From NCBI GenBank assembly GCA_965215195.1, contig CBDCDC010000002.1:2080001-2144000 (forward strand): 64,000 bases of DNA, in the 5' to 3' direction. The translations under genes were made by a program, and so were the position numbers. Within the stretch, counting starts at the first letter, position 1. Every line of letters starts with the position of its first letter. Shown piece after piece: positions 1-64,000 of the stretch. The notes under the pieces were generated by a model that saw only the letters and a list, made by a program, of their open reading frames with translations, did no database searches and was not told the origin of the DNA. Source of the stretch: Candidatus Latescibacterota bacterium (lineage in GTDB: Bacteria; Latescibacterota; UBA2968; UBA8231).

Positions 1-1536
1 GCTTCGGTCCTGACAGTGCTGGTGGTTGCGGTCTTTCCAAGCACAATCCAATTCGAACCAAGGCTGGGCCGTGCGTCCGCCGCGCCTGGGCTCTACACCC
101 AAGATGAATTCGCTGTCCAAGAATTTTTCGCTCCGGTTGTTCAACAGAACAGAGTTGACCCCATAGCGGAAAGGGTAATTCATGCTGGAGGTTATAAAAA
201 CGTCCTCGTACCCATCGGCGTTGAGATCGCCGACGCTGAATCCCCAAGGCCAGTAATTCTCAGCACCGATTTGGTCCGAAATTTCTTCAAAGTGCCCGTC
301 GCCTCTGTTCAGGTAGAACGCATTGCCAAAGATGCTGTTGCCGCCGCTGCGCAGGAACTCTTCAGACCATTGCATGCGGGACTTGAGTTTTTCGCGCTCG
401 ACTCCGATGTTTTCGCTCATGTCGGAATGCATGTCAGTGATATAGAGATCCATTTTGCCGTCGTTATTGTAATCGAAAACTTTGACTCCCATCGACCCCC
501 AAGGGGTTTTGGGAAAAACCTCGCGGCTCTTGTCGACAAAATGTTTGCCCTCAACGTTTTCATAGTACTGGTCGTGTCCCTGCATATTCAAAACGTATAG
601 ATCGGGCCAGCCGTCCTCGTTGACGTCGATGGGGCTGGCGGCACCCGACCAACTCCCGTCCTTCAAACCCACCTTTTCGCTGACGTCGGCAAAGCGATTA
701 TCACCCTCGTTTTTGAAGAGGATGCTCGTTTCGGTGCGTTCGGGCTTGAGGTGCCCGCTGAAGCCGTCGTCGAATCCCGCATAGTACCTGTACGGGCTAT
801 TTTTTTCGCTGCCGCTAGAACGGCTCGCCTTTTTAAGCTCGTCGGTAGTGTACTGGCCCACAACAGTGAGGAACATATCCAACAACCCATCGCCGTTATA
901 GTCAAAGAAAACTGCGGCAGAGGGATGTCCTTTATAGTCGAGGCCGGAGTCTTTGGAAATGTTTTTGAATGTGCCGGTCCCGTCGTTTTCAAAGAGGACA
1001 TTGCCTTGGCGCAGGACGGTCACGTAGAGGTCTGGGTCGCCGTCGTTGTCGATATCGGCGAAAGAGGCCGATACCCCAATCGCTGCGGCCGCCACGCCCG
1101 CCCTCTGGGTGATGTTCTCAAATTTGCCACCTCCCAGATTCCTCCACAGTTCGTTGTCGCCAACTTGGGTGACAAAATAGATATCGTAGAGGCCATCCCC
1201 GTCCACATCGGCAATGGCTATCCCATTGCCGTGGTCGTAGTGATTCGGCCGGTAGTCCTTGCCCGAATCGGGAGTGATTCTGTTGCGGAAGCGGATAGCA
1301 CTGTCTTCGAGCTGGTCAGAAAAGGTAAAGTCGCAAAATACATCGAACTCGGTCGCGAGTTGAGCTTGTCTGCGACTTTCCAGCCATGGAGGATCGATGA
1401 TCTCTTGGGGAAAAGGCAACTGGAGTGGATCGGTTTGCCCGGTGGAAGTCGAAGGCTGGTCATCGCTATTGCAGGATGCGATAAGCAGCGAGCCGATGGT
1501 CGCGAGGATGGCTTGTGCCGTTGTTTGCCGTGTCAC
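1..1536 (-). CDS. CRTAC1-family (FG-GAP/VCBS repeat, ASPIC/UnbV-type) lipoprotein, 3' end runs off the window
   Basis: The reverse strand reads GTG-ACA-CGG-CAA... (MTRQTTAQAILATIGSLLIASC, lipobox) after an AGGGGG RBS and contains repeated DxDGD-type motifs. The listed + ORFs 16..600 and 751..1617 are its antisense shadows. Confidence 0.8.
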   Translation of the reverse strand, partial: MTRQTTAQAILATIGSLLIASCNSDDQPSTSTGQTDPLQLPFPQEIIDPPWLESRRQAQLATEFDVFCDFTFSDQLEDSAIRFRNRITPDSGKDYRPNHYDHGNGIAIADVDGDGLYDIYFVTQVGDNELWRNLGGGKFENITQRAGVAAAAIGVSASFADIDNDGDPDLYVTVLRQGNVLFENDGTGTFKNISKDSGLDYKGHPSAAVFFDYNGDGLLDMFLTVVGQYTTDELKKASRSSGSEKNSPYRYYAGFDDGFSGHLKPERTETSILFKNEGDNRFADVSEKVGLKDGSWSGAASPIDVNEDGWPDLYVLNMQGHDQYYENVEGKHFVDKSREVFPKTPWGSMGVKVFDYNNDGKMDLYITDMHSDMSENIGVEREKLKSRMQWSEEFLRSGGNSIFGNAFYLNRGDGHFEEISDQIGAENYWPWGFSVGDLNADGYEDVFITSSMNYPFRYGVNSVLLNNRSEKFLDSEFILGVEPRRGGRTAQPWFELDCAWKDRNHQHCQDRS

Positions 1537-1658
1537 AATCTGTGCCCCCTATCTAACTTTTTAATCCCATTTGAGATACACGACCAACCCGACCAAAAGA
1601 ATGCGCAGTCATTTTGAAGTCAAATAGACCGCCGGGCTCGCACTGCCCGGAGGTATCA

Positions 1659-4208
1659 TCACTCAGTCGCACTGCTCCCTTTGTGGAGAGCCTGCCGCAA
1701 GTTCTGTCGCAAGAGCACCAGCGGGCGCACTTCCCCGTAGCGGCCGACGTACTCGTCCACCACCTGCAGGCCGCCACTGTAATCGCCTTGAACCCCCATG
1801 AGGGAAGCCAGTCGGTAGTAAGCCTCCCACCTGCCGGGCTCGACCTCGATGATCTGGCGGTAGAACTCGGCGGACCATGCGGAGTCCCTGTACTTCTTTG
1901 TCAACTCATCCATCAAATCAATAAGATCGTCGTAGGTTGCGTCCCTACTAGTGCCGTAGGTATCTAACAGTTTTTGCACCGCACGCTCGGCGTATTCGAC
2001 GGCCAACGGGTGCTGGCCCATCTGCTGTAGGTACGTGGAGGCGCTGTAATACGCATGCCAGACGAAAGGGATGCGCTGGCTGGCCCACGCTAGAAGCTGG
2101 GCCAGTGCCTCATCCATGCCCTTTTGCCGATAGAAGTCAGCTAGCTGCATGACAGCGGCCTGGTAATTGAACAACAAGGGAGTGCTTCCGGGATCGCCGG
2201 TCATCTCCCGCCCAAGGAGGTTGCGCCATTGAAAGACGCGATACAAATTGCGTTCCATCTCCTGCTGGTCGAGTCCCGGCTCGCGCTCCCGGACTAGTCG
2301 GTACGCTAGGCCACTTAAAGACAGGTAGGGCGTTAGTCCGACTTGGTTTTCGACCGGCACTGCAACCGAAAAAAAAATGGGTCTTTTCCAGTCGTTCCAT
2401 TCGACAATTTTCAGCACCGCGATATCCTGAACGCGAAGCATGCGTTGCTCAAAGGGCACCACTTCAATTTTTAGGCCCGCCAGTTCAATAGTTGTAGGTC
2501 TAGGCCAGTGGCGCAGATCCAGATCAACCCGCTGGGTATCGGTCAGCACCGAATCGATATAAGTATCAGTGTAGCGAATGTCGATGGCGGGGAGACGCTG
2601 GCGCAACTGTTTGATGTACCAGCCGGTATTCAAAAGTCCCAGATGGACGACGCCCACATCCGGGCGAATGCCCTCCACTTCCTGCAGAAACCACAGCGGA
2701 AAGGTATCGTTATCCCCGTTAGTAAACAGGATGCTGTTGGGGGCACACGACTGCAGCAGATTGTACCCGTAATCGCGCCCCAGATAGTCTCCCGTCCGGT
2801 CTACTTGATTGTATAGCTTGACGCCCATCCCCACCGGTAGGAGAACGCCGGCCCCCGCTAGGGCCATCAGCCAGCCGTTGGAAAGGCACAAGCGCCGCCC
2901 CAAGGTTTCGACCAAGCCACTCCAACCCAAGCCCATCCACAAGGCAAAAGCATAGAACATACCAACAAAGACGTAGTGGCGTTCGCGCGGTTGTGGATCG
3001 GACATGTTCAGGTAGGCAGACAGTCCAAAGCCCATGGTCGTGAAGAGCACTAAGACGACCAGAAAGCGCTGCCAGTCCCTGCGGGCCTGCCACAGCAGAC
3101 CGCCCAGACCCAGCAGGTAGGGCAGAACCGAGACGGCTACTGACTGCCGGGAAGGATCGGTGGCCCGGCGGAATTCCACTGCGCTTTCCCCTAGAGGGAA
3201 TTGAAACTGTGCGAAAAAGTACTTCATCTGGAGGTGCCAAAACTGGTAGAGGCGCGAAGCCTTGGCCTCCAGCATGCCTACTAGCAGACTCTCCGTGCCG
3301 TATTGCTCGCGTCCAAGAAATTTGACAAGGGCAGCCCAAGTTTCTGGGTCGTTCTCATCGATGACCGGATTCAGTCCCGAGCGAATGTAGAGGGTCGCAT
3401 AGGTGGAATAACCTAGGCCGAAGAGCACCAGCGCGGCTATCAGCAGCCCGCACGAATGCCTGTCGCGGCAGTAGAGATAATAGAGGCCGGCAGTCAACGC
3501 CAAAATCAGCGCCATCCCGCCCGCCTTGCTCGGCCCCCATACCGCCATCGCGATCAGACCGCTTCCACCGAGGACCAGTAGCACCCCAATCAGTCGCCGC
3601 AGGCTCGAGTCGGCGCACCCAATCAGGATCAGGATCGCCGGAATAGTCAGTAGGCAGAGAAGATGGACCCCACCACTTAGACCGAACATATATGCGATGA
3701 ACAAAAGCCACCTGTAACTGTGCTTATCGAGCGGCCCGACCGACCAGCGCAGCACCAACCAGACGCTCAGACAAACAAAAAAAATGGAACAGGCATAAAC
3801 TTCGGCCTCAGTAGCGTTGAACCAGAATGTGTACGAACAAGCCAAAGACAGGGCGGCAACCACGCCCCCGGCTAAGGCCACCAGCCGCTGCCGCGGGTCC
3901 CGGCCGGTCTTGAGAGCGCCTTGGGCGAGGATAGCAGTGGTGGAGAAGACGCACCAGATGGCAGCGGCCGATACTAGGGGCGATATGAGCACCACGCGCT
4001 GCTCCGCCGAGCCGATGGGCAAAAGCGCGAAAAGCCGGCCCCACAGAATATAGAGAGGGGCTCCAGGAGGATGGGGTATGCCCAGAGTGTAGGCGCAGGC
4101 GATGAATTCGCTGCTGTCCCACAGAGAGATAGTGGGAGCCATGGTCTTCAGGTAGAGGCCCAAGGCAATAATGAAGACCCCCGCCCCGACTATATTTTGG
4201 TATCGCAT
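1659..4208 (-). CDS. DUF2723 / TMEM260-like (GT117) multi-pass membrane glycosyltransferase with C-terminal TPR-like helices
   Basis: Motifs WDSSEF...LGIPHPPGAPLY, EAEVY, FTNGDNDTFPLW and many TM segments. Likely start is MRYQNIV at 4208. Confidence 0.85.
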   Translation of the reverse strand: MRYQNIVGAGVFIIALGLYLKTMAPTISLWDSSEFIACAYTLGIPHPPGAPLYILWGRLFALLPIGSAEQRVVLISPLVSAAAIWCVFSTTAILAQGALKTGRDPRQRLVALAGGVVAALSLACSYTFWFNATEAEVYACSIFFVCLSVWLVLRWSVGPLDKHSYRWLLFIAYMFGLSGGVHLLCLLTIPAILILIGCADSSLRRLIGVLLVLGGSGLIAMAVWGPSKAGGMALILALTAGLYYLYCRDRHSCGLLIAALVLFGLGYSTYATLYIRSGLNPVIDENDPETWAALVKFLGREQYGTESLLVGMLEAKASRLYQFWHLQMKYFFAQFQFPLGESAVEFRRATDPSRQSVAVSVLPYLLGLGGLLWQARRDWQRFLVVLVLFTTMGFGLSAYLNMSDPQPRERHYVFVGMFYAFALWMGLGWSGLVETLGRRLCLSNGWLMALAGAGVLLPVGMGVKLYNQVDRTGDYLGRDYGYNLLQSCAPNSILFTNGDNDTFPLWFLQEVEGIRPDVGVVHLGLLNTGWYIKQLRQRLPAIDIRYTDTYIDSVLTDTQRVDLDLRHWPRPTTIELAGLKIEVVPFEQRMLRVQDIAVLKIVEWNDWKRPIFFSVAVPVENQVGLTPYLSLSGLAYRLVREREPGLDQQEMERNLYRVFQWRNLLGREMTGDPGSTPLLFNYQAAVMQLADFYRQKGMDEALAQLLAWASQRIPFVWHAYYSASTYLQQMGQHPLAVEYAERAVQKLLDTYGTSRDATYDDLIDLMDELTKKYRDSAWSAEFYRQIIEVEPGRWEAYYRLASLMGVQGDYSGGLQVVDEYVGRYGEVRPLVLLRQNLRQALHKGSSATE

Positions 4209-4421
4209 GTCGGAGTTGAAGCTAACGGCGCGTGTGCTAGCCGATGCCAAAATTAACCGCAAAAGATAATGTTCCAAGTCATCCCTGTGAAATGATCGAC
4301 GATGAGGTAGAAGCCCAAAATCAGGCCCATAAAGAAGGGACGGGTTTAGTTGACAGACCGCTCAGATTATCAGAACATGTAGGCTCAACATGGACGGGAG
4401 GGAGACATAGGGGGCGTTGAC

Positions 4422-6368
4422 ATGCGAAAAACAATGAAGCCCCAATCGACAAGGCCGGCTGTGGTGGCGATCGCGGCGATCTGGATTGCGGCCATGGCGG
4501 AGACCGGCTGGGGAGAGGTGAGGCAGTGGAAGGTGGGAGAAGGCGGCGAATCCTGGGCTTCGCAGGAGCTGGCTTCGACAGCTCTCGACTTTTCCCAAGC
4601 GGGAACAATCAAGAGTTTGGGATTCGATCCCCACAACAACATCACCCAGCAGTTGAGCTGGGTCAGCGCCCGCCCGATAGGGTTTCTCGAAGAGCGTGCC
4701 CAAGCCCACGTCTGGGACAATACCACCTTGAGAGAGTCGCAACTAGTGATCGTAGATGGACGAGATACTACATCCACCGGGGATCGCTTCAAAGAATTTG
4801 GAGTTCAACAGAGCGGGAGGAGATTTGAGTTCGACCTAGGGACCCGGATTCCGATCAACAGAATCCTCTTTTTTCCACGTCCGTTTGGCGTCGACGATCA
4901 AGGACGACCTTATCGTGAGGATTTCATTCGCAGCTACAGTCTCTTCTCCAGCGACGGGCTGAGCTTTACCGAGGACAATAGACCGGATTACAGCCTCCTG
5001 CGGCAGGTGGAATTCACTCGTGAGGACACGGCCGAGGTCCTGTTCCCGCTACAGTTTATTCGCTTTATCCGCCTGCATATAAATTCTCCGAATCCATTTG
5101 AAGTCGCCGAATTTCAGCTTTTTGGGACTGGCTTCGCTCCCCAAGCCAGTTATGCCTCCAAAATTATTGACTTAGGGGAGGCGGCCAATTTCAGCCGGCT
5201 CGAATGGACGGTCGAGGGACTGCGTCAGGAGGGCACCAATCAGGTCGCAGTGGAAGACTCCGACACAGAAATCGCCATCCGGATGCGCACGGGGACGGAC
5301 GACAATCCCCGAGTTTTTTTTCGGCTGGTAGATCGCTTTACCCGGGAGCGAGAGGTAGTGACAGAGGACGAATACAACAAGTTAGGGCAAAACGAACAGG
5401 GCGGGTTTCAGGACGACCAAGTCAACTGGAGCCTCTGGTCATCGCCCTTTACCTCCTCCGGGCAGAGGATCACCCTGCCCAGTCCGCGTCGCTACTTTCA
5501 GTTCGAGATAGCCATGAAGAGTCAGGCCATTTTAGACGGCATACAGGTCACTTCTCTGAGCGTGGAGCACTCTATTCCGCCGCTGGCCCAGCAATTAATC
5601 GGAGAGGTCTCTGTGCTGGACGAGCCCCGTCCTCCGCGCAGTGTGGCCGTCGTGCCGGTCGGCCAGTTCGTCACCTTTGCCTACGATCTCATCGCCGATG
5701 TTGCGGGAACGGACATCGGCTTTGATGGCATCCGGATATTCACCCCCTCGTCGCAGCCAAAATTTGCGGAACTCTTCACAGGAGATCCTCCTGAAAAGGT
5801 AGAACCCGCCGAGATTATAGAGGAACTCGGCAGCCTGACCGTGCTCTTCCCCCCTTCCCAGCGGATAAACGGCCGAGACGTCCTGCAGATCATTTTTGCG
5901 GCCGAGGTGTTTGTCCAAGGGAGCTTCTTGAACGCCGAGGTCTTCGATACCCAAAGCGAAGAGGTCCCTCAGAGAGTTTTGTCGGGCGATGCCAACCCCG
6001 ACGTGACGACCAATACGCTGCGGGTGCTGACTACAGCCGAGTCCGCTAGGGAGATCCTATCCTCTTTCGCGGTCACTCCGAGGGTGTTCTCGCCCAATGG
6101 GGATGCGATCAACGAAGAGGCTTTGATCGCGCTCACCCTTTCACAACTGGTAGAACCAGTGGAGGTGGAGGTGGCAATTTTCGATCTGGCAGGTCGGAGA
6201 GTGCGGACCTTGGCTGGGGAGGAGCAAAGCGGGAATCACCTAAGGCCATGGGATGGACGGGACGATAACGAGGCACTACTTCCCGTCGGTATTTATCTGG
6301 TCAAGGTTTCGGTTCACGCCGACCAAGACAGCTTCGTGCGAGCGGAGACTGTGGGAATAGTGTACTGA
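4422..6368 (+). CDS. Secreted protein with C-terminal FlgD-Ig-like domain (paralog 1)
   Basis: Signal peptide; C-terminal FSPNGDAIN...IFDLAGRRVR...WDGRD...GIYLV ending in VY. Confidence 0.8.
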   Translation: MRKTMKPQSTRPAVVAIAAIWIAAMAETGWGEVRQWKVGEGGESWASQELASTALDFSQAGTIKSLGFDPHNNITQQLSWVSARPIGFLEERAQAHVWDNTTLRESQLVIVDGRDTTSTGDRFKEFGVQQSGRRFEFDLGTRIPINRILFFPRPFGVDDQGRPYREDFIRSYSLFSSDGLSFTEDNRPDYSLLRQVEFTREDTAEVLFPLQFIRFIRLHINSPNPFEVAEFQLFGTGFAPQASYASKIIDLGEAANFSRLEWTVEGLRQEGTNQVAVEDSDTEIAIRMRTGTDDNPRVFFRLVDRFTREREVVTEDEYNKLGQNEQGGFQDDQVNWSLWSSPFTSSGQRITLPSPRRYFQFEIAMKSQAILDGIQVTSLSVEHSIPPLAQQLIGEVSVLDEPRPPRSVAVVPVGQFVTFAYDLIADVAGTDIGFDGIRIFTPSSQPKFAELFTGDPPEKVEPAEIIEELGSLTVLFPPSQRINGRDVLQIIFAAEVFVQGSFLNAEVFDTQSEEVPQRVLSGDANPDVTTNTLRVLTTAESAREILSSFAVTPRVFSPNGDAINEEALIALTLSQLVEPVEVEVAIFDLAGRRVRTLAGEEQSGNHLRPWDGRDDNEALLPVGIYLVKVSVHADQDSFVRAETVGIVY

Positions 6369-6384
6369 GGAAAGGACTGTTCCA

Positions 6385-8694
6385 ATGAAAAATCTGGTCA
6401 AGTTCTGCGCTTTTTTTGTCCTGCTAGTCCCGTTGATAGAAGAAGAGGCCAGAGGGCAGGTATTCCAAGTGGACCAAGAGTGGAACTTTCCTGCTGGAAC
6501 CCTCGAGTTTGGGGCAGATGGCTCCATCACCCCGATAAAGTTCGAGTCGTCCATCAACGCCGCGCTCGATGCAGATCAATTTACCTATGAGACAAAAGAG
6601 CGGGGAGAAGTGCAGGGAGGGGTGTGGAAAGTCGGATCGAATCCAGACGCTGCCGCCAATATCATCGATGGCGACCCGGCGACCTTCTGGAAGCCCGATC
6701 CAAAGGACCCGGTGGAGAACTGGTGGATCGAGATCAACTTGGGACGGGCGGTCCCGACCAGCAAGATCCGCCTGCACTTCCCCGACCAAGAAGGGGCAAA
6801 GCCCTTAGGCGTGTTCCGCCTCCTCGGATCGAATGGCGTTAGACAAGCTCAAGGTCAGGATTTCTTTTTTTTCGACTTAATTGGCGGCACCAGCCAGCTA
6901 AATGAACAGACTCTGATCGAGTACCCGGTTCAGGCCTTCGGCAGGGTGTCTAATAACCGCTTGTTTGGTCCTGCAGCCCTAGCCGGCACAGATACTTCGA
7001 CCACCTACGGACCAATCCAATTCGTGCGCATTGTCGTAGATGCCCGAACTGCGGATGCGGCCCTCGCCGAAGTGGAAGTCTTCACCTTTGGACAGAATAT
7101 CGCCCTCAGCACTTTTGCTCGAGGCGGCACTATAACCGAGCCGACAGGTCGCGCTGGCGCCTTGGTCGATGGGGACCTCAGCACCACTTGGCAGGTGACT
7201 AGTGTCGATCCGACTGCCAAGTTCAGTTGGAGTTGGGACCTAGGGGCCCATTTCTGGGTAAACCGGATTCTCGAACTGGCACCGCTGGACGCGGCCCAGG
7301 GGCAAGGGGCATACGCCCCCACCACGGGCCACCAGAGAACCCAGTTATTTGTCTCGGACGGGTCCAGACGGAGTCTGGCCGGAGAGGTAGAATTCGATCT
7401 GCTCTTCGATTTTCCCGATGCGATTGGTTGGAACGCGCCCCAATGGCTGAACTATCTCGTGTTTCCTCCTAAGTCCATCCGCCACATTCTGCATATTTAC
7501 GTCGGCAATAGCAGCAGTATTCTCAATGATATCGCCGTCTTCCCGGTCGGATACGTAGCCAAAGTAGAGATGACCTCGGGCTTTGAGGACTTGGGAGATC
7601 GGCCCAAGGTGATTCGCTCGCTTAGCTGGGATGCGGACCTGCCGGCAGGTACTAGGGTGCAAGCCCAAACCCGCTCGGGCAATACCTTTGAAGAGCAGAC
7701 CATTTACTACGATAAAAATGGCAACGAGGTTACCGAGGAACTCTACAACAAATTGCCCAAACCCCGCAGAGGTGAAACCCAAGCGATTCTAGTGGAAGGG
7801 GCAGACTGGAGCGGCTGGAGCAATCCCTATCGCTTTTCCGGACAGGAGTTTCTTTCTCCAAGTCCGCGTCGGTACGTGCAATTTGCGGTCACCCTGATTT
7901 CGGATCGACCGGACACGGCGGCCACCTTGCGTTCGCTTTCTCTCGATTTCGACGATGCTTTTCTGCTCGGGGCGGTGGGCGAGATCGAGCCCAAAGAGGC
8001 CCGGCCGGGCGTTGCCCAAGAATTTGTATACCACCTTCGGCCCCAGTTCGGCCCGGGAGATTCCGGCTTTGACCGCATCCGGGTGGAGACCCCTTCCGAG
8101 GCGAATGCCGACAGCTTCTCGGTCCAGATAGATGGCAACCCAGTGGTGCTGGCGGCCGAGGCCGTGCAGTTTTTCCCGGATTCTCTCATAGTGGAGCTTC
8201 CCCAGTTAGTGGAGCAGCAGCTAGTAGACATTGAGATGTATGTCAATGTAGTGCAGAACCCGTATCATTTTAGGGCCTTTGTCGGCAACACTCAAAACCC
8301 CGAACTCTGGCAACCAGTTGATCCCGATGCTGACGTGCGCTTCTCGACCACGGTATTCTTGCCCGACGTCGTTTCGAGTGACCGGCTTATTGCCAATTTT
8401 TCGCTCCAGCCTGTCTTTACCCCCAACGGCGATGGCGTAGGGGACGAGGCAAAGATCCGCTTTAATGTTTTGAAAGTGGACATGCCGGCCCAAGTTCAGA
8501 TCTACACCTTGGACGGTAGCTTGGTGCGGAAACTGGAAGGACAGCGTCAGACAGACGGGTTATGGCTCTTTACTTGGTCCGGTCAGGACCATAGCCAAGC
8601 TCTGGTGCCGCCCGGGATCTATATATGCCGGATCAACCTAGAGGCGCAGACCAGTGATGAGGCCCTGGCCCGGACAATCAGCGTGGTCTATTAG
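6385..8694 (+). CDS. Secreted protein with discoidin/F5-8-like region and C-terminal FlgD-Ig-like domain (paralog 2)
   Basis: Signal peptide; IIDGDPATFW...WIEINLG discoidin-like motif; FTPNGDG...GIYICRI ending in VY. Confidence 0.8.
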   Translation: MKNLVKFCAFFVLLVPLIEEEARGQVFQVDQEWNFPAGTLEFGADGSITPIKFESSINAALDADQFTYETKERGEVQGGVWKVGSNPDAAANIIDGDPATFWKPDPKDPVENWWIEINLGRAVPTSKIRLHFPDQEGAKPLGVFRLLGSNGVRQAQGQDFFFFDLIGGTSQLNEQTLIEYPVQAFGRVSNNRLFGPAALAGTDTSTTYGPIQFVRIVVDARTADAALAEVEVFTFGQNIALSTFARGGTITEPTGRAGALVDGDLSTTWQVTSVDPTAKFSWSWDLGAHFWVNRILELAPLDAAQGQGAYAPTTGHQRTQLFVSDGSRRSLAGEVEFDLLFDFPDAIGWNAPQWLNYLVFPPKSIRHILHIYVGNSSSILNDIAVFPVGYVAKVEMTSGFEDLGDRPKVIRSLSWDADLPAGTRVQAQTRSGNTFEEQTIYYDKNGNEVTEELYNKLPKPRRGETQAILVEGADWSGWSNPYRFSGQEFLSPSPRRYVQFAVTLISDRPDTAATLRSLSLDFDDAFLLGAVGEIEPKEARPGVAQEFVYHLRPQFGPGDSGFDRIRVETPSEANADSFSVQIDGNPVVLAAEAVQFFPDSLIVELPQLVEQQLVDIEMYVNVVQNPYHFRAFVGNTQNPELWQPVDPDADVRFSTTVFLPDVVSSDRLIANFSLQPVFTPNGDGVGDEAKIRFNVLKVDMPAQVQIYTLDGSLVRKLEGQRQTDGLWLFTWSGQDHSQALVPPGIYICRINLEAQTSDEALARTISVVY

Positions 8695-8839
8695 TATGAC
8701 AAGATGTGTTTCCTGAAGGTTGGTTCAAATACATCTCCACGAAATCACGACATAATGGACTGAAGCCACGGCCGGAAAGTTCCAAGGACTCAATCCATTG
8801 ATCTCAAGCCCTTTGGGTTTGGCCATTTCGGGCGAGAAG

Positions 8840-8998
8840 TTCTCAGAAGCCGTCTGAAAACTAGGGTTTCGCTCTCGGCCTTGACGCCAAGCCGCTGGGA
8901 TCGAGGGCGTCTCGCCCGCGAAAAACGCCGGACGCCGAAGCAGCCCGACAGGGGTTTGTCACGCCTAACGGCGCGGTGAAGCAGACGGCTTCTAAGAA
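8840..8998. mobile_element. MITE/REP-carrying element with 17-bp terminal inverted repeats
   Basis: TTCTCAGAAGCCGTCTG at the left end versus the reverse complement of CAGACGGCTTCTAAGAA (1 mismatch); internal GAGGGCGTCTCGCCC palindrome; related sequences at ~28.5, 30.6 and 54.7 kb. Confidence 0.7.
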
Positions 8999-9017
8999 GG
9001 ATAATGGGAGGTGATGT

Positions 9018-11663
9018 ATGTCGCAGGCAATAGGCCATTTAAGACCGGTATTCCTGCTTCTCTTGAGCAGTATCATATGGGGAGAAATCCCAGCAAACGC
9101 TCAGTTATTTACCGGGTACCGCCCCGTCGAAGAGCCAGGGATCTACGGAGCACGGGTCCGCCCGGGCGCTTTGGCTCCCAACCGCCGGAAGTGGTATCTT
9201 CCCCAGAATCTCTACTACGAATATAGCTGGCGGGGGTGGGAGTATAGTAACTATGCCCGGCAAAACTATCAGCGCTACGTGAACATTCTGCTCGAAGGAA
9301 CCCGGCAATACGATCTATTTGGTAATTATATCGCCCGGGGATGGAAGATCTACGACTGGACCGAGAACAGTCCGGAGCGGCTCGGAAGCGAGATATTCAA
9401 GAACGCGTTTTACCAGAGCTGGTTCAACAATGTCATCGTGTCGTCTGCCCAGAAAGGCCAATTCCACACTTCCCTGACCATAGGCGATGCGCTCCGCACG
9501 ACCTTGACACCCCTTACCTTTTCCAAGCCGACCTTTAATGGTATCCAGTGGGACTTCCTCACCGACAAGTACGCTATGACCATCTTGGCGTCTCGACTCA
9601 GTGCGCCCGGCTTTTCGGCCCTCACGCAGACATCCGGAGCCAGCCGATCCGAGAACACCTCGAGGCTTTTGGCCGGCAGGGGGGTTGGACAAGTAGGAGA
9701 CTTTGCGCAATTGGGGCTGACTTGGGTCAACGTCGCCAACACTAGCAGTACCCTGACTCTAGGAGATAACTCCTTAAAAGGCGTACTGACCGAGCCTCAG
9801 AACCAGGGCAGCGTGGAAACCGTGGTTGTCCGGATCTCGGACGATTCTCCGGAAACCCCGCAATCGGGGGCACTCCTCTTCTTCGACCAAGTGGTGATCA
9901 ACGGGAAGCCCCATCCGGAAATCACTCCCTTGATACGAGGCGGGATTCGCAGTGAGGGCAACCTCGAGGCGCGCGGCACAGATGTGATCGAGCTGATCTA
10001 CGATATCAGGAATGACTTCCGACCAACGGAAGAGGTGCCGACTTTGGGGGATGTCTCCAAGTTAGAGTTCGAGTTGATCATAGCCAACGACTACCGGGTG
10101 GAGGTTTCGTCCAACAAACAAACAGATCGCTTGGGAGGCCAAGTTTTTTTGCCAGTTGCCCAGGCCGAAAAAGAGGTTATCGACGGGTCCAATCAGCGCT
10201 TCATTAGGTTTGAGTACGGCCTGCCCACAGCCCACGAGGTAATCGGTCTGGATTTGGAGATAAACAACTTAGGAGGCCTGGACCTGCGCGCCGAGTACGC
10301 GGTAAACCGGCGCTTTCGGCGCTTCCCCAACCAGAATTTTGGGGTCAACGACCTCGATCCAGAGAAGGAAAGGGCCGAAGCGGCCTATATTACGGCGTCC
10401 TACAATAACTATCCTTGGTTTGTCTACACAGAGGCCTTTGACATGGCGCCCGACTACAGCACCACGGCCTTCATCTCCAATTCACTGGGAAGCATTGACT
10501 ACAGCGACGAGCAGAGGCACCTGTTTGAGTTCGTCGACGACAACGATGACCAAGACCGCTTTCCAGACTGGCAACGCGTCAATCAGATCGGACTGGTCGG
10601 AGACATAGGAGGGGCGGGAGCCGACAACGACGTCTTCCCCGGACTCGACGAGAACAACGACTTTGTCTCCGATTTCAACCAGAATGATAATTCTAGACCC
10701 GATTATGCCGAGCCTTTCCTGCGCTACGCAGTGGATCCTCCAGAGTTCCTCTTTGGGATGGACATGAACAACAACACACTCATCGACCGCTTCGAGGACG
10801 ATCGGCAGCCGGACTTTCCCTACGAACGGGACCGCCGCGGCTACAATATCTACGGAGGGCTGATGCTCGCCAAAAGAGCGCAAATTACCATCGGCCGGTT
10901 GAGGGAACGGATGCCCAGCAGCGCTAGGGAGAGTCGCGCTACTTACGGACTGCTTGCGGTAGAGGTGAATACGCCTCGGTGGAACATTGGTCTGGTCGAA
11001 CACGCCAAGCTGGTCAAGGATAATATCGCGGACGACCGACTGATCTGGATAGATCCCACGGGATCGGAGAATTTCAGCGATCCTTTGGACAATCAGGATA
11101 CCTTTGTCAACACCTTGTACCTTCAGGCCAAGTACACCCGGATTCGCGATCTGGATATTCAGGGCAAGATCAAGTACGAAATTTTCAACCAGCGGGGAAA
11201 ACAGGCCGCCGTGCTGCGCAATCGCTCGTTCTTCGGCTTGATCAACAAGGCGGGGTACGCCATTCCAGTGGGGGAAGACCTGATATTCTGGCCTAGGTGG
11301 AAGAGCACATTTCGGCGTGAGACCCCTTCGGCAAAATCGAGTCTGAAATCCCGCGACCTCGAGGAAACCCTATTTCTGATTACCCGCTACTCGCTGCTTC
11401 CGGGAACATGGCTGGAAGGCGGGGTCGAATTTAGCTGGTTTGAAAACCTGAAAAAGCGACCGGAAGAGCCGCCCCCGGGCTTTGTCGACGACTTCCGCAG
11501 CCAAGTTTATTCGCTCCTCATTTCCAACACTTCTGCCTACCTCGGCTACCAAATAACCGCGAACATAGGTCTGCAACTGCGGCGTACCAAGTTCAAAGAA
11601 GAGGATACCAGAGATGAATCCATCGGTTTTGTGCGCATATTTGCCAGCACAGGTACAGATTGA
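9018..11663 (+). CDS. Large exported protein with Asp-rich Ca-binding-like repeats and a probable beta-barrel C-terminus
   Basis: Signal peptide; DDNDDQD, DENNDFVSD and DMNNNTLID motifs; amphipathic strands at the C-terminus; paralog at ~28995-30596. Confidence 0.7.
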   Translation: MSQAIGHLRPVFLLLLSSIIWGEIPANAQLFTGYRPVEEPGIYGARVRPGALAPNRRKWYLPQNLYYEYSWRGWEYSNYARQNYQRYVNILLEGTRQYDLFGNYIARGWKIYDWTENSPERLGSEIFKNAFYQSWFNNVIVSSAQKGQFHTSLTIGDALRTTLTPLTFSKPTFNGIQWDFLTDKYAMTILASRLSAPGFSALTQTSGASRSENTSRLLAGRGVGQVGDFAQLGLTWVNVANTSSTLTLGDNSLKGVLTEPQNQGSVETVVVRISDDSPETPQSGALLFFDQVVINGKPHPEITPLIRGGIRSEGNLEARGTDVIELIYDIRNDFRPTEEVPTLGDVSKLEFELIIANDYRVEVSSNKQTDRLGGQVFLPVAQAEKEVIDGSNQRFIRFEYGLPTAHEVIGLDLEINNLGGLDLRAEYAVNRRFRRFPNQNFGVNDLDPEKERAEAAYITASYNNYPWFVYTEAFDMAPDYSTTAFISNSLGSIDYSDEQRHLFEFVDDNDDQDRFPDWQRVNQIGLVGDIGGAGADNDVFPGLDENNDFVSDFNQNDNSRPDYAEPFLRYAVDPPEFLFGMDMNNNTLIDRFEDDRQPDFPYERDRRGYNIYGGLMLAKRAQITIGRLRERMPSSARESRATYGLLAVEVNTPRWNIGLVEHAKLVKDNIADDRLIWIDPTGSENFSDPLDNQDTFVNTLYLQAKYTRIRDLDIQGKIKYEIFNQRGKQAAVLRNRSFFGLINKAGYAIPVGEDLIFWPRWKSTFRRETPSAKSSLKSRDLEETLFLITRYSLLPGTWLEGGVEFSWFENLKKRPEEPPPGFVDDFRSQVYSLLISNTSAYLGYQITANIGLQLRRTKFKEEDTRDESIGFVRIFASTGTD

Positions 11664-11698
11664 TACATACACGCGCAATTTTTTCAGGAAGATGTGTT

Positions 11699-13774
11699 AT
11701 GAGAGGTGCTTTTTTTGCGCTGGTTGCCCTAGGGCTGCTAGTTAGCCCTCGCGAGTCGGCCACCCAGCTAATTGAGCTGCGCCTTGGCGGTGAAGACGGC
11801 CAGGCTTGGGCCGACCAGACCGCCTTGAACGTGATGGTAGATTTGACCTCTAGCCGAGGAGCGATCCAGCCCCTTTTTCTTGATCCCAACGTGAACGTAG
11901 TCACCCAGATCGGCCCTTGGTTCCGCTTCCGCGAGCCGGTCGAGTTCGACTTTCGTCCCGGCATGCCCCATGTCTGGCGGGCTATTGGCTCCATCCGCGA
12001 GGTCGGCCGAGTTGCCGATGCGCTGATATTCGTAGATGGGGACCGCGGCACCTATTATGCCTCCTCAGGCTTTACCGCAGCCGGCGGCCAAGGGGGGGTG
12101 GAAGGCGAGTTTTACTCCATCGATCTGGGCACGCGCATCCCCGCCGAGCGCTTTGTAATGCTTCCACCGGAGGGCACTGAGCCGATCACCCAAGAACCCT
12201 ACGACCCCAACTACTTCTTCCCCCGCTACGAATTGACCGCTAGCAACGATGAGGTGGCGATAAAGCTGCAAGACGGCACTTGGTGTACCAATCACTTCTG
12301 GTGCGGCGGGTTCTACATTCCGCTGGACATTGTGCTGGCCTCGGTGGAGGGCAATCTCGAATCCACGATCGAGGTCACCTTTCCGCGCCAGTACCTGCGC
12401 TTCTTTCGCCTGCGCTTTATTCCGGACTCGCAATGTTGTAGAAATGGTCAAAACACCTCGTTCGAGCGGTATGCGGTGTCCGAGTTGGAGGTGTACGGTC
12501 GCGGCGTCGTGCCCGAGGCCCGCTGGGAGTCCAAGGTCATAGACCTAGGCCAGATCGTCAACATCGGCCAAGTCCACTTCGGCGTCAGCACTTGGCGCAA
12601 GGACGCGGTCGCGTCCGAGCCCCAACCCGAACCCCAAGCACCCACTCAGGTCAGGGTGTCCGTGCGCACCGGTCTAGACGACGAGCCGGTGGCCTACCAC
12701 ACCTACGACGACTTGCGCCAGCCTACCGAGGTGAGTGCCACCGCTTACGCCCGCCTCAAGCCGCGCCGCTGGCCCTTTGACCCGCCGGCGGCCGGCTGGG
12801 CCGGACCGATCACTGAAGACCGGGACAACTGGAGCTTCTGGTCGGCCCCGCTCGAGCAGTCCGGCGAAAAGCCTCGGGTGCCGCGCGGCCGCTTTATCAT
12901 GCTGCGGGTGGAAATGGACAGTGAGAGCCTAGAATCGTTTGCCCGCATCGACTCGCTGGTGGTGGAGACCTCGCCGCTGTTGGCCGAGCGGATACTGGGC
13001 GAGGTGGCTGTGGTGGGCGATTTGCAGCCCGCAGGCAGAGTGGCCCTGCTGCCCGTCGGCGAGCTGACCGAGTTGTTCTACGAAATAGGCACCGAGTTCG
13101 TCGCCGGCCAAGCCGGTTTTGATGGGGTGCGGGTGTTGGCCCCCGCGACCGCCGAGTTTTTGAGCCTAGAGATGGGTAATCCGCTGCAGCCGGTACCTGT
13201 GGATCCAGCCGATGTGGTGTCTGAGGAGCGGGGGTTCATCGTGTACCTGCCACGTCCGCTCAGGCCAGACGGCGACCAGCGGTTGCGGCTGCGGCTGGCG
13301 ACGGCTTTGTACAACGCCTCGGGCACACTGCGCGCTGAGGTATTTCGCCGAGAACAAGCCGGGTTGCCGCAGGAAGTGGAGAGCGGAGATGTCAGCGATG
13401 AGATGGGCACTAACCAGTTGCGCATGGTCGCAGTCGAGTCGTCGCTGGGATCTGTTCTGCGCCAGTTAGAGGTGCAGCCGTCGGTGTTTACACCTCAGGG
13501 GGATGGCATCAATGAGGTAGTGTCGATCCGCTTCACTTTGTTCCAGGTGCTGGGGGGGACAGAGGTGGAGGTGGGCATGTACAGCTTAGAGGGACAGCGG
13601 GTATGGCAGCAGGTGCTGGAGGTACAGAGAGTCGGTCCTCAGGAGGTGGTGGAATGGGATGGCCGCGACGAAGCCGGCGCATTGGTGCCGCCAGGGGTGT
13701 ATATGGCGCGGGTACGGGTGGAGGCAGATCAAGGGGATTCCGATCAATTGCAGGTGGTGGGTGTGGCTTATTGA
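11699..13774 (+). CDS. Secreted protein with C-terminal FlgD-Ig-like domain (paralog 3)
   Basis: Signal peptide from ATG 11699; shares DLGTRIP, WSxWS and FTPQGDGIN...WDGRD...GVY motifs with paralogs 1 and 2; ends in AY. Confidence 0.8.
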   Translation: MRGAFFALVALGLLVSPRESATQLIELRLGGEDGQAWADQTALNVMVDLTSSRGAIQPLFLDPNVNVVTQIGPWFRFREPVEFDFRPGMPHVWRAIGSIREVGRVADALIFVDGDRGTYYASSGFTAAGGQGGVEGEFYSIDLGTRIPAERFVMLPPEGTEPITQEPYDPNYFFPRYELTASNDEVAIKLQDGTWCTNHFWCGGFYIPLDIVLASVEGNLESTIEVTFPRQYLRFFRLRFIPDSQCCRNGQNTSFERYAVSELEVYGRGVVPEARWESKVIDLGQIVNIGQVHFGVSTWRKDAVASEPQPEPQAPTQVRVSVRTGLDDEPVAYHTYDDLRQPTEVSATAYARLKPRRWPFDPPAAGWAGPITEDRDNWSFWSAPLEQSGEKPRVPRGRFIMLRVEMDSESLESFARIDSLVVETSPLLAERILGEVAVVGDLQPAGRVALLPVGELTELFYEIGTEFVAGQAGFDGVRVLAPATAEFLSLEMGNPLQPVPVDPADVVSEERGFIVYLPRPLRPDGDQRLRLRLATALYNASGTLRAEVFRREQAGLPQEVESGDVSDEMGTNQLRMVAVESSLGSVLRQLEVQPSVFTPQGDGINEVVSIRFTLFQVLGGTEVEVGMYSLEGQRVWQQVLEVQRVGPQEVVEWDGRDEAGALVPPGVYMARVRVEADQGDSDQLQVVGVAY

Positions 13775-13814
13775 GCGTAGAAGCGTCGCAATATATCGCC
13801 AAGAGGTGATTAGG

Positions 13815-14582
13815 ATGAGGACATTTGTACTCAGCGCAACCGCGTCAGTAGCACTGCTGTTGGGTGGTTGCGGCTACAAATTGGGCTATCGGCACTTTCC
13901 CGGGCCCATAATGCCCGTTGCCGAGCTCCAGCAGACCGAGGAATTTAACGTCGGCGATGACCGCAGCATCACCTTTGTCAAGGGCCGCTTGGAGGTCAGC
14001 CTGCAACCTATAACGGCCGAAATGCTGAACCGGCAGTTTGAAGTTCATTCGGCCTCTCCGGCGGGCTTTTACCGGGACAACCCGTACCAAGCTCCAGTCA
14101 ATCCGTATACCTACGGCGACTGGAAGCCCTCGGGTGAGGAACAGGCACTGGCTCGTTTTGCGGTCTTTCTGCTCAAGATAAAGAACTACGCCTATCCAAA
14201 GGTGCGCGTGGATCCGGCCTTGATTGAGATCACAGCCCCCAACGGACGGCACTACCAGTCGCTCAGCCTCACTGCCCTGATCGAATACTACTGGCCCTAT
14301 GCAATCGCCTACGCGGGCAATACCTACCAGCCATTCAAGGAGCGAGAGAGCATTCTGAGGAAGACGCTCTTCAACGATGATATGATCTTCAGTGGTCAGG
14401 AAAAGGGAGGGTTTGTCGTTTTTCCTGCGCTGGACGACGATGTCGAGGATTTCGAGGTTCGGATCGAGAACATGACCTTGCGCTTCGACTACCGGGACGA
14501 GCCAATGGAGACAGTCGATATTCCCTATCAGTTCACTCGGGAGGTCAACTATGCCCTTGAGCCGCCCGCCACGAGGCAGTAG
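13815..14582 (+). CDS. Hypothetical lipoprotein
   Basis: MRTFVLSATASVALLLGGC lipobox; operonic position. Confidence 0.7.
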   Translation: MRTFVLSATASVALLLGGCGYKLGYRHFPGPIMPVAELQQTEEFNVGDDRSITFVKGRLEVSLQPITAEMLNRQFEVHSASPAGFYRDNPYQAPVNPYTYGDWKPSGEEQALARFAVFLLKIKNYAYPKVRVDPALIEITAPNGRHYQSLSLTALIEYYWPYAIAYAGNTYQPFKERESILRKTLFNDDMIFSGQEKGGFVVFPALDDDVEDFEVRIENMTLRFDYRDEPMETVDIPYQFTREVNYALEPPATRQ

Positions 14583-14594
14583 GAGGGAAGCGCG

Positions 14595-16253
14595 TTGGCA
14601 CTAGTGGCGTTTTTCCTGTGGCTATTCGGCTGCAGTACCCCAGCGGACGACAATGTGGTAGCCCGGGTCGACACAGTGGAGATTACGGTCGAAGACCTGC
14701 TTAGGTTCAATATGGATATGCCCGCTCTGCTCCGCTCTGAGGAGCAGGGCGTCCAGATGTGGCGCGAACACCTCGGCAGCATGGTTGATATGGAGCTGAT
14801 GTTACTCGAGGCCCGGAAGCAGGGCATCGACCAGGATTCGGAGTTTGTGGGTAAATGGGAGCACGAGCGGCGGCAAAAACTGATCGGGGAGATCCTCCGC
14901 CGGGAAGTCAAAGAGAAGAGCGCTCTTTCGTCAGAGGAGTTGCAACGTCGCTTCGAGCAGTCCAAGTGGAACCGCATGCTGAAACTAGCCCGCATCCAAG
15001 TAGAGACCGCGGAGGACGCCCGGAAAGTAGTGGAAGCGCTCGAGCGGGGAAAAGGGTTCGGGGAAGTGGCCAAACTTCGTTCTACCGATCGCGAGACCGC
15101 CTCCCAAGGTGGCCTGCTTGGTCCTCTCTACGGGCGTGGCAACGTAGAAGAGCAGGGGATGCCGGTGGCGGTTGCAGAGGAAGTTTTTGCGCTAGCGGTA
15201 GGCAAGATCAGCCGGCCCTTCGAGATTGGGGACGGGTACGAGATCTTTGAGGTCGTGGCCGAGAGTCCTCCCCCCGCGAGTTACAGCTTGATTTACGCCC
15301 AAGTCCAGATTACCAAAGCCGTTTGGGCCCGCCGCAAAGAGCTGATGGAGGAGTTGGCCACCCAATTCGGAGTGGAGCTGGACCAAGAAGGCATCGCTTT
15401 TCTGCTGGCAAGGGCTCCGAGCGCTGACGCGGATACGCTGGCTCTAGCAGAGCCGGACCAAAGGGTGGTTCTGTGTCATTTCGCTGGCGGACAGTTGACC
15501 TTGAAAGATTTCGCCGACACCTACCAGAGGGTCCGCCGCTTCCGAGCGGTCAGATTTGATAGCAGCGGCATCGCCGAGTTCATCCATCGGGAGCTCTTGC
15601 CGATCCAACTCCTGTCCAAAGCAGCCCTGAAGCAGGGAATTGATCAGGACTCGTCGGTAGTCGCTTGGCTGGAGGCCAAGAAGAAGACTATGCTGATCGA
15701 AACCTTAAAAGAGTGGGAAGTGGATCGGCGGATCGACTTGGGCGACGAAGCGGTGCGCTCCTACTACGAAAACCATCTACATCTTTTTAAGAAGCCCGAA
15801 CAGATCACCATACAGGAGATTCTGTGTACCACCCGGGAGGAGGCCGAGGAGGTCTTGAAACGGATTCTGAACGGGGAAGAAATGGAGAATCTAGCCGCGC
15901 ACTACAGTATCAGGAGTGGGGTCGAGAGAACCAAAGGTTTAATTCATATGCACACCTATGGAAAAACCAATTACGGCGTCCTCTACGACGAGGCGATGAA
16001 GGCGGAGATGGGCGAGCTAAAAGGTCCCGTCCAGCTTGAGGAAGGCTATACACTATTCAAGGTGGTGGAGAAGATCGGCTTGAAGCCCGATCCCTTTGAG
16101 AAGGCATCGTCGAGAGCGCGATATTGGCTGAAGAAGGAAAAGGAAGAGGAGCTAATCACCGCCCTACTTCACAGCCTGAAGGAGAAGTACGCCTCAAAGA
16201 TCGTCCTATTTGAGGACCGCTTGAAGAAGATGGATGCAGAAGCCGCTATCTAA
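14595..16253 (+). CDS. SurA/PrsA-like lipoprotein foldase with two parvulin-type PPIase domains
   Basis: Lipobox LFGC; VVARVD...IT N-domain; FGEVAKLRSTD...GGLLG and LAAHYSI...KGPV rotamase motifs. Confidence 0.8.
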   Translation: MALVAFFLWLFGCSTPADDNVVARVDTVEITVEDLLRFNMDMPALLRSEEQGVQMWREHLGSMVDMELMLLEARKQGIDQDSEFVGKWEHERRQKLIGEILRREVKEKSALSSEELQRRFEQSKWNRMLKLARIQVETAEDARKVVEALERGKGFGEVAKLRSTDRETASQGGLLGPLYGRGNVEEQGMPVAVAEEVFALAVGKISRPFEIGDGYEIFEVVAESPPPASYSLIYAQVQITKAVWARRKELMEELATQFGVELDQEGIAFLLARAPSADADTLALAEPDQRVVLCHFAGGQLTLKDFADTYQRVRRFRAVRFDSSGIAEFIHRELLPIQLLSKAALKQGIDQDSSVVAWLEAKKKTMLIETLKEWEVDRRIDLGDEAVRSYYENHLHLFKKPEQITIQEILCTTREEAEEVLKRILNGEEMENLAAHYSIRSGVERTKGLIHMHTYGKTNYGVLYDEAMKAEMGELKGPVQLEEGYTLFKVVEKIGLKPDPFEKASSRARYWLKKEKEEELITALLHSLKEKYASKIVLFEDRLKKMDAEAAI

Positions 16254-17592
16254 AGCCTGGTACTTCGCTCTTTTTGCTGTCCTCACCGCCAGCGGCTGTG
16301 GCGACCAGAGCTCACAGGAGCGGGCCGAAGCCGCATACGCCGAGGCCAAGCGTCTGGCCGAGACTGGCCGCTATCTCAAAGCCATCGCAGCTTGCCAGCA
16401 AGCCCTAGCAGTGGATCAGCAGCATCTCGAGGCACTCCTGCTTGCCGGTTCCATCCTCCAGAAGCAGGGCGATTTTGAGCTGGCTATTCGGCACATTGCC
16501 CAAGCCGTGCAACTCTATCCGGACCATGTCGAGGCCCGTATTGCGCTGGGCGATCTGTACATGCGAAAGCGCCACAACGACCTTTCTGCCTCGGCCTACG
16601 AGGAGGCGATTTCGCTGGCTCCCGACCGCATTTCTCCCTATCGCAAGCTCGCCATAGTCCTCAGCAATCAGGGCCGCTATGACGATGCGGTTGCAGCCTT
16701 GCTCAAGGCACTTCAGCTCGAACCGGAGAATGCCGCCACCCACTACAATCTGGGAGCAGTCTACGAGCAATTGGCCCACGCCGATTCGGCGATTGCGGCG
16801 TACGAGCAGACAGTGGCCCTCGATTCCTCTTATGTCGATGCACACTATCACCTCGGACAGATCTATACCAAGTTAGGGCACCTTGAAGAGGCCGAGGCGA
16901 GCTGCAGAGCCGTTCTCCGCCACGATCCGGGATACGCCAATGCTTATACCTTGCTGGGACAGGTGTTCCTCCAGCAAGGGCGGACCGCCGAAGCGGAAAC
17001 TGCCTTTAAGAAAGCTCTTGCCGCCGACCCCTTTGAAAAAGAAGCCTATCACCGGCTTGGGACGCTCTACCTCAGACAGGCAAGAACTGAGGAGGGCCAA
17101 AAGCTGCTGGCCGCTTTCCAGCGCCTGCGAAAAGCGAGCGATGATATCAACCGCTACCGATATATCCTGACGCTCTACCCGGAAGACGCAGATGCCCGCT
17201 ACAATCTCGGGGTGCTCTATGCCGGCCTAGGCCATTTCCCGGTGGCGGCGGCCGAGTACCAACAAACTCTGGCCATCAATCCCGCTGACCTGAGTGCCCG
17301 CAACAACCTAGCCAATATCTTTCTCCGGCAAGGGAAAATAGCCGCGGCGATCGGCCAATACGAGAAGATCCTAGAGCTCAATTCCCGCTATGTCCAAGCC
17401 TATTACAACCTCGGAAACGCCTACATGGCCCTGGGCGATGTGCAGCGGGCGACCCGGGCTTTCCACAAAACCATCAAAATAGAGCCCAATCACGCCGATG
17501 CGCACTACAGCTTGGGCATGATCTACCTCGGGCAAGACCGGAAGGCAGAAGGCGAGGCGGAACTGGAGATATACCGGCGTCTGACAGAGTAA
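16234..17592 (+). CDS. Tetratricopeptide-repeat lipoprotein
   Basis: Lipobox ASGC; many 34-aa YNLG...A...P repeats. Confidence 0.9.
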   Translation: MQKPLSKAWYFALFAVLTASGCGDQSSQERAEAAYAEAKRLAETGRYLKAIAACQQALAVDQQHLEALLLAGSILQKQGDFELAIRHIAQAVQLYPDHVEARIALGDLYMRKRHNDLSASAYEEAISLAPDRISPYRKLAIVLSNQGRYDDAVAALLKALQLEPENAATHYNLGAVYEQLAHADSAIAAYEQTVALDSSYVDAHYHLGQIYTKLGHLEEAEASCRAVLRHDPGYANAYTLLGQVFLQQGRTAEAETAFKKALAADPFEKEAYHRLGTLYLRQARTEEGQKLLAAFQRLRKASDDINRYRYILTLYPEDADARYNLGVLYAGLGHFPVAAAEYQQTLAINPADLSARNNLANIFLRQGKIAAAIGQYEKILELNSRYVQAYYNLGNAYMALGDVQRATRAFHKTIKIEPNHADAHYSLGMIYLGQDRKAEGEAELEIYRRLTE

Positions 17593-17881
17593 TGCCACCG
17601 ACCTCTAAAGAAGTCGGCTTTACCCTCTCCCGCTCTTCCGCCGCGACTCGGTATTCAGCGAGCGAGAGGAGTATACGAGACGCATTACCACCGTACTGGC
17701 TGCTTGGCTTGGAAACCGTCGCCGTTTCCAAACGCCTCCTCGGTATCCGGCCGCAGCACCGTCAGGCGTGTAGATACCTACCAGAACGCGAACGCCAGCA
17801 GGACCAGAGGCAACAAGGTTGCGTGGACCCGGCCCGGAGTCGGTTGAACGCTCTGGGGTCTGAAGGTTGGGTGCTCAACCT
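17589..17881 (+). ncRNA. Putative omegaRNA/HEARO-like structured RNA scaffold, copy 1
   Basis: GTAATGC...GCATTAC closing stem, GCTGC/GCAGC, TTGGAAAC/GTTTCCAA, GGCGT/ACGCC, GCAAC/GTTGC and terminal GGTTG/CAACC stems; covariation with copy 2. Confidence 0.65.
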
Positions 17882-18027
17882 AAAAAGGAAATACGAGCAA
17901 GTATTCACCCCGTCAACCTTTTTCAACCGACTCCGGGACGGACCCCGCCGGGTGCGTTGCCCGCCCGTCGTCCGTTGAATCCTTATCCCTCTGACGTTTC
18001 AAAACGTCAGTATCCCAGGAGGTTTTT
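17589..18027 (+). mobile_element. Non-autonomous IS200/IS605-type (OMEGA-like) element, copy 1
   Basis: Homologous to 36803-37314; subterminal hairpins at both ends (CCGAC-CTCTAAAGAA-GTCGG and CTGACGTTT-C-AAAACGTCAG); followed by ATGA; removing it restores CTG ACA GAA TGA. Confidence 0.75.
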
Positions 18028-18077
18028 ATGATATCAGAAGGTGCTAAAAATAAGCTCACGGGTTTTTTATGGCGATA

Positions 18078-19748
18078 ATGAAGTATGTGTTTTGTCTCGC
18101 AGCAGCGGTTGTTCTCCACCTGCCGGCAAAGGCCGAGGTCCAGTTCGCCGATGTCACTGCTGAGGCTGGGATTGCCTTTCGCCACCAGAATGGGGCGACA
18201 GGGGAAAAGCATCTCCCGGAGACGCAGGGTTCGGGAGTGGCTTTCTTTGATTACGACGCCGATGGCTGGCTCGACCTATACTTTGTCAACATCGCCGGGC
18301 CGGGGGGCCTTTACCGCAATCGAGGCGACGGGCACTTTGAGGAGATCGCGGCCACTGCCGGGGTGGCCGAATCGGGCCACGGGATGGGCTGTGCCGCGGC
18401 AGACTACGACCAGGACGGCGATCTCGACCTCTACATCACTTGCTACGGGCCCAATATCCTCTACCGCAACAATGGCGATGGGCGCTTTACCGATGTGACA
18501 AGCCGCTCGGGGGTGGGCCATCCGGGTTGGAGTGCAGGAGCGGCTTTTGCAGACTACGACCAAGACGGCGATCCCGACCTCTATGTGGCCAATTACGTGG
18601 AGTACCCGCCGGAGGTAAACCCGCCCTGCATTCAAGCCAAAGGGCTACAGGTCTACTGCGGACCCGAGGCCTTCGACCCACAGGCGGATGTCTTCTTCCG
18701 CAACGAGGGGGACCAAACCTTCGCAGACGTTAGCGATGCAGTCGGCTTGCTGCCCCGGGCGGCCAAGGAACTAGGAGCTTTTTTCAGCGACTACGACCAA
18801 GACGGCGACCTAGATCTTTACGCGGCCGGCGATCGCACGCCCAATCTGCTCTACCGCAATGACGGGGACCGCTTCGCCGAAGTCGGTGTCCTCGCCGGGG
18901 TTGCTTTTAACGACGCCGGCGAGGCACTAGCCGGAATGGGGGTCGATTCGGGAGACTACGACAACGATGGGCTCTTCGACTTCTTCGTGACCAACTATCA
19001 GTGGGAGACCAACAATCTCTACCGCAACTTAGGGAACGGGTTTTTCGCCGATACCACCTTCGAGTCGGGATTGGGCATGCCGAGCCTGAGATTCTTGGCT
19101 TGGGGAACGGTCTTCTTCGACTACGACAACGACGGCGATGGCGACCTCTTCGTGGCCAACGGTCACTTAGATGACAATGTGGAGCTATTCGACACTAGCG
19201 TGACCTATGCCCAGCAGAACCAACTTTTCAGGAACGACGGTCGGGGTAGATTCGCCGATGTGACTAATTCGGCGGGATCGGGCTTGGCGCTGGTGCAGGT
19301 GAGCCGCGGGGCAGCGGTCGGGGATTACGATGAAGATGGAGATCTGGATCTGGTCGTCTCCAATAATAACCAGCCGGCTGCGCTCCTACGCAACGACGGG
19401 GGGAACCAGAATCGCTGGCTGGCTATCAAACTTGTCGGGAATTATGCTCCTGCCTCCTCTGGTCCTTCACAGGGTCAGCTTCGGGGACCCTCCAGCAACC
19501 GGGACGGCATTGGGGCCTTGGTCAAAGTCGTGGCAGGTGGTCGCTTGCAGATCGACGAAGTCAGGAGTGGGTCGAGTTTTCTGTGTCAGGATGATCTGCG
19601 TCTCTATTTTGGTCTTGGTGCGGCAAAAAAAGCAGAGCTGGTGGAGGTGCGCTGGCCTAGCGGTATCGTCGAACAGCTCACGGACGTGGCGGCCAACCAA
19701 GTACTCACTCTGTACGAACCGGATACATCCGTGAAACCTAGGCCTTAA
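18078..19748 (+). CDS. CRTAC1-family protein (FG-GAP/VCBS repeats plus ASPIC/UnbV)
   Basis: Repeated DYDxDGDLDL motifs; C-terminal SNRDGIGA...LYFGLG...VRWPSG. Start is 18069 or 18078. Confidence 0.9.
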   Translation: MKYVFCLAAAVVLHLPAKAEVQFADVTAEAGIAFRHQNGATGEKHLPETQGSGVAFFDYDADGWLDLYFVNIAGPGGLYRNRGDGHFEEIAATAGVAESGHGMGCAAADYDQDGDLDLYITCYGPNILYRNNGDGRFTDVTSRSGVGHPGWSAGAAFADYDQDGDPDLYVANYVEYPPEVNPPCIQAKGLQVYCGPEAFDPQADVFFRNEGDQTFADVSDAVGLLPRAAKELGAFFSDYDQDGDLDLYAAGDRTPNLLYRNDGDRFAEVGVLAGVAFNDAGEALAGMGVDSGDYDNDGLFDFFVTNYQWETNNLYRNLGNGFFADTTFESGLGMPSLRFLAWGTVFFDYDNDGDGDLFVANGHLDDNVELFDTSVTYAQQNQLFRNDGRGRFADVTNSAGSGLALVQVSRGAAVGDYDEDGDLDLVVSNNNQPAALLRNDGGNQNRWLAIKLVGNYAPASSGPSQGQLRGPSSNRDGIGALVKVVAGGRLQIDEVRSGSSFLCQDDLRLYFGLGAAKKAELVEVRWPSGIVEQLTDVAANQVLTLYEPDTSVKPRP

Positions 19749-19760
19749 AAGCAGGAGTAG

Positions 19761-21125
19761 ATGGGCATGGTCCGGGTTTTGTCGATTGCGGTAGCCATTG
19801 CCGTGCTTGTTAGCTGCGGAGATAATGATGCCGGCCCGGTATCATCCATTAGAACCGCTGACTGCTCTGAAGTAGAGATACATTGGGAAGGGGACTTTTC
19901 GCTTGCCACTCCAGAAGATCTAAAGGCCCTAGCAGGCGATGGCAACAGTTGCTTTACTATTAGCGGCAAACTGATCATTGAGCGAACGACCCTGACCGGC
20001 TTGGAGGGCTTGCGCAACCTCTACAGTGTCGGCGGTTTGCGACTGCGCTCCAATCTAGCCCTGACCAGCCTAGAGGGCTTGCACGAGCTCACTCGCATCG
20101 AAGGGGATCTGGAAATCGTCAACAATCGAACGTTGACCAATGTGGATGGCTTGCACAAGCTCACCCGCATTGGGGGCAAGCTGGAAATTAGAGACAATGC
20201 GTCCCTGACCAGCCTGGAGGGCCTGCACAACCTCACCCGCATCGATGGAGACTTGGGGATCTTCGGCAATGAGCCTCTGGACTATGAGGAAAGAACGCGA
20301 AGACATGCTCACAGCCTAGGCGACGAGCAAGCAGCGCGCGAGTCCGCGGGAAGCATCTTCAGCGACGGTGAGGCCCTGTCCAACCTAGAGGGTCTGCACA
20401 ACCTGCAAAGCATTGGGGGATCGCTCAAGCTCGGCCTCCCTATTGTCGGCTATAACTTTGGTCTAACTACTCTGGAGGGCCTGCGCAGCCTGCAAAGCAT
20501 TGAGGGCGATCTGCACATCCAGCACAATTTTGCTCTGACCAGCCTCGAAGGTCTGCACAACGTGCAAAGCGTCGGCGGCGAACTGCATATCCTGCACAAC
20601 GACCTTCTGACCACTCTAAAGGGCTTGGACAACTTGCGAAGCATCGGAGACAACCTAAGTCTCTACCGCAATGTCTCTCTGACCAGCCTGAAAGGTTTGC
20701 ACAACGTGCAAAGCGTTGGAGATGAATTGATAATTCGCGACAATAGACTGCTGGCCAGCCTAGAGGGCCTGCGCAGCCTCCAGAGCGTCGGCCGGGCTCT
20801 GATGATCTGGGGCAGCGATGCCTTAAAGGACCTAAAGGGCTTGGACAAGCTCACTCGGATCGAGAATCTCCTGATCCACGAAAATAATTCTCTAGCCTGT
20901 CTCAAAGGTTTGGACAACCTGCAAAGCGTCGGAAATGTCCTACAGATAGACGGCAATAGGTCTTTGGCCAGCCTCGACGGTTTGGGCAACCTGCAAAGCG
21001 TCGGGGAACGCCTGTGGATTGAGGACAACCCCAACCTGCCAAGCGATCTGGTTCAAGAATTTGCCGCCAGAATGATTGAAGGTGGCTTTGGGGGCGAGAT
21101 TACTATTATGGGCAATCAGCCATAG
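19761..21125 (+). CDS. Leucine-rich repeat (receptor L-domain-like) lipoprotein
   Basis: Lipobox LVSC; many tandem LTSLEGLxNLQSIGGxLxIxxN repeats. Confidence 0.85.
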   Translation: MGMVRVLSIAVAIAVLVSCGDNDAGPVSSIRTADCSEVEIHWEGDFSLATPEDLKALAGDGNSCFTISGKLIIERTTLTGLEGLRNLYSVGGLRLRSNLALTSLEGLHELTRIEGDLEIVNNRTLTNVDGLHKLTRIGGKLEIRDNASLTSLEGLHNLTRIDGDLGIFGNEPLDYEERTRRHAHSLGDEQAARESAGSIFSDGEALSNLEGLHNLQSIGGSLKLGLPIVGYNFGLTTLEGLRSLQSIEGDLHIQHNFALTSLEGLHNVQSVGGELHILHNDLLTTLKGLDNLRSIGDNLSLYRNVSLTSLKGLHNVQSVGDELIIRDNRLLASLEGLRSLQSVGRALMIWGSDALKDLKGLDKLTRIENLLIHENNSLACLKGLDNLQSVGNVLQIDGNRSLASLDGLGNLQSVGERLWIEDNPNLPSDLVQEFAARMIEGGFGGEITIMGNQP

Positions 21126-21460
21126 TGGAAGCCCGCTGCCAGATGCACCTCTCGTCCTGTATTCTAGGTCGCCAGCGATGATGCGGCGGAAATAGGCACC
21201 GGCATTGCGCAGGGAAACTATTATACAGGAGGCTTCATGCGACAAGTAAAATTTGGGTAGTATCCCTACCGAGCGCGTAAAGGGCGATAACTAAAAAAAT
21301 CTTGACTTCTTTAAACATTATTATTTAACTAGCCCTCAATGATTTATAATGAAGGAGGTAAAGCTCCCTCGCGTAGCGTCCAGTTTTCCATTCCTTCCTA
21401 ATCCCTGAATTGTACTCATAAATGTGCAACTGGGAGACCCTCTATTAGGGGAGATCTAAA

Positions 21461-22417
21461 ATGAAAAAATCTATTCTTTTGCTTTTGCCGTGTGCTTTGG
21501 CTCTGGCTCTTAGCGGGCCAGCTTTGGCACACACGGGCTTAGAGTTTTTTCTCCAAGAAGTGCCCGATCCTGACGCCATGACCATGGACGGCGATGACAG
21601 CGACTGGGGCTGGTTCGACAACGATCTCGCCTTGGACAGCAATTTGGATTTTTATGTGACATCAGGCGAAGTTGCTAACCCAGAGGATTATTCTGCCACT
21701 TGGCGGATAGCCTATTCTCGTCCACCCGACAACCGGCTCTACTTCTTTCTCCGGATTCAGGACGACTCCTTACGGCGGCAGGAGCCAGACTTGAAACGCA
21801 TGTGGCACGATGATTTCACCCAGTTCAACCTCGACAACGACCACTCGGGCGGTCCCGGCTTGGGGGCCAACTTGGACGAGGCGAGCAACCACCAGCGCTA
21901 TCATCTGCGCATATTGCCGGGTCCAGATGGAGTAGCGGCCTTCAACAGCCAGATCGAGGTGCTCGGCGACGAGAACTTGAGCTGGAATCAGGATGTAGAC
22001 CTTTTTGGCAACGCCACGGACGTATGGGATCTTGCCTGGACGGTTACCCCGCCGGATGCCCAGCACGGCACTCTGGATATAGAAGTCACTTGGGAAGCCC
22101 GGCTCAAAACCTACGATGCCGTTGGCCTGAGCGAGGCGGAGAGCGTACGGCACGTGTATGAGGCTGGTCAGGTCACCCACCTTGGGCCGCGGCTCACCGA
22201 TAACGACGGCAGCCTATTTCAGTACGATTTTTATCTGCAGGATAGATTTACCGGTGTTCAAAACCCGGCCCAATATGGCACAGAGGGGGATCAGTTTCCC
22301 GACTGGTTTTTGATAGGATGCGAAGACTGCCCCAATGCCGGAGGATCAGGAGCAACCGCAGTGGAGAGTTCCTCTTGGGGCCGGATCAAAAGTCATCTGA
22401 GCAATCAGTTGCGCTGA
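21461..22417 (+). CDS. Secreted protein, DOMON/CBM9-like, with C-terminal TAVESSSWGRIK motif (tandem copy A)
   Basis: Signal peptide; MTMDGDDSDW and LYFFLRIQDD motifs; 957 bp. Confidence 0.75.
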   Translation: MKKSILLLLPCALALALSGPALAHTGLEFFLQEVPDPDAMTMDGDDSDWGWFDNDLALDSNLDFYVTSGEVANPEDYSATWRIAYSRPPDNRLYFFLRIQDDSLRRQEPDLKRMWHDDFTQFNLDNDHSGGPGLGANLDEASNHQRYHLRILPGPDGVAAFNSQIEVLGDENLSWNQDVDLFGNATDVWDLAWTVTPPDAQHGTLDIEVTWEARLKTYDAVGLSEAESVRHVYEAGQVTHLGPRLTDNDGSLFQYDFYLQDRFTGVQNPAQYGTEGDQFPDWFLIGCEDCPNAGGSGATAVESSSWGRIKSHLSNQLR

Positions 22418-22525
22418 GTACTTTTTATGCTAATTTTTTCAGTAAACCCACCTTGGGCGATCCGACCCAAGCCCATGTCGGCACATAGGTGCAGACTGGG
22501 AAACCATCCAATAGGAGAGGAGAAC

Positions 22526-23482
22526 ATGAAAAGATTCACAATTTTGCCTTTGGCATGCGCGTTAGCTCTAACTTTTAGCGGGCCGGCTTTGGCACACACG
22601 GGCCTAGAGTTTTTCCTGCAAGAAGTGCCCGATCCTGACGCCATGACCATGGACGGCGATGACAGCGACTGGGGCTGGTTCGACAACGATCTCGCCTTGG
22701 ACAGCGCTTTGGATTTTCACGAGAGAAATGACAACGCCCTCGAGCCAGACGATTATGCTGCTACTCTCCGGCTGGCCTATTCTCGTTCGCCAGACAACCG
22801 GCTCTACTTCTTTTTCCGGATTCAGGACGATTCCCTGCGGCGGCAGGAGCCAGACTTGAAACGCATGTGGCACGATGATTTCACCCAGTTCAACCTCGAC
22901 AACGACCACTCGGGCGGTCCCGGCTTGGGGGCCAACTTGGACGAGGCGAGCAACCACCAGCGCTACCATATGCGCATATTGCCGGGTCCAGATGGAGTAG
23001 CGGCCTTCAACAGCCAGATCGAGGTGCTCGGCGACGAGAACTTGAGCTGGAATCAGGATGTAGATCTTTTTGGCAACGCCACGGACGTATGGGATCTCGC
23101 CTGGACGGTTACCCCGTCGGATGCCCAGCACGGCACTTTGGATATAGAAGTCACTTGGGAAGCCCGGCTCAAAACCTATGACGCCGTTGGCCTAAGCGAG
23201 GCGGAGAGCGTAAGGCACGTGTATGAGGCTGGTCAGGTCACCCACATTGGGCCGCGGCTCGTCGATAGCGACGGCAGCTTGTATCAGCACGATATGTGGC
23301 TGAAGGATAGATTTACCGGAGCTGAAAACCCGCTCACATATGACACACAGGGGGATGGGTTTCCCGACTGGATTTTGCTGGAATGCGAAAACTGCCCCAA
23401 TGCCGGAGGATCAGGAGCAACCGCGGTGGAGAGTTCCTCTTGGGGCCGGATCAAAAGTCATCTGAGCAATCAGTTGCGCTGA
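22526..23482 (+). CDS. Secreted protein, DOMON/CBM9-like (tandem copy B)
   Basis: ATG 22526 after GGAGAGGAG; also 957 bp, near-identical to copy A. Confidence 0.75.
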   Translation: MKRFTILPLACALALTFSGPALAHTGLEFFLQEVPDPDAMTMDGDDSDWGWFDNDLALDSALDFHERNDNALEPDDYAATLRLAYSRSPDNRLYFFFRIQDDSLRRQEPDLKRMWHDDFTQFNLDNDHSGGPGLGANLDEASNHQRYHMRILPGPDGVAAFNSQIEVLGDENLSWNQDVDLFGNATDVWDLAWTVTPSDAQHGTLDIEVTWEARLKTYDAVGLSEAESVRHVYEAGQVTHIGPRLVDSDGSLYQHDMWLKDRFTGAENPLTYDTQGDGFPDWILLECENCPNAGGSGATAVESSSWGRIKSHLSNQLR

Positions 23483-23524
23483 GTACTTTTTATCTGATTT
23501 TTTCATTCTGACGCTGATCGTCGG

Positions 23525-23557
23525 ACATTGGGCAGAGAGTTTCTCTCTGCCCAATGT
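23525..23557 (+). terminator. Probable intrinsic terminator hairpin
   Basis: Perfect 15-bp stem ACATTGGGCAGAGAG/CTCTCTGCCCAATGT between convergent genes; weak U-tract. Confidence 0.6.
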
Positions 23558-23702
23558 TGGTTCTACCCCCCGTATCCCGCACGACGAACCGCAAAAGCCC
23601 CTTAGCAGCAGTGAGAAGATCCTGTTTTTCGCGCCAAGGTGCCGCCCCGTTAGGTGATCCGCGGGAGCGGTACGCGCAATTCAGCTTTCATCTGTGAACA
23701 AA

Positions 23703-24701
23703 TTACGAATCGCGGGCACAGGCTGGTCGGCGGCGGAGCAAGCCTTGCGCCCAGCACCAGTTGATCGTCCGCGTCAACCCTTCCTCTGGGTCCGTGTAGG
23801 TTAGGCCCAACTCAGCGGTGGCACGGCTTCCGTCGGCGCGGAAGCCGTGTGCGGCGAGGCGGTAGGTTTCCCAAGACAGGACCGGCGGTCTGCGGGTCAG
23901 GCGCGAAAGAGCCTCACCGCCGAGCGCGTAGGGTGCGGCCAGCGGAGCGGGAATGGTCGGCGGCGACCAGTGCCCGGCCAACCCACAGACCAGCCGGCCG
24001 AGTTCGGTCAATTTGCCGACTGTGCCCGCGAGTATATAGCACTCCCCGACCCGACCATTTTCAGCCGCCAGCACGTGCCCCCGAGCCGCGTCGTCAATGT
24101 ACACCAAGCTCACCCAGCCGGGAAAGAGCGCGGGGACCCGACCGTTGAGCAGGCTAAGGATAAAGCGCCCGGTGGGCTTGCGGTCGCCCGGGCCGTAGAT
24201 GGCAGCGGGCTGGACGCAGATGAGCGGCACTCCCTTTTCCACATAAGTGAACGCCACCTGCTCGGCTGCGCGTTTGGCCTTTTCATAACTTGAAAGGAAG
24301 TAGCCGCGATGGACCGTTGTCTCGGTGGCGACGTGGCCTTTGGCCTCGCCAATGCAGACGGCTGTGCTGGTATAGACGACCTTGGCGACGCCGACTGCCA
24401 ACGCCGCCGCCATGGCGTTGCGAGTACCCTCGGTTTCAGTGGCCAAGAGTTCGGCCTCGTCCAACCCCCACAAGTCGTAGAGAGCCGCGGCGTGGAAGAG
24501 GGTATCGCACCCTTCAAGCGCGGCTTCAATGCTCGCACGGACGAGGATGTCGCCGCGGACGATTTCCACGCCTAGGGCCTCCAGCACCTCAGTCTGGCTG
24601 GTGGGCCGCGCCAGCACCCGGACTTGTGCGCCGCCAGCGACGAGGGTATGCACCAAGGCTCCGCCGACAAAGCCGGTGCCGCCAGTTACCAACGCCCGCA
24701 T
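23703..24701 (-). CDS. NAD-dependent epimerase/dehydratase (HpnA/dihydroflavonol reductase-like)
   Basis: VTGGTGFVG, FHAAA, YEKAK, IYGPGD. Confidence 0.85.
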   Translation of the reverse strand: MRALVTGGTGFVGGALVHTLVAGGAQVRVLARPTSQTEVLEALGVEIVRGDILVRASIEAALEGCDTLFHAAALYDLWGLDEAELLATETEGTRNAMAAALAVGVAKVVYTSTAVCIGEAKGHVATETTVHRGYFLSSYEKAKRAAEQVAFTYVEKGVPLICVQPAAIYGPGDRKPTGRFILSLLNGRVPALFPGWVSLVYIDDAARGHVLAAENGRVGECYILAGTVGKLTELGRLVCGLAGHWSPPTIPAPLAAPYALGGEALSRLTRRPPVLSWETYRLAAHGFRADGSRATAELGLTYTDPEEGLTRTINWCWAQGLLRRRPACARDS

Positions 24702-25543
24702 CAGGCGGCGGCTTCGGCACCTAAATGTTGGCGTAAAAAGACGCGCAGTGGCACGTCTTCATTCGTGGGCGAGGTGTACCCGTAGCCGCCGCTAGGCGCA
24801 TACCCTAGCAGCTGGCGGCGGATCGGATCACAGCGCTCAAAAAGGTGTTCAACGGTCTGGTCGTCGCGGGGGCGGAGCCAGCGATACGAGTACCCGTAGA
24901 AGAGCACCTTGCGGGCAATAGCCGAGGCATTGGAACTGGCCGAGTGCCAGATCCGGCGGTCGAAGAGCACCGCACCGCCCTGCGGCACCAGCACTGGGAC
25001 GGCGTTGCGGGGCAAAGTGCCGTCGTCGGGAATAGCATACGCATCCAGCAAATGACTGCCGGGCACGACCCAGAAATTGGCGCGACCTGCTGCCGAACAG
25101 TCGCTGAGAAAGTAGCCCATCTTGACCGAAATCCGCGGCCGGGGGCTGGACTCAATCTCGTGGTTGACGCGGTCCGAGTCTTGGTGCCAGCCCTGCATCT
25201 CGACTTGGCGGTTGTGAGGCTCGGCGGGCGGGCTGTAGGCGAGGACGGTGTGGTAAATCTGGATATTCCAGCCGAGTGTTCCCCAGACCTTGGGCAGTGC
25301 GCGAGGCCAATCGACCAAGTCTAGGTAGCGCTCGTCGCGTCCAATCATGTCGCGAACGGTCAGACGGGCGTGGGGGCCGACGCCGCGCTTTTGGCGCTCG
25401 TCGGCGTCAACTTGGTCGGAGACTTCCACGAGTGCGTCAACCACGTCGGGAGGCAGGATCTCGTCAAAGACGAGGTAGCCGCGCTGGGTGAACTCTAGGC
25501 GTTCAGCCTCGGTCAACATGTATTGCAAGCAAGAAGAATCCAT
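24701..25543 (-). CDS. PhyH-family Fe(II)/2-oxoglutarate dioxygenase
   Basis: WHQD...VPGSH...IWHSA...R triad and motifs. Confidence 0.85.
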   Translation of the reverse strand: MDSSCLQYMLTEAERLEFTQRGYLVFDEILPPDVVDALVEVSDQVDADERQKRGVGPHARLTVRDMIGRDERYLDLVDWPRALPKVWGTLGWNIQIYHTVLAYSPPAEPHNRQVEMQGWHQDSDRVNHEIESSPRPRISVKMGYFLSDCSAAGRANFWVVPGSHLLDAYAIPDDGTLPRNAVPVLVPQGGAVLFDRRIWHSASSNASAIARKVLFYGYSYRWLRPRDDQTVEHLFERCDPIRRQLLGYAPSGGYGYTSPTNEDVPLRVFLRQHLGAEAAA

Positions 25544-25582
25544 GGAAGCCCCCAGCCAAGCGGCGAGCTATTGGGCCGCAAA

Positions 25583-26875
25583 CTACAGGTCGTATCCCGC
25601 TTCGCCGTGTTCGCTCAAGTCAAGCCCGTCGCCCTCGGTCTCCGCATCTACGCGCAGGCCGCTGACTAAGTCGATGACCTTGAGAATGACAAACGAGACG
25701 ACTAGGGTGTAAACGGCTGCGCCGACCGCGGCGAAGGCTTGAATGCCAAACTGTTTGCCCATGTTTAAGCCCTCGACGGTGCCGCCCAAGGTGGTCGAGG
25801 CGAAGAAGGACACCAGCAGAACTCCGACTAAGCCGCCGAAGCCGTGAACCCCCACTACGTCGAGCGCGTCGTCGTACCCGCAGGTGCGCTTGAGCCAAGT
25901 GGCGGCCCAATAGGCGACGAGGCCGGAGCACAGGCCGATGGCAAAAGCACCGAGCGGTCCCACCGTGCCCGAGGCCGGGGTAATGGCCGCTAGGCCGGCG
26001 ATGGCGCCGGTGGCAAAGCCGAGGGCACTCGGTTTGCCGTTTCTGATCCATTCGATAAAAATCCAAGTCAGCGCCGCGACGCTGGGCGAGATTTGGGTGA
26101 CCACGACCGCCATAGCCGCCTGCCCATTCGCCGCCAAGGCACTGCCGCCATTGAAGCCGAACCACCCAACCCAGAGCATGGCCGTGCCCACGAGGTTCAT
26201 GGTCATGTTGTGCGGGGGCATGGGCTGCTCGGGATAGCCAGTGCGCTTGCCGACGAGGATCGCGGCTACCAACGCGGCTGCCCCGGCCGTGATGTGGACG
26301 ACGATGCCGCCGGCAAAGTCAAAGACGCCCATTGCGCCCAAGTAGCCGCCCTCTCCCCAGACCATGTGCGTGATGGGCAGATAAACCAAAACGCACCACA
26401 GCCCGCTGAACCACAGCACGGCCGAAAACTTCATGCGCTCGGCAAAGGCACCGACAAAAAGCCCGGGGGTGATGATGGCAAACGTCATCTGGAAGACGAA
26501 GAAGAGCAATTCCGGGATGGTGCCCGCGAGGCTATCCACGGTGACGCCGCTGAGAAAGGACTTGGACAGGCCGCCGATGAAGGGGTTGTTGGCCGTAAAG
26601 GCCAAGCTATAGCCGAAAATGGTCCACAAGACCGTGATCAGGGCCGCAATCCCAAAGCAGTGCATATAGACCGAGAGCACGTTGCGAGTGCGGACCAGAC
26701 CGGCGTAAAACATGGCCAAGCCCGGGATCATCATAAAGAGAACCAAGCCGGTGGAAATCAGGATCCAAGCCGTGTCGCCGGTGTCGAGCTTGTCTTGGGC
26801 GAAGCTAGCATTGGGAACTGCCAAGAAAATTAGAGCTAGCAGGGCGAGGGTGCCCCACTTTCTGCGAATCAGCAT
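25583..26875 (-). CDS. amtB: Ammonium transporter
   Basis: DTGDTAW, FQMTFAIITP, DFAGGIVVH, GWFGFNGGS, DDALDVVGVHG; ATG at 26875 after GGAGG. Confidence 0.95.
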   Translation of the reverse strand: MLIRRKWGTLALLALIFLAVPNASFAQDKLDTGDTAWILISTGLVLFMMIPGLAMFYAGLVRTRNVLSVYMHCFGIAALITVLWTIFGYSLAFTANNPFIGGLSKSFLSGVTVDSLAGTIPELLFFVFQMTFAIITPGLFVGAFAERMKFSAVLWFSGLWCVLVYLPITHMVWGEGGYLGAMGVFDFAGGIVVHITAGAAALVAAILVGKRTGYPEQPMPPHNMTMNLVGTAMLWVGWFGFNGGSALAANGQAAMAVVVTQISPSVAALTWIFIEWIRNGKPSALGFATGAIAGLAAITPASGTVGPLGAFAIGLCSGLVAYWAATWLKRTCGYDDALDVVGVHGFGGLVGVLLVSFFASTTLGGTVEGLNMGKQFGIQAFAAVGAAVYTLVVSFVILKVIDLVSGLRVDAETEGDGLDLSEHGEAGYDL

Positions 26876-26908
26876 ATCGAACCTCCCTTTTGACTGGTAT
26901 ATACGAAA

Positions 26909-26938
26909 ATTATGGCCACTGCCCAACATTATTGTCAA
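26909..26938 (-). promoter_or_regulatory. Candidate sigma70 promoter for amtB
   Basis: TTGACA-N18-CATAAT on the minus strand, ~35 nt upstream of the start codon. Confidence 0.45.
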
Positions 26939-27071
26939 AAAAGCTGCGGGCCGCTCGTTGCCAACAGGCAAATTTGTGCGTGGAAGGGCTCAGGGCTATT
27001 GCCGCGGACGATCCGATCTATGGGCGGGTGCTGGGGCAGGCCCCACCCGACAGTAGCAAGTACGCGCCATG

Positions 27072-27111
27072 ATTGTATTTTATTACAATAAATTGCCATT
27101 AAAGGTATATT
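27072..27111 (+). promoter_or_regulatory. Palindromic operator and -10 box upstream of the AbiEi-like gene
   Basis: ATTGTA-N6-TACAAT inverted repeat; TATATT 6 nt before ATG with no RBS (possibly leaderless). Confidence 0.4.
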
Positions 27112-27117
27112 GTTGCT

Positions 27118-27756
27118 ATGAAATTCGATCAGTTACTCGCCATCGTCGCCAATGAGCCGGTGTTTGAAACCGGCCTGCTCTTGGCCGGGTCCGTCGACCC
27201 AAGCGATATGCGGCGACAGCTCGTGCGCTGGACCCAAGCCGGACGGCTGTACCAGCTACGGCGCGGGCTGTACGCACTGGCACCGCCCTATCGCCAAACC
27301 GCACCCCATCCCTTCCTCGTCGCCAATCGCCTAGTGCGCGGCTCTTATGTCAGCGGTTTGTCGGCATTGGCACACGCCGGCGCGATTCCCGAGTACGTGC
27401 CGGAAGTGACCAGCGCGACAGCTAAGCGTCCCCAGCTCCGCCAGACGCCGCTAGGGCGCTTTTCCTTTCGCCATCTCAAGACCAATCTGCTCTACGGGTA
27501 CCAACAAGTAGAGTTGGCGCGGGGCCAGTCGGCTTTTGTCGCCGCGCCGGAAAAGGCGCTGCTCGATTTGATTTATCTACAGCCACATGGCGATGCACCG
27601 GCTTATATCAATGAACTGCGCCTCGACTTGGGAACTCTTGACCTAAAGAAGCTGGATCGCCTAGCTGCCATTGCCGCCCGTCCCAAACTGCTGCGGGCCG
27701 CCCGGCGCATTCGCACCCTAGCCCGAGACGCGATGTTGGGCTACGAGACGCTGTGA
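27118..27756 (+). CDS. Type IV toxin-antitoxin antitoxin, AbiEi-like
   Basis: LRRGLY, SYVSGLSAL, APEKALLDLIY motifs. Confidence 0.8.
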   Translation: MKFDQLLAIVANEPVFETGLLLAGSVDPSDMRRQLVRWTQAGRLYQLRRGLYALAPPYRQTAPHPFLVANRLVRGSYVSGLSALAHAGAIPEYVPEVTSATAKRPQLRQTPLGRFSFRHLKTNLLYGYQQVELARGQSAFVAAPEKALLDLIYLQPHGDAPAYINELRLDLGTLDLKKLDRLAAIAARPKLLRAARRIRTLARDAMLGYETL

Positions 27757-28034
27757 AGGATCACCTGCTCCAACTCGTGCAGGGGCGCAACATCCTGCGC
27801 GGGTACTTGAGCGACCGGACTTGGCCTGCGCCCAATCTGCCTCTACTCAACGCAGCGTTGCAGCAGACCCATTGCGAGGCACTGACGGCGCGGACTTGGC
27901 GGGAAGCAGTCGGCAGCCGGCTACGCGCACTGGCGTGGGATCGGGTGGCGGCCGATGTGCGTCCGTTTTTGGAACGAGAAGAAGACGCGGCGCTATTGAA
28001 CCGGGAAACCGCGTTGCAGGTACTAGCCGGCTAA
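27753..28034 (+). pseudogene. AbiEii-like nucleotidyltransferase toxin with large internal deletion
   Basis: Translationally coupled to AbiEi; only 93 aa; N-terminal RNILR is fused directly to C-terminal YLSD...DVRPFL; no GGT(A/S)/SxDLD catalytic core. Confidence 0.7.
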
Positions 28035-28056
28035 TCACTCCTCTACAACGCACTGC

Positions 28057-28263
28057 CCCCTGGGTCGGATCGAACAGGACACGACGTGGCGCGACACCGT
28101 GTATGTCGGCGGCGATGTGACCATTGCGTCGAGCGCACCCAATACGGCGGTTCACTTGCGGCCCCACCGCGATGAGACCCGAGGCGGCTTGGACTTGACC
28201 CAAGCGGAACTGATCGTCGCGGGTCGACTGCATGCCCAAGCCGGTGGCATTGTCTTTCGTTAG
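28057..28263 (+). pseudogene. Fragment of a beta-helix/G8-like surface protein
   Basis: Unlisted frame reads GRIEQDTTWRDTVYVGGDVTI...ELIVAGRLHAQAGGIVFR*; no start codon or RBS. Confidence 0.5.
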
Positions 28264-28446
28264 GCGGCTAGCGATAGCCTGTCGGAGCAGATGGAGGCGA
28301 TAATAAAAAGGTATACGGATTGCCAAAAAGGTGGCCGGTGGGACTTTTTTTTTTGCTTTTACAGCCCTAGGGCTTTGGGGGGGTTCTTACTCCGATAGTG
28401 GCCTTGAAGGGGCAGCCCTTGTTTTATCTACCGCAACTATCGGTAC

Positions 28447-28622
28447 TAGTGTCGGATTCCCGTTGGGTGTGTGGCGGAACCCCCTTCGGGTCGCTTGTCG
28501 CGCCTAAAGGCGCGGTGAAGCGCGGCCTTGGCGTCAAGCGTTTTTCGAGGGCGAGACGCCCTCGGTCCTAGATTTTTCTGCACACAAGGGACGGTCCGCG
28601 GAATTTTCAGACCGCTTCTCAG
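28447..28622. repeat. MITE/REP family copy
   Basis: Shares GCCTAAxGGCGCGGTGAAG, GAGGGCGAGACGCCCTCG and the TTTTCAGACCGCTTC end with the 8.9 kb element. Confidence 0.65.
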
Positions 28623-28993
28623 GGCGTCAGTTCGTGGTAGCGGTTGATCTGTGGATTGGATAGCGTGGTGACCTTTCCACCGGACCACAGCACTTCAACC
28701 GCTTCGACCCGCTCGCCGCGACCCAAGCCGAAATGGCGGACGGGCGGCCGCTGGGAGTCGAAGGACTCCCCGGTGTACATCCACTGGGTCTGGTTGCCTT
28801 GAGGTGTGTGCAGGGTGATGCGTGCGCCGATAGGGGAAACGCCGCCCGCCCCCCGCAGGCGTACGCCGAGCCAGTTGTTGTGGCCGGGCCAGACATTGTG
28901 CAAGACGTGAACCCGCTCGCGGCGCGGAGTGCCAGACCACTCGCTGACCAATAGGTCCACGCGCCCGTCGGCGTCGATGTCCATGTCGAGCAC
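28619..28993 (-). pseudogene. C-terminal ASPIC/UnbV fragment of a CRTAC1-family gene
   Basis: DIDADGRVDLLV...NNWLGVRLRG...IGARITL...HFGLG...VLWSGG; 5' part missing. Confidence 0.75.
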
Positions 28994-28994
28994 A

Positions 28995-30596
28995 GTGGTC
29001 TTCGACTACGGGCTGCCAACGGCGACCCAGGTGGCCGGGCTGACGCTCCAGGCCGACGATTGGGCCGGCTTTCGCGTGTACGGCGAATTCAACGTCAATC
29101 ACCAGTTCACCCAGTACCCGGCGCGGACGCGGGATACGCACAAGGCGTCCTCGGGCATTGGTGGGGATCGCGCGGCCCTCGGCTGGATGGTCCATGTTTC
29201 GCGCCGCTTTGCACCGTTTTTCTTCTTTGGCGAGGCATTCGGCCTAGACGCCGAGTACGACACGAGCCCGCGCTTTGTCGATAGCAGCGGCCGGGTGGAT
29301 TGGTCCAACGACGACGAAGCGCGGGCGCGGCACGTGTACGACTTTGTCGATGACAACGACGACAACGACCGCATCAACGACCAAAAGCGCCGCTTTGACG
29401 ACGGCCGCACCGCCGATCAGCGCGGCGTCCGCGCACGCACCTTTGAGGGCTTTGCCGACGACGCGGTCTTCCCGGGCCTCGACGAGAACAACGACTTCAT
29501 TTCCGACTTCAATCAAAACGATCTGCGCGAGCGTCCCAATTTCTTGCCCGACTACGAAGAGCCTTTTCTCCGCTACGAGGTCGATCGGCCCGAGTATCTC
29601 TTTGCCCTCGACCTGAACAACAACGGCTGGGGCGACCGCTTTGAAAACGACGACGCACCCGACTACCCCTACAAGCGCGACCGGCGCGGGTACAACGCCT
29701 ATCTCAGGGCGGATCTCCGGCCCGAGCTCAAGCTGACGACTGGGCAGGTGTGGGAGCGCAAGCCAACGACCGGTGCGCACAACCGCACGTACTATGCCCT
29801 GCTCGCGTACGAACAGAGCTTTGCCGGATTGGGCACACTAACGGCGTATAATTCGCTCAAGTGGGTGGCCGATGCGATCGCCGAAGACTTGGTGCAGTGG
29901 ATTCAACTGCGCCCGGTGCTCGGACGCCCGAGCAATTCCCCCGGCGGCATGGTCGCCATCCGCGACCCGCTGGGCATGAGCGACGCCTTGGTCAACAAGC
30001 TGTGGATAGGCGCTGAGCGCCGCGGCCGCGAGGGCCTCCAGAGCGAAAGCAAGCTGCTGTTTGAGTTGATCCGGCAGCCGCGAGAAGGTGCCGTCGACCG
30101 CGATGGCCGCCCCTTGCAGCGCAATGCGCGGCGCTTGGGGCTGATCAACAAGGCCGAGTACCCGCTGTATCTGGGCCGCATAACTGCGCGGCCGCGCCTC
30201 AAGCACGAGTTTTTTATGGACGACACCCCGTTCAATATCGAGCGGCAGCTAGGCACCCCCATGGCCGAGCACCGCGACTGGAGCGCGCTGGCCTCGCTAT
30301 TGATAAAGGTGCCCTTTATGAAGCGCTCGGTCGTACAATTCGGCGCGGAGTACTTGCGCTTCCGCGACGTGATCGTGGACGAGGCCACCGTCAACCCGGG
30401 CGACCCCACCGGGGACTACGACGAGACGTCCTTTGCCGTGCAGTTGTCCAATACGACATCGTACTTGGGCTATAAGCTCATGTCCCAAGTGGGGCTGCGC
30501 ATGGACAAGCGGCAGATAGAGCGCGCAGCGCAAAAGGCTCGCACTGAAACCAGCGGTTTGACTTTTGTCACAGTACAAGCGGGACTTCGTGATTAG
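28995..30596 (+). pseudogene. 5'-truncated paralog of the 9018-11663 exported protein
   Basis: Homology begins at VVFDYGLPTA (cf. IRFEYGLPTA); FPGLDENNDF and YLGY are conserved; signal peptide and ~395 N-terminal residues are absent. Confidence 0.7.
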
Positions 30597-32391
30597 GCTG
30601 TCTAAAAACCCCTCGGGCCGGTCGCTGCGGCCCCAGAGAGCTTGGGGGCGAGGGCAAGATGCCCCCGCACACCCTCCACCCCAAGGCACCCGGCGGCCCA
30701 ACGCGAGATTTAAGACCGCTTCCAAGTACGCAGTACATTGGCTGTGGCTCCTCGCTTGCTGGGCCTGCGGCACACCAACCGGGGACTTGGTGGTGGCCCG
30801 AGTCGGGGAGGTGGAAATCGACGCGCCCCAATTGCTGGAGTTTGAAGAAAGGCTACACCCGGAGCTGCGGAGCAAAAAGACGGGGGCTGACGTCTATTTC
30901 GACTACTTGCAAACCATGATCGACAAGGAGCTCATGGTCTTAGAGGCCAAAAAGCGGGGCCTCGACCAGCGCGCCGATTTCCGCCGCAAGATGGACAAAC
31001 TGCATAGCGACCGCGTCTTGCGCCGCTTTTTGCAGCTAGAGGTACACGACAAGATCGTCCACACGGAAGAGGAAATGCTGGCCCACCAGCAAGAGACGGG
31101 CCGCGACCGCGCCGTGCAGGTGCGGCGCATCGTCGTCGCTACCCTACAAGAGGCGCGAGCGATCAAGGCGGCCTTGGAGGCGGGCGACGCCTTCGACAAA
31201 TATGCCAGCCGCAACTTGCTCGCCGCGACCCAGCTAGAGGAGGGCCGCTACCTGCTCAAGGACGAGCTGTACCCACGCATCTTGCAGGAGAAGGTCTTTC
31301 CGCTAACACCGGGCCAGTTCTCGGAGCCGGTGCTCTTCAACGACCAATTCGGCGTGTACGAGGTGACGGCCGAAGCACCGGTCAAGCTCTCAGTCGTGCA
31401 GTCGGTCATCGAGGCCGAGTTGCTCAAGGAGAAGCTGCCGCCGGCCGTGCAGGCCCTGTCGGCCCGCTTGCGGCAGGAACTCGACTTTGTGGTTCACGAC
31501 CAAGCCTTGGAGAGCGTACGCGGGCGCATCGGGCAGGGTGCCAAGGCGTTTTCTGCGGACGAGCGCGAGCAGCCTATTTACGAATACGAGAGCGGCGTCT
31601 TTACCATCGGCGATCTGCTCAATTTTGCCCGCGAACTGGGCGTCGGCTTCCCAGCAGACGCGCCCGAGCGGTTCGACTGGTTCGTCAAAGACATCGTCGA
31701 GCCGCGCGCCCTGCTTTTGGCCGGTGCCTATGCAGCGGGCGTTGACCGCGAAGAAGAAGTGGTCGCTTGGTTCCAAAGGCGGTGGCTGTCAAACCTGCTG
31801 GTGGCTATGCGCCGGGACGTGGTCGATGGCGTCTTTGCCAGCCGCGAAGAAGCCCGCGCGTTCTACGACCGCCGCCCACACCTTTTCCGCCCCCTCGAAT
31901 CAATCGCCGTACAGGAAATTTTGCTCCGCACCTATGAGGAGGCGCTCGCACTGCGCGAGGAAGTGGAGCGCGGCCGCGACTTGGGCGCATTGGCCGCCGA
32001 GCACACCCTGCGCCGACGCGGCAAAGCCCACCAAGGCGAGTTTCACCTGCATCCTTGGGAGAAGCAACAGTTCGTCCCGCTCTTTGAAGCGGCGCAAGGG
32101 CAAAAAATCGGCGCACTCATCGGCCCCATCGCCGTGGAGGTCCCCGCGGCCGAGGTCCTGAGCACCGAGCCGGTCAGCGGCCCGTACTACGCCATTTTCC
32201 GCTTGCTCGATTCGACGATCAACGCCGCCCCGAGGCCCTTCGCGCAGGCCGAGCACCGCGCACGGGCGCTGGTGCGCCGCCAAAAGCAGGAGCGGCTCTT
32301 TGGGCAGTTCATCATCCAACTGCGCCACCAATACGCAGCGCAAATCGAGGTTTTCCGCGAGCAGGTGGAGGCCCTCGTCCGCAGCACTTAA
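30589..32391 (+). CDS. SurA/PrsA-like parvulin lipoprotein foldase (paralog of 14595-16253) with in-frame repeat insertion in its signal peptide
   Basis: LLACWACG lipobox-like, VVARVGEVEI, MIDKELMVLEAKKRGLD; GTG 30589 overlaps the upstream stop. Confidence 0.75.
   Translation: MIRLSKNPSGRSLRPQRAWGRGQDAPAHPPPQGTRRPNARFKTASKYAVHWLWLLACWACGTPTGDLVVARVGEVEIDAPQLLEFEERLHPELRSKKTGADVYFDYLQTMIDKELMVLEAKKRGLDQRADFRRKMDKLHSDRVLRRFLQLEVHDKIVHTEEEMLAHQQETGRDRAVQVRRIVVATLQEARAIKAALEAGDAFDKYASRNLLAATQLEEGRYLLKDELYPRILQEKVFPLTPGQFSEPVLFNDQFGVYEVTAEAPVKLSVVQSVIEAELLKEKLPPAVQALSARLRQELDFVVHDQALESVRGRIGQGAKAFSADEREQPIYEYESGVFTIGDLLNFARELGVGFPADAPERFDWFVKDIVEPRALLLAGAYAAGVDREEEVVAWFQRRWLSNLLVAMRRDVVDGVFASREEARAFYDRRPHLFRPLESIAVQEILLRTYEEALALREEVERGRDLGALAAEHTLRRRGKAHQGEFHLHPWEKQQFVPLFEAAQGQKIGALIGPIAVEVPAAEVLSTEPVSGPYYAIFRLLDSTINAAPRPFAQAEHRARALVRRQKQERLFGQFIIQLRHQYAAQIEVFREQVEALVRST
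30595..30723. repeat. MITE/REP family copy (129 bp)
   Basis: GGCTGTCTAAAAA...TTTAAGACCGCTTC ends; body closely resembles 54620-54770. Confidence 0.6.
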
Positions 32392-32544
32392 CTGACGTTA
32401 CGCATCGTCGGAGCCTGTGCGCTAGACGCTGATCGAGGTTTTGATCCGTTGCGGCCATCAGGCGTATAAGGCCGCTCAGGCGGGTCCGGTAGAGAATAAA
32501 GATCGTTATTCCCTATACCGCGCCCACTAAGTCAGCACATGGAA

Positions 32545-32625
32545 TTTTAAGGAGGCTTCCTAAGTACACGACACTACGGTTCCAGCCGGGCGATCTGGCG
32601 TCCCGCCCTCCCAAGACGCTCGAAA
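32545..32625. repeat. Degenerate MITE/REP ends
   Basis: TAAGTACACGACACTA matches the 47744 element end; GGGCGATCTGGCGTCCCGCCCTCCC is REP-like. Confidence 0.4.
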
Positions 32626-32657
32626 AGACGCGCACTCAACGTTTAAGGAGACTAAAA

Positions 32658-34556
32658 ATGGTGAGAATCGAAGCGAACATACCGTTTGTCGAGCCGCCCC
32701 AGTGGGCCGTTCTCGAGCGCAGCCTAATCGACCTGATGAACGCATCCATCGAACCGGTCGTGGAACGCTACATGCGCCCAGACGGCTCGGTGCTGTGGCC
32801 CACGAGCGACGACTTCAGCAGCATCGACGGCCTAGACGACGCGTACGAGAGCTTCCACAACTGGCCGCTCTTTTACTTGCTGGGCGGCGGCGATCCCGTG
32901 CTCGAACATTCCCACCGCGCTTGGGAGGGCATCACCCGGCAGTTTTCCCGCTACGACACCGGCCACGGCCACCCCATGGTCGTCAAAGAATACGAGCAAG
33001 GGTACGACTGGATGCACCAAGGCGAGGGGTACTTGTTTTTCTATTTGCTGTGCCTCGCCGATCCAACGCACCAAAAGAACGCCGAGCGCGCCAAGCGCTA
33101 TGCCGGCTTCTATCTCAACGAAGACCCTGCGGCCCCCAATTACGACGCCGAGAAGAAGCTCATCCGCTGCGCCCACAACGGCAGCATGGGCCCGGCGCAC
33201 CGCAACTTTGCCAAGCACTACACGACCTATCGCTACGCCCAGTGGAAACCTTGGCCCTTGCCCTTTCACGACATTCCCGGCATTGAGACGGTCGAGGACT
33301 TGCAAAAGCCGGGCATGGAAGAGAAGATGGGCCAAGCCCTCGTCGAGCGCATGAGCCGCGGCGATGTGGCCTGCAACCTCGCGGTTACCAGCATGGTGAC
33401 CAACGCCTATCTGTGCAGCGGCGACGACCAGTACCGAGCTTGGGTCGAGGAATACACCAACGCGTGGATTGAGCGCACCCGGCAAAACAACGGCATCCTG
33501 CCCGACAACATCGGCCTCTCCGGCACCATCGGCGAATACCTCGACGGCAAGTGGTACGGCGGCTACTACGGCTGGACTTGGCCGCACGGCTGGCACCACC
33601 TGAGCGACGCCTGCATTGCGGCCGCGGAAAACGCGACCTTGCTCTCCGGCGACTTGCGCTACATGGACTTTCCGCGCTCGCAAATCGACGTGCTAATGCA
33701 GCAGGGGGACATGCGGGGACAAACCCTGTACGCGCCGCACTTCTACCACGACAAAGGCTGGGATGGATACAGCCCCATGCAGGCCCATCCCACGACCCAC
33801 CTCTGGTGCATGAGCATGCAGCGAGAGGACATGGCGCGGCTCAAACAGCAGCGCAACCACGACGCGGACAACTGGCGGCAGGTAAGCTCGCACTCTTCCA
33901 AGCACGGCGGCGGCCACGAAGCCGCTTGGACCGCGTATTTAGCAGGCGAATACCCGCAGTACCCAGTCGATATCCTGCGGCACAACCACGCGCAACTATA
34001 TCAGCGCCTAGCCTTTATGCGCGACGACCAGCAAGACCCTTCCACCTACGGCGACTGGTATCTGCAAGTGCGCAACCCCATCACGGTCGAGGGCTTGGTG
34101 CAACTAACGATGGGTGCCCCGCTCTTCATGTACAACGGCGGCCTGCTCATGGCTCGCCTGCGCTACTTCGACCCGCAACGCGGCCGACCGGGCTTGCCGC
34201 CAGACGTGGCTGCCTTGGTAGAATCGCTCGCCCACGAGCGGGCCGTCCTGCACTTGGTCAACCTGCACCCGACGCAAGAGCGCGAGGTCTTGGTACAGGC
34301 CGGTGCCTTTGGCGAGCATAGCTTCACCCGCGTTGCCTTTCAGCAGCGCGTGCCCATCTCGGCTGAAGAAGCCGGCGTTGGGCACACGCACGCCGCCCAA
34401 TATCAGCAGACCGTTCAGGGGCAGCTAGAGGACCAAATAGCTACCGTACAGAATCGCCACTTCACCGTCTGCCTCCAAGCTGGCGCGGCCATTCGGCTCA
34501 ACTTGGGAATGGAGCGTTTCGTCAATAAGCCCTCGTACGCCCGGCCGTGGGATTAG
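32658..34556 (+). CDS. Conserved hypothetical protein, possible (alpha/alpha) barrel enzyme
   Basis: 632 aa with strong RBS (AAGGAG); Trp/Tyr-rich; first gene of a catabolic operon; fold is a guess. Confidence 0.6.
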   Translation: MVRIEANIPFVEPPQWAVLERSLIDLMNASIEPVVERYMRPDGSVLWPTSDDFSSIDGLDDAYESFHNWPLFYLLGGGDPVLEHSHRAWEGITRQFSRYDTGHGHPMVVKEYEQGYDWMHQGEGYLFFYLLCLADPTHQKNAERAKRYAGFYLNEDPAAPNYDAEKKLIRCAHNGSMGPAHRNFAKHYTTYRYAQWKPWPLPFHDIPGIETVEDLQKPGMEEKMGQALVERMSRGDVACNLAVTSMVTNAYLCSGDDQYRAWVEEYTNAWIERTRQNNGILPDNIGLSGTIGEYLDGKWYGGYYGWTWPHGWHHLSDACIAAAENATLLSGDLRYMDFPRSQIDVLMQQGDMRGQTLYAPHFYHDKGWDGYSPMQAHPTTHLWCMSMQREDMARLKQQRNHDADNWRQVSSHSSKHGGGHEAAWTAYLAGEYPQYPVDILRHNHAQLYQRLAFMRDDQQDPSTYGDWYLQVRNPITVEGLVQLTMGAPLFMYNGGLLMARLRYFDPQRGRPGLPPDVAALVESLAHERAVLHLVNLHPTQEREVLVQAGAFGEHSFTRVAFQQRVPISAEEAGVGHTHAAQYQQTVQGQLEDQIATVQNRHFTVCLQAGAAIRLNLGMERFVNKPSYARPWD

Positions 34557-34564
34557 GAGGCCAC

Positions 34565-35341
34565 ATGCCCAACCGCATCAAAGACCAACTCGCCGCGGAC
34601 AAGCCCGCTTTCGGTGCCCAGCTCCGCTTTGGCTCTCCGGCCATTGCCGAACTCTTTGGCCATTCGGGTTTCGACTTTCTCGTCATCGACTCGGAACACG
34701 CGCCGCAAACCCCCACTGGCATCCAAGCGCAATTGCAGGCCATCGGCAATACCCCGGCCACACCCATCGTCCGCCTGCCGCGCATTGACGAGGAGCAGAT
34801 CCGCCTCTACCTCGACATGGGTGCGCTGGGCATCCTCGCCCCGTTCGTAAGCACGGCCGCCCAAGCCGCAGAAGGCGCTCGCGCCTGCCGCTATCCGCCC
34901 GTTGGGGTCCGTGGTTTCGGACCGCATCGGGCCGCCCAGTACGGGTTGCGCACCGACGAGTACTTCGCAAAAATAAACGACTTGGTGATATTCATCGCGC
35001 TGATCGAGACGGCCGAGGCGGTCGCCAACATCGACGAAATTCTCGCCGTGGAAGGCGTTGATGCGTTCGTCATTGGCCCGGTCGATCTGTCCATTTCGCT
35101 GGGTGTGCCCTTCAACTACGAGGGCTCCGTCTTCCAAGACGCCCAAGCCCAGCTCGCTGCGGCCGCGCGCTGCGCCGGCAAGCCCGCCGGCATTGGGGTC
35201 TATCGCCCGGCCAGCGACCCGCGTGCACTCCAACGCGCCATGGACGACGGCTTCTCCCTGATCTTAGCTGGCGGCGACGAGCCTTTCTTGGCGGCAGGGT
35301 GCCAACAGATGGCGCGGGTTCGGGCGGAGTTGGGCTACTAA
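34565..35341 (+). CDS. HpcH/HpaI aldolase family protein
   Basis: GFDFLVIDSEH, RYPPVGVRG, LIETAEAVANIDEI, IGPVDLS. Confidence 0.9.
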   Translation: MPNRIKDQLAADKPAFGAQLRFGSPAIAELFGHSGFDFLVIDSEHAPQTPTGIQAQLQAIGNTPATPIVRLPRIDEEQIRLYLDMGALGILAPFVSTAAQAAEGARACRYPPVGVRGFGPHRAAQYGLRTDEYFAKINDLVIFIALIETAEAVANIDEILAVEGVDAFVIGPVDLSISLGVPFNYEGSVFQDAQAQLAAAARCAGKPAGIGVYRPASDPRALQRAMDDGFSLILAGGDEPFLAAGCQQMARVRAELGY

Positions 35342-36357
35342 TGCGCCGGCTCGAAGTCCTCTTTCTGCCCCACCCGGTCGCCGCGCTCGCCGCGCCTTGG
35401 GCGACCGACGTCATCGAGGCCGTACGCGCCCGCCACAATCTCCGCATCTTCGACCACACCCAGCCGGCCGCACCCCAACTGGCGGGCATTGAAGCCATCG
35501 TCGATTTAGGCGGCAATAGTGTCGCCAATGCTGGCGACAGGAAGCGCACCCCGGACCTGCTGGCTGCTGCGGCCGCCGCTGGCGTCAAATTCCTCCAAGT
35601 CCAGACCACCGGCCTCGACCACATTGACGTCGAAGGCATTCTCAACGCCGGGCTGCTTTTGGCGCATTGCCCCGGGCAGCTCAGCAGCGCGGCGTTGGCC
35701 CAGAGCGCGATGATGTTCATCCTCCTGCATGCCCACCGCTACGGAGAGGCGCGGCGGAATTTTGACGCTCGCAAGCTATACGCGCCTACGGGCATTGAGC
35801 TGGAGGGTCTGACGCTCGGCCTGATCGGCTTTGGCGCGAGCGCCCAAGACTTGGCGCGCCGGACCAGAGCCTTTGGCCTGCGGCTCGCGGCCATCGACAT
35901 CCGCCCTATTGCAGAGGAAATCCTCGCTGAAATCCAACCCGAATTTCTCGGCGGCCCGGCCGACACGGACCGCGTGGTGGCCGAAAGCGACTACCTATCG
36001 CTGCACCTGCACCTGACCCCGACAACCCGGCACACCATGGACGCCCGGCGCATCGGCCTGATGAAGGAAACCGCCTGCCTAATCAACGTCGCCCGCGGCG
36101 AGTTGGTCGATGAGGACGCCCTCTACCGGGCGCTGTTGGACGGTCGCTTGGGCGGGGCCGGGCTCGATGTTTTCGCCGAGGAGCCGCCCGACCGCGGATT
36201 GCCCGTTTACCAGCTACCCAACGTCTTTGTCATGCCCCACACGGCCGGTTCCACCAACGGCACCTCGCGCAAGCGGGCGCGTCTGGCCGCCGACAACCTC
36301 GACCGCTATGCTCGGGGCGAGGCGCTCGTGGGGCAGATCACGTCTAGATTTATCTAA
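35341..36357 (+). CDS. D-isomer-specific 2-hydroxyacid dehydrogenase
   Basis: GLIGFG, LINVARG, GLDVFAEEP, PHTAG. Confidence 0.9.
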   Translation: MRRLEVLFLPHPVAALAAPWATDVIEAVRARHNLRIFDHTQPAAPQLAGIEAIVDLGGNSVANAGDRKRTPDLLAAAAAAGVKFLQVQTTGLDHIDVEGILNAGLLLAHCPGQLSSAALAQSAMMFILLHAHRYGEARRNFDARKLYAPTGIELEGLTLGLIGFGASAQDLARRTRAFGLRLAAIDIRPIAEEILAEIQPEFLGGPADTDRVVAESDYLSLHLHLTPTTRHTMDARRIGLMKETACLINVARGELVDEDALYRALLDGRLGGAGLDVFAEEPPDRGLPVYQLPNVFVMPHTAGSTNGTSRKRARLAADNLDRYARGEALVGQITSRFI

Positions 36358-36395
36358 GTTTTCGCCCGAAAAGAAGAGATAGGAGATTTCTCACC

Positions 36396-36510
36396 GTGAA
36401 CGCGCTTATTGCGGGTGCCAGTTCTGGCATTGGCGAGACCAGCGCTCGGCGGCTGGCGGCGGCTCAATGTCGATGAACTAGTGCTGACGCCGCTGGGGCA
36501 GCAGTGGTAG
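36396..36510 (+). pseudogene. Short-chain dehydrogenase remnant with only its termini left
   Basis: AGGAG RBS then MNALIAGASSGIGETSARRLAA, fused out of frame to NVDELVLTPLGQQW*. Confidence 0.65.
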
Positions 36511-36802
36511 GGCAGGTGGATGCCTTGACGAGCGGCTCAATGGTGCTGATGTCGGTCGAGGCACGGGCGAGGTTGAGGTCGTACATTCGCTGGAGGTTCA
36601 GCCAGAACTCGGGAGTCATCCCTAGGGCCTGTCCAATTCGCAGCACCGTGTCCGCTGTAATTGATCTGCGGCGGTGGACGATTTCGTTGATGCGTATCGG
36701 GGCCACTCCGATGGCTTTGGCCAGACGGTACTGGCTGATGCCGAGTTCGTCCAGAATCTCGGCCAGATGTTCTCCTGGGTGGATCAGGGCAGTTGTAGTC
36801 AT
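36464..36802 (-). CDS. higA: HigA-family antitoxin (HTH)
   Basis: IHPGEHL...ISQYRLAKAIGV...RINEIV...FWLNLQ..YDL. Confidence 0.9.
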   Translation of the reverse strand: MTTTALIHPGEHLAEILDELGISQYRLAKAIGVAPIRINEIVHRRRSITADTVLRIGQALGMTPEFWLNLQRMYDLNLARASTDISTIEPLVKASTCPTTAAPAASALVHRH

Positions 36803-37314
36803 AAAAACCTCCTGGGATACTGACGTTTTGAAACGTCAGAGGGATAAGGATTTCTTCCGCGACGGGCGGGCAACGCACCCGGCGTTGTCTGCCCCCGAGT
36901 GGAAGAAAAACTACCATAGATTATCTCTATGACTACGGGGTTATGTCATAGGGAAATTTGATTTCACGCGGAACAAAACGGTAGCGATCTTTCTGTTAGG
37001 TTGAGCACCCAACCTTCAGAGCCTGTCGGGGCTACCTCTGGGCCGGTGGTACGCTGCAACTCGTTTGCGGCCTCTGGCACTGCTGGCGTTTCCTCGACAG
37101 TACCAACCCGAAAGCCTGATGGTGCTGCGGCCGGGTTGGGAGCGGGTCAGCCGATAGACGCTGATGCTATCGGTGCCAAGCAGCCAGTGCGGTTGTAATG
37201 GGTCCGGGATACTCCTGTTAGTGGCGTAGGAAACCACGTTCCTCGATGGATGCTGCACAGCGGCGGTAGAGGGCAGAGGGTAAAGCTGACTTCTTTAGAG
37301 GTCAGTGGCATTAC
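36803..37314 (-). mobile_element. Non-autonomous IS200/IS605-type (OMEGA-like) element, copy 2, inserted between the higA RBS and ATG
   Basis: Same ends as copy 1 (last ~50 nt identical); followed by ATGA; removing it restores GGAGAAGATCCA-ATG. Confidence 0.75.
36998..37314 (-). ncRNA. Putative omegaRNA/HEARO-like structured RNA scaffold, copy 2
   Basis: GTAATG/CATTAC, CTGAC/GTCAG, CCGATAG/CTATCGG and GGTTG/CAACC stems; conserved blocks ACTGGCTGCTTGGC, CCGGCCGCAGCACC, ACGCCAGCAG, TCTGAAGGTTGGGTGCTCAACCTAA. Confidence 0.65.
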
Positions 37315-37326
37315 TGGATCTTCTCC

Positions 37327-37563
37327 TCAGTGATAGTCGGTGATTTCGATTTCCATAGCACCTTGGTCTGTCCAGTGAAAGCACACGCGCCATTGGTCAT
37401 TGATGCGAATGCTGTGCTGGCCTGTCCGGTCCCCGCGCAGCGATTTGAGGCGATGGGAGGGCGGCACCCGAAGGTCGGCCAGTACGGTCGCCGCAACCAC
37501 TCGCTGCAACCTCATTCGCGCCCGATACAACGATCCATCGCCGCTCGTCCTGTAATCTTGCAT
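37327..37563 (-). pseudogene. higB: HigB-family (RelE/ParE superfamily) toxin, probably 5'-truncated
   Basis: DLRVPPSHRL..LRGDR.GQHSIRINDQWRVCF.W...EI.DYH; N-terminus short and atypical, with no RBS. Confidence 0.7.
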
Positions 37564-37570
37564 TGTTTTT

Positions 37571-37619
37571 TTACGGTTATTCTGTAAGTTTACATTGTAT
37601 TCTTACAGTTATTCCGTAA
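37571..37619. promoter_or_regulatory. Pair of 17-bp imperfect palindromes (candidate operators)
   Basis: TTACGGTTATTCTGTAA and TTACAGTTATTCCGTAA, 32 bp apart. Confidence 0.5.
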
Positions 37620-37628
37620 ATTTGCAAT

Positions 37629-38810
37629 ATGCACAATTCCTCAATAGAGCGCCTGCTCAAATTGCCCGCGCACTCCTTCTTTCTCTTCGGTCCGCGCGGG
37701 GTCGGCAAAAGCACTTGGCTGCGCCAAGCCTTGCCCAAGGCCGCCTTATTCGACCTACTCGACGCGGCTCTCCATCTAGAGCTATCCCGCAATCCCCATG
37801 ACCTAGAGGCACTAGCCGGCGATAGGGCGGCGGATTCGTGGATCGTGCTCGACGAAATCCAGAAAGTACCCGCCCTCTTAGACGAGGTGCATCGCCTGCT
37901 GGAAACGCGGCGCTGGCACTTTGCCCTCTGCGGCTCATCGGCGCGCACGTTGCGGCGCGGGGGCGTCAACCTGCTCGGCGGACGCGCCCTGACCCGCTTT
38001 ATGGCACCGTTTTCCCAGCGGGAGTTGGGTGCCGACTTCGACGCCAACTTCTCCCTGCAATGGGGCCTTTTGCCCCTCGTGCAAGCGGACCGACGGTACG
38101 CCGCCGACCTGCTGCAGGCTTACGTCCACACGTATATCAAAGAAGAAATCAGCGAAGAGGGCTTGGTGCGCCGACTGCCTCCTTTTCTCCGCTTTCTCGA
38201 AGTCGCCGGTCTGCTTAATGGCCAAGTAGTAAACGGCCAGAACATCGCCCGCGATGCCGCCATCCCGCGCAGCAGCGTCGATGGGTATTTCTCCATCCTC
38301 CAAGACACCTTGCTCGGCCACTTCCTACCCTCCTACCGACCTCAGCTCAAAGTGCGCGAAAAGGCCCGCCCTAAGTTCTACTGGTTCGACGCTGGGGTGG
38401 CCCGGGCCGCGGCCGGCCTCGCCTATGACCCGCCCGATCGCCTGTGGCTGGGCACGGCCCTAGAGACTTTGGTCTATCACGAATTGCGCGTCTATAACCA
38501 TGTGTACAACAAGTACCGCCCGATCGCCTTTTACCGCACCCCGGCTGGCGCGGAAATCGACTTTGTCATTGAAACGCGCAAGCGCACGACTTCCTCGCCA
38601 CCGCACGTCGCCTGTTTGGAGATCAAGTTGGCTGAAAAATGGAACCGGAGTTGGGAGCGCCCCATGCGCTCCTTGCACAAGGCCGAGGGCATTGAGGTGG
38701 AGCGCATGATCGGCGTCTATACCGGCGAGCGGGCCTACCACTACGACGGCCTAGACGTGTGGCCGCTGGAGGAGTTTTTGCGCCGACTGTACGAGGGCGA
38801 GGTCTTTTAG
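37629..38810 (+). CDS. AAA_14 ATPase with DUF4143 / nuclease-like C-terminus
   Basis: GPRGVGKST, LDEIQK, LCGSS, PKFYWFD, EIDFVIE...EIK. Confidence 0.85.
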   Translation: MHNSSIERLLKLPAHSFFLFGPRGVGKSTWLRQALPKAALFDLLDAALHLELSRNPHDLEALAGDRAADSWIVLDEIQKVPALLDEVHRLLETRRWHFALCGSSARTLRRGGVNLLGGRALTRFMAPFSQRELGADFDANFSLQWGLLPLVQADRRYAADLLQAYVHTYIKEEISEEGLVRRLPPFLRFLEVAGLLNGQVVNGQNIARDAAIPRSSVDGYFSILQDTLLGHFLPSYRPQLKVREKARPKFYWFDAGVARAAAGLAYDPPDRLWLGTALETLVYHELRVYNHVYNKYRPIAFYRTPAGAEIDFVIETRKRTTSSPPHVACLEIKLAEKWNRSWERPMRSLHKAEGIEVERMIGVYTGERAYHYDGLDVWPLEEFLRRLYEGEVF

Positions 38811-38823
38811 CTCCCCAACCGCC

Positions 38824-39837
38824 TCAAGCCGCGACCGGAGTGGGCAATTCCGGCACGTATTCGTATCCTGGCTCGGCCTTTTGTCGCTCGAGGATGGCCG
38901 CGATCTCCGTCCACGCCTCGTACAGCCCCCGCGGGCAATGCGGCAGATCGCTTTTGATCGTTGCGTGCAGCTTGCCGAGCCGGTAGCACGGCACGGCCGC
39001 GTACATGTGGTGTTCGATGTGGTAGTTCATGTGCCAGTAGAGAAAGCGGAAAAACGGGTTCAAGATGACCGTGCGGGTGCAGAGCCGAAAATCTGGCACG
39101 TCGTCCTGCAAGCCGATGTGCTGGGTATTGTTGCACAAAAACAGCAGCCAGCCGCCGTAGAACGGGGCCAGCGTAATGAGCACCGGCACCAACCACAGGC
39201 CGAAGTACAAGGATACCCCCACGATTAGAGCGTGTCCCACCAGCAGGAAGCGATCCCAGCGAATGAGCCGCCGCCGCTTGTGCGGTGCCGATTCGGGGAA
39301 GAGCGCCAGCTCCCATTCGCCCTCTAATTTCCCGAATGCCCGCCGCGCCGTTGTCTTGTAGCGGGCGTACAAGCCCCACGGATTTACAACGGCACTCTTA
39401 AAAAAATCCACGAGTCGCAATTGGGCTGGCAGGACCACTTCGAGATCGTCGGGCGGGTGCAGGGTGTACTTGTGGTGCTCGGTGTGACTGGTCCAGAAGT
39501 GGATGTGATTGTACGCGCCCAAAAAGCTGAACAGGCGCAAGAAGAAGTAGTTGAGGAACTTGCTCTTGAAGACCGTGGAGTGACACAATTCGTGGAAGCC
39601 GTTCAGCAAAAAGGCGTAGAACGTGCCGTGCAAAAAGAGGATCAGCAGCAACCACGGCAGGGACCAATGCTCGGCCGCGTACCAAGCCCCCGCGCCCGTC
39701 GCCGCCAGCAAACCCAAATGCCCCAGCGTTTGCAGCAGCCCCCAAAAGTTGCTGCGCTGGTTGAGCGCGTTGAGCGTGGCGCGCGGCAAGGGGCAGCGAT
39801 ACCAGTTTATTTTGCGCTGGTTCTTTGTCATTTTCAC
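38824..39837 (-). CDS. Fatty acid desaturase family protein
   Basis: His boxes HELCH, HTEHH, HIEHH; TM segments. Confidence 0.85.
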   Translation of the reverse strand: MKMTKNQRKINWYRCPLPRATLNALNQRSNFWGLLQTLGHLGLLAATGAGAWYAAEHWSLPWLLLILFLHGTFYAFLLNGFHELCHSTVFKSKFLNYFFLRLFSFLGAYNHIHFWTSHTEHHKYTLHPPDDLEVVLPAQLRLVDFFKSAVVNPWGLYARYKTTARRAFGKLEGEWELALFPESAPHKRRRLIRWDRFLLVGHALIVGVSLYFGLWLVPVLITLAPFYGGWLLFLCNNTQHIGLQDDVPDFRLCTRTVILNPFFRFLYWHMNYHIEHHMYAAVPCYRLGKLHATIKSDLPHCPRGLYEAWTEIAAILERQKAEPGYEYVPELPTPVAA

Positions 39838-39919
39838 GTCGCAATCCTCCGCTAAAAGAAAACCCGCCTTATTGTCGCAACTTGGCGCTGGCCGGGCAAG
39901 TTATATCCATCAGTCCGCA

Positions 39920-40654
39920 CTACAAGCGCCCCTCCCTTATATCCCCGACGATGCGGACCAGCACCTCAACCGCGGCGCGGATGAAGCGCTCCCCCTTTTC
40001 GGCAGAGCCAAAGGTGGGGTCGCCGTAGGTGCCTTGGTCGGTCGCTTCGTGGATCCAGCGGTAGCGAGCGACTTGGCCGGCGCGCTCCGACTGCGGCGGA
40101 TGGCCGTCCTTTTGCAAGCGGTCTACTTTGACCCACTCGGGATGCAGGGCCATCATCACCGAAGTCTCCATTTCGCCGGCATGCCCCCAGCCATGAGGCC
40201 CGGCCTCCCTTATCGGACCCAACTCGTCGTAGGCAAACCAAGAGGTCCCATAGACTTTCGCGTCTGGGCACTGCTCCATCAGGCGCTGCAAGGCGACGTT
40301 CATATTGGGGACATTGCCGCCGTGGCCATTTACTATGGCGATCTTGTCGAAGTCGGCGTGTACCATGCTGCTTACGGTATCGACGATCACGTTGATGTGG
40401 GTCTCGGATTGGGCTGTTATCGTGCCCTTAAACCGCAAGTGGTGCGGAGAATAGCCCAGCCACTGCGCCGGGAGACAGAGGACCTGATCGGGAATCTCCG
40501 CGTCGAGGCGATCGACGATAGCGGCGACCTCGGCCGTGTCCGTTATAAACGGCAGGTGCGGCCCGTGCTGCTCAAACGCCGCGATGGGATATACTACCAC
40601 TGTATCTCTGGACACCTGCTCTAAGTCGGGCCAAGTGAGTTCAGCTAGTTTCAC
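39920..40654 (-). CDS. Creatininase family amidohydrolase
   Basis: EQHGPHLP..TD, NGHGGN, HAGEMETS. Confidence 0.9.
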   Translation of the reverse strand: MKLAELTWPDLEQVSRDTVVVYPIAAFEQHGPHLPFITDTAEVAAIVDRLDAEIPDQVLCLPAQWLGYSPHHLRFKGTITAQSETHINVIVDTVSSMVHADFDKIAIVNGHGGNVPNMNVALQRLMEQCPDAKVYGTSWFAYDELGPIREAGPHGWGHAGEMETSVMMALHPEWVKVDRLQKDGHPPQSERAGQVARYRWIHEATDQGTYGDPTFGSAEKGERFIRAAVEVLVRIVGDIREGRL

Positions 40655-40703
40655 GATGCGCTCCTTTCGTCAGACCTACCCCCTAGTTCCTTCCTGACCG
40701 GCA

Positions 40704-41579
40704 TCAGTCTCCCCAGCGGTCTGGATTGATGCCCGGGGCATCGCGCTGCATGCCTTGGGGTTTGTGTACCTGTTTCCACTCCTTGCCGGTGGTATTGCGG
40801 CTTTGCAGAAAAGGTTTGGCCGCTGCCGGCGCGTTCTCCACCCATTCCGGGTCCCACTCGTCCATCGGCTGAACCGGCCCTGCCCAAGCCGGCCGGTAGC
40901 CGAACTGCACCAGCTCCCGAGGGGCCAAATCCTTGTTGGGATGGGTGCCGTGGAAGAGGAGGGCGGGTATCATGACGACCGAACCAGCCTTGGGACAGAG
41001 CGTGATTTCCTGCGGGTGCGAGACATAGCGCACGTACGGGTTGGCTTGAGCGTGGAATGAGAGATGAGAGCGCGGGATGAGCCGGAAGGGCGCGCGCTCG
41101 GGCCGCAGGTCGTCGAGGTAGTAGAGCACCCGCAAAAGGCGCGGCGAAGAGCCTTCAAAACCAAAGATCGACGAGCCGAAAGGTTGACCGTCGGTGTGCA
41201 TTGAAATCCCCGGCGAGCCGGAGAGGGTGCGGGTAAAAAGCCCGTGCGTGAATACGATGTCCGGCCCCATCAGGGCTTTGAGAAATTCCGCGATCGGCGG
41301 ATAGCCGATCAGCTCGGCCACCGCTCGGCTCGCGCATTGGGGTTCGTGGTGGAAGGTTTGGGCCTCGCTGTAGTCCTTGTGCCCCATCGGCAGGTCTTTT
41401 AGCTCGGCTTTCAGAGCTGCAATATGCTCGGCGTTGAGCACATCCGGCAGGAGCACATAGCCCTCCACTTCGAGATGGCGAATCTGCTCGCTCAGAGAAA
41501 AAGCGGCAAAGTCGGTCTCATTGACCGTCATAAAGCCGATTTCTTCTTTGGGATCAATTTTTACTGTGGTAGCATCCAT
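40704..41579 (-). CDS. PhyH-family dioxygenase
   Basis: HTD...IPRSH...FHGT...R. Confidence 0.8.
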   Translation of the reverse strand: MDATTVKIDPKEEIGFMTVNETDFAAFSLSEQIRHLEVEGYVLLPDVLNAEHIAALKAELKDLPMGHKDYSEAQTFHHEPQCASRAVAELIGYPPIAEFLKALMGPDIVFTHGLFTRTLSGSPGISMHTDGQPFGSSIFGFEGSSPRLLRVLYYLDDLRPERAPFRLIPRSHLSFHAQANPYVRYVSHPQEITLCPKAGSVVMIPALLFHGTHPNKDLAPRELVQFGYRPAWAGPVQPMDEWDPEWVENAPAAAKPFLQSRNTTGKEWKQVHKPQGMQRDAPGINPDRWGD

Positions 41580-41612
41580 GCTGTCCTCCTTCGGGCGGCG
41601 ATGAGGGGTGCC

Positions 41613-42275
41613 CTACGTGCGGGATTCTCGCCACTTGGCGAGGGAAAAGTCGTCCGAATCGTACAGTGCAAAAATTTTCGCTTCTTTGGCCCGCACCTCT
41701 GCCGCCAATTCCAACACTTCCTCGGCGTGCTCCAGCGGAATGCGCACGCATCCGTCGCCATCGCCAAAGATCAGGTCCCCCGGCCGAATCCGCACGGACC
41801 CTACGGAAACCGGCGCGTTGACCCGCGTTGCGTTGAAGACTCCGTGCCCTGGCACCGTCCCCCAAGCGAAGACCGGCAGCCCGACCCGGCGGATCCCCGC
41901 TAAGTCGCGCACCGTTCCATCGACAAGGGCACCCACCGCACCTAGCCGCTGGTGCAGCCGCGCCATGCCGTCGCCAAAACTGGCCCCGCGTCCGGGGCGC
42001 GAATCCACGTCCTTGACCACCCCGATCACTGGCCCCTCCACAGCGTCGATCGCCTCGTAGTACCCTTCCCAAGGGACCGCCACCGAGTCCGGGTCGTTGG
42101 TCGTTACTTCCACCGTCACCGCATAGCCGATGACCGGCCCCAATTCCGGCAGCAGATAGCGGATCGAGTGGTTGGTGTACTCTTCGTTGGGCAGGCCGCA
42201 CTTTAACACGATGGCGTTGAAAATCGTCGGCGCGTCAAATTCCTTAAAGGCTGCTAGCACTTCGGGTTTGACCAT
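41613..42275 (-). CDS. RraA/HMG aldolase family protein
   Basis: GYAVT, ASFGD, DGTVRD, IRPGDLIFGDGDG; ATG at 42275 after an AGGAG RBS. Confidence 0.85.
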   Translation of the reverse strand: MVKPEVLAAFKEFDAPTIFNAIVLKCGLPNEEYTNHSIRYLLPELGPVIGYAVTVEVTTNDPDSVAVPWEGYYEAIDAVEGPVIGVVKDVDSRPGRGASFGDGMARLHQRLGAVGALVDGTVRDLAGIRRVGLPVFAWGTVPGHGVFNATRVNAPVSVGSVRIRPGDLIFGDGDGCVRIPLEHAEEVLELAAEVRAKEAKIFALYDSDDFSLAKWRESRT

Positions 42276-42558
42276 GGAAAATTTGCTCCTTTTTAGCCGC
42301 CGATCCCAAGCAGAGCGCAGGCATTGCGCCCGAAAATATGGGTCTGGCAGTCTATGCACATGGGCTTGTTGGAATGCGAATTAGAGGGAATAGAGCGCAT
42401 TAGCACGGCGGTTGTCAATCCGCGCCGCTCTCGGCGACAGGCCGTTGGGACTCTCTTGGGCAAGAGACGAGGGTTGCCCCTACGGGTGGCTTGTTCTCGG
42501 TGCATACCCTATACTTTGCGCTGCCATAGCGACCACCCACCAACCAGAGGTCCATCCC

Positions 42559-44106
42559 ATGACTGCCGCGCCCGACTACACTTCAAAGGTCCCCTACTAC
42601 ACCTTCCCCAACACCTTGGCCGAACAAGAGCAGGCGCTGGCCGCCAACCCGCTGATGCAGCGCCTGCTCGCAGCGCGTCGCTCGTACGCCGGCGACCCAC
42701 ACCGCCCCATTTACCACTACATCAACCCGGAAGCCAATCTCAACGACCCCAACGGACTGTGCTTCTGGCAGGGCCGCTACCATCTCTTCTACCAAGCCTA
42801 CCCACCGGAGGATACCCGCCAGCACTGGGGCCACGCCGTAAGCGACGACCTCGTCCACTGGCGCGACCTGCCGTACTGCATTTATCCGCACCCGGAGCGC
42901 TGCTGCTTTTCCGGGGCCGCGCTGGTTGAGGATGACCGGGTCATCGCCATGTACCACGGCACCGAGGTCGGCAACATGGTCGCCACTTCTTCGGACCCGC
43001 TGTTGCTGAACTGGAAAAAGGTCGCCAACAAGGCCGTAATCCCCATCCAGCCCGGCCAGCCCTACCGAGTCTTCGACCCCTGCATCTGGAAGCAGGGCGA
43101 CGCGTACTACGCCCTGTCGGCGGGCACCAAGGCCGAAGGCCCGGCCGGCAAGCCCGTGCGCGCCAACTTCCTCTTCAAGTCGAGCGATCTCGAACACTGG
43201 GAGTACCTCCACCCCTTCGTCGAAGACGACGGGTACACGCTCGTCGGCGACGACGGGGCCTGCCCCTATTTCTGGCCGATTGGCGACCGCCACATCCTCC
43301 TCTTCTTTAGCCATCGAAGCGGCGGCCAGTACCTGCTCGGGGACTACGACACCGCGCGCGACAAATTCGTGGTGACCTACGGGGCCAAATTCAACTTTGG
43401 CGCGGCCGTGCCCGCTGGCGTCCACGCCCCTTCGGCCACCCCCGATGGCCAAGGCGGAGTCTTGGTCATCTTCAACATGAACCCGGGCAAACCGACCAAG
43501 GGCTGGAACCAGATTATGACCTTGCCCCGTCGGCTGACCGCCGTTGGCGACGAGCTGGCCATGACGCCTGCTGGCAACCTTGCATCCCTGCGGCAGGACC
43601 ACCAGCGCGTCGGCAAAACCACCCTCCCGGCCAACGAAGAGCTCGTCCTCGATGCGGTGCGGGGCAACGCCGTGGAAATCGTCGCTGAAATCGATCCCCA
43701 AGACGCGCCCATGGTCGAACTCAACGTCCTACGCGCTCCCGGGCGGGAGGAGTTCACGCGCATTGCCTTTTTCAAAAACCGGGGCTTCAGCGACCGCGTC
43801 TTTGGCCGCGACCGCCACCAGAGCCTGATCTCGCTCGACACCTCGTATGCTTCTGTCGCGCCCGACGTGCTCTCCCGCGCCTCGGAGACCGCCCCGGTCG
43901 TCCTCGCCCCGGGCGAGACGCTCAAGCTGCGGGTTTTTGTGGATAAGAGCGTGGTCGAAGTTTTTGCCAACGACCAGCAATGCGTGGCCGCACGGGTCTA
44001 TCCCGACCGCGCCGACAGCGTCGGGGTCTCGCTGCGGGCACAGGGCCAGAGCGCCGAGTTGGTCTCGCTCGACGCCTATCAGATGCAGGACATTTACGCG
44101 GACTAG
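42559..44106 (+). CDS. Glycoside hydrolase family 32-like protein with atypical catalytic motifs
   Basis: NLNDPNG, QHWGHAVS.DLVHW, FSG, LRVFVDKSVVEVF; FDP and GACP in place of RDP and ECP. Confidence 0.85.
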   Translation: MTAAPDYTSKVPYYTFPNTLAEQEQALAANPLMQRLLAARRSYAGDPHRPIYHYINPEANLNDPNGLCFWQGRYHLFYQAYPPEDTRQHWGHAVSDDLVHWRDLPYCIYPHPERCCFSGAALVEDDRVIAMYHGTEVGNMVATSSDPLLLNWKKVANKAVIPIQPGQPYRVFDPCIWKQGDAYYALSAGTKAEGPAGKPVRANFLFKSSDLEHWEYLHPFVEDDGYTLVGDDGACPYFWPIGDRHILLFFSHRSGGQYLLGDYDTARDKFVVTYGAKFNFGAAVPAGVHAPSATPDGQGGVLVIFNMNPGKPTKGWNQIMTLPRRLTAVGDELAMTPAGNLASLRQDHQRVGKTTLPANEELVLDAVRGNAVEIVAEIDPQDAPMVELNVLRAPGREEFTRIAFFKNRGFSDRVFGRDRHQSLISLDTSYASVAPDVLSRASETAPVVLAPGETLKLRVFVDKSVVEVFANDQQCVAARVYPDRADSVGVSLRAQGQSAELVSLDAYQMQDIYAD

Positions 44107-44120
44107 CAAAGGAGCATACC

Positions 44121-44855
44121 ATGAACGAAGAAGAAAAATTCGCCTTTGACTTGGAGGGGTATCTGGTCATCAAAAACGTCCTCAGCGCACAGGAGCTGGA
44201 CGATCTCAACGCGCTCGTAGATCAGCACCTCGCCGGCTGGGACAATCACCCCCGCAACGACCTGAACAAGGTCAGCAACTGGGGCCAAGCCAGCAAAAAC
44301 CTGATCGACCACCGCAAAATTTTGCCCTACTTAATCGAACTCATCGGCCCCAAGGTCCGCATCGATCACGACTACGCCATTATCATGAATCGCGGCGACA
44401 CCCGCGGCCGTCTCCACGGCGGCCCTAGCCAAGATACCGACCACTGGTTTAGCTACCGCGACGGCCAGATGCGCAATGGCCTGAGCGTGGTGACCTTTTT
44501 TCTCGCCGATGCCAATGCGGGCGACGGCGGCTTTGCCTGTGTGCCGGGCAGCCACAAGACCAATTACCCCGGCAACCTGCCCCAAGATGTCAGGTGCTTT
44601 GAGCGCAGCGCGCATTACGTCGTCCAACCCACGGCCAAGGCCGGGGATGCGCTGTTCTTTACCGAGGCCCTCATCCACGGCACCATGCCGTGGCGCGCCG
44701 AGCACCAGCGCCGCACGTTGCTCTACAAATACAGCCCCGGCTACTCAACGTGGGCCAAGGAGTTTTACAACCTCGAAGAATACGGCGAGCTGACCGAGCG
44801 CCAAAAGCGCATCATGGCTACCCCCTCAATGCACGAACACCCCGAAATCGTTTAG
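44121..44855 (+). CDS. PhyH-family Fe/2OG enzyme with an HxG motif
   Basis: GYLVIKNVL, LHGG, VPGSHK, EALIHGT..W...RR. Confidence 0.8.
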   Translation: MNEEEKFAFDLEGYLVIKNVLSAQELDDLNALVDQHLAGWDNHPRNDLNKVSNWGQASKNLIDHRKILPYLIELIGPKVRIDHDYAIIMNRGDTRGRLHGGPSQDTDHWFSYRDGQMRNGLSVVTFFLADANAGDGGFACVPGSHKTNYPGNLPQDVRCFERSAHYVVQPTAKAGDALFFTEALIHGTMPWRAEHQRRTLLYKYSPGYSTWAKEFYNLEEYGELTERQKRIMATPSMHEHPEIV

Positions 44856-44869
44856 CTAAGGAGCACACC

Positions 44870-45655
44870 ATGTCCAACCCATATTTGCTACGCGGAAAGA
44901 AAGCCTTTGTCACCGGCGGCAAGCGCCGCATTGGTCGCGGCATTGCCCTCGCTTTAGCCGAAGCTGGCTGCGACGTGGGGATCAACGACCTGCACGACGA
45001 CGAGGATGCCGGCCAAACCCTAAGCCTGATCCGCGCCATGGGCCGCGAGGCCGAATTCTTCGCTGGCGACATTTCCGCTAGCGACCAAGTTGAGGCGATG
45101 TTCGCGGCCTTTCTCGCACAGTTTGGCCGCATTGACATCTTGGTCAACAACCCCTACGGCGGCACGGGCGAGCCCTTCCTCGAACTCAGGGAGGAGAATT
45201 GGGACCAAAACCTCGACGTGGGCCTCAAGGGCTTTTTCCTGTGCTCGCAGCAGGCGGCGCGCGCCATGGTGGCGCAGGGCGACGGAGGAGCCATCGTCAG
45301 CACTTCCTCGGTGCATGGGCGGCGGGCGTGGAAAAACGACACGGCCTACGGGGCCGCCAAAGCCGGCGTCTTGCGCCTGACCGAAAGCATGGCCGTTGAC
45401 TTGGGCGAATACGGAATTCGCTGCAACGCCATCATGCCCGGATACATGGACACGGCTCACGCCTTCAACGAACCGCCTCCGGCGCTGGGCATTCTCGATG
45501 AACAGTACCACGACATAGTTCCCCTGCGTCGTCCGGGAACTCCCGAAGACATTGGCCGGGCCGTGGCCTTTCTCTGCTCGCCGGCCGCCGGCTGCATCAC
45601 CGGGGCGTCCCTGCCGGTCGATGGGGGGCTTTTGGCTGCCTCGGCCGCGGAGTAG
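44870..45655 (+). CDS. Short-chain dehydrogenase/reductase
   Basis: VTGGKRRIG, DILVNN, YGAAK, VDGG. Confidence 0.9.
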   Translation: MSNPYLLRGKKAFVTGGKRRIGRGIALALAEAGCDVGINDLHDDEDAGQTLSLIRAMGREAEFFAGDISASDQVEAMFAAFLAQFGRIDILVNNPYGGTGEPFLELREENWDQNLDVGLKGFFLCSQQAARAMVAQGDGGAIVSTSSVHGRRAWKNDTAYGAAKAGVLRLTESMAVDLGEYGIRCNAIMPGYMDTAHAFNEPPPALGILDEQYHDIVPLRRPGTPEDIGRAVAFLCSPAAGCITGASLPVDGGLLAASAAE

Positions 45656-45686
45656 CTGATTTTACGCACGGTACGACCCCCACCTC

Positions 45687-45713
45687 TAGACTCCCGCTTT
45701 CGCGGCAATGACG
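45687..45713. repeat. dRS3-like ATTCCCGC-N-GCGGGAATGAC palindromic repeat, degenerate
   Basis: ACTCCCGCTTTCGCGGCAATGACG; related GTCATTCCCGCG at 62033. Confidence 0.4.
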
Positions 45714-45766
45714 CGCCCCAAGCATGCCCCAGCTTGACTGGGGTGAGTAAGCTCGTCAACCCGGAC

Positions 45767-47686
45767 ATGTCTAAATCGCCTTTCAGCATCAAGGGACTGC
45801 TAACCGGCATAGCCCTCGCCCTAGCAGTGGGCCTGCTCGCCCCGTATGGGGTCGTGTTCAATTACTACTGGGTCGGCTTCAATCCCTCTTCGCCGGGGGC
45901 CCTCTTTTTCTTTTTTGTCCTGACCTTTGCCGTCAATGGGTTCGTGGCCCTGATTGGCCGCCATTTTGCCCTGTCTAAAGCCGATCTCGTCCTGATCTAC
46001 TGCATGTTGCTGATGGCGGTCACCGTGCCGACTTGGGGCCTGATGTTCTTCCTCATTGGCACCATCGTCTATCCCTTTTACTACGCCACTCCCGAAAACA
46101 ACTACGCCGAGCTGTTCTACGACTTTATCCCCGCGTGGATCGCGCCGCAGGACTTTGAGGCCATCAAGAATTACTACGAGGGCCTGCCGCAGGGTGAGGC
46201 CGTCCCGTGGGGCGTCTGGGCGGAGCCGATGGCCTATTGGCTGGCCTTGATCGCGGCCATGAGCTTCATGCTGATCTGCCTGAGCACCCTCCTCCACCGC
46301 CAGTGGTCGGTACACGAGCGGCTGACCTATCCCATGGTTCAGCTACCGCAGAACATGATTGAGAAGGACGCCAACGCCTGCGTGGCTTCTTTTTTCAAGG
46401 ATCAGCGGATGTGGCTGGGGTTTGCCGTGCCCTTCCTCCTGCTCAGTCTCAACGCCCTCAATCACTACTTTCCACTCGTCCCCGAATACAACCCTCGCGG
46501 CCGTTTTTCCTTTTTTAACCATACCTTGCACCTGCCGATTGCGCTCAACTTGGCTTGGGTCGGCTTCTTCTACTTGGTCAATCTCGAGATCACGTTCAGC
46601 ATCTGGTTCTTCTACGTGTTCTCCAAGGTGGAGGAAGGGGTCTTCAAAACCCTCGGCATCGCCAGCACCGAGCGTCTGAGCGCGTATGAGTACTCCCAAC
46701 CGGCCGACTTGACCCATCAAGCCACCGGCGCAGTCATTGTCCTAGTGCTATTTGGACTGTGGACCGCCCGGCCCCACCTCAAAGAGGTCGGGCGCAAACT
46801 CTGGAACCCGCACGGCGGCGTTGATGACAGCGAGGAGTTGCTCAGCTATCGCACGGCAGTCTGCGGCTTTTTGGGCAGCCTGCTCTTTGTCGCCGTTTGG
46901 CTCTGGCGCTCGGGGGTGCCCATTGCGGTGCTCCCGATCTTGCTCGTCGTCAGCCTGCTCTTCTTCATCTTGGTCGCGCGCGTAGTAGCCACCGGCGGCG
47001 TGGCCACCGCCCGCAGCCCCATTGTCCCGGCCTACTTCATCATTTCGGGCTTGGGCACCTCGGTCCTCGGGGCCAAGGGCTTGGTCGCTCTCAACTTCAC
47101 CTTTATTTGGCAAGGCGAATCGCGCACCTCGCCCATGGTCGCCTGCGCCAACGGCCTCAAGCTCGCCGAGCTGATTCCCGGCCCCAAGACGCGGCTGTTT
47201 TGGGGCCTGATGCTGGCACTGGTGTGCAGCCTCTTGGGCGCGGCCTACATGACCTTGAACTTGGCCTACACCTATGGAGCGATTAATCTGTCGCTGATCA
47301 ATTGGGCTGGTGCCCACGGCTGGCCCTACATCGGCCCGACCATCCTCAACATGCCCGAGGCCAACATGCGCGGCTGGCTTTTCAAGGGAATCGGCGCGGC
47401 CGTGGAGGGCTTTTTGATGTGGGCGCAACACCGGTGGTTTTGGTGGCCCTTCCACCCGGTCGGCTTTGCCATTGCCGTGGGCTGGCTGACGAGTCAGATC
47501 TGGTTCTCGGCGCTGATCGCTTGGCTCTTGAAGCTGGTCATCGTCCGCTTTGGCGGTGTGCGCCTGTTCCAGAACGCCAAGCCGTTCTTTTTGGGGCTGA
47601 TTTTGGGCGAGGTTTTTGTCTCGGGGGTATGGGGCGCGATCTATGCGCTGACCGCGGAAAAAGGACGCTTGCTAACGAATATGTAA
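45767..47686 (+). CDS. Multi-pass membrane protein, DUF6785/DUF6784-like putative transporter
   Basis: Many TM helices; RQW...ERL.YP..QLP, WWPFHPVGF, PFFLGLILGE. Confidence 0.7.
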   Translation: MSKSPFSIKGLLTGIALALAVGLLAPYGVVFNYYWVGFNPSSPGALFFFFVLTFAVNGFVALIGRHFALSKADLVLIYCMLLMAVTVPTWGLMFFLIGTIVYPFYYATPENNYAELFYDFIPAWIAPQDFEAIKNYYEGLPQGEAVPWGVWAEPMAYWLALIAAMSFMLICLSTLLHRQWSVHERLTYPMVQLPQNMIEKDANACVASFFKDQRMWLGFAVPFLLLSLNALNHYFPLVPEYNPRGRFSFFNHTLHLPIALNLAWVGFFYLVNLEITFSIWFFYVFSKVEEGVFKTLGIASTERLSAYEYSQPADLTHQATGAVIVLVLFGLWTARPHLKEVGRKLWNPHGGVDDSEELLSYRTAVCGFLGSLLFVAVWLWRSGVPIAVLPILLVVSLLFFILVARVVATGGVATARSPIVPAYFIISGLGTSVLGAKGLVALNFTFIWQGESRTSPMVACANGLKLAELIPGPKTRLFWGLMLALVCSLLGAAYMTLNLAYTYGAINLSLINWAGAHGWPYIGPTILNMPEANMRGWLFKGIGAAVEGFLMWAQHRWFWWPFHPVGFAIAVGWLTSQIWFSALIAWLLKLVIVRFGGVRLFQNAKPFFLGLILGEVFVSGVWGAIYALTAEKGRLLTNM

Positions 47687-47743
47687 CACGGCCGCACCCA
47701 ATGGCGCAGTAGCGGCTTCACCTCTTCGGGCGATAGTAGGGGG

Positions 47744-47895
47744 CTTACTACACGACACCAGCCCTCAGCCTGCCAAGGATCGCGGGCATCTTGCCCTCGT
47801 CAAGGGCGGGACGCCCGCGATCCCGGACCCAGCGGAAACCGCAGAAAAGGCGTACTCAAAGTAAGGGTCGCCTACTTTAGGGGTCGTGTACTAAG
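47744..47895. mobile_element. MITE-like element carrying a REP doublet
   Basis: TIRs CTTACTACACGACACC / GGGGTCGTGTACTAAG (2 mismatches); internal GGATCGCGGGCATCTTGCCC...GGGCGGGACGCCCGCGATCC. Confidence 0.6.
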
Positions 47896-48101
47896 GTAGG
47901 GGGGTACGAAATGAGGCCGGGAGACTATGGGGCACCATCGCGCTCTGCCGTTGGTGCATGAGCCGCTGCGGGGGGTTTACTTTAGGTGGCGTGTACTAAG
48001 GTAGGGGGGTACGAAATGAGGCCGGGAGACTGCCTCGCCACGGGCATGGGGCACCATCGCGATCTGCCGTTGGTGCATGAGCCGCTGCGGGGGTTTACTT
48101 T
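47873..48101. repeat. Tandem direct duplication (105-bp and 118-bp units)
   Basis: TACTTTAGG...CGTGTACTAAGGTAGGGGGGTACGAAATGAGGCCGGGAGACT...GCCGCTGCGGGGG occurs twice. Confidence 0.85.
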
Positions 48102-48642
48102 GAAACGACCCTAGAAGGCCAGAAGCGGCCGGGACATTTGTGGAACCATACCCACGGCCAAGCCCAACCCAAGCCGAACGTTAGCTGCTGATTTTGATAA
48201 TTTTCGGCAAAGTCGATGAACAAAAACTGATTCAGTTTATTCAACGAATAAAGAATCGTTTAACACAAACAAAGTGTTGTTCAAATGATGAGCAACAAGG
48301 GCTGAGCGGCGAAGCGTAGAAAACCTCCTCCTACAATTTTAAGTCTCATGTTTTTCAATCCTTTAGGGCATTCCTGAAGGATTTTTTTGTGCGTGGTCGG
48401 ATCGTTGGCACGAAATGTGCATATAGCTACTTGACGTTGGAGCCGATGCGGACAAGGAGGCCGCACTCAATGGCGGCGTTCGTTGCTCCAAACCTTCGCG
48501 TCTTACACTGGATGTTAGGCAGGGCACCAAGTCTGTGTGTCAAGGAGACCTTGATTCGATGAAGAAAATCGGAGATTATAGAAAGCCACGGGACCGCGTC
48601 GTCCCGATCTATCACGCTATGCTACCTGAAGGAGGTAGAGCT

Positions 48643-49248
48643 ATGCACAGCATCTTAGGCTTTCTTGGTATGATGATTTTGCTTCTCGCAACAGAGATGC
48701 TGACTGCTCTGTGGCAGTCTGCGTCGGCGGAGACGATCACGGTAGCGCAAACGGGAACCGCCGATACTCAGTCCATAGATGAGGCCACCCTCATAGCGAG
48801 TGCCGGCGATACGATCCATGTTTCTGCTGGAACCTATTATGGGATTGGTCTCCTTATCGACAAGGGTCTTACCTTAATCGGTGCTGGCCCAGACAGTACG
48901 ATCTTTGTCTATGGATGGGAAACCAGTATAGGCATTGCAGCAGATGTGACCATGTGACCATTGAAGGATTTATTCGAGGTTCGATTTACCGGTGCTTTTG
49001 CTGCACTCGAGCTTGTAGGGAATGCCCAGCCGACCGTTCAGTATAATGAGTTCCTGACCCCAGTGGGCATTCGCTTGCGAGATAATCCCAATGCCATCGA
49101 CGCCCGCTTCAATGCTTGGGGCAGCGAAATACGATCCGAAATAGAGGATAAGATCGTGAGAGAAAACAGCAACGGGACCATTCGTTTAGACGGTTGGTTA
49201 AGACGAGACAATGCATACCAACGATTCCAGGCTGAGAAAGGAGAATAA
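48643..49248 (+). pseudogene. Right-handed beta-helix (NosD/pectin lyase-like) secreted protein, frameshifted
   Basis: GDTIHVSAGTY...LTLIGAG; 8-bp duplication ATGTGACC at 48944-48959 breaks DVTIEGF; downstream frame has IDARFNAWG...GWL. Confidence 0.7.
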
Positions 49249-49413
49249 ATATGAAATTTCTATCTACATTGATCGCTTTAGGTGCTCTGCTGACAACAAA
49301 CACGACTTCTGTTCAGGCGACGAAATTTTCCACAGAATGTTAGACGAGAATATGATATTACAGGCAGGTGTAAAAGTGGAACTGATGTCATCAATACCAC
49401 GATGCGCGAAACC

Positions 49414-49710
49414 ATGGTTGATAACCTGACGAGAACGGACAGATGGGCCGCTTCGGGCAAAGATCATGACAACTTTCTCGGATGGTGTGCTCTGGACGAG
49501 CCTCTGTGGCAATGGCAACCAAATGCTACCTACGCGTACAGTACGGGTGATATCGAAAATAGATATAACAATATCATTGATCCGATTTACAAAAAAATAA
49601 AAAGACAAGATCCAGATCATCTTGTCTTTATGAATTTTGCCTTCGCCCACGCAACGGCTTTCGGCAATAATGGCATGCTGTATTCCAGTCCGTCCGTCCG
49701 CTATGTATGA
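49414..49710 (+). pseudogene. Fragment of a TIM-barrel glycoside hydrolase-like protein
   Basis: GWCALDEP...IKRQDPDHLV clan-A-like pattern; AT-rich; no intact gene. Confidence 0.4.
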
Positions 49711-49719
49711 TGCCATCTC

Positions 49720-50050
49720 GCCTTTGACGCCGGGTAGCATCGACTTAGACTGGGACGCCCCGGACAGGGGCGATACGCCCACCGGCTACCGCGTTGAGTA
49801 CCGCTTCGCAAGCGGTAGCTGGCTGTTGGGGGCGACGCCGGCCCTGACGAATGCGTCTCTTGTACTTGATCGTGCCGACGCCCTCTACCAGTTCCGTGTG
49901 TGCGCCGAAAACAGCGCCGGAACCAGCGGCTGGGTTGAGGCGACCGGCACGACCAGCGAGCCGATCCCCGAGACGCAGTCGGCGTATCGGCTGCACACGT
50001 CGGGCACGACCACTCCGACGTTCACCGCCACCGCGAGTGGGGTCCCCACC
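49720..50050 (+). pseudogene. Fibronectin type III domain fragment
   Basis: SIDLDWDAP...TGYRVEYR...YQFRVCAENSAGTSGW. Confidence 0.65.
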
Positions 50051-50684
50051 GGGTGCCGTCGGCCGCCCCAGCTCCTCATGTTCACGGCCTGCTGGAGCGA
50101 CAGGATGCCTCCACTCCTTCAGTTGGAGGCTCCCGACCGAGGGGTTTCACCATACTTTGAGACCGCTAGCGGTATCGCGACAGCTTCCAACGGCTCGGCC
50201 CCCTTTGCGCTGCGTATGTTCGTCAATGAGCCTTAGTACCGCTCTGCGCGCCCGGTCTCTCGACGAACCGACTCGAAATACGGCTTGATGAATCGCAGAA
50301 CCGGCGGCACGGAGGTCTCAGAAACCTTCGTGCCGTCGATATAAAACACAAGCACACAGCAGGCTCGGTTTCGGCCTAACCGAAACGAATACGCTACGCG
50401 GGCTTGCCTCCCGTGTCGATTCGATAGCTCATCATCCGAGATCCCCACCACCCCTTTGCTCCCCAAGCGTTGCTGTTGACCCATACGTAAATGGATAAAG
50501 TCGAGCTTCGTTGGTTGACCCTCCCAACGCGCATTGATACGTTTTGGCGGCCCCCGCAAACCGACTTTCCGCGGCTGAGGCGTTACACCGCCCAAGTCGA
50601 GGACTTTGCAACCAACGCGAGGCTAAATGAGACGGTTTGATCGCGCTCAATCGCCTCTCACTCGAAATCAATGCGAGGTCTAAT

Positions 50685-51255
50685 ATGAAACGCAGCATTT
50701 GCACCTTGCTCAGCGCGTGGCTGCTCAGCGGCTGCGGCGATAGCCCTTCCGACCAAGCAACCAGCCAGCGCACGGACGCCGCGGAATCGGCGCTTATACA
50801 GGTCCCGCGAAACCGCACTCTAATCATGGATTGCGCCGAAAGCGGCACCTGCGCCGGGCAGATCCAAGACTACAATTCGTTCAACCCCTATCTGCCGGAA
50901 ACCACCTCGCGCACCGGATACAATTTCGCTTTTGAGCCCCTGTACTTTTACAATGCCTTCGAGGGCAAGCTGATTCCCTGGATCGCCACCGATCACCGCT
51001 TCAACGACGCCTATACCCAAGTGGAAATCACCCTTCGGACGGGCAGCCGTGGACAGCGCACGACGTGGTCTTTACGATCAATATGCTCAAGGACAACGCG
51101 CCTTTGTTGTCCTATTCAACCGACATGAAAAACTGGGTCCGAGAGGCCGTGGCGGTCGATAGCCTGACGGCGCGCATCGCCCTGACGGCCCCCAATCCGC
51201 GCTTTGTCTTTTCGTATTTCACCCACAACTTCGGCAATGGGGTGCCGATTGTGCC
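50685..51255 (+). pseudogene. Family 5 ABC transporter solute-binding lipoprotein, frameshifted and truncated
   Basis: Lipobox LSGC, FEPLYFYN, IPWIAT; small deletion near 51035 shifts to SDGQPWTAHDVVFT; homology ends at ~IVP. Confidence 0.75.
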
Positions 51256-51326
51256 CGGCCAAAGCGCATTGCCTGCGCTGCCAACTGCCACACCCATTTG
51301 CCCAGAGCAAGCCCTGAACATAAGCA

Positions 51327-52698
51327 TCAGACGATCTCCACTCCCCAGAAGCCCAACATCGGCAAAAAGCGTTCCATATCGGCCGGCACGGTCGCCGGAT
51401 CTTTGCCGTAGCCGCCGTGGACTCTAGCCGCCCCCTGCAAGGGCCGCTTCAAGACCAGCTCGACGCGATGGTCCTGAGGATAGCTCACCGCCGCGATTGG
51501 CACCCTCGCCGGCCGCATCCTCAACCCGGAAGCTGTTGGCCTCTGCGTCAATGCTGTCCATGCGGCTCTCGACAGCTACAAACTCCAGCTCGACGCGGTC
51601 TCCCCGCCGCCGAGCCGCCACCAAATCCGGTGCCTTCCAAGCCACCGTCTGGCCGTAGACCAACCCCAAAGCGGCCTGCGCCAACCGCTCGCCCAAGAGC
51701 ATATTGCCAGCGGGACTGGTGTGGATCAGATCCGAAAGCGGCAAGTCGAGCGCCGGTACCACGCCTACCCCCGGCGTTTGCCGCGCCACCTGCCGCTGCG
51801 CCTCGCGCACCTGACTCCAGCGGCGATCAACATCTGGGTCTGCGGGTTGGTACACGCGGTTTAGCTGCACGGTGAGCACCGGCAACTCCGCGTCTGCAAG
51901 GGCCGCCCGCCAAGCGGCGACCGCTCGCTGGAACCGCTCCGCATAACTGGTCGCGTCCGCGTCGGTTCCGGTATCGCTTTCCCCCTGATACCACACAATC
52001 CCCCGGACCTTTCCCCCTACCTTCTCCACGCACTGCACCATATTGTCAAACAAATCCGCCGCCCCAGTCCACCGCGTGAGCGGAGAGCCTCCCAACGACG
52101 TCTGCACCAAACCCACTGGGTGCGAGAGCGTCCTTTTAAGCGTGCGCCCAAATTGCAGATAGGGCGAGTGCCCTGGATTGGCGGCCTCTCGGTTCACTGT
52201 GTGTTGGGTATCCGTCGATTCGTTCAGCGGATGCGCCGCCAGCGCCCAGCGCTCGCTATTTCTAAACAGATGCACCCCCAGCTCCGCTGGATCCTCGTAC
52301 GGCCCGCGTCCGTATCCAGCCGAATTGCTCTGCCCGGCAATCACCCACAAATCGCCTACCCCCAAGAAGTGCCGCATGTCTCCCCGCGGCGACCACTCCC
52401 CGGCCGGATTCTCCGCCAGCCGCAACCGCGTCTCCAGCCGATAAAGCCCTCCCGCCGGTATGTGTTCCAAAGCACCCTTCCAAGTACCATCTTCTTCTGT
52501 CGGCACAGCCTGCCAGTCCAAACCGGCCGCAACAGCCACCCCCGTATCCTCCCACACCAAGCGCACCTCCACTTGTCCGGGAGTCTCGAATTTCCACTTC
52601 CCCTCCAGTTCAATCCGCCCCTTCCCGCGCTCGTCCTGCTGCGCGATCTGCCAATCCGCCGGCCCCTGCTCGATAATTACACCAATCTGCTCTTCCAT
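51327..52698 (-). CDS. Sialate O-acetylesterase (SASA/SGNH) family protein with a +1 frameshift near 51504
   Basis: VGDLWVIAGQSN, WYQGESD, DLIH; the C-terminus VPIAAVSYP...LPMLGFWGVEIV is in another frame. Confidence 0.75.
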
Positions 52699-53008
52699 TT
52701 TATTCCTCGTTTCGACGGGGAAGCGGATTGCAACTAAATCAAATCATCTACTGCGAGATTGAGCGTCGTCGCGATGCGCTTCATTGCTTTGATCGATCCG
52801 GATCGGACAAATAAGAGGCCGCGATGATGCTATGCAAGCGGCCCCTTGCACACAGTAGCGGCAAAGACTACAAATTATCGCACCAGCCAGCGCCGCCCGG
52901 CCACCACAAGCGGCTTGCCCACGGCTTGACTATTGGACAGATTTTAGCCGGTTATTTCGGTCTTCGGGATATTCGCACTGATCAACCACACCTTCCATCT
53001 TTCTTTCA

Positions 53009-54544
53009 TTGATCACTACAATCCAAATCGTCGCCAGCGCTGCGCTGGGGGCACTAATCGGTTTTGGCACCAATTGGCTGGCCATCAAGTCGCTGTTCCG
53101 TCCGCTGCGACCGCGCTGGTACAGCTTAGGCTGGCAAGGGGTTATTCCGCGCAATAAGGAGAAACTAGCCAACAATATCTCCAAGGTTGTAGGGACCGAT
53201 TTATTGGCCAGAGACTATTTGTTAGAGCAATTGCAGAACGCGACTTTGCAGAAGAGTTTGCATCGCTTTGTCGCCACTCAGATAGATCGGTTATTAAGTG
53301 CCAATCTGGCTGCTGCTTTCGCTCAATTGCCGCCGGACTGGCGCGAAGAGGGCTTGGACAAAACAACGCGACGGTTGCTCGAATGGATGGCCGACTGGAG
53401 CGAAAGCGAGTCGGGACTCAAGTTAAAGCGGTGGCTTTTGGATGCCCTAGAAGCACGTTTGGGTGCGCTGCAAGTCGGACAGGTGCTGTCGGCAAAGCAG
53501 CTCGACGAATTTATCGACATGGTCAGCGGCGTACTAGCCAAGCAGGAAACGCGAGAGCACTTGACGCGTATCCTACAGGAGCGATTGGAGGGCTACCTTG
53601 GATCGGATACGCCGCTGGAGAAAGTCGTCCCGGCGGAATTGCGCCATGCCTTGCACGACCGTTTGCAGCGCGAAATTCCGCAAATACTGCTGCGTATAGC
53701 CCGCTGGCTGAAGGATCCTGAAAATGTGGAGTCTCTAGTCGAGCGCATCTTGAAAGCGCTTGAAGCATACGCCGGACAAGCGAATTGGCTCAAGAGTCTG
53801 ATCGCCAGCTTGGGATTGCACTTTTTCCGGGCAGAGATCACCGAGGCATTGCGCCAGCGCATTCCCCAATTGGCCCGAGAGTTTTTGCATAGCGAGGAAG
53901 TGCGCGAGAAGTTCGCCAAACAGCTAATCGCTAGCGTCAACGACTTATTGCGCAAGCCAGTAGCAGAGGTGGTGGGAGATCATCGCCATGTTTTGGCCCA
54001 GCGCGTCGGTTCTATTGCCGCGACTTGGATTTCGAGCACAGAGGCGCAGGAGGCACTGGGGAGCTTTTTGCGCCACCAGTACCGCCAGCACCGCAAGCGT
54101 CAACTCAGCGAGGTCGTGCCAAAGAGGGTGCGGCACACCGTGCGCCAGCGCTTGTCGGAGGCGTTGCGCTTGCCCCGCGATAAAATTGAACCCTGGAGTA
54201 TACAGTTGAGTGCTTTCTTGCGGGAACACCTACAGCGCAGTCGCACGCCGTTGCGGGAGTGGACCGACCTGAAACGAGATGACGAGAAAGCACTAGTTCA
54301 GTGGGCGCAGGACAAAGCGACAAAAGCGCTGGAGACGCAAGTACCCGTACTGATTGCACAGTTCGATATCCAAAGCATGGTGTACGCCAAAATTATGAAG
54401 TTCGATCTGTTGCGGGTGGAGCGTCTGATCAAGGGTATCATCAGCGACCAATTGCGCTATATCAATTTGCTGGGGGCGGTACTAGGGGGATTGGTAGGTG
54501 TGCTCTTGCCGTTTCTCAATGCCTTTATCGCCAGCCTACATTGA
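53009..54544 (+). CDS. DUF445 family membrane-anchored protein
   Basis: GALIGFGTNWLAIKSLFRP...QGVIP; QLRYINLLGAVLGGLVG. Confidence 0.85.
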   Translation: MITTIQIVASAALGALIGFGTNWLAIKSLFRPLRPRWYSLGWQGVIPRNKEKLANNISKVVGTDLLARDYLLEQLQNATLQKSLHRFVATQIDRLLSANLAAAFAQLPPDWREEGLDKTTRRLLEWMADWSESESGLKLKRWLLDALEARLGALQVGQVLSAKQLDEFIDMVSGVLAKQETREHLTRILQERLEGYLGSDTPLEKVVPAELRHALHDRLQREIPQILLRIARWLKDPENVESLVERILKALEAYAGQANWLKSLIASLGLHFFRAEITEALRQRIPQLAREFLHSEEVREKFAKQLIASVNDLLRKPVAEVVGDHRHVLAQRVGSIAATWISSTEAQEALGSFLRHQYRQHRKRQLSEVVPKRVRHTVRQRLSEALRLPRDKIEPWSIQLSAFLREHLQRSRTPLREWTDLKRDDEKALVQWAQDKATKALETQVPVLIAQFDIQSMVYAKIMKFDLLRVERLIKGIISDQLRYINLLGAVLGGLVGVLLPFLNAFIASLH

Positions 54545-54619
54545 TGGGGCCGTTGCGCGAAGGGGCCTGCTCCGGCAATTCCCGTTTAGCCATACCGGCC
54601 ACCGATGCCGATTGATGCG

Positions 54620-54770
54620 GCCTAAAGTTCTGAAAATCCCTCGTGCGGTCCTCTGCGGCCCATCGATGGCTTGGGTGCGAGGGCAGCTTGCCCGCGCAGA
54701 GTGGAGGGCGAGACGCCCTCCGTCCTAGGACCCTAACAGCCATTTGCTTGGTTTCATGGAGCAGTCGCTG
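54620..54770. repeat. MITE/REP family copy
   Basis: CTGAAAATCCCTCG...TGCGGCCC...GCTTGGGTGCGAGGGCAGCTTGCCC and GAGGGCGAGACGCCCTC. Confidence 0.6.
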
Positions 54771-54781
54771 AAGCACCCCAT

Positions 54782-55675
54782 TCAACCCCACAGTGCCCTG
54801 AGCCGAGGCAGCAGGATGTCCGCGTCGCGGTCGGGGATGTGACCCTCCCAGACCCGGTTCGCCTCAGGCGTTGAGCGGTCGTAGGACTTTTGCAACAGAT
54901 CGGGCAAGCTGAGCGTGTGGAAGCGCGTCTTAAAAAAGCCATCGTCAGAGAGCACCACGCAGCGATACCCCAAGGGGAAGCCGATCAGACAAGCCGTATC
55001 AACGACTAGGTAGTCGCGCTGGGCGGTGATGCGGTTGATGTGGCGGTGGCCGGTGAAGGCCGCGACGATAGCAGGGCTTTCGTCGAGCGTTTTGACCAGC
55101 CGCGGTGCGCCTTCGACCACGCCGCGGTCCCAGTGGAAATCCGGCAGAATCCAAGTGTGGAGGACGAGCAGCAGGGCGCAGCCATCGGCTAGGGCTTGGG
55201 CCGCGGCAGCGCACAGGGCCTCGTCGAGCGCGTCGGTCCAGACGCCAGCCCCTTGCTCAAAGACATTGCAGTCGTGGAAGACGTTGGCCAGTGCCAAGCG
55301 CAGGCGCGGGGCGGCATTGACGACGGTTAGCGGGTCGGGATAGGGGAAGCGGGCGGCGAAGCCGGCGAAGGAACCGCTCTGGGCGTCGCAGTCGTGATTG
55401 CCGGGAATTGCGTAGAAAGGGGCTTCAATCCGTGCAAAGGCCGCAGCCGCCTCGTCAATTGAGCGCAAATAGGTCTCGGTGGGCAGGTCAAAGGACGATC
55501 CGCCGCAGAGGAAGTCGCCGCCGTGGACGACAAAATCGAAAGCCTGCGCGTTGAGGGCGGGGGGTATTGCGTCGAGCACCTCTTGGCTGCGGGTGAGCAT
55601 CTTGGGAGCGCCGTAGTCTTCGGGGGCGTCCGGGTAGTGGTGGGTGTCGGTGAGGAAGGCGAAGCGGACGGACAT
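54782..55675 (-). CDS. Calcineurin-like metallophosphoesterase
   Basis: DTH, GGD, PGNHD, GHRH motifs; ATG at 55675 after AGGAG. Confidence 0.85.
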   Translation of the reverse strand: MSVRFAFLTDTHHYPDAPEDYGAPKMLTRSQEVLDAIPPALNAQAFDFVVHGGDFLCGGSSFDLPTETYLRSIDEAAAAFARIEAPFYAIPGNHDCDAQSGSFAGFAARFPYPDPLTVVNAAPRLRLALANVFHDCNVFEQGAGVWTDALDEALCAAAAQALADGCALLLVLHTWILPDFHWDRGVVEGAPRLVKTLDESPAIVAAFTGHRHINRITAQRDYLVVDTACLIGFPLGYRCVVLSDDGFFKTRFHTLSLPDLLQKSYDRSTPEANRVWEGHIPDRDADILLPRLRALWG

Positions 55676-55822
55676 GGAAACGGCTCCTGTACGGGGGATA
55701 TTCATACGGCGCACTGTTGCGCTAGGTGGCGTTGCGCCCCTTTTTCGACGCGGTAGTAGAGCTAAAAACCCGCAACAATATCGCAAGTTTTGCCGTCGGC
55801 AGCCAGCAGAGGTAATTAGAAA

Positions 55823-56425
55823 ATGCCCTATATAGACATCGTGCCCCTAAAACGGGCCACTGGCCTGCTCAAAAAGCAATACGAAGCCGCCCTCGCTCGG
55901 GCCGGGCGCATTTGGGGCATTGTCTCCATTATGAGCCTCAACCCCCGGGCCATGAAGACCTCACTAAATTTTTACCAAGCCCTCATGTACGGCCCCTCGC
56001 CCCTGAGCCGGGGCCGCCGCGAAATGCTGGCCGTAGTCGTTTCGGCCGCGAATCACTGCGCGTACTGAATACGCGCCCACGCCCACGACCTCCGGGCCGA
56101 GGTCGCTCGCGATTTTGCCGTTGCAGAAGGAGCCCCGGCCGACCGGCTGGTGCATCAATTGTCCGCGAATTGGCGTCAAGCCGCTTTGCCCCCGGCCGAC
56201 CGTGCCCTATGCGCCTTTGCCGAAAAACTGACCCGGCGACCCCAAGACTCAACCGCTGAGGACATCAACCAATTGCGTCAGCACGGCTTTGACGAGCGCG
56301 GCATCCACGACGCCGTCCAAGTCATCGGCTATTTCAACTACATCAATCGCGTGGCAGAGGCCTTGGGCGTTGAGCCTGAATCCTTTATCCGGCCTTGGGA
56401 AAAATCCGCGGCCGCTCCCGACTAG
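55823..56425 (+). CDS. AhpD-like/carboxymuconolactone decarboxylase-family selenoprotein (CxxU)
   Basis: REMLAVVVSAANHCAY-TGA-IRAH; the frame continues into ALCAFAEKLT...FNYINRVAEALG; hairpin downstream of TGA. Confidence 0.85.
56086..56105 (+). promoter_or_regulatory. Candidate bacterial SECIS hairpin
   Basis: CGACCTC-CGGGCC-GAGGTCG; the G-containing loop starts 24 nt after the in-frame TGA (56066-56068). Confidence 0.65.
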
Positions 56426-56551
56426 TCCGCAAAAAATGGCTCCTGTTAAACTAGTATTCGTTATTAGTACCTGACGTTGCGCCCAGGTGCCTTGGATTCG
56501 ACCTGCCCAACCAAGACGCCCAGATACAGTTCGCTAAAAGAATCGCCATCC

Positions 56552-57544
56552 ATGAGCCAGCCCGCGCCCCAGATCGCCGTTGAAAACTTGGTCAAAACCT
56601 ATCGCATTGCCGAGCGCCGCCCCGGCCTTTGGGGTGCCTTGCGGGGCGTTGTGCAGCGCTCGCATCGCACAATTCGGGCGTTGGACGGCATCTCTTTCTC
56701 ACTCGAAGCCGGCGAACTGGTGGGCTATATCGGCCCCAATGGCGCTGGCAAATCCACTACGGTCAAAATCCTCTCCGGCATCGTCGTGCCCGACTCCGGG
56801 CGCTGCGAGGTCCAAGGCCGCGTCCCTTGGCAGGACCGCATTGGCCACGTCAGTCGCATTGGCGTGGTCTTTGGCCAGCGCACCCAATTGTGGTGGGACT
56901 TGCCGGCCATTGAGTCCTTTGATCTGCTGCGCGACATCTACAAAGTGCCCCCCACCGCCTACCGCCGGCGGCGCGACGCGCTCATCGCCATGTTGGAACT
57001 TTCTTCCTTTCTCGACGTGCCCGTGCGCCAGCTCAGCTTGGGCCAGCGCATGCGCTGCGATTTAGTGGCGGCCCTGCTGCACGGCCCGGGCCTGCTCTTT
57101 TTGGACGAGCCGACCATTGGCCTCGACGCGGTCTCCAAATTGGCGGTGCGCGATTTCATCAAAGAACTCAACCGCCAAGAGGGCACTACCGTCATCCTGA
57201 CCACCCACGACATGGACGATATCGAAGCCCTGTGCAATCGGGTCATGGTCATTGGCGACGGCACCATCCTCTCCGACGGCAGCCTCGCCGATTTGCGCGC
57301 CCGCGTCTCGTCCGAGCGCCGCCTCATCGTCGATCTGGTCGATGCCGCAGCGACCATTGACGACGAGGCCGCCCGCGTCGTGCAGCGCGATGGCCCCCGA
57401 GTGCATCTCAGCTTTGCGCCCGAACGCATTTCGGCCCCGGCCCTCATCAGCCGCATCACGGCCCGCCACGAGGTGCGCGACCTCTTTGTGGAAAACCCGC
57501 CCATTGAGGAAGTCATCGCCCAACTCTACCGGGACCGCCCTTGA
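56552..57544 (+). CDS. ABC transporter ATP-binding protein (ABC-2 type)
   Basis: [26 protein letters not shown]. Confidence 0.95.
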
Positions 57545-58335
57545 TGCGGCCCTATCTGTCCGTCCTCAGCGCCCGCATCCGCATGTTGCTGCAGTACCGG
57601 GCCGCGGCCCTAGCCGGCATGAGCACGCAGCTATTTTGGGGACTCATTCGGGTGATGATCTTCGAAGCCTTCTACCGCACTTCGACTCAGGCGCAGCCCA
57701 TGACCTACGCCGAAGTGGTCAATTACGTCTGGCTCGGTCAGGCCCTGTTCGCCCTCTTGCCTTGGAATCCCGACAACGACATCCGCGCCATGGTGCGCAC
57801 GGGCACCGTGGCCTACGAGTTGGTGCGCCCGGTCGATCTATACGCCTTTTGGTACAGCCGCGCCCTCGCCAACCGCATCGCCCCCACCCTGCTGCGCTCG
57901 GTGCCGTTGTTCTGCGTGGCCTTCCTCTTCTTCGGCTTGCAAGCTCCCGCGTCCCCGGCTGCGGCTGCGGCTTGGGCTTTGGCCACGGTGGGCGCGGTCC
58001 TGTTGGGCGGTGCTCTATCCAATTTGGTCAACGTCTCCTTGTTGTGGACCATCGCCGGAGAGGGGACCATTCAAATGCTGGGGGTGTGCATCTACGTTTT
58101 TTCGGGCATGGTGATTCCCTTGCCGCTGTTTCCCGATGGATTCCAACCCATACTCGACTTCATGCCTTTCCGCGGCTTGGCCGATACCCCTTTCCGCCTC
58201 TACATGGGGCACATTCCCGCGTCCCAAGTCTGGTCGGTGGTGGGGCATCAGCTCGCGTGGACTGTGGCCCTAATGGGGTTGGGCCGCTTCCTCCTCTATC
58301 GCGGCACCCGCCGCTTGGTCGTCCAAGGAGGCTGA
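57544..58335 (+). CDS. ABC-2 family permease (DUF990-like)
   Basis: QYR, GTVAYELVRP, FSGMVIPLPLFP, LVVQGG. Confidence 0.85.
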   Translation: MRPYLSVLSARIRMLLQYRAAALAGMSTQLFWGLIRVMIFEAFYRTSTQAQPMTYAEVVNYVWLGQALFALLPWNPDNDIRAMVRTGTVAYELVRPVDLYAFWYSRALANRIAPTLLRSVPLFCVAFLFFGLQAPASPAAAAAWALATVGAVLLGGALSNLVNVSLLWTIAGEGTIQMLGVCIYVFSGMVIPLPLFPDGFQPILDFMPFRGLADTPFRLYMGHIPASQVWSVVGHQLAWTVALMGLGRFLLYRGTRRLVVQGG

Positions 58336-58339
58336 AGCC

Positions 58340-59143
58340 GTGCTCGATGGACTGCGCCTGTACGGCCGCTACATCGGTATCTCCTTCCGCAGCCAAATGC
58401 AGTACCGGGCCTCTTTTGTCATGCTGTCCGTGGGCCAGGGCCTGATGACCGGCCTAGAATTCTTGGGCATCTGGGTGCTCTTCGACCGCTTTGCCGCGCT
58501 CGACACTTGGAGTCTGCCCGAAGTGGCCTTCTTTTACGGCCTCATCAACATCGCCTTTGCCCTGTGCGACGCGTTCTCGCGCGGCTTTGACTTGTTCGCC
58601 GCCACGGTCAAAAGCGGCGACTTCGACCGCCTGCTGCTGCGCCCCCGCAGCACGGCCCTGCAATTGGCCGGACAAGAACTGACCCTCAAACGCATCGGCC
58701 GCCTCACCCAAGGCTTGGCTGTCCTGCTGTGGGCCGCACATGCCCTAGACTTGGCTTGGACGCCGGACAAGCTGGTCCTCGCCGTGCTCACCATTCTCGG
58801 CGGCGCTTGCCTGTTTTACGGCCTCATAGTGCTGCAGGCGACACTCGCTTTTTGGACCATCGAGAGCTTGGAAATCGTCAATACCGTAACCTACGGCGGC
58901 GTGGAGACAGCTCAGTACCCACTGGCTATCTACCGCGAGTGGTTCCGCCGCTTTTTCACCTACGTCATCCCCCTCGCCTGCGTCAGCTATTATCCGGCGC
59001 TGGGGATTTTGGAGCGCCCCGATCCTTTGGGTTCAGGCCCGTTATTCCAATGGCTGGCCCCGGTCGTGGGCCTGCTCTTTTTCGTGCTCTGTCTGCACAT
59101 CTGGCAAGTAGGCGTGCGGCACTACCGCTCTACGGGAAGCTGA
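58340..59143 (+). CDS. ABC-2 family permease (DUF990-like)
   Basis: QMQYRASF, GDFDRLLLRP, QYPLAIY, YRSTGS. Confidence 0.85.
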   Translation: MLDGLRLYGRYIGISFRSQMQYRASFVMLSVGQGLMTGLEFLGIWVLFDRFAALDTWSLPEVAFFYGLINIAFALCDAFSRGFDLFAATVKSGDFDRLLLRPRSTALQLAGQELTLKRIGRLTQGLAVLLWAAHALDLAWTPDKLVLAVLTILGGACLFYGLIVLQATLAFWTIESLEIVNTVTYGGVETAQYPLAIYREWFRRFFTYVIPLACVSYYPALGILERPDPLGSGPLFQWLAPVVGLLFFVLCLHIWQVGVRHYRSTGS

Positions 59144-59194
59144 TGGGAACGCTCTCGTCCGCGAACAGTCCGTCTTGCCCTTCGGCTTCTCATG

Positions 59195-59213
59195 GGATAT
59201 ACTTCGGATATAC
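59195..59213 (+). promoter_or_regulatory. GGATATAC direct repeat, candidate MazE operator
   Basis: Two copies 11 bp apart just upstream of the antitoxin RBS. Confidence 0.4.
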
Positions 59214-59239
59214 ATCACCTTATGAGGAGGTCGGCCAAG

Positions 59240-59485
59240 TTGAGTACAATACAGAAATGGGGAAACAGCCAAGGGCTTCGGTTGGCCAAGGCCATTCTCC
59301 AAGAAGCGCAGCTAAACGTGGGCGACGAAGTGGATATTTCCGTCGAAAACGGGCGAATCATAATTGAGCCTGCGACTAAAATTCGCGGGAGATACGACTT
59401 GCAGGAGTTGTTGGCAAAGATGCCTAAAGAGTACCGAGTTGAAGAACCGGATTGGGGCGGACCTATTGGGAAAGAAGTCTGGTAA
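59240..59485 (+). CDS. mazE: AbrB/MazE-family antitoxin
   Basis: TTG start after AGGAGG; KWGNSQGLRL...DWG.PIGKEVW. Confidence 0.85.
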   Translation: MSTIQKWGNSQGLRLAKAILQEAQLNVGDEVDISVENGRIIIEPATKIRGRYDLQELLAKMPKEYRVEEPDWGGPIGKEVW

Positions 59486-59833
59486 ATGCCCCGTTATATT
59501 CCCCAGAAAGGGGATTTTGTGATTTTGACCTTTGATCCCCAAGCAGGACACGAGCAAAAAGGGCGTCGTCCCGCATTGGTAGTAAGCAACACCCTGTTCA
59601 ATAGGCACACCGGACTTGCCATGGTGTGCCCGATAACTAAGACAAAAAGGAATATCCCTTTTCACGTGGAAGTTCCAAGCGAATCATCCCTTGCGGGGTA
59701 TATCGTGGTCGAACAGATCAAATCCGTTGATTGCGCAAGTCGCAAAGTAACGTTCGTTGGGAAAGCCCCCGGATCAGTACTCGACGAAGTTTTAAGCCTC
59801 CTAGACGCCTGCCTATACAATCCGCTCCAATAA
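59486..59833 (+). CDS. mazF: PemK/MazF-family toxin
   Basis: YIPQKGD...FDPQAGHEQKGRRPALVVS...CPIT. Confidence 0.9.
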   Translation: MPRYIPQKGDFVILTFDPQAGHEQKGRRPALVVSNTLFNRHTGLAMVCPITKTKRNIPFHVEVPSESSLAGYIVVEQIKSVDCASRKVTFVGKAPGSVLDEVLSLLDACLYNPLQ

Positions 59834-59849
59834 AAGCGCATCGTCCACG

Positions 59850-60111
59850 CCGAGACGGCCACAGCCCGTACATGGATTTCACCGTCACCATCTCCGACTC
59901 CGCTCACCCCAAGACTTTGCCGTGACCGACGAGCCGCTCGCATCACCTCATGCACACCTATGACCCCGGCCGCGACGAGACCCACACCATGGCCTATCAT
60001 CAGGGCCGAGTGTTCTTCTTTGCCTTGGGCCACGATAAGGCCGTGCTGGAAAACCCCTCCTTCCAAGAAGTGGTGCGCCGCGGTGCCCTGTGGGTGGGCA
60101 AGCGGTTGTAA
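59850..60111 (+). pseudogene. ThuA-like domain C-terminal remnant
   Basis: DFTVTISDSAHP...GRVFFFALGHD...NPSFQEVVRRGALW; no 5' half. Confidence 0.6.
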
Positions 60112-60150
60112 TTGTGCCGCGCAGACACTCTCTAAGTAGAAAGACAATCA

Positions 60151-60858
60151 ATGACTGAAATACGGGGAGTTTTCTTCGACCTATACGGTACGCTATTGCG
60201 CTATGGCGATATGGAGGCCGCGGGCGACAGTTGGTTCCGCTGCATACGCCGCGAACTGATCGCTTGCGGCCGTGCGTTTGATGGCGAAACACTGATCCGG
60301 GTGTGCGAGGAATTCCTGATCCAACCCGAGCCGCCGGTACAGGACGACGGGCTAACCGTGTACGAGCGCCGCATCCGCGAGTTGGTCGGGGAGTTGGGCT
60401 TGGCGTTAGGCTTGGAGGAATTGCGGCGAATCAGCGCGGCGAGCGTGGCGGCGTGGCACGCACATACGCCGCTCGATCCAGAGGCCAAAGGCGTGCTCGG
60501 CGAGTTGCAAGGCCGCTACAAGCTGGCGCTGATCTCCAATTTCGACCATCCGCCGCACGTGCATCGCTTGCTGGACGAACTGGCCTTGCGCCCCTTTTTC
60601 GACGCGGTGGTCGTCTCCGGCGATGTCGGCGTCAAAAAGCCCGACCCGGCGATCTTTGCCCCAGCCCTAAAGCAGACCGGACTGGCGACGGACGAGGCGC
60701 TCTTCGTCGGCGATTCACCGGAAGACGACGTAGCCGGGGCTAGGGCGGCGGGGCTGCGGCCGGTGTTGATTCGGCGTTCGCTTGGCGCGGACGGATGGAC
60801 AGAGGACGGGGTGCGAGTGGTGACGGGGTTGAGGGAAGTGGTCAGGTTAGTTGGTTAA
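60151..60858 (+). CDS. HAD-superfamily hydrolase
   Basis: FDLYGTL, ISNFD, KKPDP, VGDS.EDD..GA. Confidence 0.9.
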   Translation: MTEIRGVFFDLYGTLLRYGDMEAAGDSWFRCIRRELIACGRAFDGETLIRVCEEFLIQPEPPVQDDGLTVYERRIRELVGELGLALGLEELRRISAASVAAWHAHTPLDPEAKGVLGELQGRYKLALISNFDHPPHVHRLLDELALRPFFDAVVVSGDVGVKKPDPAIFAPALKQTGLATDEALFVGDSPEDDVAGARAAGLRPVLIRRSLGADGWTEDGVRVVTGLREVVRLVG

Positions 60859-60892
60859 TGTTGTGCCTCATATCCTAAAGAAAGGAAACGCG

Positions 60893-62005
60893 ATGGCAAC
60901 GGACGGAACGGTTTTGCAAACGGGCGACCCAGCGGCTGTCGGCATGTCGGCCACCCAACTCGAACGGGCCTTTGGCCTGCTCGCGGCCGCTACCCAAGCA
61001 GGCCAGATCAGCGCGGCCTCCCTGACAGTGGCGCGGCACGGCCAGGAGATCTTCGCACGAGGGACTGGCCAGCGCAAACCCAACACAGGCCAGCCGGTCG
61101 ATGCGGATTCGATCTTTCTCCTCGCGTCGATCACCAAGCCGGTCACAGCTTGCGCCCTGATGATCCTCGTTGACCGCGGGCTAATCTCGCTCGACGACCC
61201 GGCTGCCGACTACCTGCCCGAGTTCACAGGCGGCGACCGGCCCGCCGTCAAGGTCCGCCACCTGCTGTCGCACATATCGGGTATGCCCGACATGCTGCCG
61301 GAGAACGTCAGCCTGCGGCGGGCGCACGAGCCAGTAGAAGTCTTTGTCGAGCGCGCCATGCAGACGCCCCTGCTCTACAAACCAGCGACCGATTTCCGCT
61401 ACCAGAGCAAGGGCATCCTGCTGGCAGCCGCGATCGTCGAGCGCGTCAGCGGCCAGCGGTTGCGCGACTTTGAACGCGAGGAAATTTTCGCGCCGTTGGG
61501 CATGGGGCGCAGCGCGTTGGGCATGGGCGCTTGGGCGCTTGAAGATACGGTGTGGTGCGGGACGGACACCCAAGAGGACGAAGAACTGCGGAGCTGGGGG
61601 TGGAATTCCCCGTACTGGCGCGATTTCGGGGCGCCGTGGGGCGGCATGCACAGCACCGGGCGCGACTTGGCGATCCTCTTGCAAACCATGCTCAACGGCG
61701 GCGCATACGGCGACCAGCGCATCTTCAGCCGAGCTGCGGTCGCGGCCATGACGCGGGACCAGAACGGCGCACTCGACGCGCCGTGGGGCCTTGGATGGGG
61801 CGTATGCGGGGCGCGGGTGTGGGCCTTTTGGGGCGATCTGGTGTCGTCGCGCACCTTCGGCCACACCGGGGCGACTGGCACGGTGGCGTGGGCGGACGCA
61901 GAGCGCCAGCTAAGCTGCGTGGTGCTGACCAACCAAATGGTCGCCAACGGGAGCTTGCTGCGGCGGGTTTCCAACGCGGTATCCGCGGCCGTGGAAGAAG
62001 GCTAG
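60893..62005 (+). CDS. Serine hydrolase, beta-lactamase class C-like family
   Basis: ASITK, LLSHISG, FRYQS, FGHTG. Confidence 0.9.
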   Translation: MATDGTVLQTGDPAAVGMSATQLERAFGLLAAATQAGQISAASLTVARHGQEIFARGTGQRKPNTGQPVDADSIFLLASITKPVTACALMILVDRGLISLDDPAADYLPEFTGGDRPAVKVRHLLSHISGMPDMLPENVSLRRAHEPVEVFVERAMQTPLLYKPATDFRYQSKGILLAAAIVERVSGQRLRDFEREEIFAPLGMGRSALGMGAWALEDTVWCGTDTQEDEELRSWGWNSPYWRDFGAPWGGMHSTGRDLAILLQTMLNGGAYGDQRIFSRAAVAAMTRDQNGALDAPWGLGWGVCGARVWAFWGDLVSSRTFGHTGATGTVAWADAERQLSCVVLTNQMVANGSLLRRVSNAVSAAVEEG

Positions 62006-62218
62006 TGGGCTGTCAAAGTTTATTGCTTAGCTGTCATTCCCGCGCACAGCCTTTTAGGCGGGACATCCACTCTATCAGATAGCAAACTTTTTGCAGGACC
62101 ACTAGTGCCCAAATCCTCTCCGAGTCCTGAGAAAAATTAATTTTGTCAATTTTATTATTGATTTTATTAAATAATATCGCTATTCTATTTGCAAATACAA
62201 TTATTTGGAGGTCTAATC

Positions 62219-62581
62219 ATCAAGGACTGGAAAGAGCTAACCGATCTGACGAAGGGGGCGCGCATCGTGGTGGAGCGGGTTTCCCTGCCGGACAGCGACA
62301 TCGCAATCGAAGGGCAATTCGAGCCGCCTGTGTTGGCGCGTCTCTCGGCCGAAGACCAAGTATTCGTAATGGCCTTCGTCCACGTCCACGGCTCGATCAA
62401 GGAGATGGAGCGCATATTTGGCATTAGCTACCCGACGGTCAAAAACCGGCTGAACGCCATTGCAGAGCAGCTCCAGTTCGTCGAGACAGTGCCTCGCTCA
62501 AATCCCCAATCAGCGACAGTACTCGACAGCTTGGAGAGCGGCGAGATCGACGTCGAAGAGGCACTGCGGAGGCTCTCCTGA
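62219..62581 (+). CDS. DUF2089-family HTH protein, apparent ATC start
   Basis: GSIKEMERIFGISYPTVKNRL; C-terminal LESGEIDVEEAL SHOCT-like; GGAGG-N7-ATC. Confidence 0.75.
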   Translation: MKDWKELTDLTKGARIVVERVSLPDSDIAIEGQFEPPVLARLSAEDQVFVMAFVHVHGSIKEMERIFGISYPTVKNRLNAIAEQLQFVETVPRSNPQSATVLDSLESGEIDVEEALRRLS

Positions 62582-62853
62582 TGCTGCCACCTGTGTTCCT
62601 AAGACTACGGGTTCAGGATGACAAGCGCCGCATTCGGCTGTGGATCCCGCTCATAGTGCTATGGCCGCTCATTGCCGTTGTGGTGCTGCTGGGGACGCCT
62701 GTTGCACTAGTAGCAGTGCGCTCGGGACACCGCCTGCGAGGTCGTTCCGTCCTGCTGGCCGGACCCTTGCTTCTCTACGTGCTTGCCTCGCTGCGCGGCC
62801 TGCGCTGCGACGTAATCTCCGGCGAGGACCGCGTATTCATTTCAATTGACTAG
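62581..62853 (+). CDS. Small hypothetical membrane protein
   Basis: Translationally coupled; IRLWIPLIVLWP hydrophobic segment. Confidence 0.65.
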   Translation: MLPPVFLRLRVQDDKRRIRLWIPLIVLWPLIAVVVLLGTPVALVAVRSGHRLRGRSVLLAGPLLLYVLASLRGLRCDVISGEDRVFISID

Positions 62854-62859
62854 GAGGCT

Positions 62860-63822
62860 GTGATGACTGAACAGCGACGCAAAGTTCTCGACATGCTCTC
62901 GGAGGAGAAGATAACTGTAGAGGAGGCCGAGCGTCTCTTGCAGGCGCTGACCCGCAAGGGGCGCGGAATTGATGCCCCGCTATCTCCGATACCTAACGTT
63001 GGGGCAACCCTATCCGGGTGGTCGGAAAGCGACAAGGGCGGCAAGACGTCCAGGCGCGACGACACTTTCGCAGTGGGTGCCAACCCGCGCCTCGTGGTGC
63101 GCGGCTTCAACGGCCGCATCCGCGTCCATGCCGGCGAACCCGGCTCAATTCGCGTGCGGGCGCGGCTGAAGAATCCCCACTGCATCGAGTACAGCGCCGT
63201 GCAGGAAGGCGACATGGTCACGGTCGAGGCTAAGCCAGATCAGCAATCCAAGGAATTCCCGCCCGGACTCGGACTTTCCCGCCAGCTTGGGGCAAACATT
63301 GAGGTGACTGTGCCCGTCACCACTAGCGTTGACTTGGCGACTAGCAACGGGCCGGTGGAGCTCCGGGGAACAGAGGGCGAAGGGACGGTGCAGACCGAGA
63401 ACGGACCCATAAGGGTCGAAAAATTCAAGGGCGACCTGAACGCGACGACCAAGAACGCCCCCATCTCGGTCAAGACGCTCTCAGGCGTGGCCCAGCTCTC
63501 TACCTCGAACAGCCGCGTATCCATCAAAGACGGGCGCGGCCGGTTTGAGGTGCGGACGATCAACGGGCCGATAAAGTTTCAGGGGAGCATGGAGCCTAAA
63601 AGCCACAACAGACTATCCACCTTGAACGGCAACATCAAAGTAGCCCTAGACGCCGAACCAAGCCTCAAGCTGACGGCTGCGACGACCAACGGGCGAGTCC
63701 GCTGCGAGGTGCCGGGCTTTGTCGCAGCGGTCGAGAAGCGCCACAAGCTCGAGGGGACGCTGGGCACCGGCGAGGCCGAGCTGATCGCCGAGACCAAAAA
63801 CGGCTCCATTGTAGTTCAGTAG
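62860..63822 (+). CDS. DUF4097 (Toastrack) beta-strand repeat protein with N-terminal SHOCT-like domain
   Basis: RRKVLDMLSEEKITVEEAERLL; repeated TxNGxI motifs. Confidence 0.85.
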   Translation: MMTEQRRKVLDMLSEEKITVEEAERLLQALTRKGRGIDAPLSPIPNVGATLSGWSESDKGGKTSRRDDTFAVGANPRLVVRGFNGRIRVHAGEPGSIRVRARLKNPHCIEYSAVQEGDMVTVEAKPDQQSKEFPPGLGLSRQLGANIEVTVPVTTSVDLATSNGPVELRGTEGEGTVQTENGPIRVEKFKGDLNATTKNAPISVKTLSGVAQLSTSNSRVSIKDGRGRFEVRTINGPIKFQGSMEPKSHNRLSTLNGNIKVALDAEPSLKLTAATTNGRVRCEVPGFVAAVEKRHKLEGTLGTGEAELIAETKNGSIVVQ

Positions 63823-63846
63823 CCAATCACGAATAAGAGGCCAGCC

Positions 63847-64000
63847 ATGAGCGAAAACAGCAGACGCGTACTGGAGATGCTATCCGAAGGCAAGGTGTCG
63901 GTTGATGAGGCCGAGCGCCTGCTCTCCCTCGTCGATGAGGAACCCGAAGCGACCGCAGAGGTGCAGCCGCTAGCCCCCCCACGCACGGGAGCGGCCCGGT
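63847..64000 (+). CDS. SHOCT-like domain protein, partial
   Basis: MSENSRRVLEMLSEGKVSVDEAERLL; runs off the window. Confidence 0.75.
   Translation, partial: MSENSRRVLEMLSEGKVSVDEAERLLSLVDEEPEATAEVQPLAPPRTGAAR

Follow-up and report, generated by a model that had tools for sequence, protein, structure and literature searches.

Two protein-less IS200/IS605 derivatives in a Latescibacterota genome probably carry a guide-RNA module of the TnpB type

The window, the whole 64,000-nt stretch of Candidatus Latescibacterota DNA analyzed here, holds two copies of a structured element that lacks a protein gene. We asked whether this element carries a guide RNA and, if so, for which nuclease and on which strand. 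The initial annotation had proposed a stand-alone IscB/IsrB omegaRNA (HEARO-like), lying in the host-gene orientation with a 5' guide and a 3' ATGA motif. Our analysis agrees that the element is of the IS200/IS605 type and places it in a different nuclease class: both copies are probably non-autonomous deletion derivatives (PATE- or MITE-like) of a TnpB-only (IS1341-like) IS200/IS605 element with a guide-RNA module. Throughout, the top strand is the one that runs from left to right end in the sense of tnpB, which is the minus strand of the window for copy A and the plus strand for copy B. The features are as follows.

17589–18027, minus strand: copy A, whole 439-bp non-autonomous element; ends taken from alignment to five other loci of the same genome and from empty sites in five relatives
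17589–17881, minus strand: copy A, putative guide-RNA (omegaRNA-like) module, from the AGGTTGAGCACCCAACCT hairpin to the ...GGTGGCATTAC right end
17882–18027, minus strand: copy A, left-end region, matching the left ends of full-length TnpB elements over ~110 nt from its start
17991–18010, within the left-end region: copy A, subterminal hairpin CTGACG...CGTCAG, read in the sequence and paired in the consensus fold
18028–18031, minus strand: copy A, target/transposon-adjacent motif TCAT (ATGA on the plus strand)
17569–17588, minus strand: copy A, predicted guide in the flank 3' of the right end, placed by the known TnpB arrangement with an assumed length of 20 nt
17592–17978, plus strand: copy A, host-sense open frame of 128 codons with its own ATG; no Pfam match
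18017–18022, plus strand: copy A, Shine-Dalgarno-like AGGAGG, 5 nt before the flanking ATG
36803–37314, plus strand: copy B, whole 512-bp element
36998–37314, plus strand: copy B, putative guide-RNA (omegaRNA-like) module, placed by alignment and structure as in copy A
36803–36997, plus strand: copy B, left-end region, including an additional segment of ~70 nt shared with three relatives
36799–36802, plus strand: copy B, target/transposon-adjacent motif TCAT, whose complement ATGA holds the antitoxin gene start codon
37315–37334, plus strand: copy B, predicted guide, placed as in copy A, 20-nt length assumed
37327–37563 and 36464–36802, both minus strand: HigB-like toxin ORF and HTH antitoxin ORF, between which copy B is inserted

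The description of the two as diverged copies of one element is borne out: both lie exactly where the initial annotation placed them, and pairwise alignment shows identical ends (GTAATGCCAC... and ...CCCAGGAGGTTTTT) and several internal blocks in common. Mean column identity is 79% over the aligned stretch including flanks, and BLAST gives 66% over the element. The two structure-preserving hairpin changes that had been cited, CCGAC/GTCGG versus CTGAC/GTCAG and TTGGAAAC/GTTTCCAA versus CCGATAG/CTATCGG, are both present in the alignment. The two ends of the element are unrelated to each other and thus form no terminal inverted repeats, as had been noted, and the subterminal hairpins described at both ends (left CTGACG...CGTCAG, right CCGAC...GTCGG) both covary.

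The element is far from confined to these two places. Six loci of the family occur in the genome from which the window comes, with ATGA after each one. Of the 30 further genomes in the genus, 11 also have matches, a recurrence that far exceeds chance. Among 132 genomes of the class that were searched, the family was found in one genus only, in records titled Latescibacterota. A motif scan of genome contigs yielded 60 stretches. Most were chance hits in unrelated taxa, and the 23 that stood up in BLAST with the element ends comprise the places already known plus one further locus (L065). In metagenomes, an internal hairpin motif retrieved no element and a right-end motif a single full-length one (L118), so the covariation set remained at 10 sequences.

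The borders of the element are well defined by its insertion sites. The initial annotation had observed ATGA after both copies and expected it to be constant; extending the tally, we find TCAT at the left end, equivalent to ATGA after the element, in 26/26 catalogued copies (24 complete copies, G024_c and the truncated c6; for six of the 26 the BLAST-projected left end is shifted by 1–2 nt). ATGA is to be read as the complement of TCAT, a 5' transposon-adjacent motif beside the left end, and not as the 3' motif of an IscB system. At the copy A locus, five of six orthologous loci are exact empty sites in which ...CTGACAGA is directly followed by ATGATATCAG; the sixth relative has GTGA. The upstream flank also runs into ATGATATCAG in a DNA contig (run X7) and an RNA-library contig (run X16). 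The RNA-library contigs of runs X16 and X18 contain the flanks and not the element, and as these contigs are strandless they have no bearing on expression. From the empty sites in relatives it follows that insertion occurs without target duplication, as had been claimed; it is precise and lies 3' of TCAT.

If the copies are derivatives of a larger transposon, its full-length relatives should reveal which protein has been lost. In the same genus we found such relatives, 1314–1329 bp long, with the same two ends and an ORF of 377–408 aa on the strand opposite to that favored by the initial annotation. This ORF encodes TnpB: it matches PF07282 (77.6 bits), the guided_TnpB model NF040570 (173.7 bits, cut-off 100) and PF01385. 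Among solved structures it matches TnpB/Cas12f chains, and the DxG, E and D motifs of the D-E-D RuvC triad align. Since the parent elements encode TnpB and not IscB/IsrB, the RNA class is reassigned, as the initial annotation had itself stipulated for parents with another enzyme. The architecture of these relatives (TCAT, left end, tnpB with an overlapping structured 3' region, right end) is that of TnpB-only elements, of which ISDra2 is the type example, with an omegaRNA overlapping the 3' end of tnpB. The module of the window copies is homologous over its last ~110 nt to the 3' end of the tnpB-bearing relatives, where it overlaps the end of the tnpB gene; its upstream ~190 nt match none of the tnpB 3' regions examined. 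In the genome of the window, loci c5 and c6 retain 134 and 126 N-terminal tnpB codons beside the same left end. The deletion derivatives c5 and G003_b keep 56–70 nt of the right end and are still bounded by complete ends. In the two window copies tnpB is gone entirely (tblastn of TnpB gives E values above 1 only), in line with the proposal that a nuclease ORF was lost while a structured, covarying, guide-RNA-like module was kept. A second TnpB clade (~40% identity) was considered as the parent of the subfamily and rejected: eight loci of this clade that we examined have related end hairpins, none of them holds the internal module, and it gives no nucleotide matches to the module's upstream ~190 nt.

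The enzymes that such a derivative would require are scarce in the genomes that carry it. In the genome of the window tnpB occurs as fragments only, none of this family being intact, and Y1 tnpA is absent. Among the six genomes holding the subfamily to which the copies belong, an intact tnpB from the closest clade is present in G024 alone. Relatives carry IS605-type elements with tnpA (134 aa) and tnpB, flanked by CCAT and ending in ...GGCTTAC, whose end hairpins are related but not identical to those of the copies. Because neither enzyme is intact in the genome of the window, the copies there are currently orphan guides, dependent on enzymes supplied in trans. The need for TnpA and a nuclease in trans had been anticipated by the initial annotation, which named IscB/IsrB as the nuclease where the parents point to TnpB.

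We then considered whether the module behaves like a structured RNA, and on which strand. The consensus structure comprises 82 pairs in 13 helices, with 96.3% of cells paired. Counted on the same 10 sequences (about five lineages) from which the structure was derived, 43 of the 82 pairs change on both sides, compared with 21.3 ± 2.5 in shuffles (0/500 reach 43) and 6–12 in slid controls. A long-range pairing reported between GTAATG and CATTAC extends well beyond the two copies, as the 6-bp helix in which the last 6 nt pair with an inner hexamer persists in 18/19 elements of three subfamilies, in the variants GTAATG/CATTAC, GTAATC/GATTAC and GTCAAC/GTTGAC, with four G-U cells and one A-C cell. 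Across the structure, the tnpB strand has 118 G-U cells versus six A-C cells, an asymmetry that G-T wobble on an excised single-stranded top strand would produce as well. RNAalifold gives the whole element −142.8 kcal/mol on the tnpB strand versus −96.2 kcal/mol on the strand of the initial annotation. Because of this asymmetry, the folding energies and the presence of TnpB on the opposite strand in the parents, the predicted RNA is assigned to the tnpB strand. It would read towards ...CATTAC, and the flank past this end would supply its guide. The guides proposed earlier thus keep their predicted target, the empty allele; the guide itself would lie 3' of the scaffold and be the reverse complement of the strings originally given. 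Scanning with a promoter consensus gave no sigma-70-like site on the tnpB strand of either copy; in the host orientation it gave one site in copy B versus 0.2 expected by chance.

How well do other explanations account for these observations? A stand-alone IscB/IsrB omegaRNA would fit the geometry of IscB elements, in which the omegaRNA adjoins the right end upstream of iscB, and TCAT resembles TTCAT, described in the literature as the adjacent motif of one Geobacillus IscB element; a literature search for TCAT as a whole word paired with TnpB found no paper. Yet the HEARO covariance model found no match in the whole window at the gathering score, or on either copy at E values up to 10 (the Rfam matches to mir-75, BjrC68 and osmY are at chance level only), and the parent elements encode TnpB. 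The RRXRR/IscB domain (PF14239) was found in 0/31 genomes of the genus, a weak negative as the positive control of that search was silent. On the strand that this explanation needs, the fold is weaker and 118 pair cells turn into A-C mismatches, and we regard it as scarcely credible.

The conserved helices could instead be single-stranded DNA structures that serve TnpA excision and integration or the stability of the circle, with no functional RNA made. According to the available part of the literature, IS200/IS605 elements are mobilized as single-stranded circles of the top strand and DNA hairpins are recognized by TnpA, and the strand with G-T wobble is indeed the top strand. TnpA is known to need the subterminal hairpins only, however, whereas here 13 helices over ~300 nt covary, and the 3' domain occupies precisely the place of the overlapping omegaRNA in tnpB elements. 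As the short right ends of c5 and G003_b are bounded by complete ends nonetheless, a purely structural DNA role is unlikely. Less likely again is that the main product lies in the host-gene orientation, as a ~145-aa protein or a cis-acting mRNA structure, and that the tnpB-strand RNA is a relic. Such a product would explain why a stop-free frame spans the whole element in 7/10 copies, with a conserved ATG at its start and the TGA of ATGA at its end. But substitutions in this frame have no codon-position bias (for example 31/37/35), different lineages read different phases of homologous sequence, the frame has no Pfam match, and the wobble asymmetry speaks against structure on the host-sense strand.

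Collectively, these data favor a TnpB-type guide-RNA module on a protein-less derivative, which would work as follows. On the top strand the order is TCAT, the left end with its subterminal hairpin, the ~300-nt RNA module in place of tnpB, the right hairpin end ...ATTAC, and the flank. By analogy with the rest of the family, a Y1 TnpA acting in trans would excise the top strand as a circle and paste it 3' of another TCAT. The module would be transcribed towards the right end and on into the flank, yielding an omegaRNA with a 3' guide; this tnpB-sense RNA would begin near the AGGTTGAGCACCC hairpin. Its guide would match the empty allele, that is, TCAT plus flank. If family biology holds here too, TnpB in trans would cut the empty allele, and recombination would restore the element.

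The same insertion sites raise a separate possibility concerning the host strand. In host-gene orientation, the subfamily begins G-TAA-TG and ends AGGAGG-TTTTT before ATGA, and GGAGG or GAGG precedes the flanking ATG in most copies. The element ATG opens at least 60 codons in 19/24 copies (20/25 with G024_c); as 36% of random ATGA sites do the same, we replaced this measure with a stricter one. A stop-free frame from the element ATG to the TGA of ATGA occurs in the seven of ten copies mentioned above, without codon periodicity. In copy A the frame is shifted and a stop falls 50 nt before ATGA; here the TAA at 17590–17592 closes the upstream TPR gene (16234–17592). We therefore tentatively propose that the subfamily may be translated across in the host orientation, sitting at operon junctions without polarity as a mobile translational bridge with a guide RNA on the opposite strand, although the odds are somewhat against it. 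In such a bridge, the right-end TAA would close an upstream gene that formerly ended in an ATGA overlap, and the overlapping ATG would open the element's frame. Selection would appear to keep that frame stop-free without conserving a peptide, and its end, ...AGG AGG TTT TTA TGA, would deliver the ribosome and a Shine-Dalgarno motif onto the host gene ATG. Ribosomes also read through Rickettsia palindromic elements (in-frame MITEs) and the short coupling ORF of integron attI, and host expression survives. Unlike these, which are not IS200/IS605 elements and have no guide RNA, the frame described here forms a cistron of its own, with a TAATG overlap at one end and an ATGA overlap at the other.

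Several known systems resemble the window copies in part. In TnpB-only (IS1341-group) IS200/IS605 elements, the omegaRNA overlaps the 3' end of tnpB; the window copies share ends and 3' domain with such elements, differ in having lost tnpB entirely, and have TCAT as their adjacent motif. The closest parallel is PATE, elements that often encode omegaRNAs on which TnpB must act in trans (Meers et al., preprint 10.1101/2023.03.14.532601). As far as the accessible text of that report describes them, PATE likewise have no protein gene, share their ends with tnpB elements, and combine a guide-RNA module with TnpA and TnpB in trans. Measured against the same text, the window copies are a new sequence family whose ~300-nt RNA module matches tnpB 3' ends over the last ~110 nt only, and their subfamily has a host-sense stop-free frame, which looks new for such elements. 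The IscB/IsrB omegaRNA (HEARO) is also a guide RNA of the IS200/IS605 superfamily that lies beside the right end and takes its guide from the flank, but its strand is the opposite one, its guide is at the 5' end, its partner protein is different, and its model has no match in the window.

A stand-alone IscB-like guide RNA would be unusual, whereas known biology leads one to expect TnpB guide RNAs on protein-less IS200/IS605 derivatives. What the window adds is a compact, well-bounded family in which compensatory changes have preserved the structure of the guide RNA across lineages. This has happened mostly in genomes where no intact nuclease of the closest clade was found, which bears on how guide-only elements persist. 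As TCAT is the complement of the ATGA start/stop overlap, the elements land exactly at gene starts, antisense to their own RNA. If the stop-free frame is truly selected, this would be a transposon that lowers its cost by preserving translational coupling.

Inspection of the sequence of both stretches confirmed the two element copies, at window positions 17589-18027 (copy A) and 36803-37314 (copy B), that the initial annotation had read as stand-alone IscB/IsrB omegaRNAs in host-gene orientation, with the guide on the 5′ side and ATGA as the 3′ motif. In an alignment, the copies have both ends and several internal blocks in common, and their differences at the hairpins cited there are indeed paired changes. 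The window's genome (G000, in which the window spans G000:C2:2080001-2144000) holds six family loci (c1-c6), and ATGA directly follows the element in 6/6, copies A and B included.

Family loci in the window's genome
c1: copy A, window 17589-18027
c2 and c3: near relatives of copy A (95% and 92% identity, respectively)
c4: copy B, window 36803-37314, 66% identity to copy A
c5: G000:C2:972037-972646, 610 bp, internal deletion with both ends intact (left end, 134 N-terminal tnpB codons, 56 nt of right end)
c6: G000:C2:1592741-1593277, truncated, left end only (left end, 126 N-terminal tnpB codons, then a break)

Five relatives (G012, G021, G002, G018 and G022) have an empty site at the copy-A locus, where the upstream flank ...CTGACAGA is directly joined to ATGATATCAG. 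As the upstream flank runs straight into the ATGA side, the boundaries of copy A at 17589 and 18027 are exact and, as had been proposed, there is no target duplication. A sixth relative, G007, has GTGA at this site. Two contigs, one of DNA from sequencing run X7 and one from the RNA library of run X16, have the same empty junction. In seven relatives, the site at the c3 locus shows GTGA together with an indel, which fits this reading, yet there is no exact empty site. On the tnpB strand (the top strand, opposite to the orientation first assigned), TCAT, the complement of ATGA, lies immediately 5′ of the left end in 26/26 catalogued copies, 6 of these left ends being shifted 1-2 nt from the BLAST projection. 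Collectively, these data show that insertion of family elements is precise and TCAT-directed. At the 17588/18028 junction in run X7, flank contigs have ~100-220x coverage, element contigs mostly have 6-15x and the joints bypass the element, suggesting that the abundant strain carries the empty allele. L011 (a 187-bp internal-deletion derivative in G024) and L065 (437 bp) both lie downstream of a 421-codon ORF, and could represent a single insertion site shared by two related genomes.

Matches to the element occur in 11/30 other genomes of the genus, and the right-end motif in 10/132 genomes of the class, all 10 within this genus; public records with the same elements are titled mostly Candidatus Latescibacterota MAGs, with some Gemmatimonadetes. 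Several matches are 1314-1329 bp long and have both ends the same as the window copies; antisense to the orientation initially annotated, they carry a 377-408-aa ORF whose stop lies 31 nt upstream of the ...ATTAC end. This ORF is TnpB: it matches PF07282 (77.6 bits), PF01385 and NCBIfam guided_TnpB (173.7 bits; cut-off 100), and aligns with TnpB/Cas12f chains of solved structure, all three acidic motifs of RuvC being in register. Thus, full-length elements with these ends encode TnpB, and not the IscB/IsrB that had been expected of a parent. The protein-less subfamily comprises 10 copies of 437-512 bp (c1-c4, G029_a/b/c, G006_a, G019_a and L065). By tblastn, we found no tnpB remnant in them (E >1), and their last ~110 nt align with the 3′ end of the tnpB elements, showing that they descend from TnpB elements.

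According to the available parts of the sources, TnpB and IscB both take their guide from the right-end flank, read on opposite strands; the strand of the RNA therefore discriminates between them. An alignment of the ~300-nt module from all 10 protein-less copies, in the sense of the tnpB strand, was folded with RNAalifold; the consensus has 82 pairs in 13 helices, with 96.3% of cells paired. Changes on both sides were seen in 43 pairs, counted on the same 10 sequences (~5 lineages) that yielded the structure, compared to 21.3 +/- 2.5 in shuffles (0/500 reaching 43) and 6-12 with sliding partners as a control. Fold energy, G-U/A-C asymmetry and a long-range helix all favour the tnpB strand over the one initially chosen. 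The whole element folds at -142.8 kcal/mol on the tnpB strand versus -96.2 on the other, and the 82 pairs include 118 G-U cells versus 6 A-C cells, so that the paired share drops from 96.3% to 82.6% when the strand is switched. The GTAATG...CATTAC pairing noticed earlier proved to be a long-range helix of 6 bp, in which an inner hexamer pairs with the final six bases before the flank; with four G-U cells versus one A-C cell, it is kept in 18/19 elements across three subfamilies as GTAATG/CATTAC, GTAATC/GATTAC or GTCAAC/GTTGAC. The suggested Rfam check gave no match to HEARO or to any other Rfam family. With parents that encode TnpB, an RNA-like module on the opposite strand and no HEARO match, the IscB/IsrB label was rejected.

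At the level of sequence comparison, these results show that the tnpB strand carries an RNA-like module with covarying helices, which adjoins the flank. The main rival explanation is that the helices serve a DNA-only role on the excised single strand; a promoter scan of copies A and B found none on the tnpB strand. By analogy with the family's known biology, as the available parts of the literature describe it, TnpA in trans would peel out the top strand and paste it 3′ of TCAT, and transcription of the module would continue into the flank, yielding an omegaRNA. TnpB in trans would then cut the empty allele (TCAT plus flank), and recombination would restore the element. For copy A, the predicted guide would extend from window 17588 towards lower coordinates (minus strand), and for copy B from 37315 towards higher ones (plus strand); both are the reverse complements of those first put forward.

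The window's genome has no match to a Y1 transposase and no intact tnpB of the family; what is present is c5 and c6, together with a C-terminal relic that is unrelated. This relic (G000:C2:4150642-4150818; PF07282, 74.4 bits, within a 155-codon open frame) has no similarity to the element ends. Across the genus, PF01797 matches occur in 15/31 genomes and full-length tnpA (~134 aa or more) in 6, and left and right end hairpins related to those of the family are found at 4/6 tnpA loci fetched. Autonomous tnpA-tnpB sister elements (L054 and L055, 1310-3037; two examined in full) have a 373-aa tnpB, a CCAT flank and the end ...GGCTTAC. Intact tnpB of the closest clade is present in G020, G024, G009, G003, G010 and G012; among the six genomes with the protein-less subfamily, only G024 has it. 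A second TnpB clade (~40% identity) is common in the genus, and its TnpB-only elements (L135-L142) have the same end-hairpin architecture, the end ...GTGGTTGAC and a CCAT or TCAT flank; the internal module was not found in them.

ATGA is a common stop/start overlap between adjacent genes (PMC6728339, available part). Read in host-gene orientation, 19/24 copies are flanked by an ATGA whose ATG begins an open frame of 60 codons or more, against a baseline of 36% of random ATGA sites. A stricter, start-like test also requires that the reconstructed empty site have a stop in the same frame no more than 20 codons upstream; 11/24 copies pass versus 9.8% of random sites. GGAGG or GAGG lies 5-7 nt upstream of this ATG in most copies, and in 8/25 copies having the right-end junction the upstream ORF now closes on the element's own TAA (bases 2-4), as does the TPR gene (16234-17592) at copy A. 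Copy B (512 bp) separates a HigB-like toxin ORF (PF05015, 37327-37563, minus) from an HTH_3 antitoxin-like ORF (36464-36802, minus) whose ATG is that of ATGA. The original spacer of this pair (36464-37563) would be 13 nt, with GAGGAG ahead of the ATG. The sole promoter-like site in copies A and B (36920-36949, minus strand, ATGACA-18-GATAAT, 10/12 matches; 0.2 sites expected by chance) is in copy B's extra segment and faces the antitoxin gene.

The GTAATG start is confined to the protein-less subfamily. From its ATG, the host-sense frame is stop-free across the whole element and closes on the TGA of ATGA in 7/10 protein-less copies, which represent three lineages (c2/c3, the G029_a group and G019_a); the remaining five frames have 2-13 stops in every copy. 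Dinucleotide shuffles give 3.9-5.9 stops, with a probability of no stop of 0.0025-0.015 per copy, and under simulated substitution-only drift from an open ancestor to the observed 28-34% divergence the frame stays open in ~2% of trials. Six of seven distinct element lengths are 2 mod 3, as an open frame needs, and both G029_a and G019_a remain open although their phase relative to c2 shifts three and seven times, respectively. Substitutions lack codon-position bias (e.g. 31/37/35). A possible reading is a translational bridge, kept for ribosome passage from the element's ATG to that TGA. The frame is broken in copy A (shifted), copy B (three stops) and G029_c, and an intact frame does not go together with a genuine gene start at ATGA: the frame is open in G006_a and G019_a, which lie upstream of 2-4-codon ORFs, whereas copy B precedes a real gene. 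For these reasons, and with few lineages behind the tests, we give the bridge somewhat less than an even chance. In full-length elements, one host-sense frame has just 3-5 stops over 1.3 kb, and long ORFs run antisense to tnpB in L014 (1643-2794, 383 aa) and L022 (1643-2695, 350 aa), both on the plus strand of the locus; this probably just mirrors the tnpB frame.

Protein-less IS200/IS605 elements with omegaRNAs, reliant on TnpB in trans, have already been published (preprint 10.1101/2023.03.14.532601, available part), and thus what we chiefly find is a new family within an already described class. Literature searches returned nothing relevant for stand-alone omegaRNA MITEs, no paper in which the whole word TCAT occurs together with TnpB and TAM, and no co-occurrence of ‘palindrome-associated transposable’ with ‘translational coupling’; among the matches listed, TTCAT is the motif of an IscB element, in the text available. 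What might be new is the combination of features at ATGA junctions: a guide-RNA module on one strand and, on the other, a stop codon, a frame free of stops and a Shine-Dalgarno motif.
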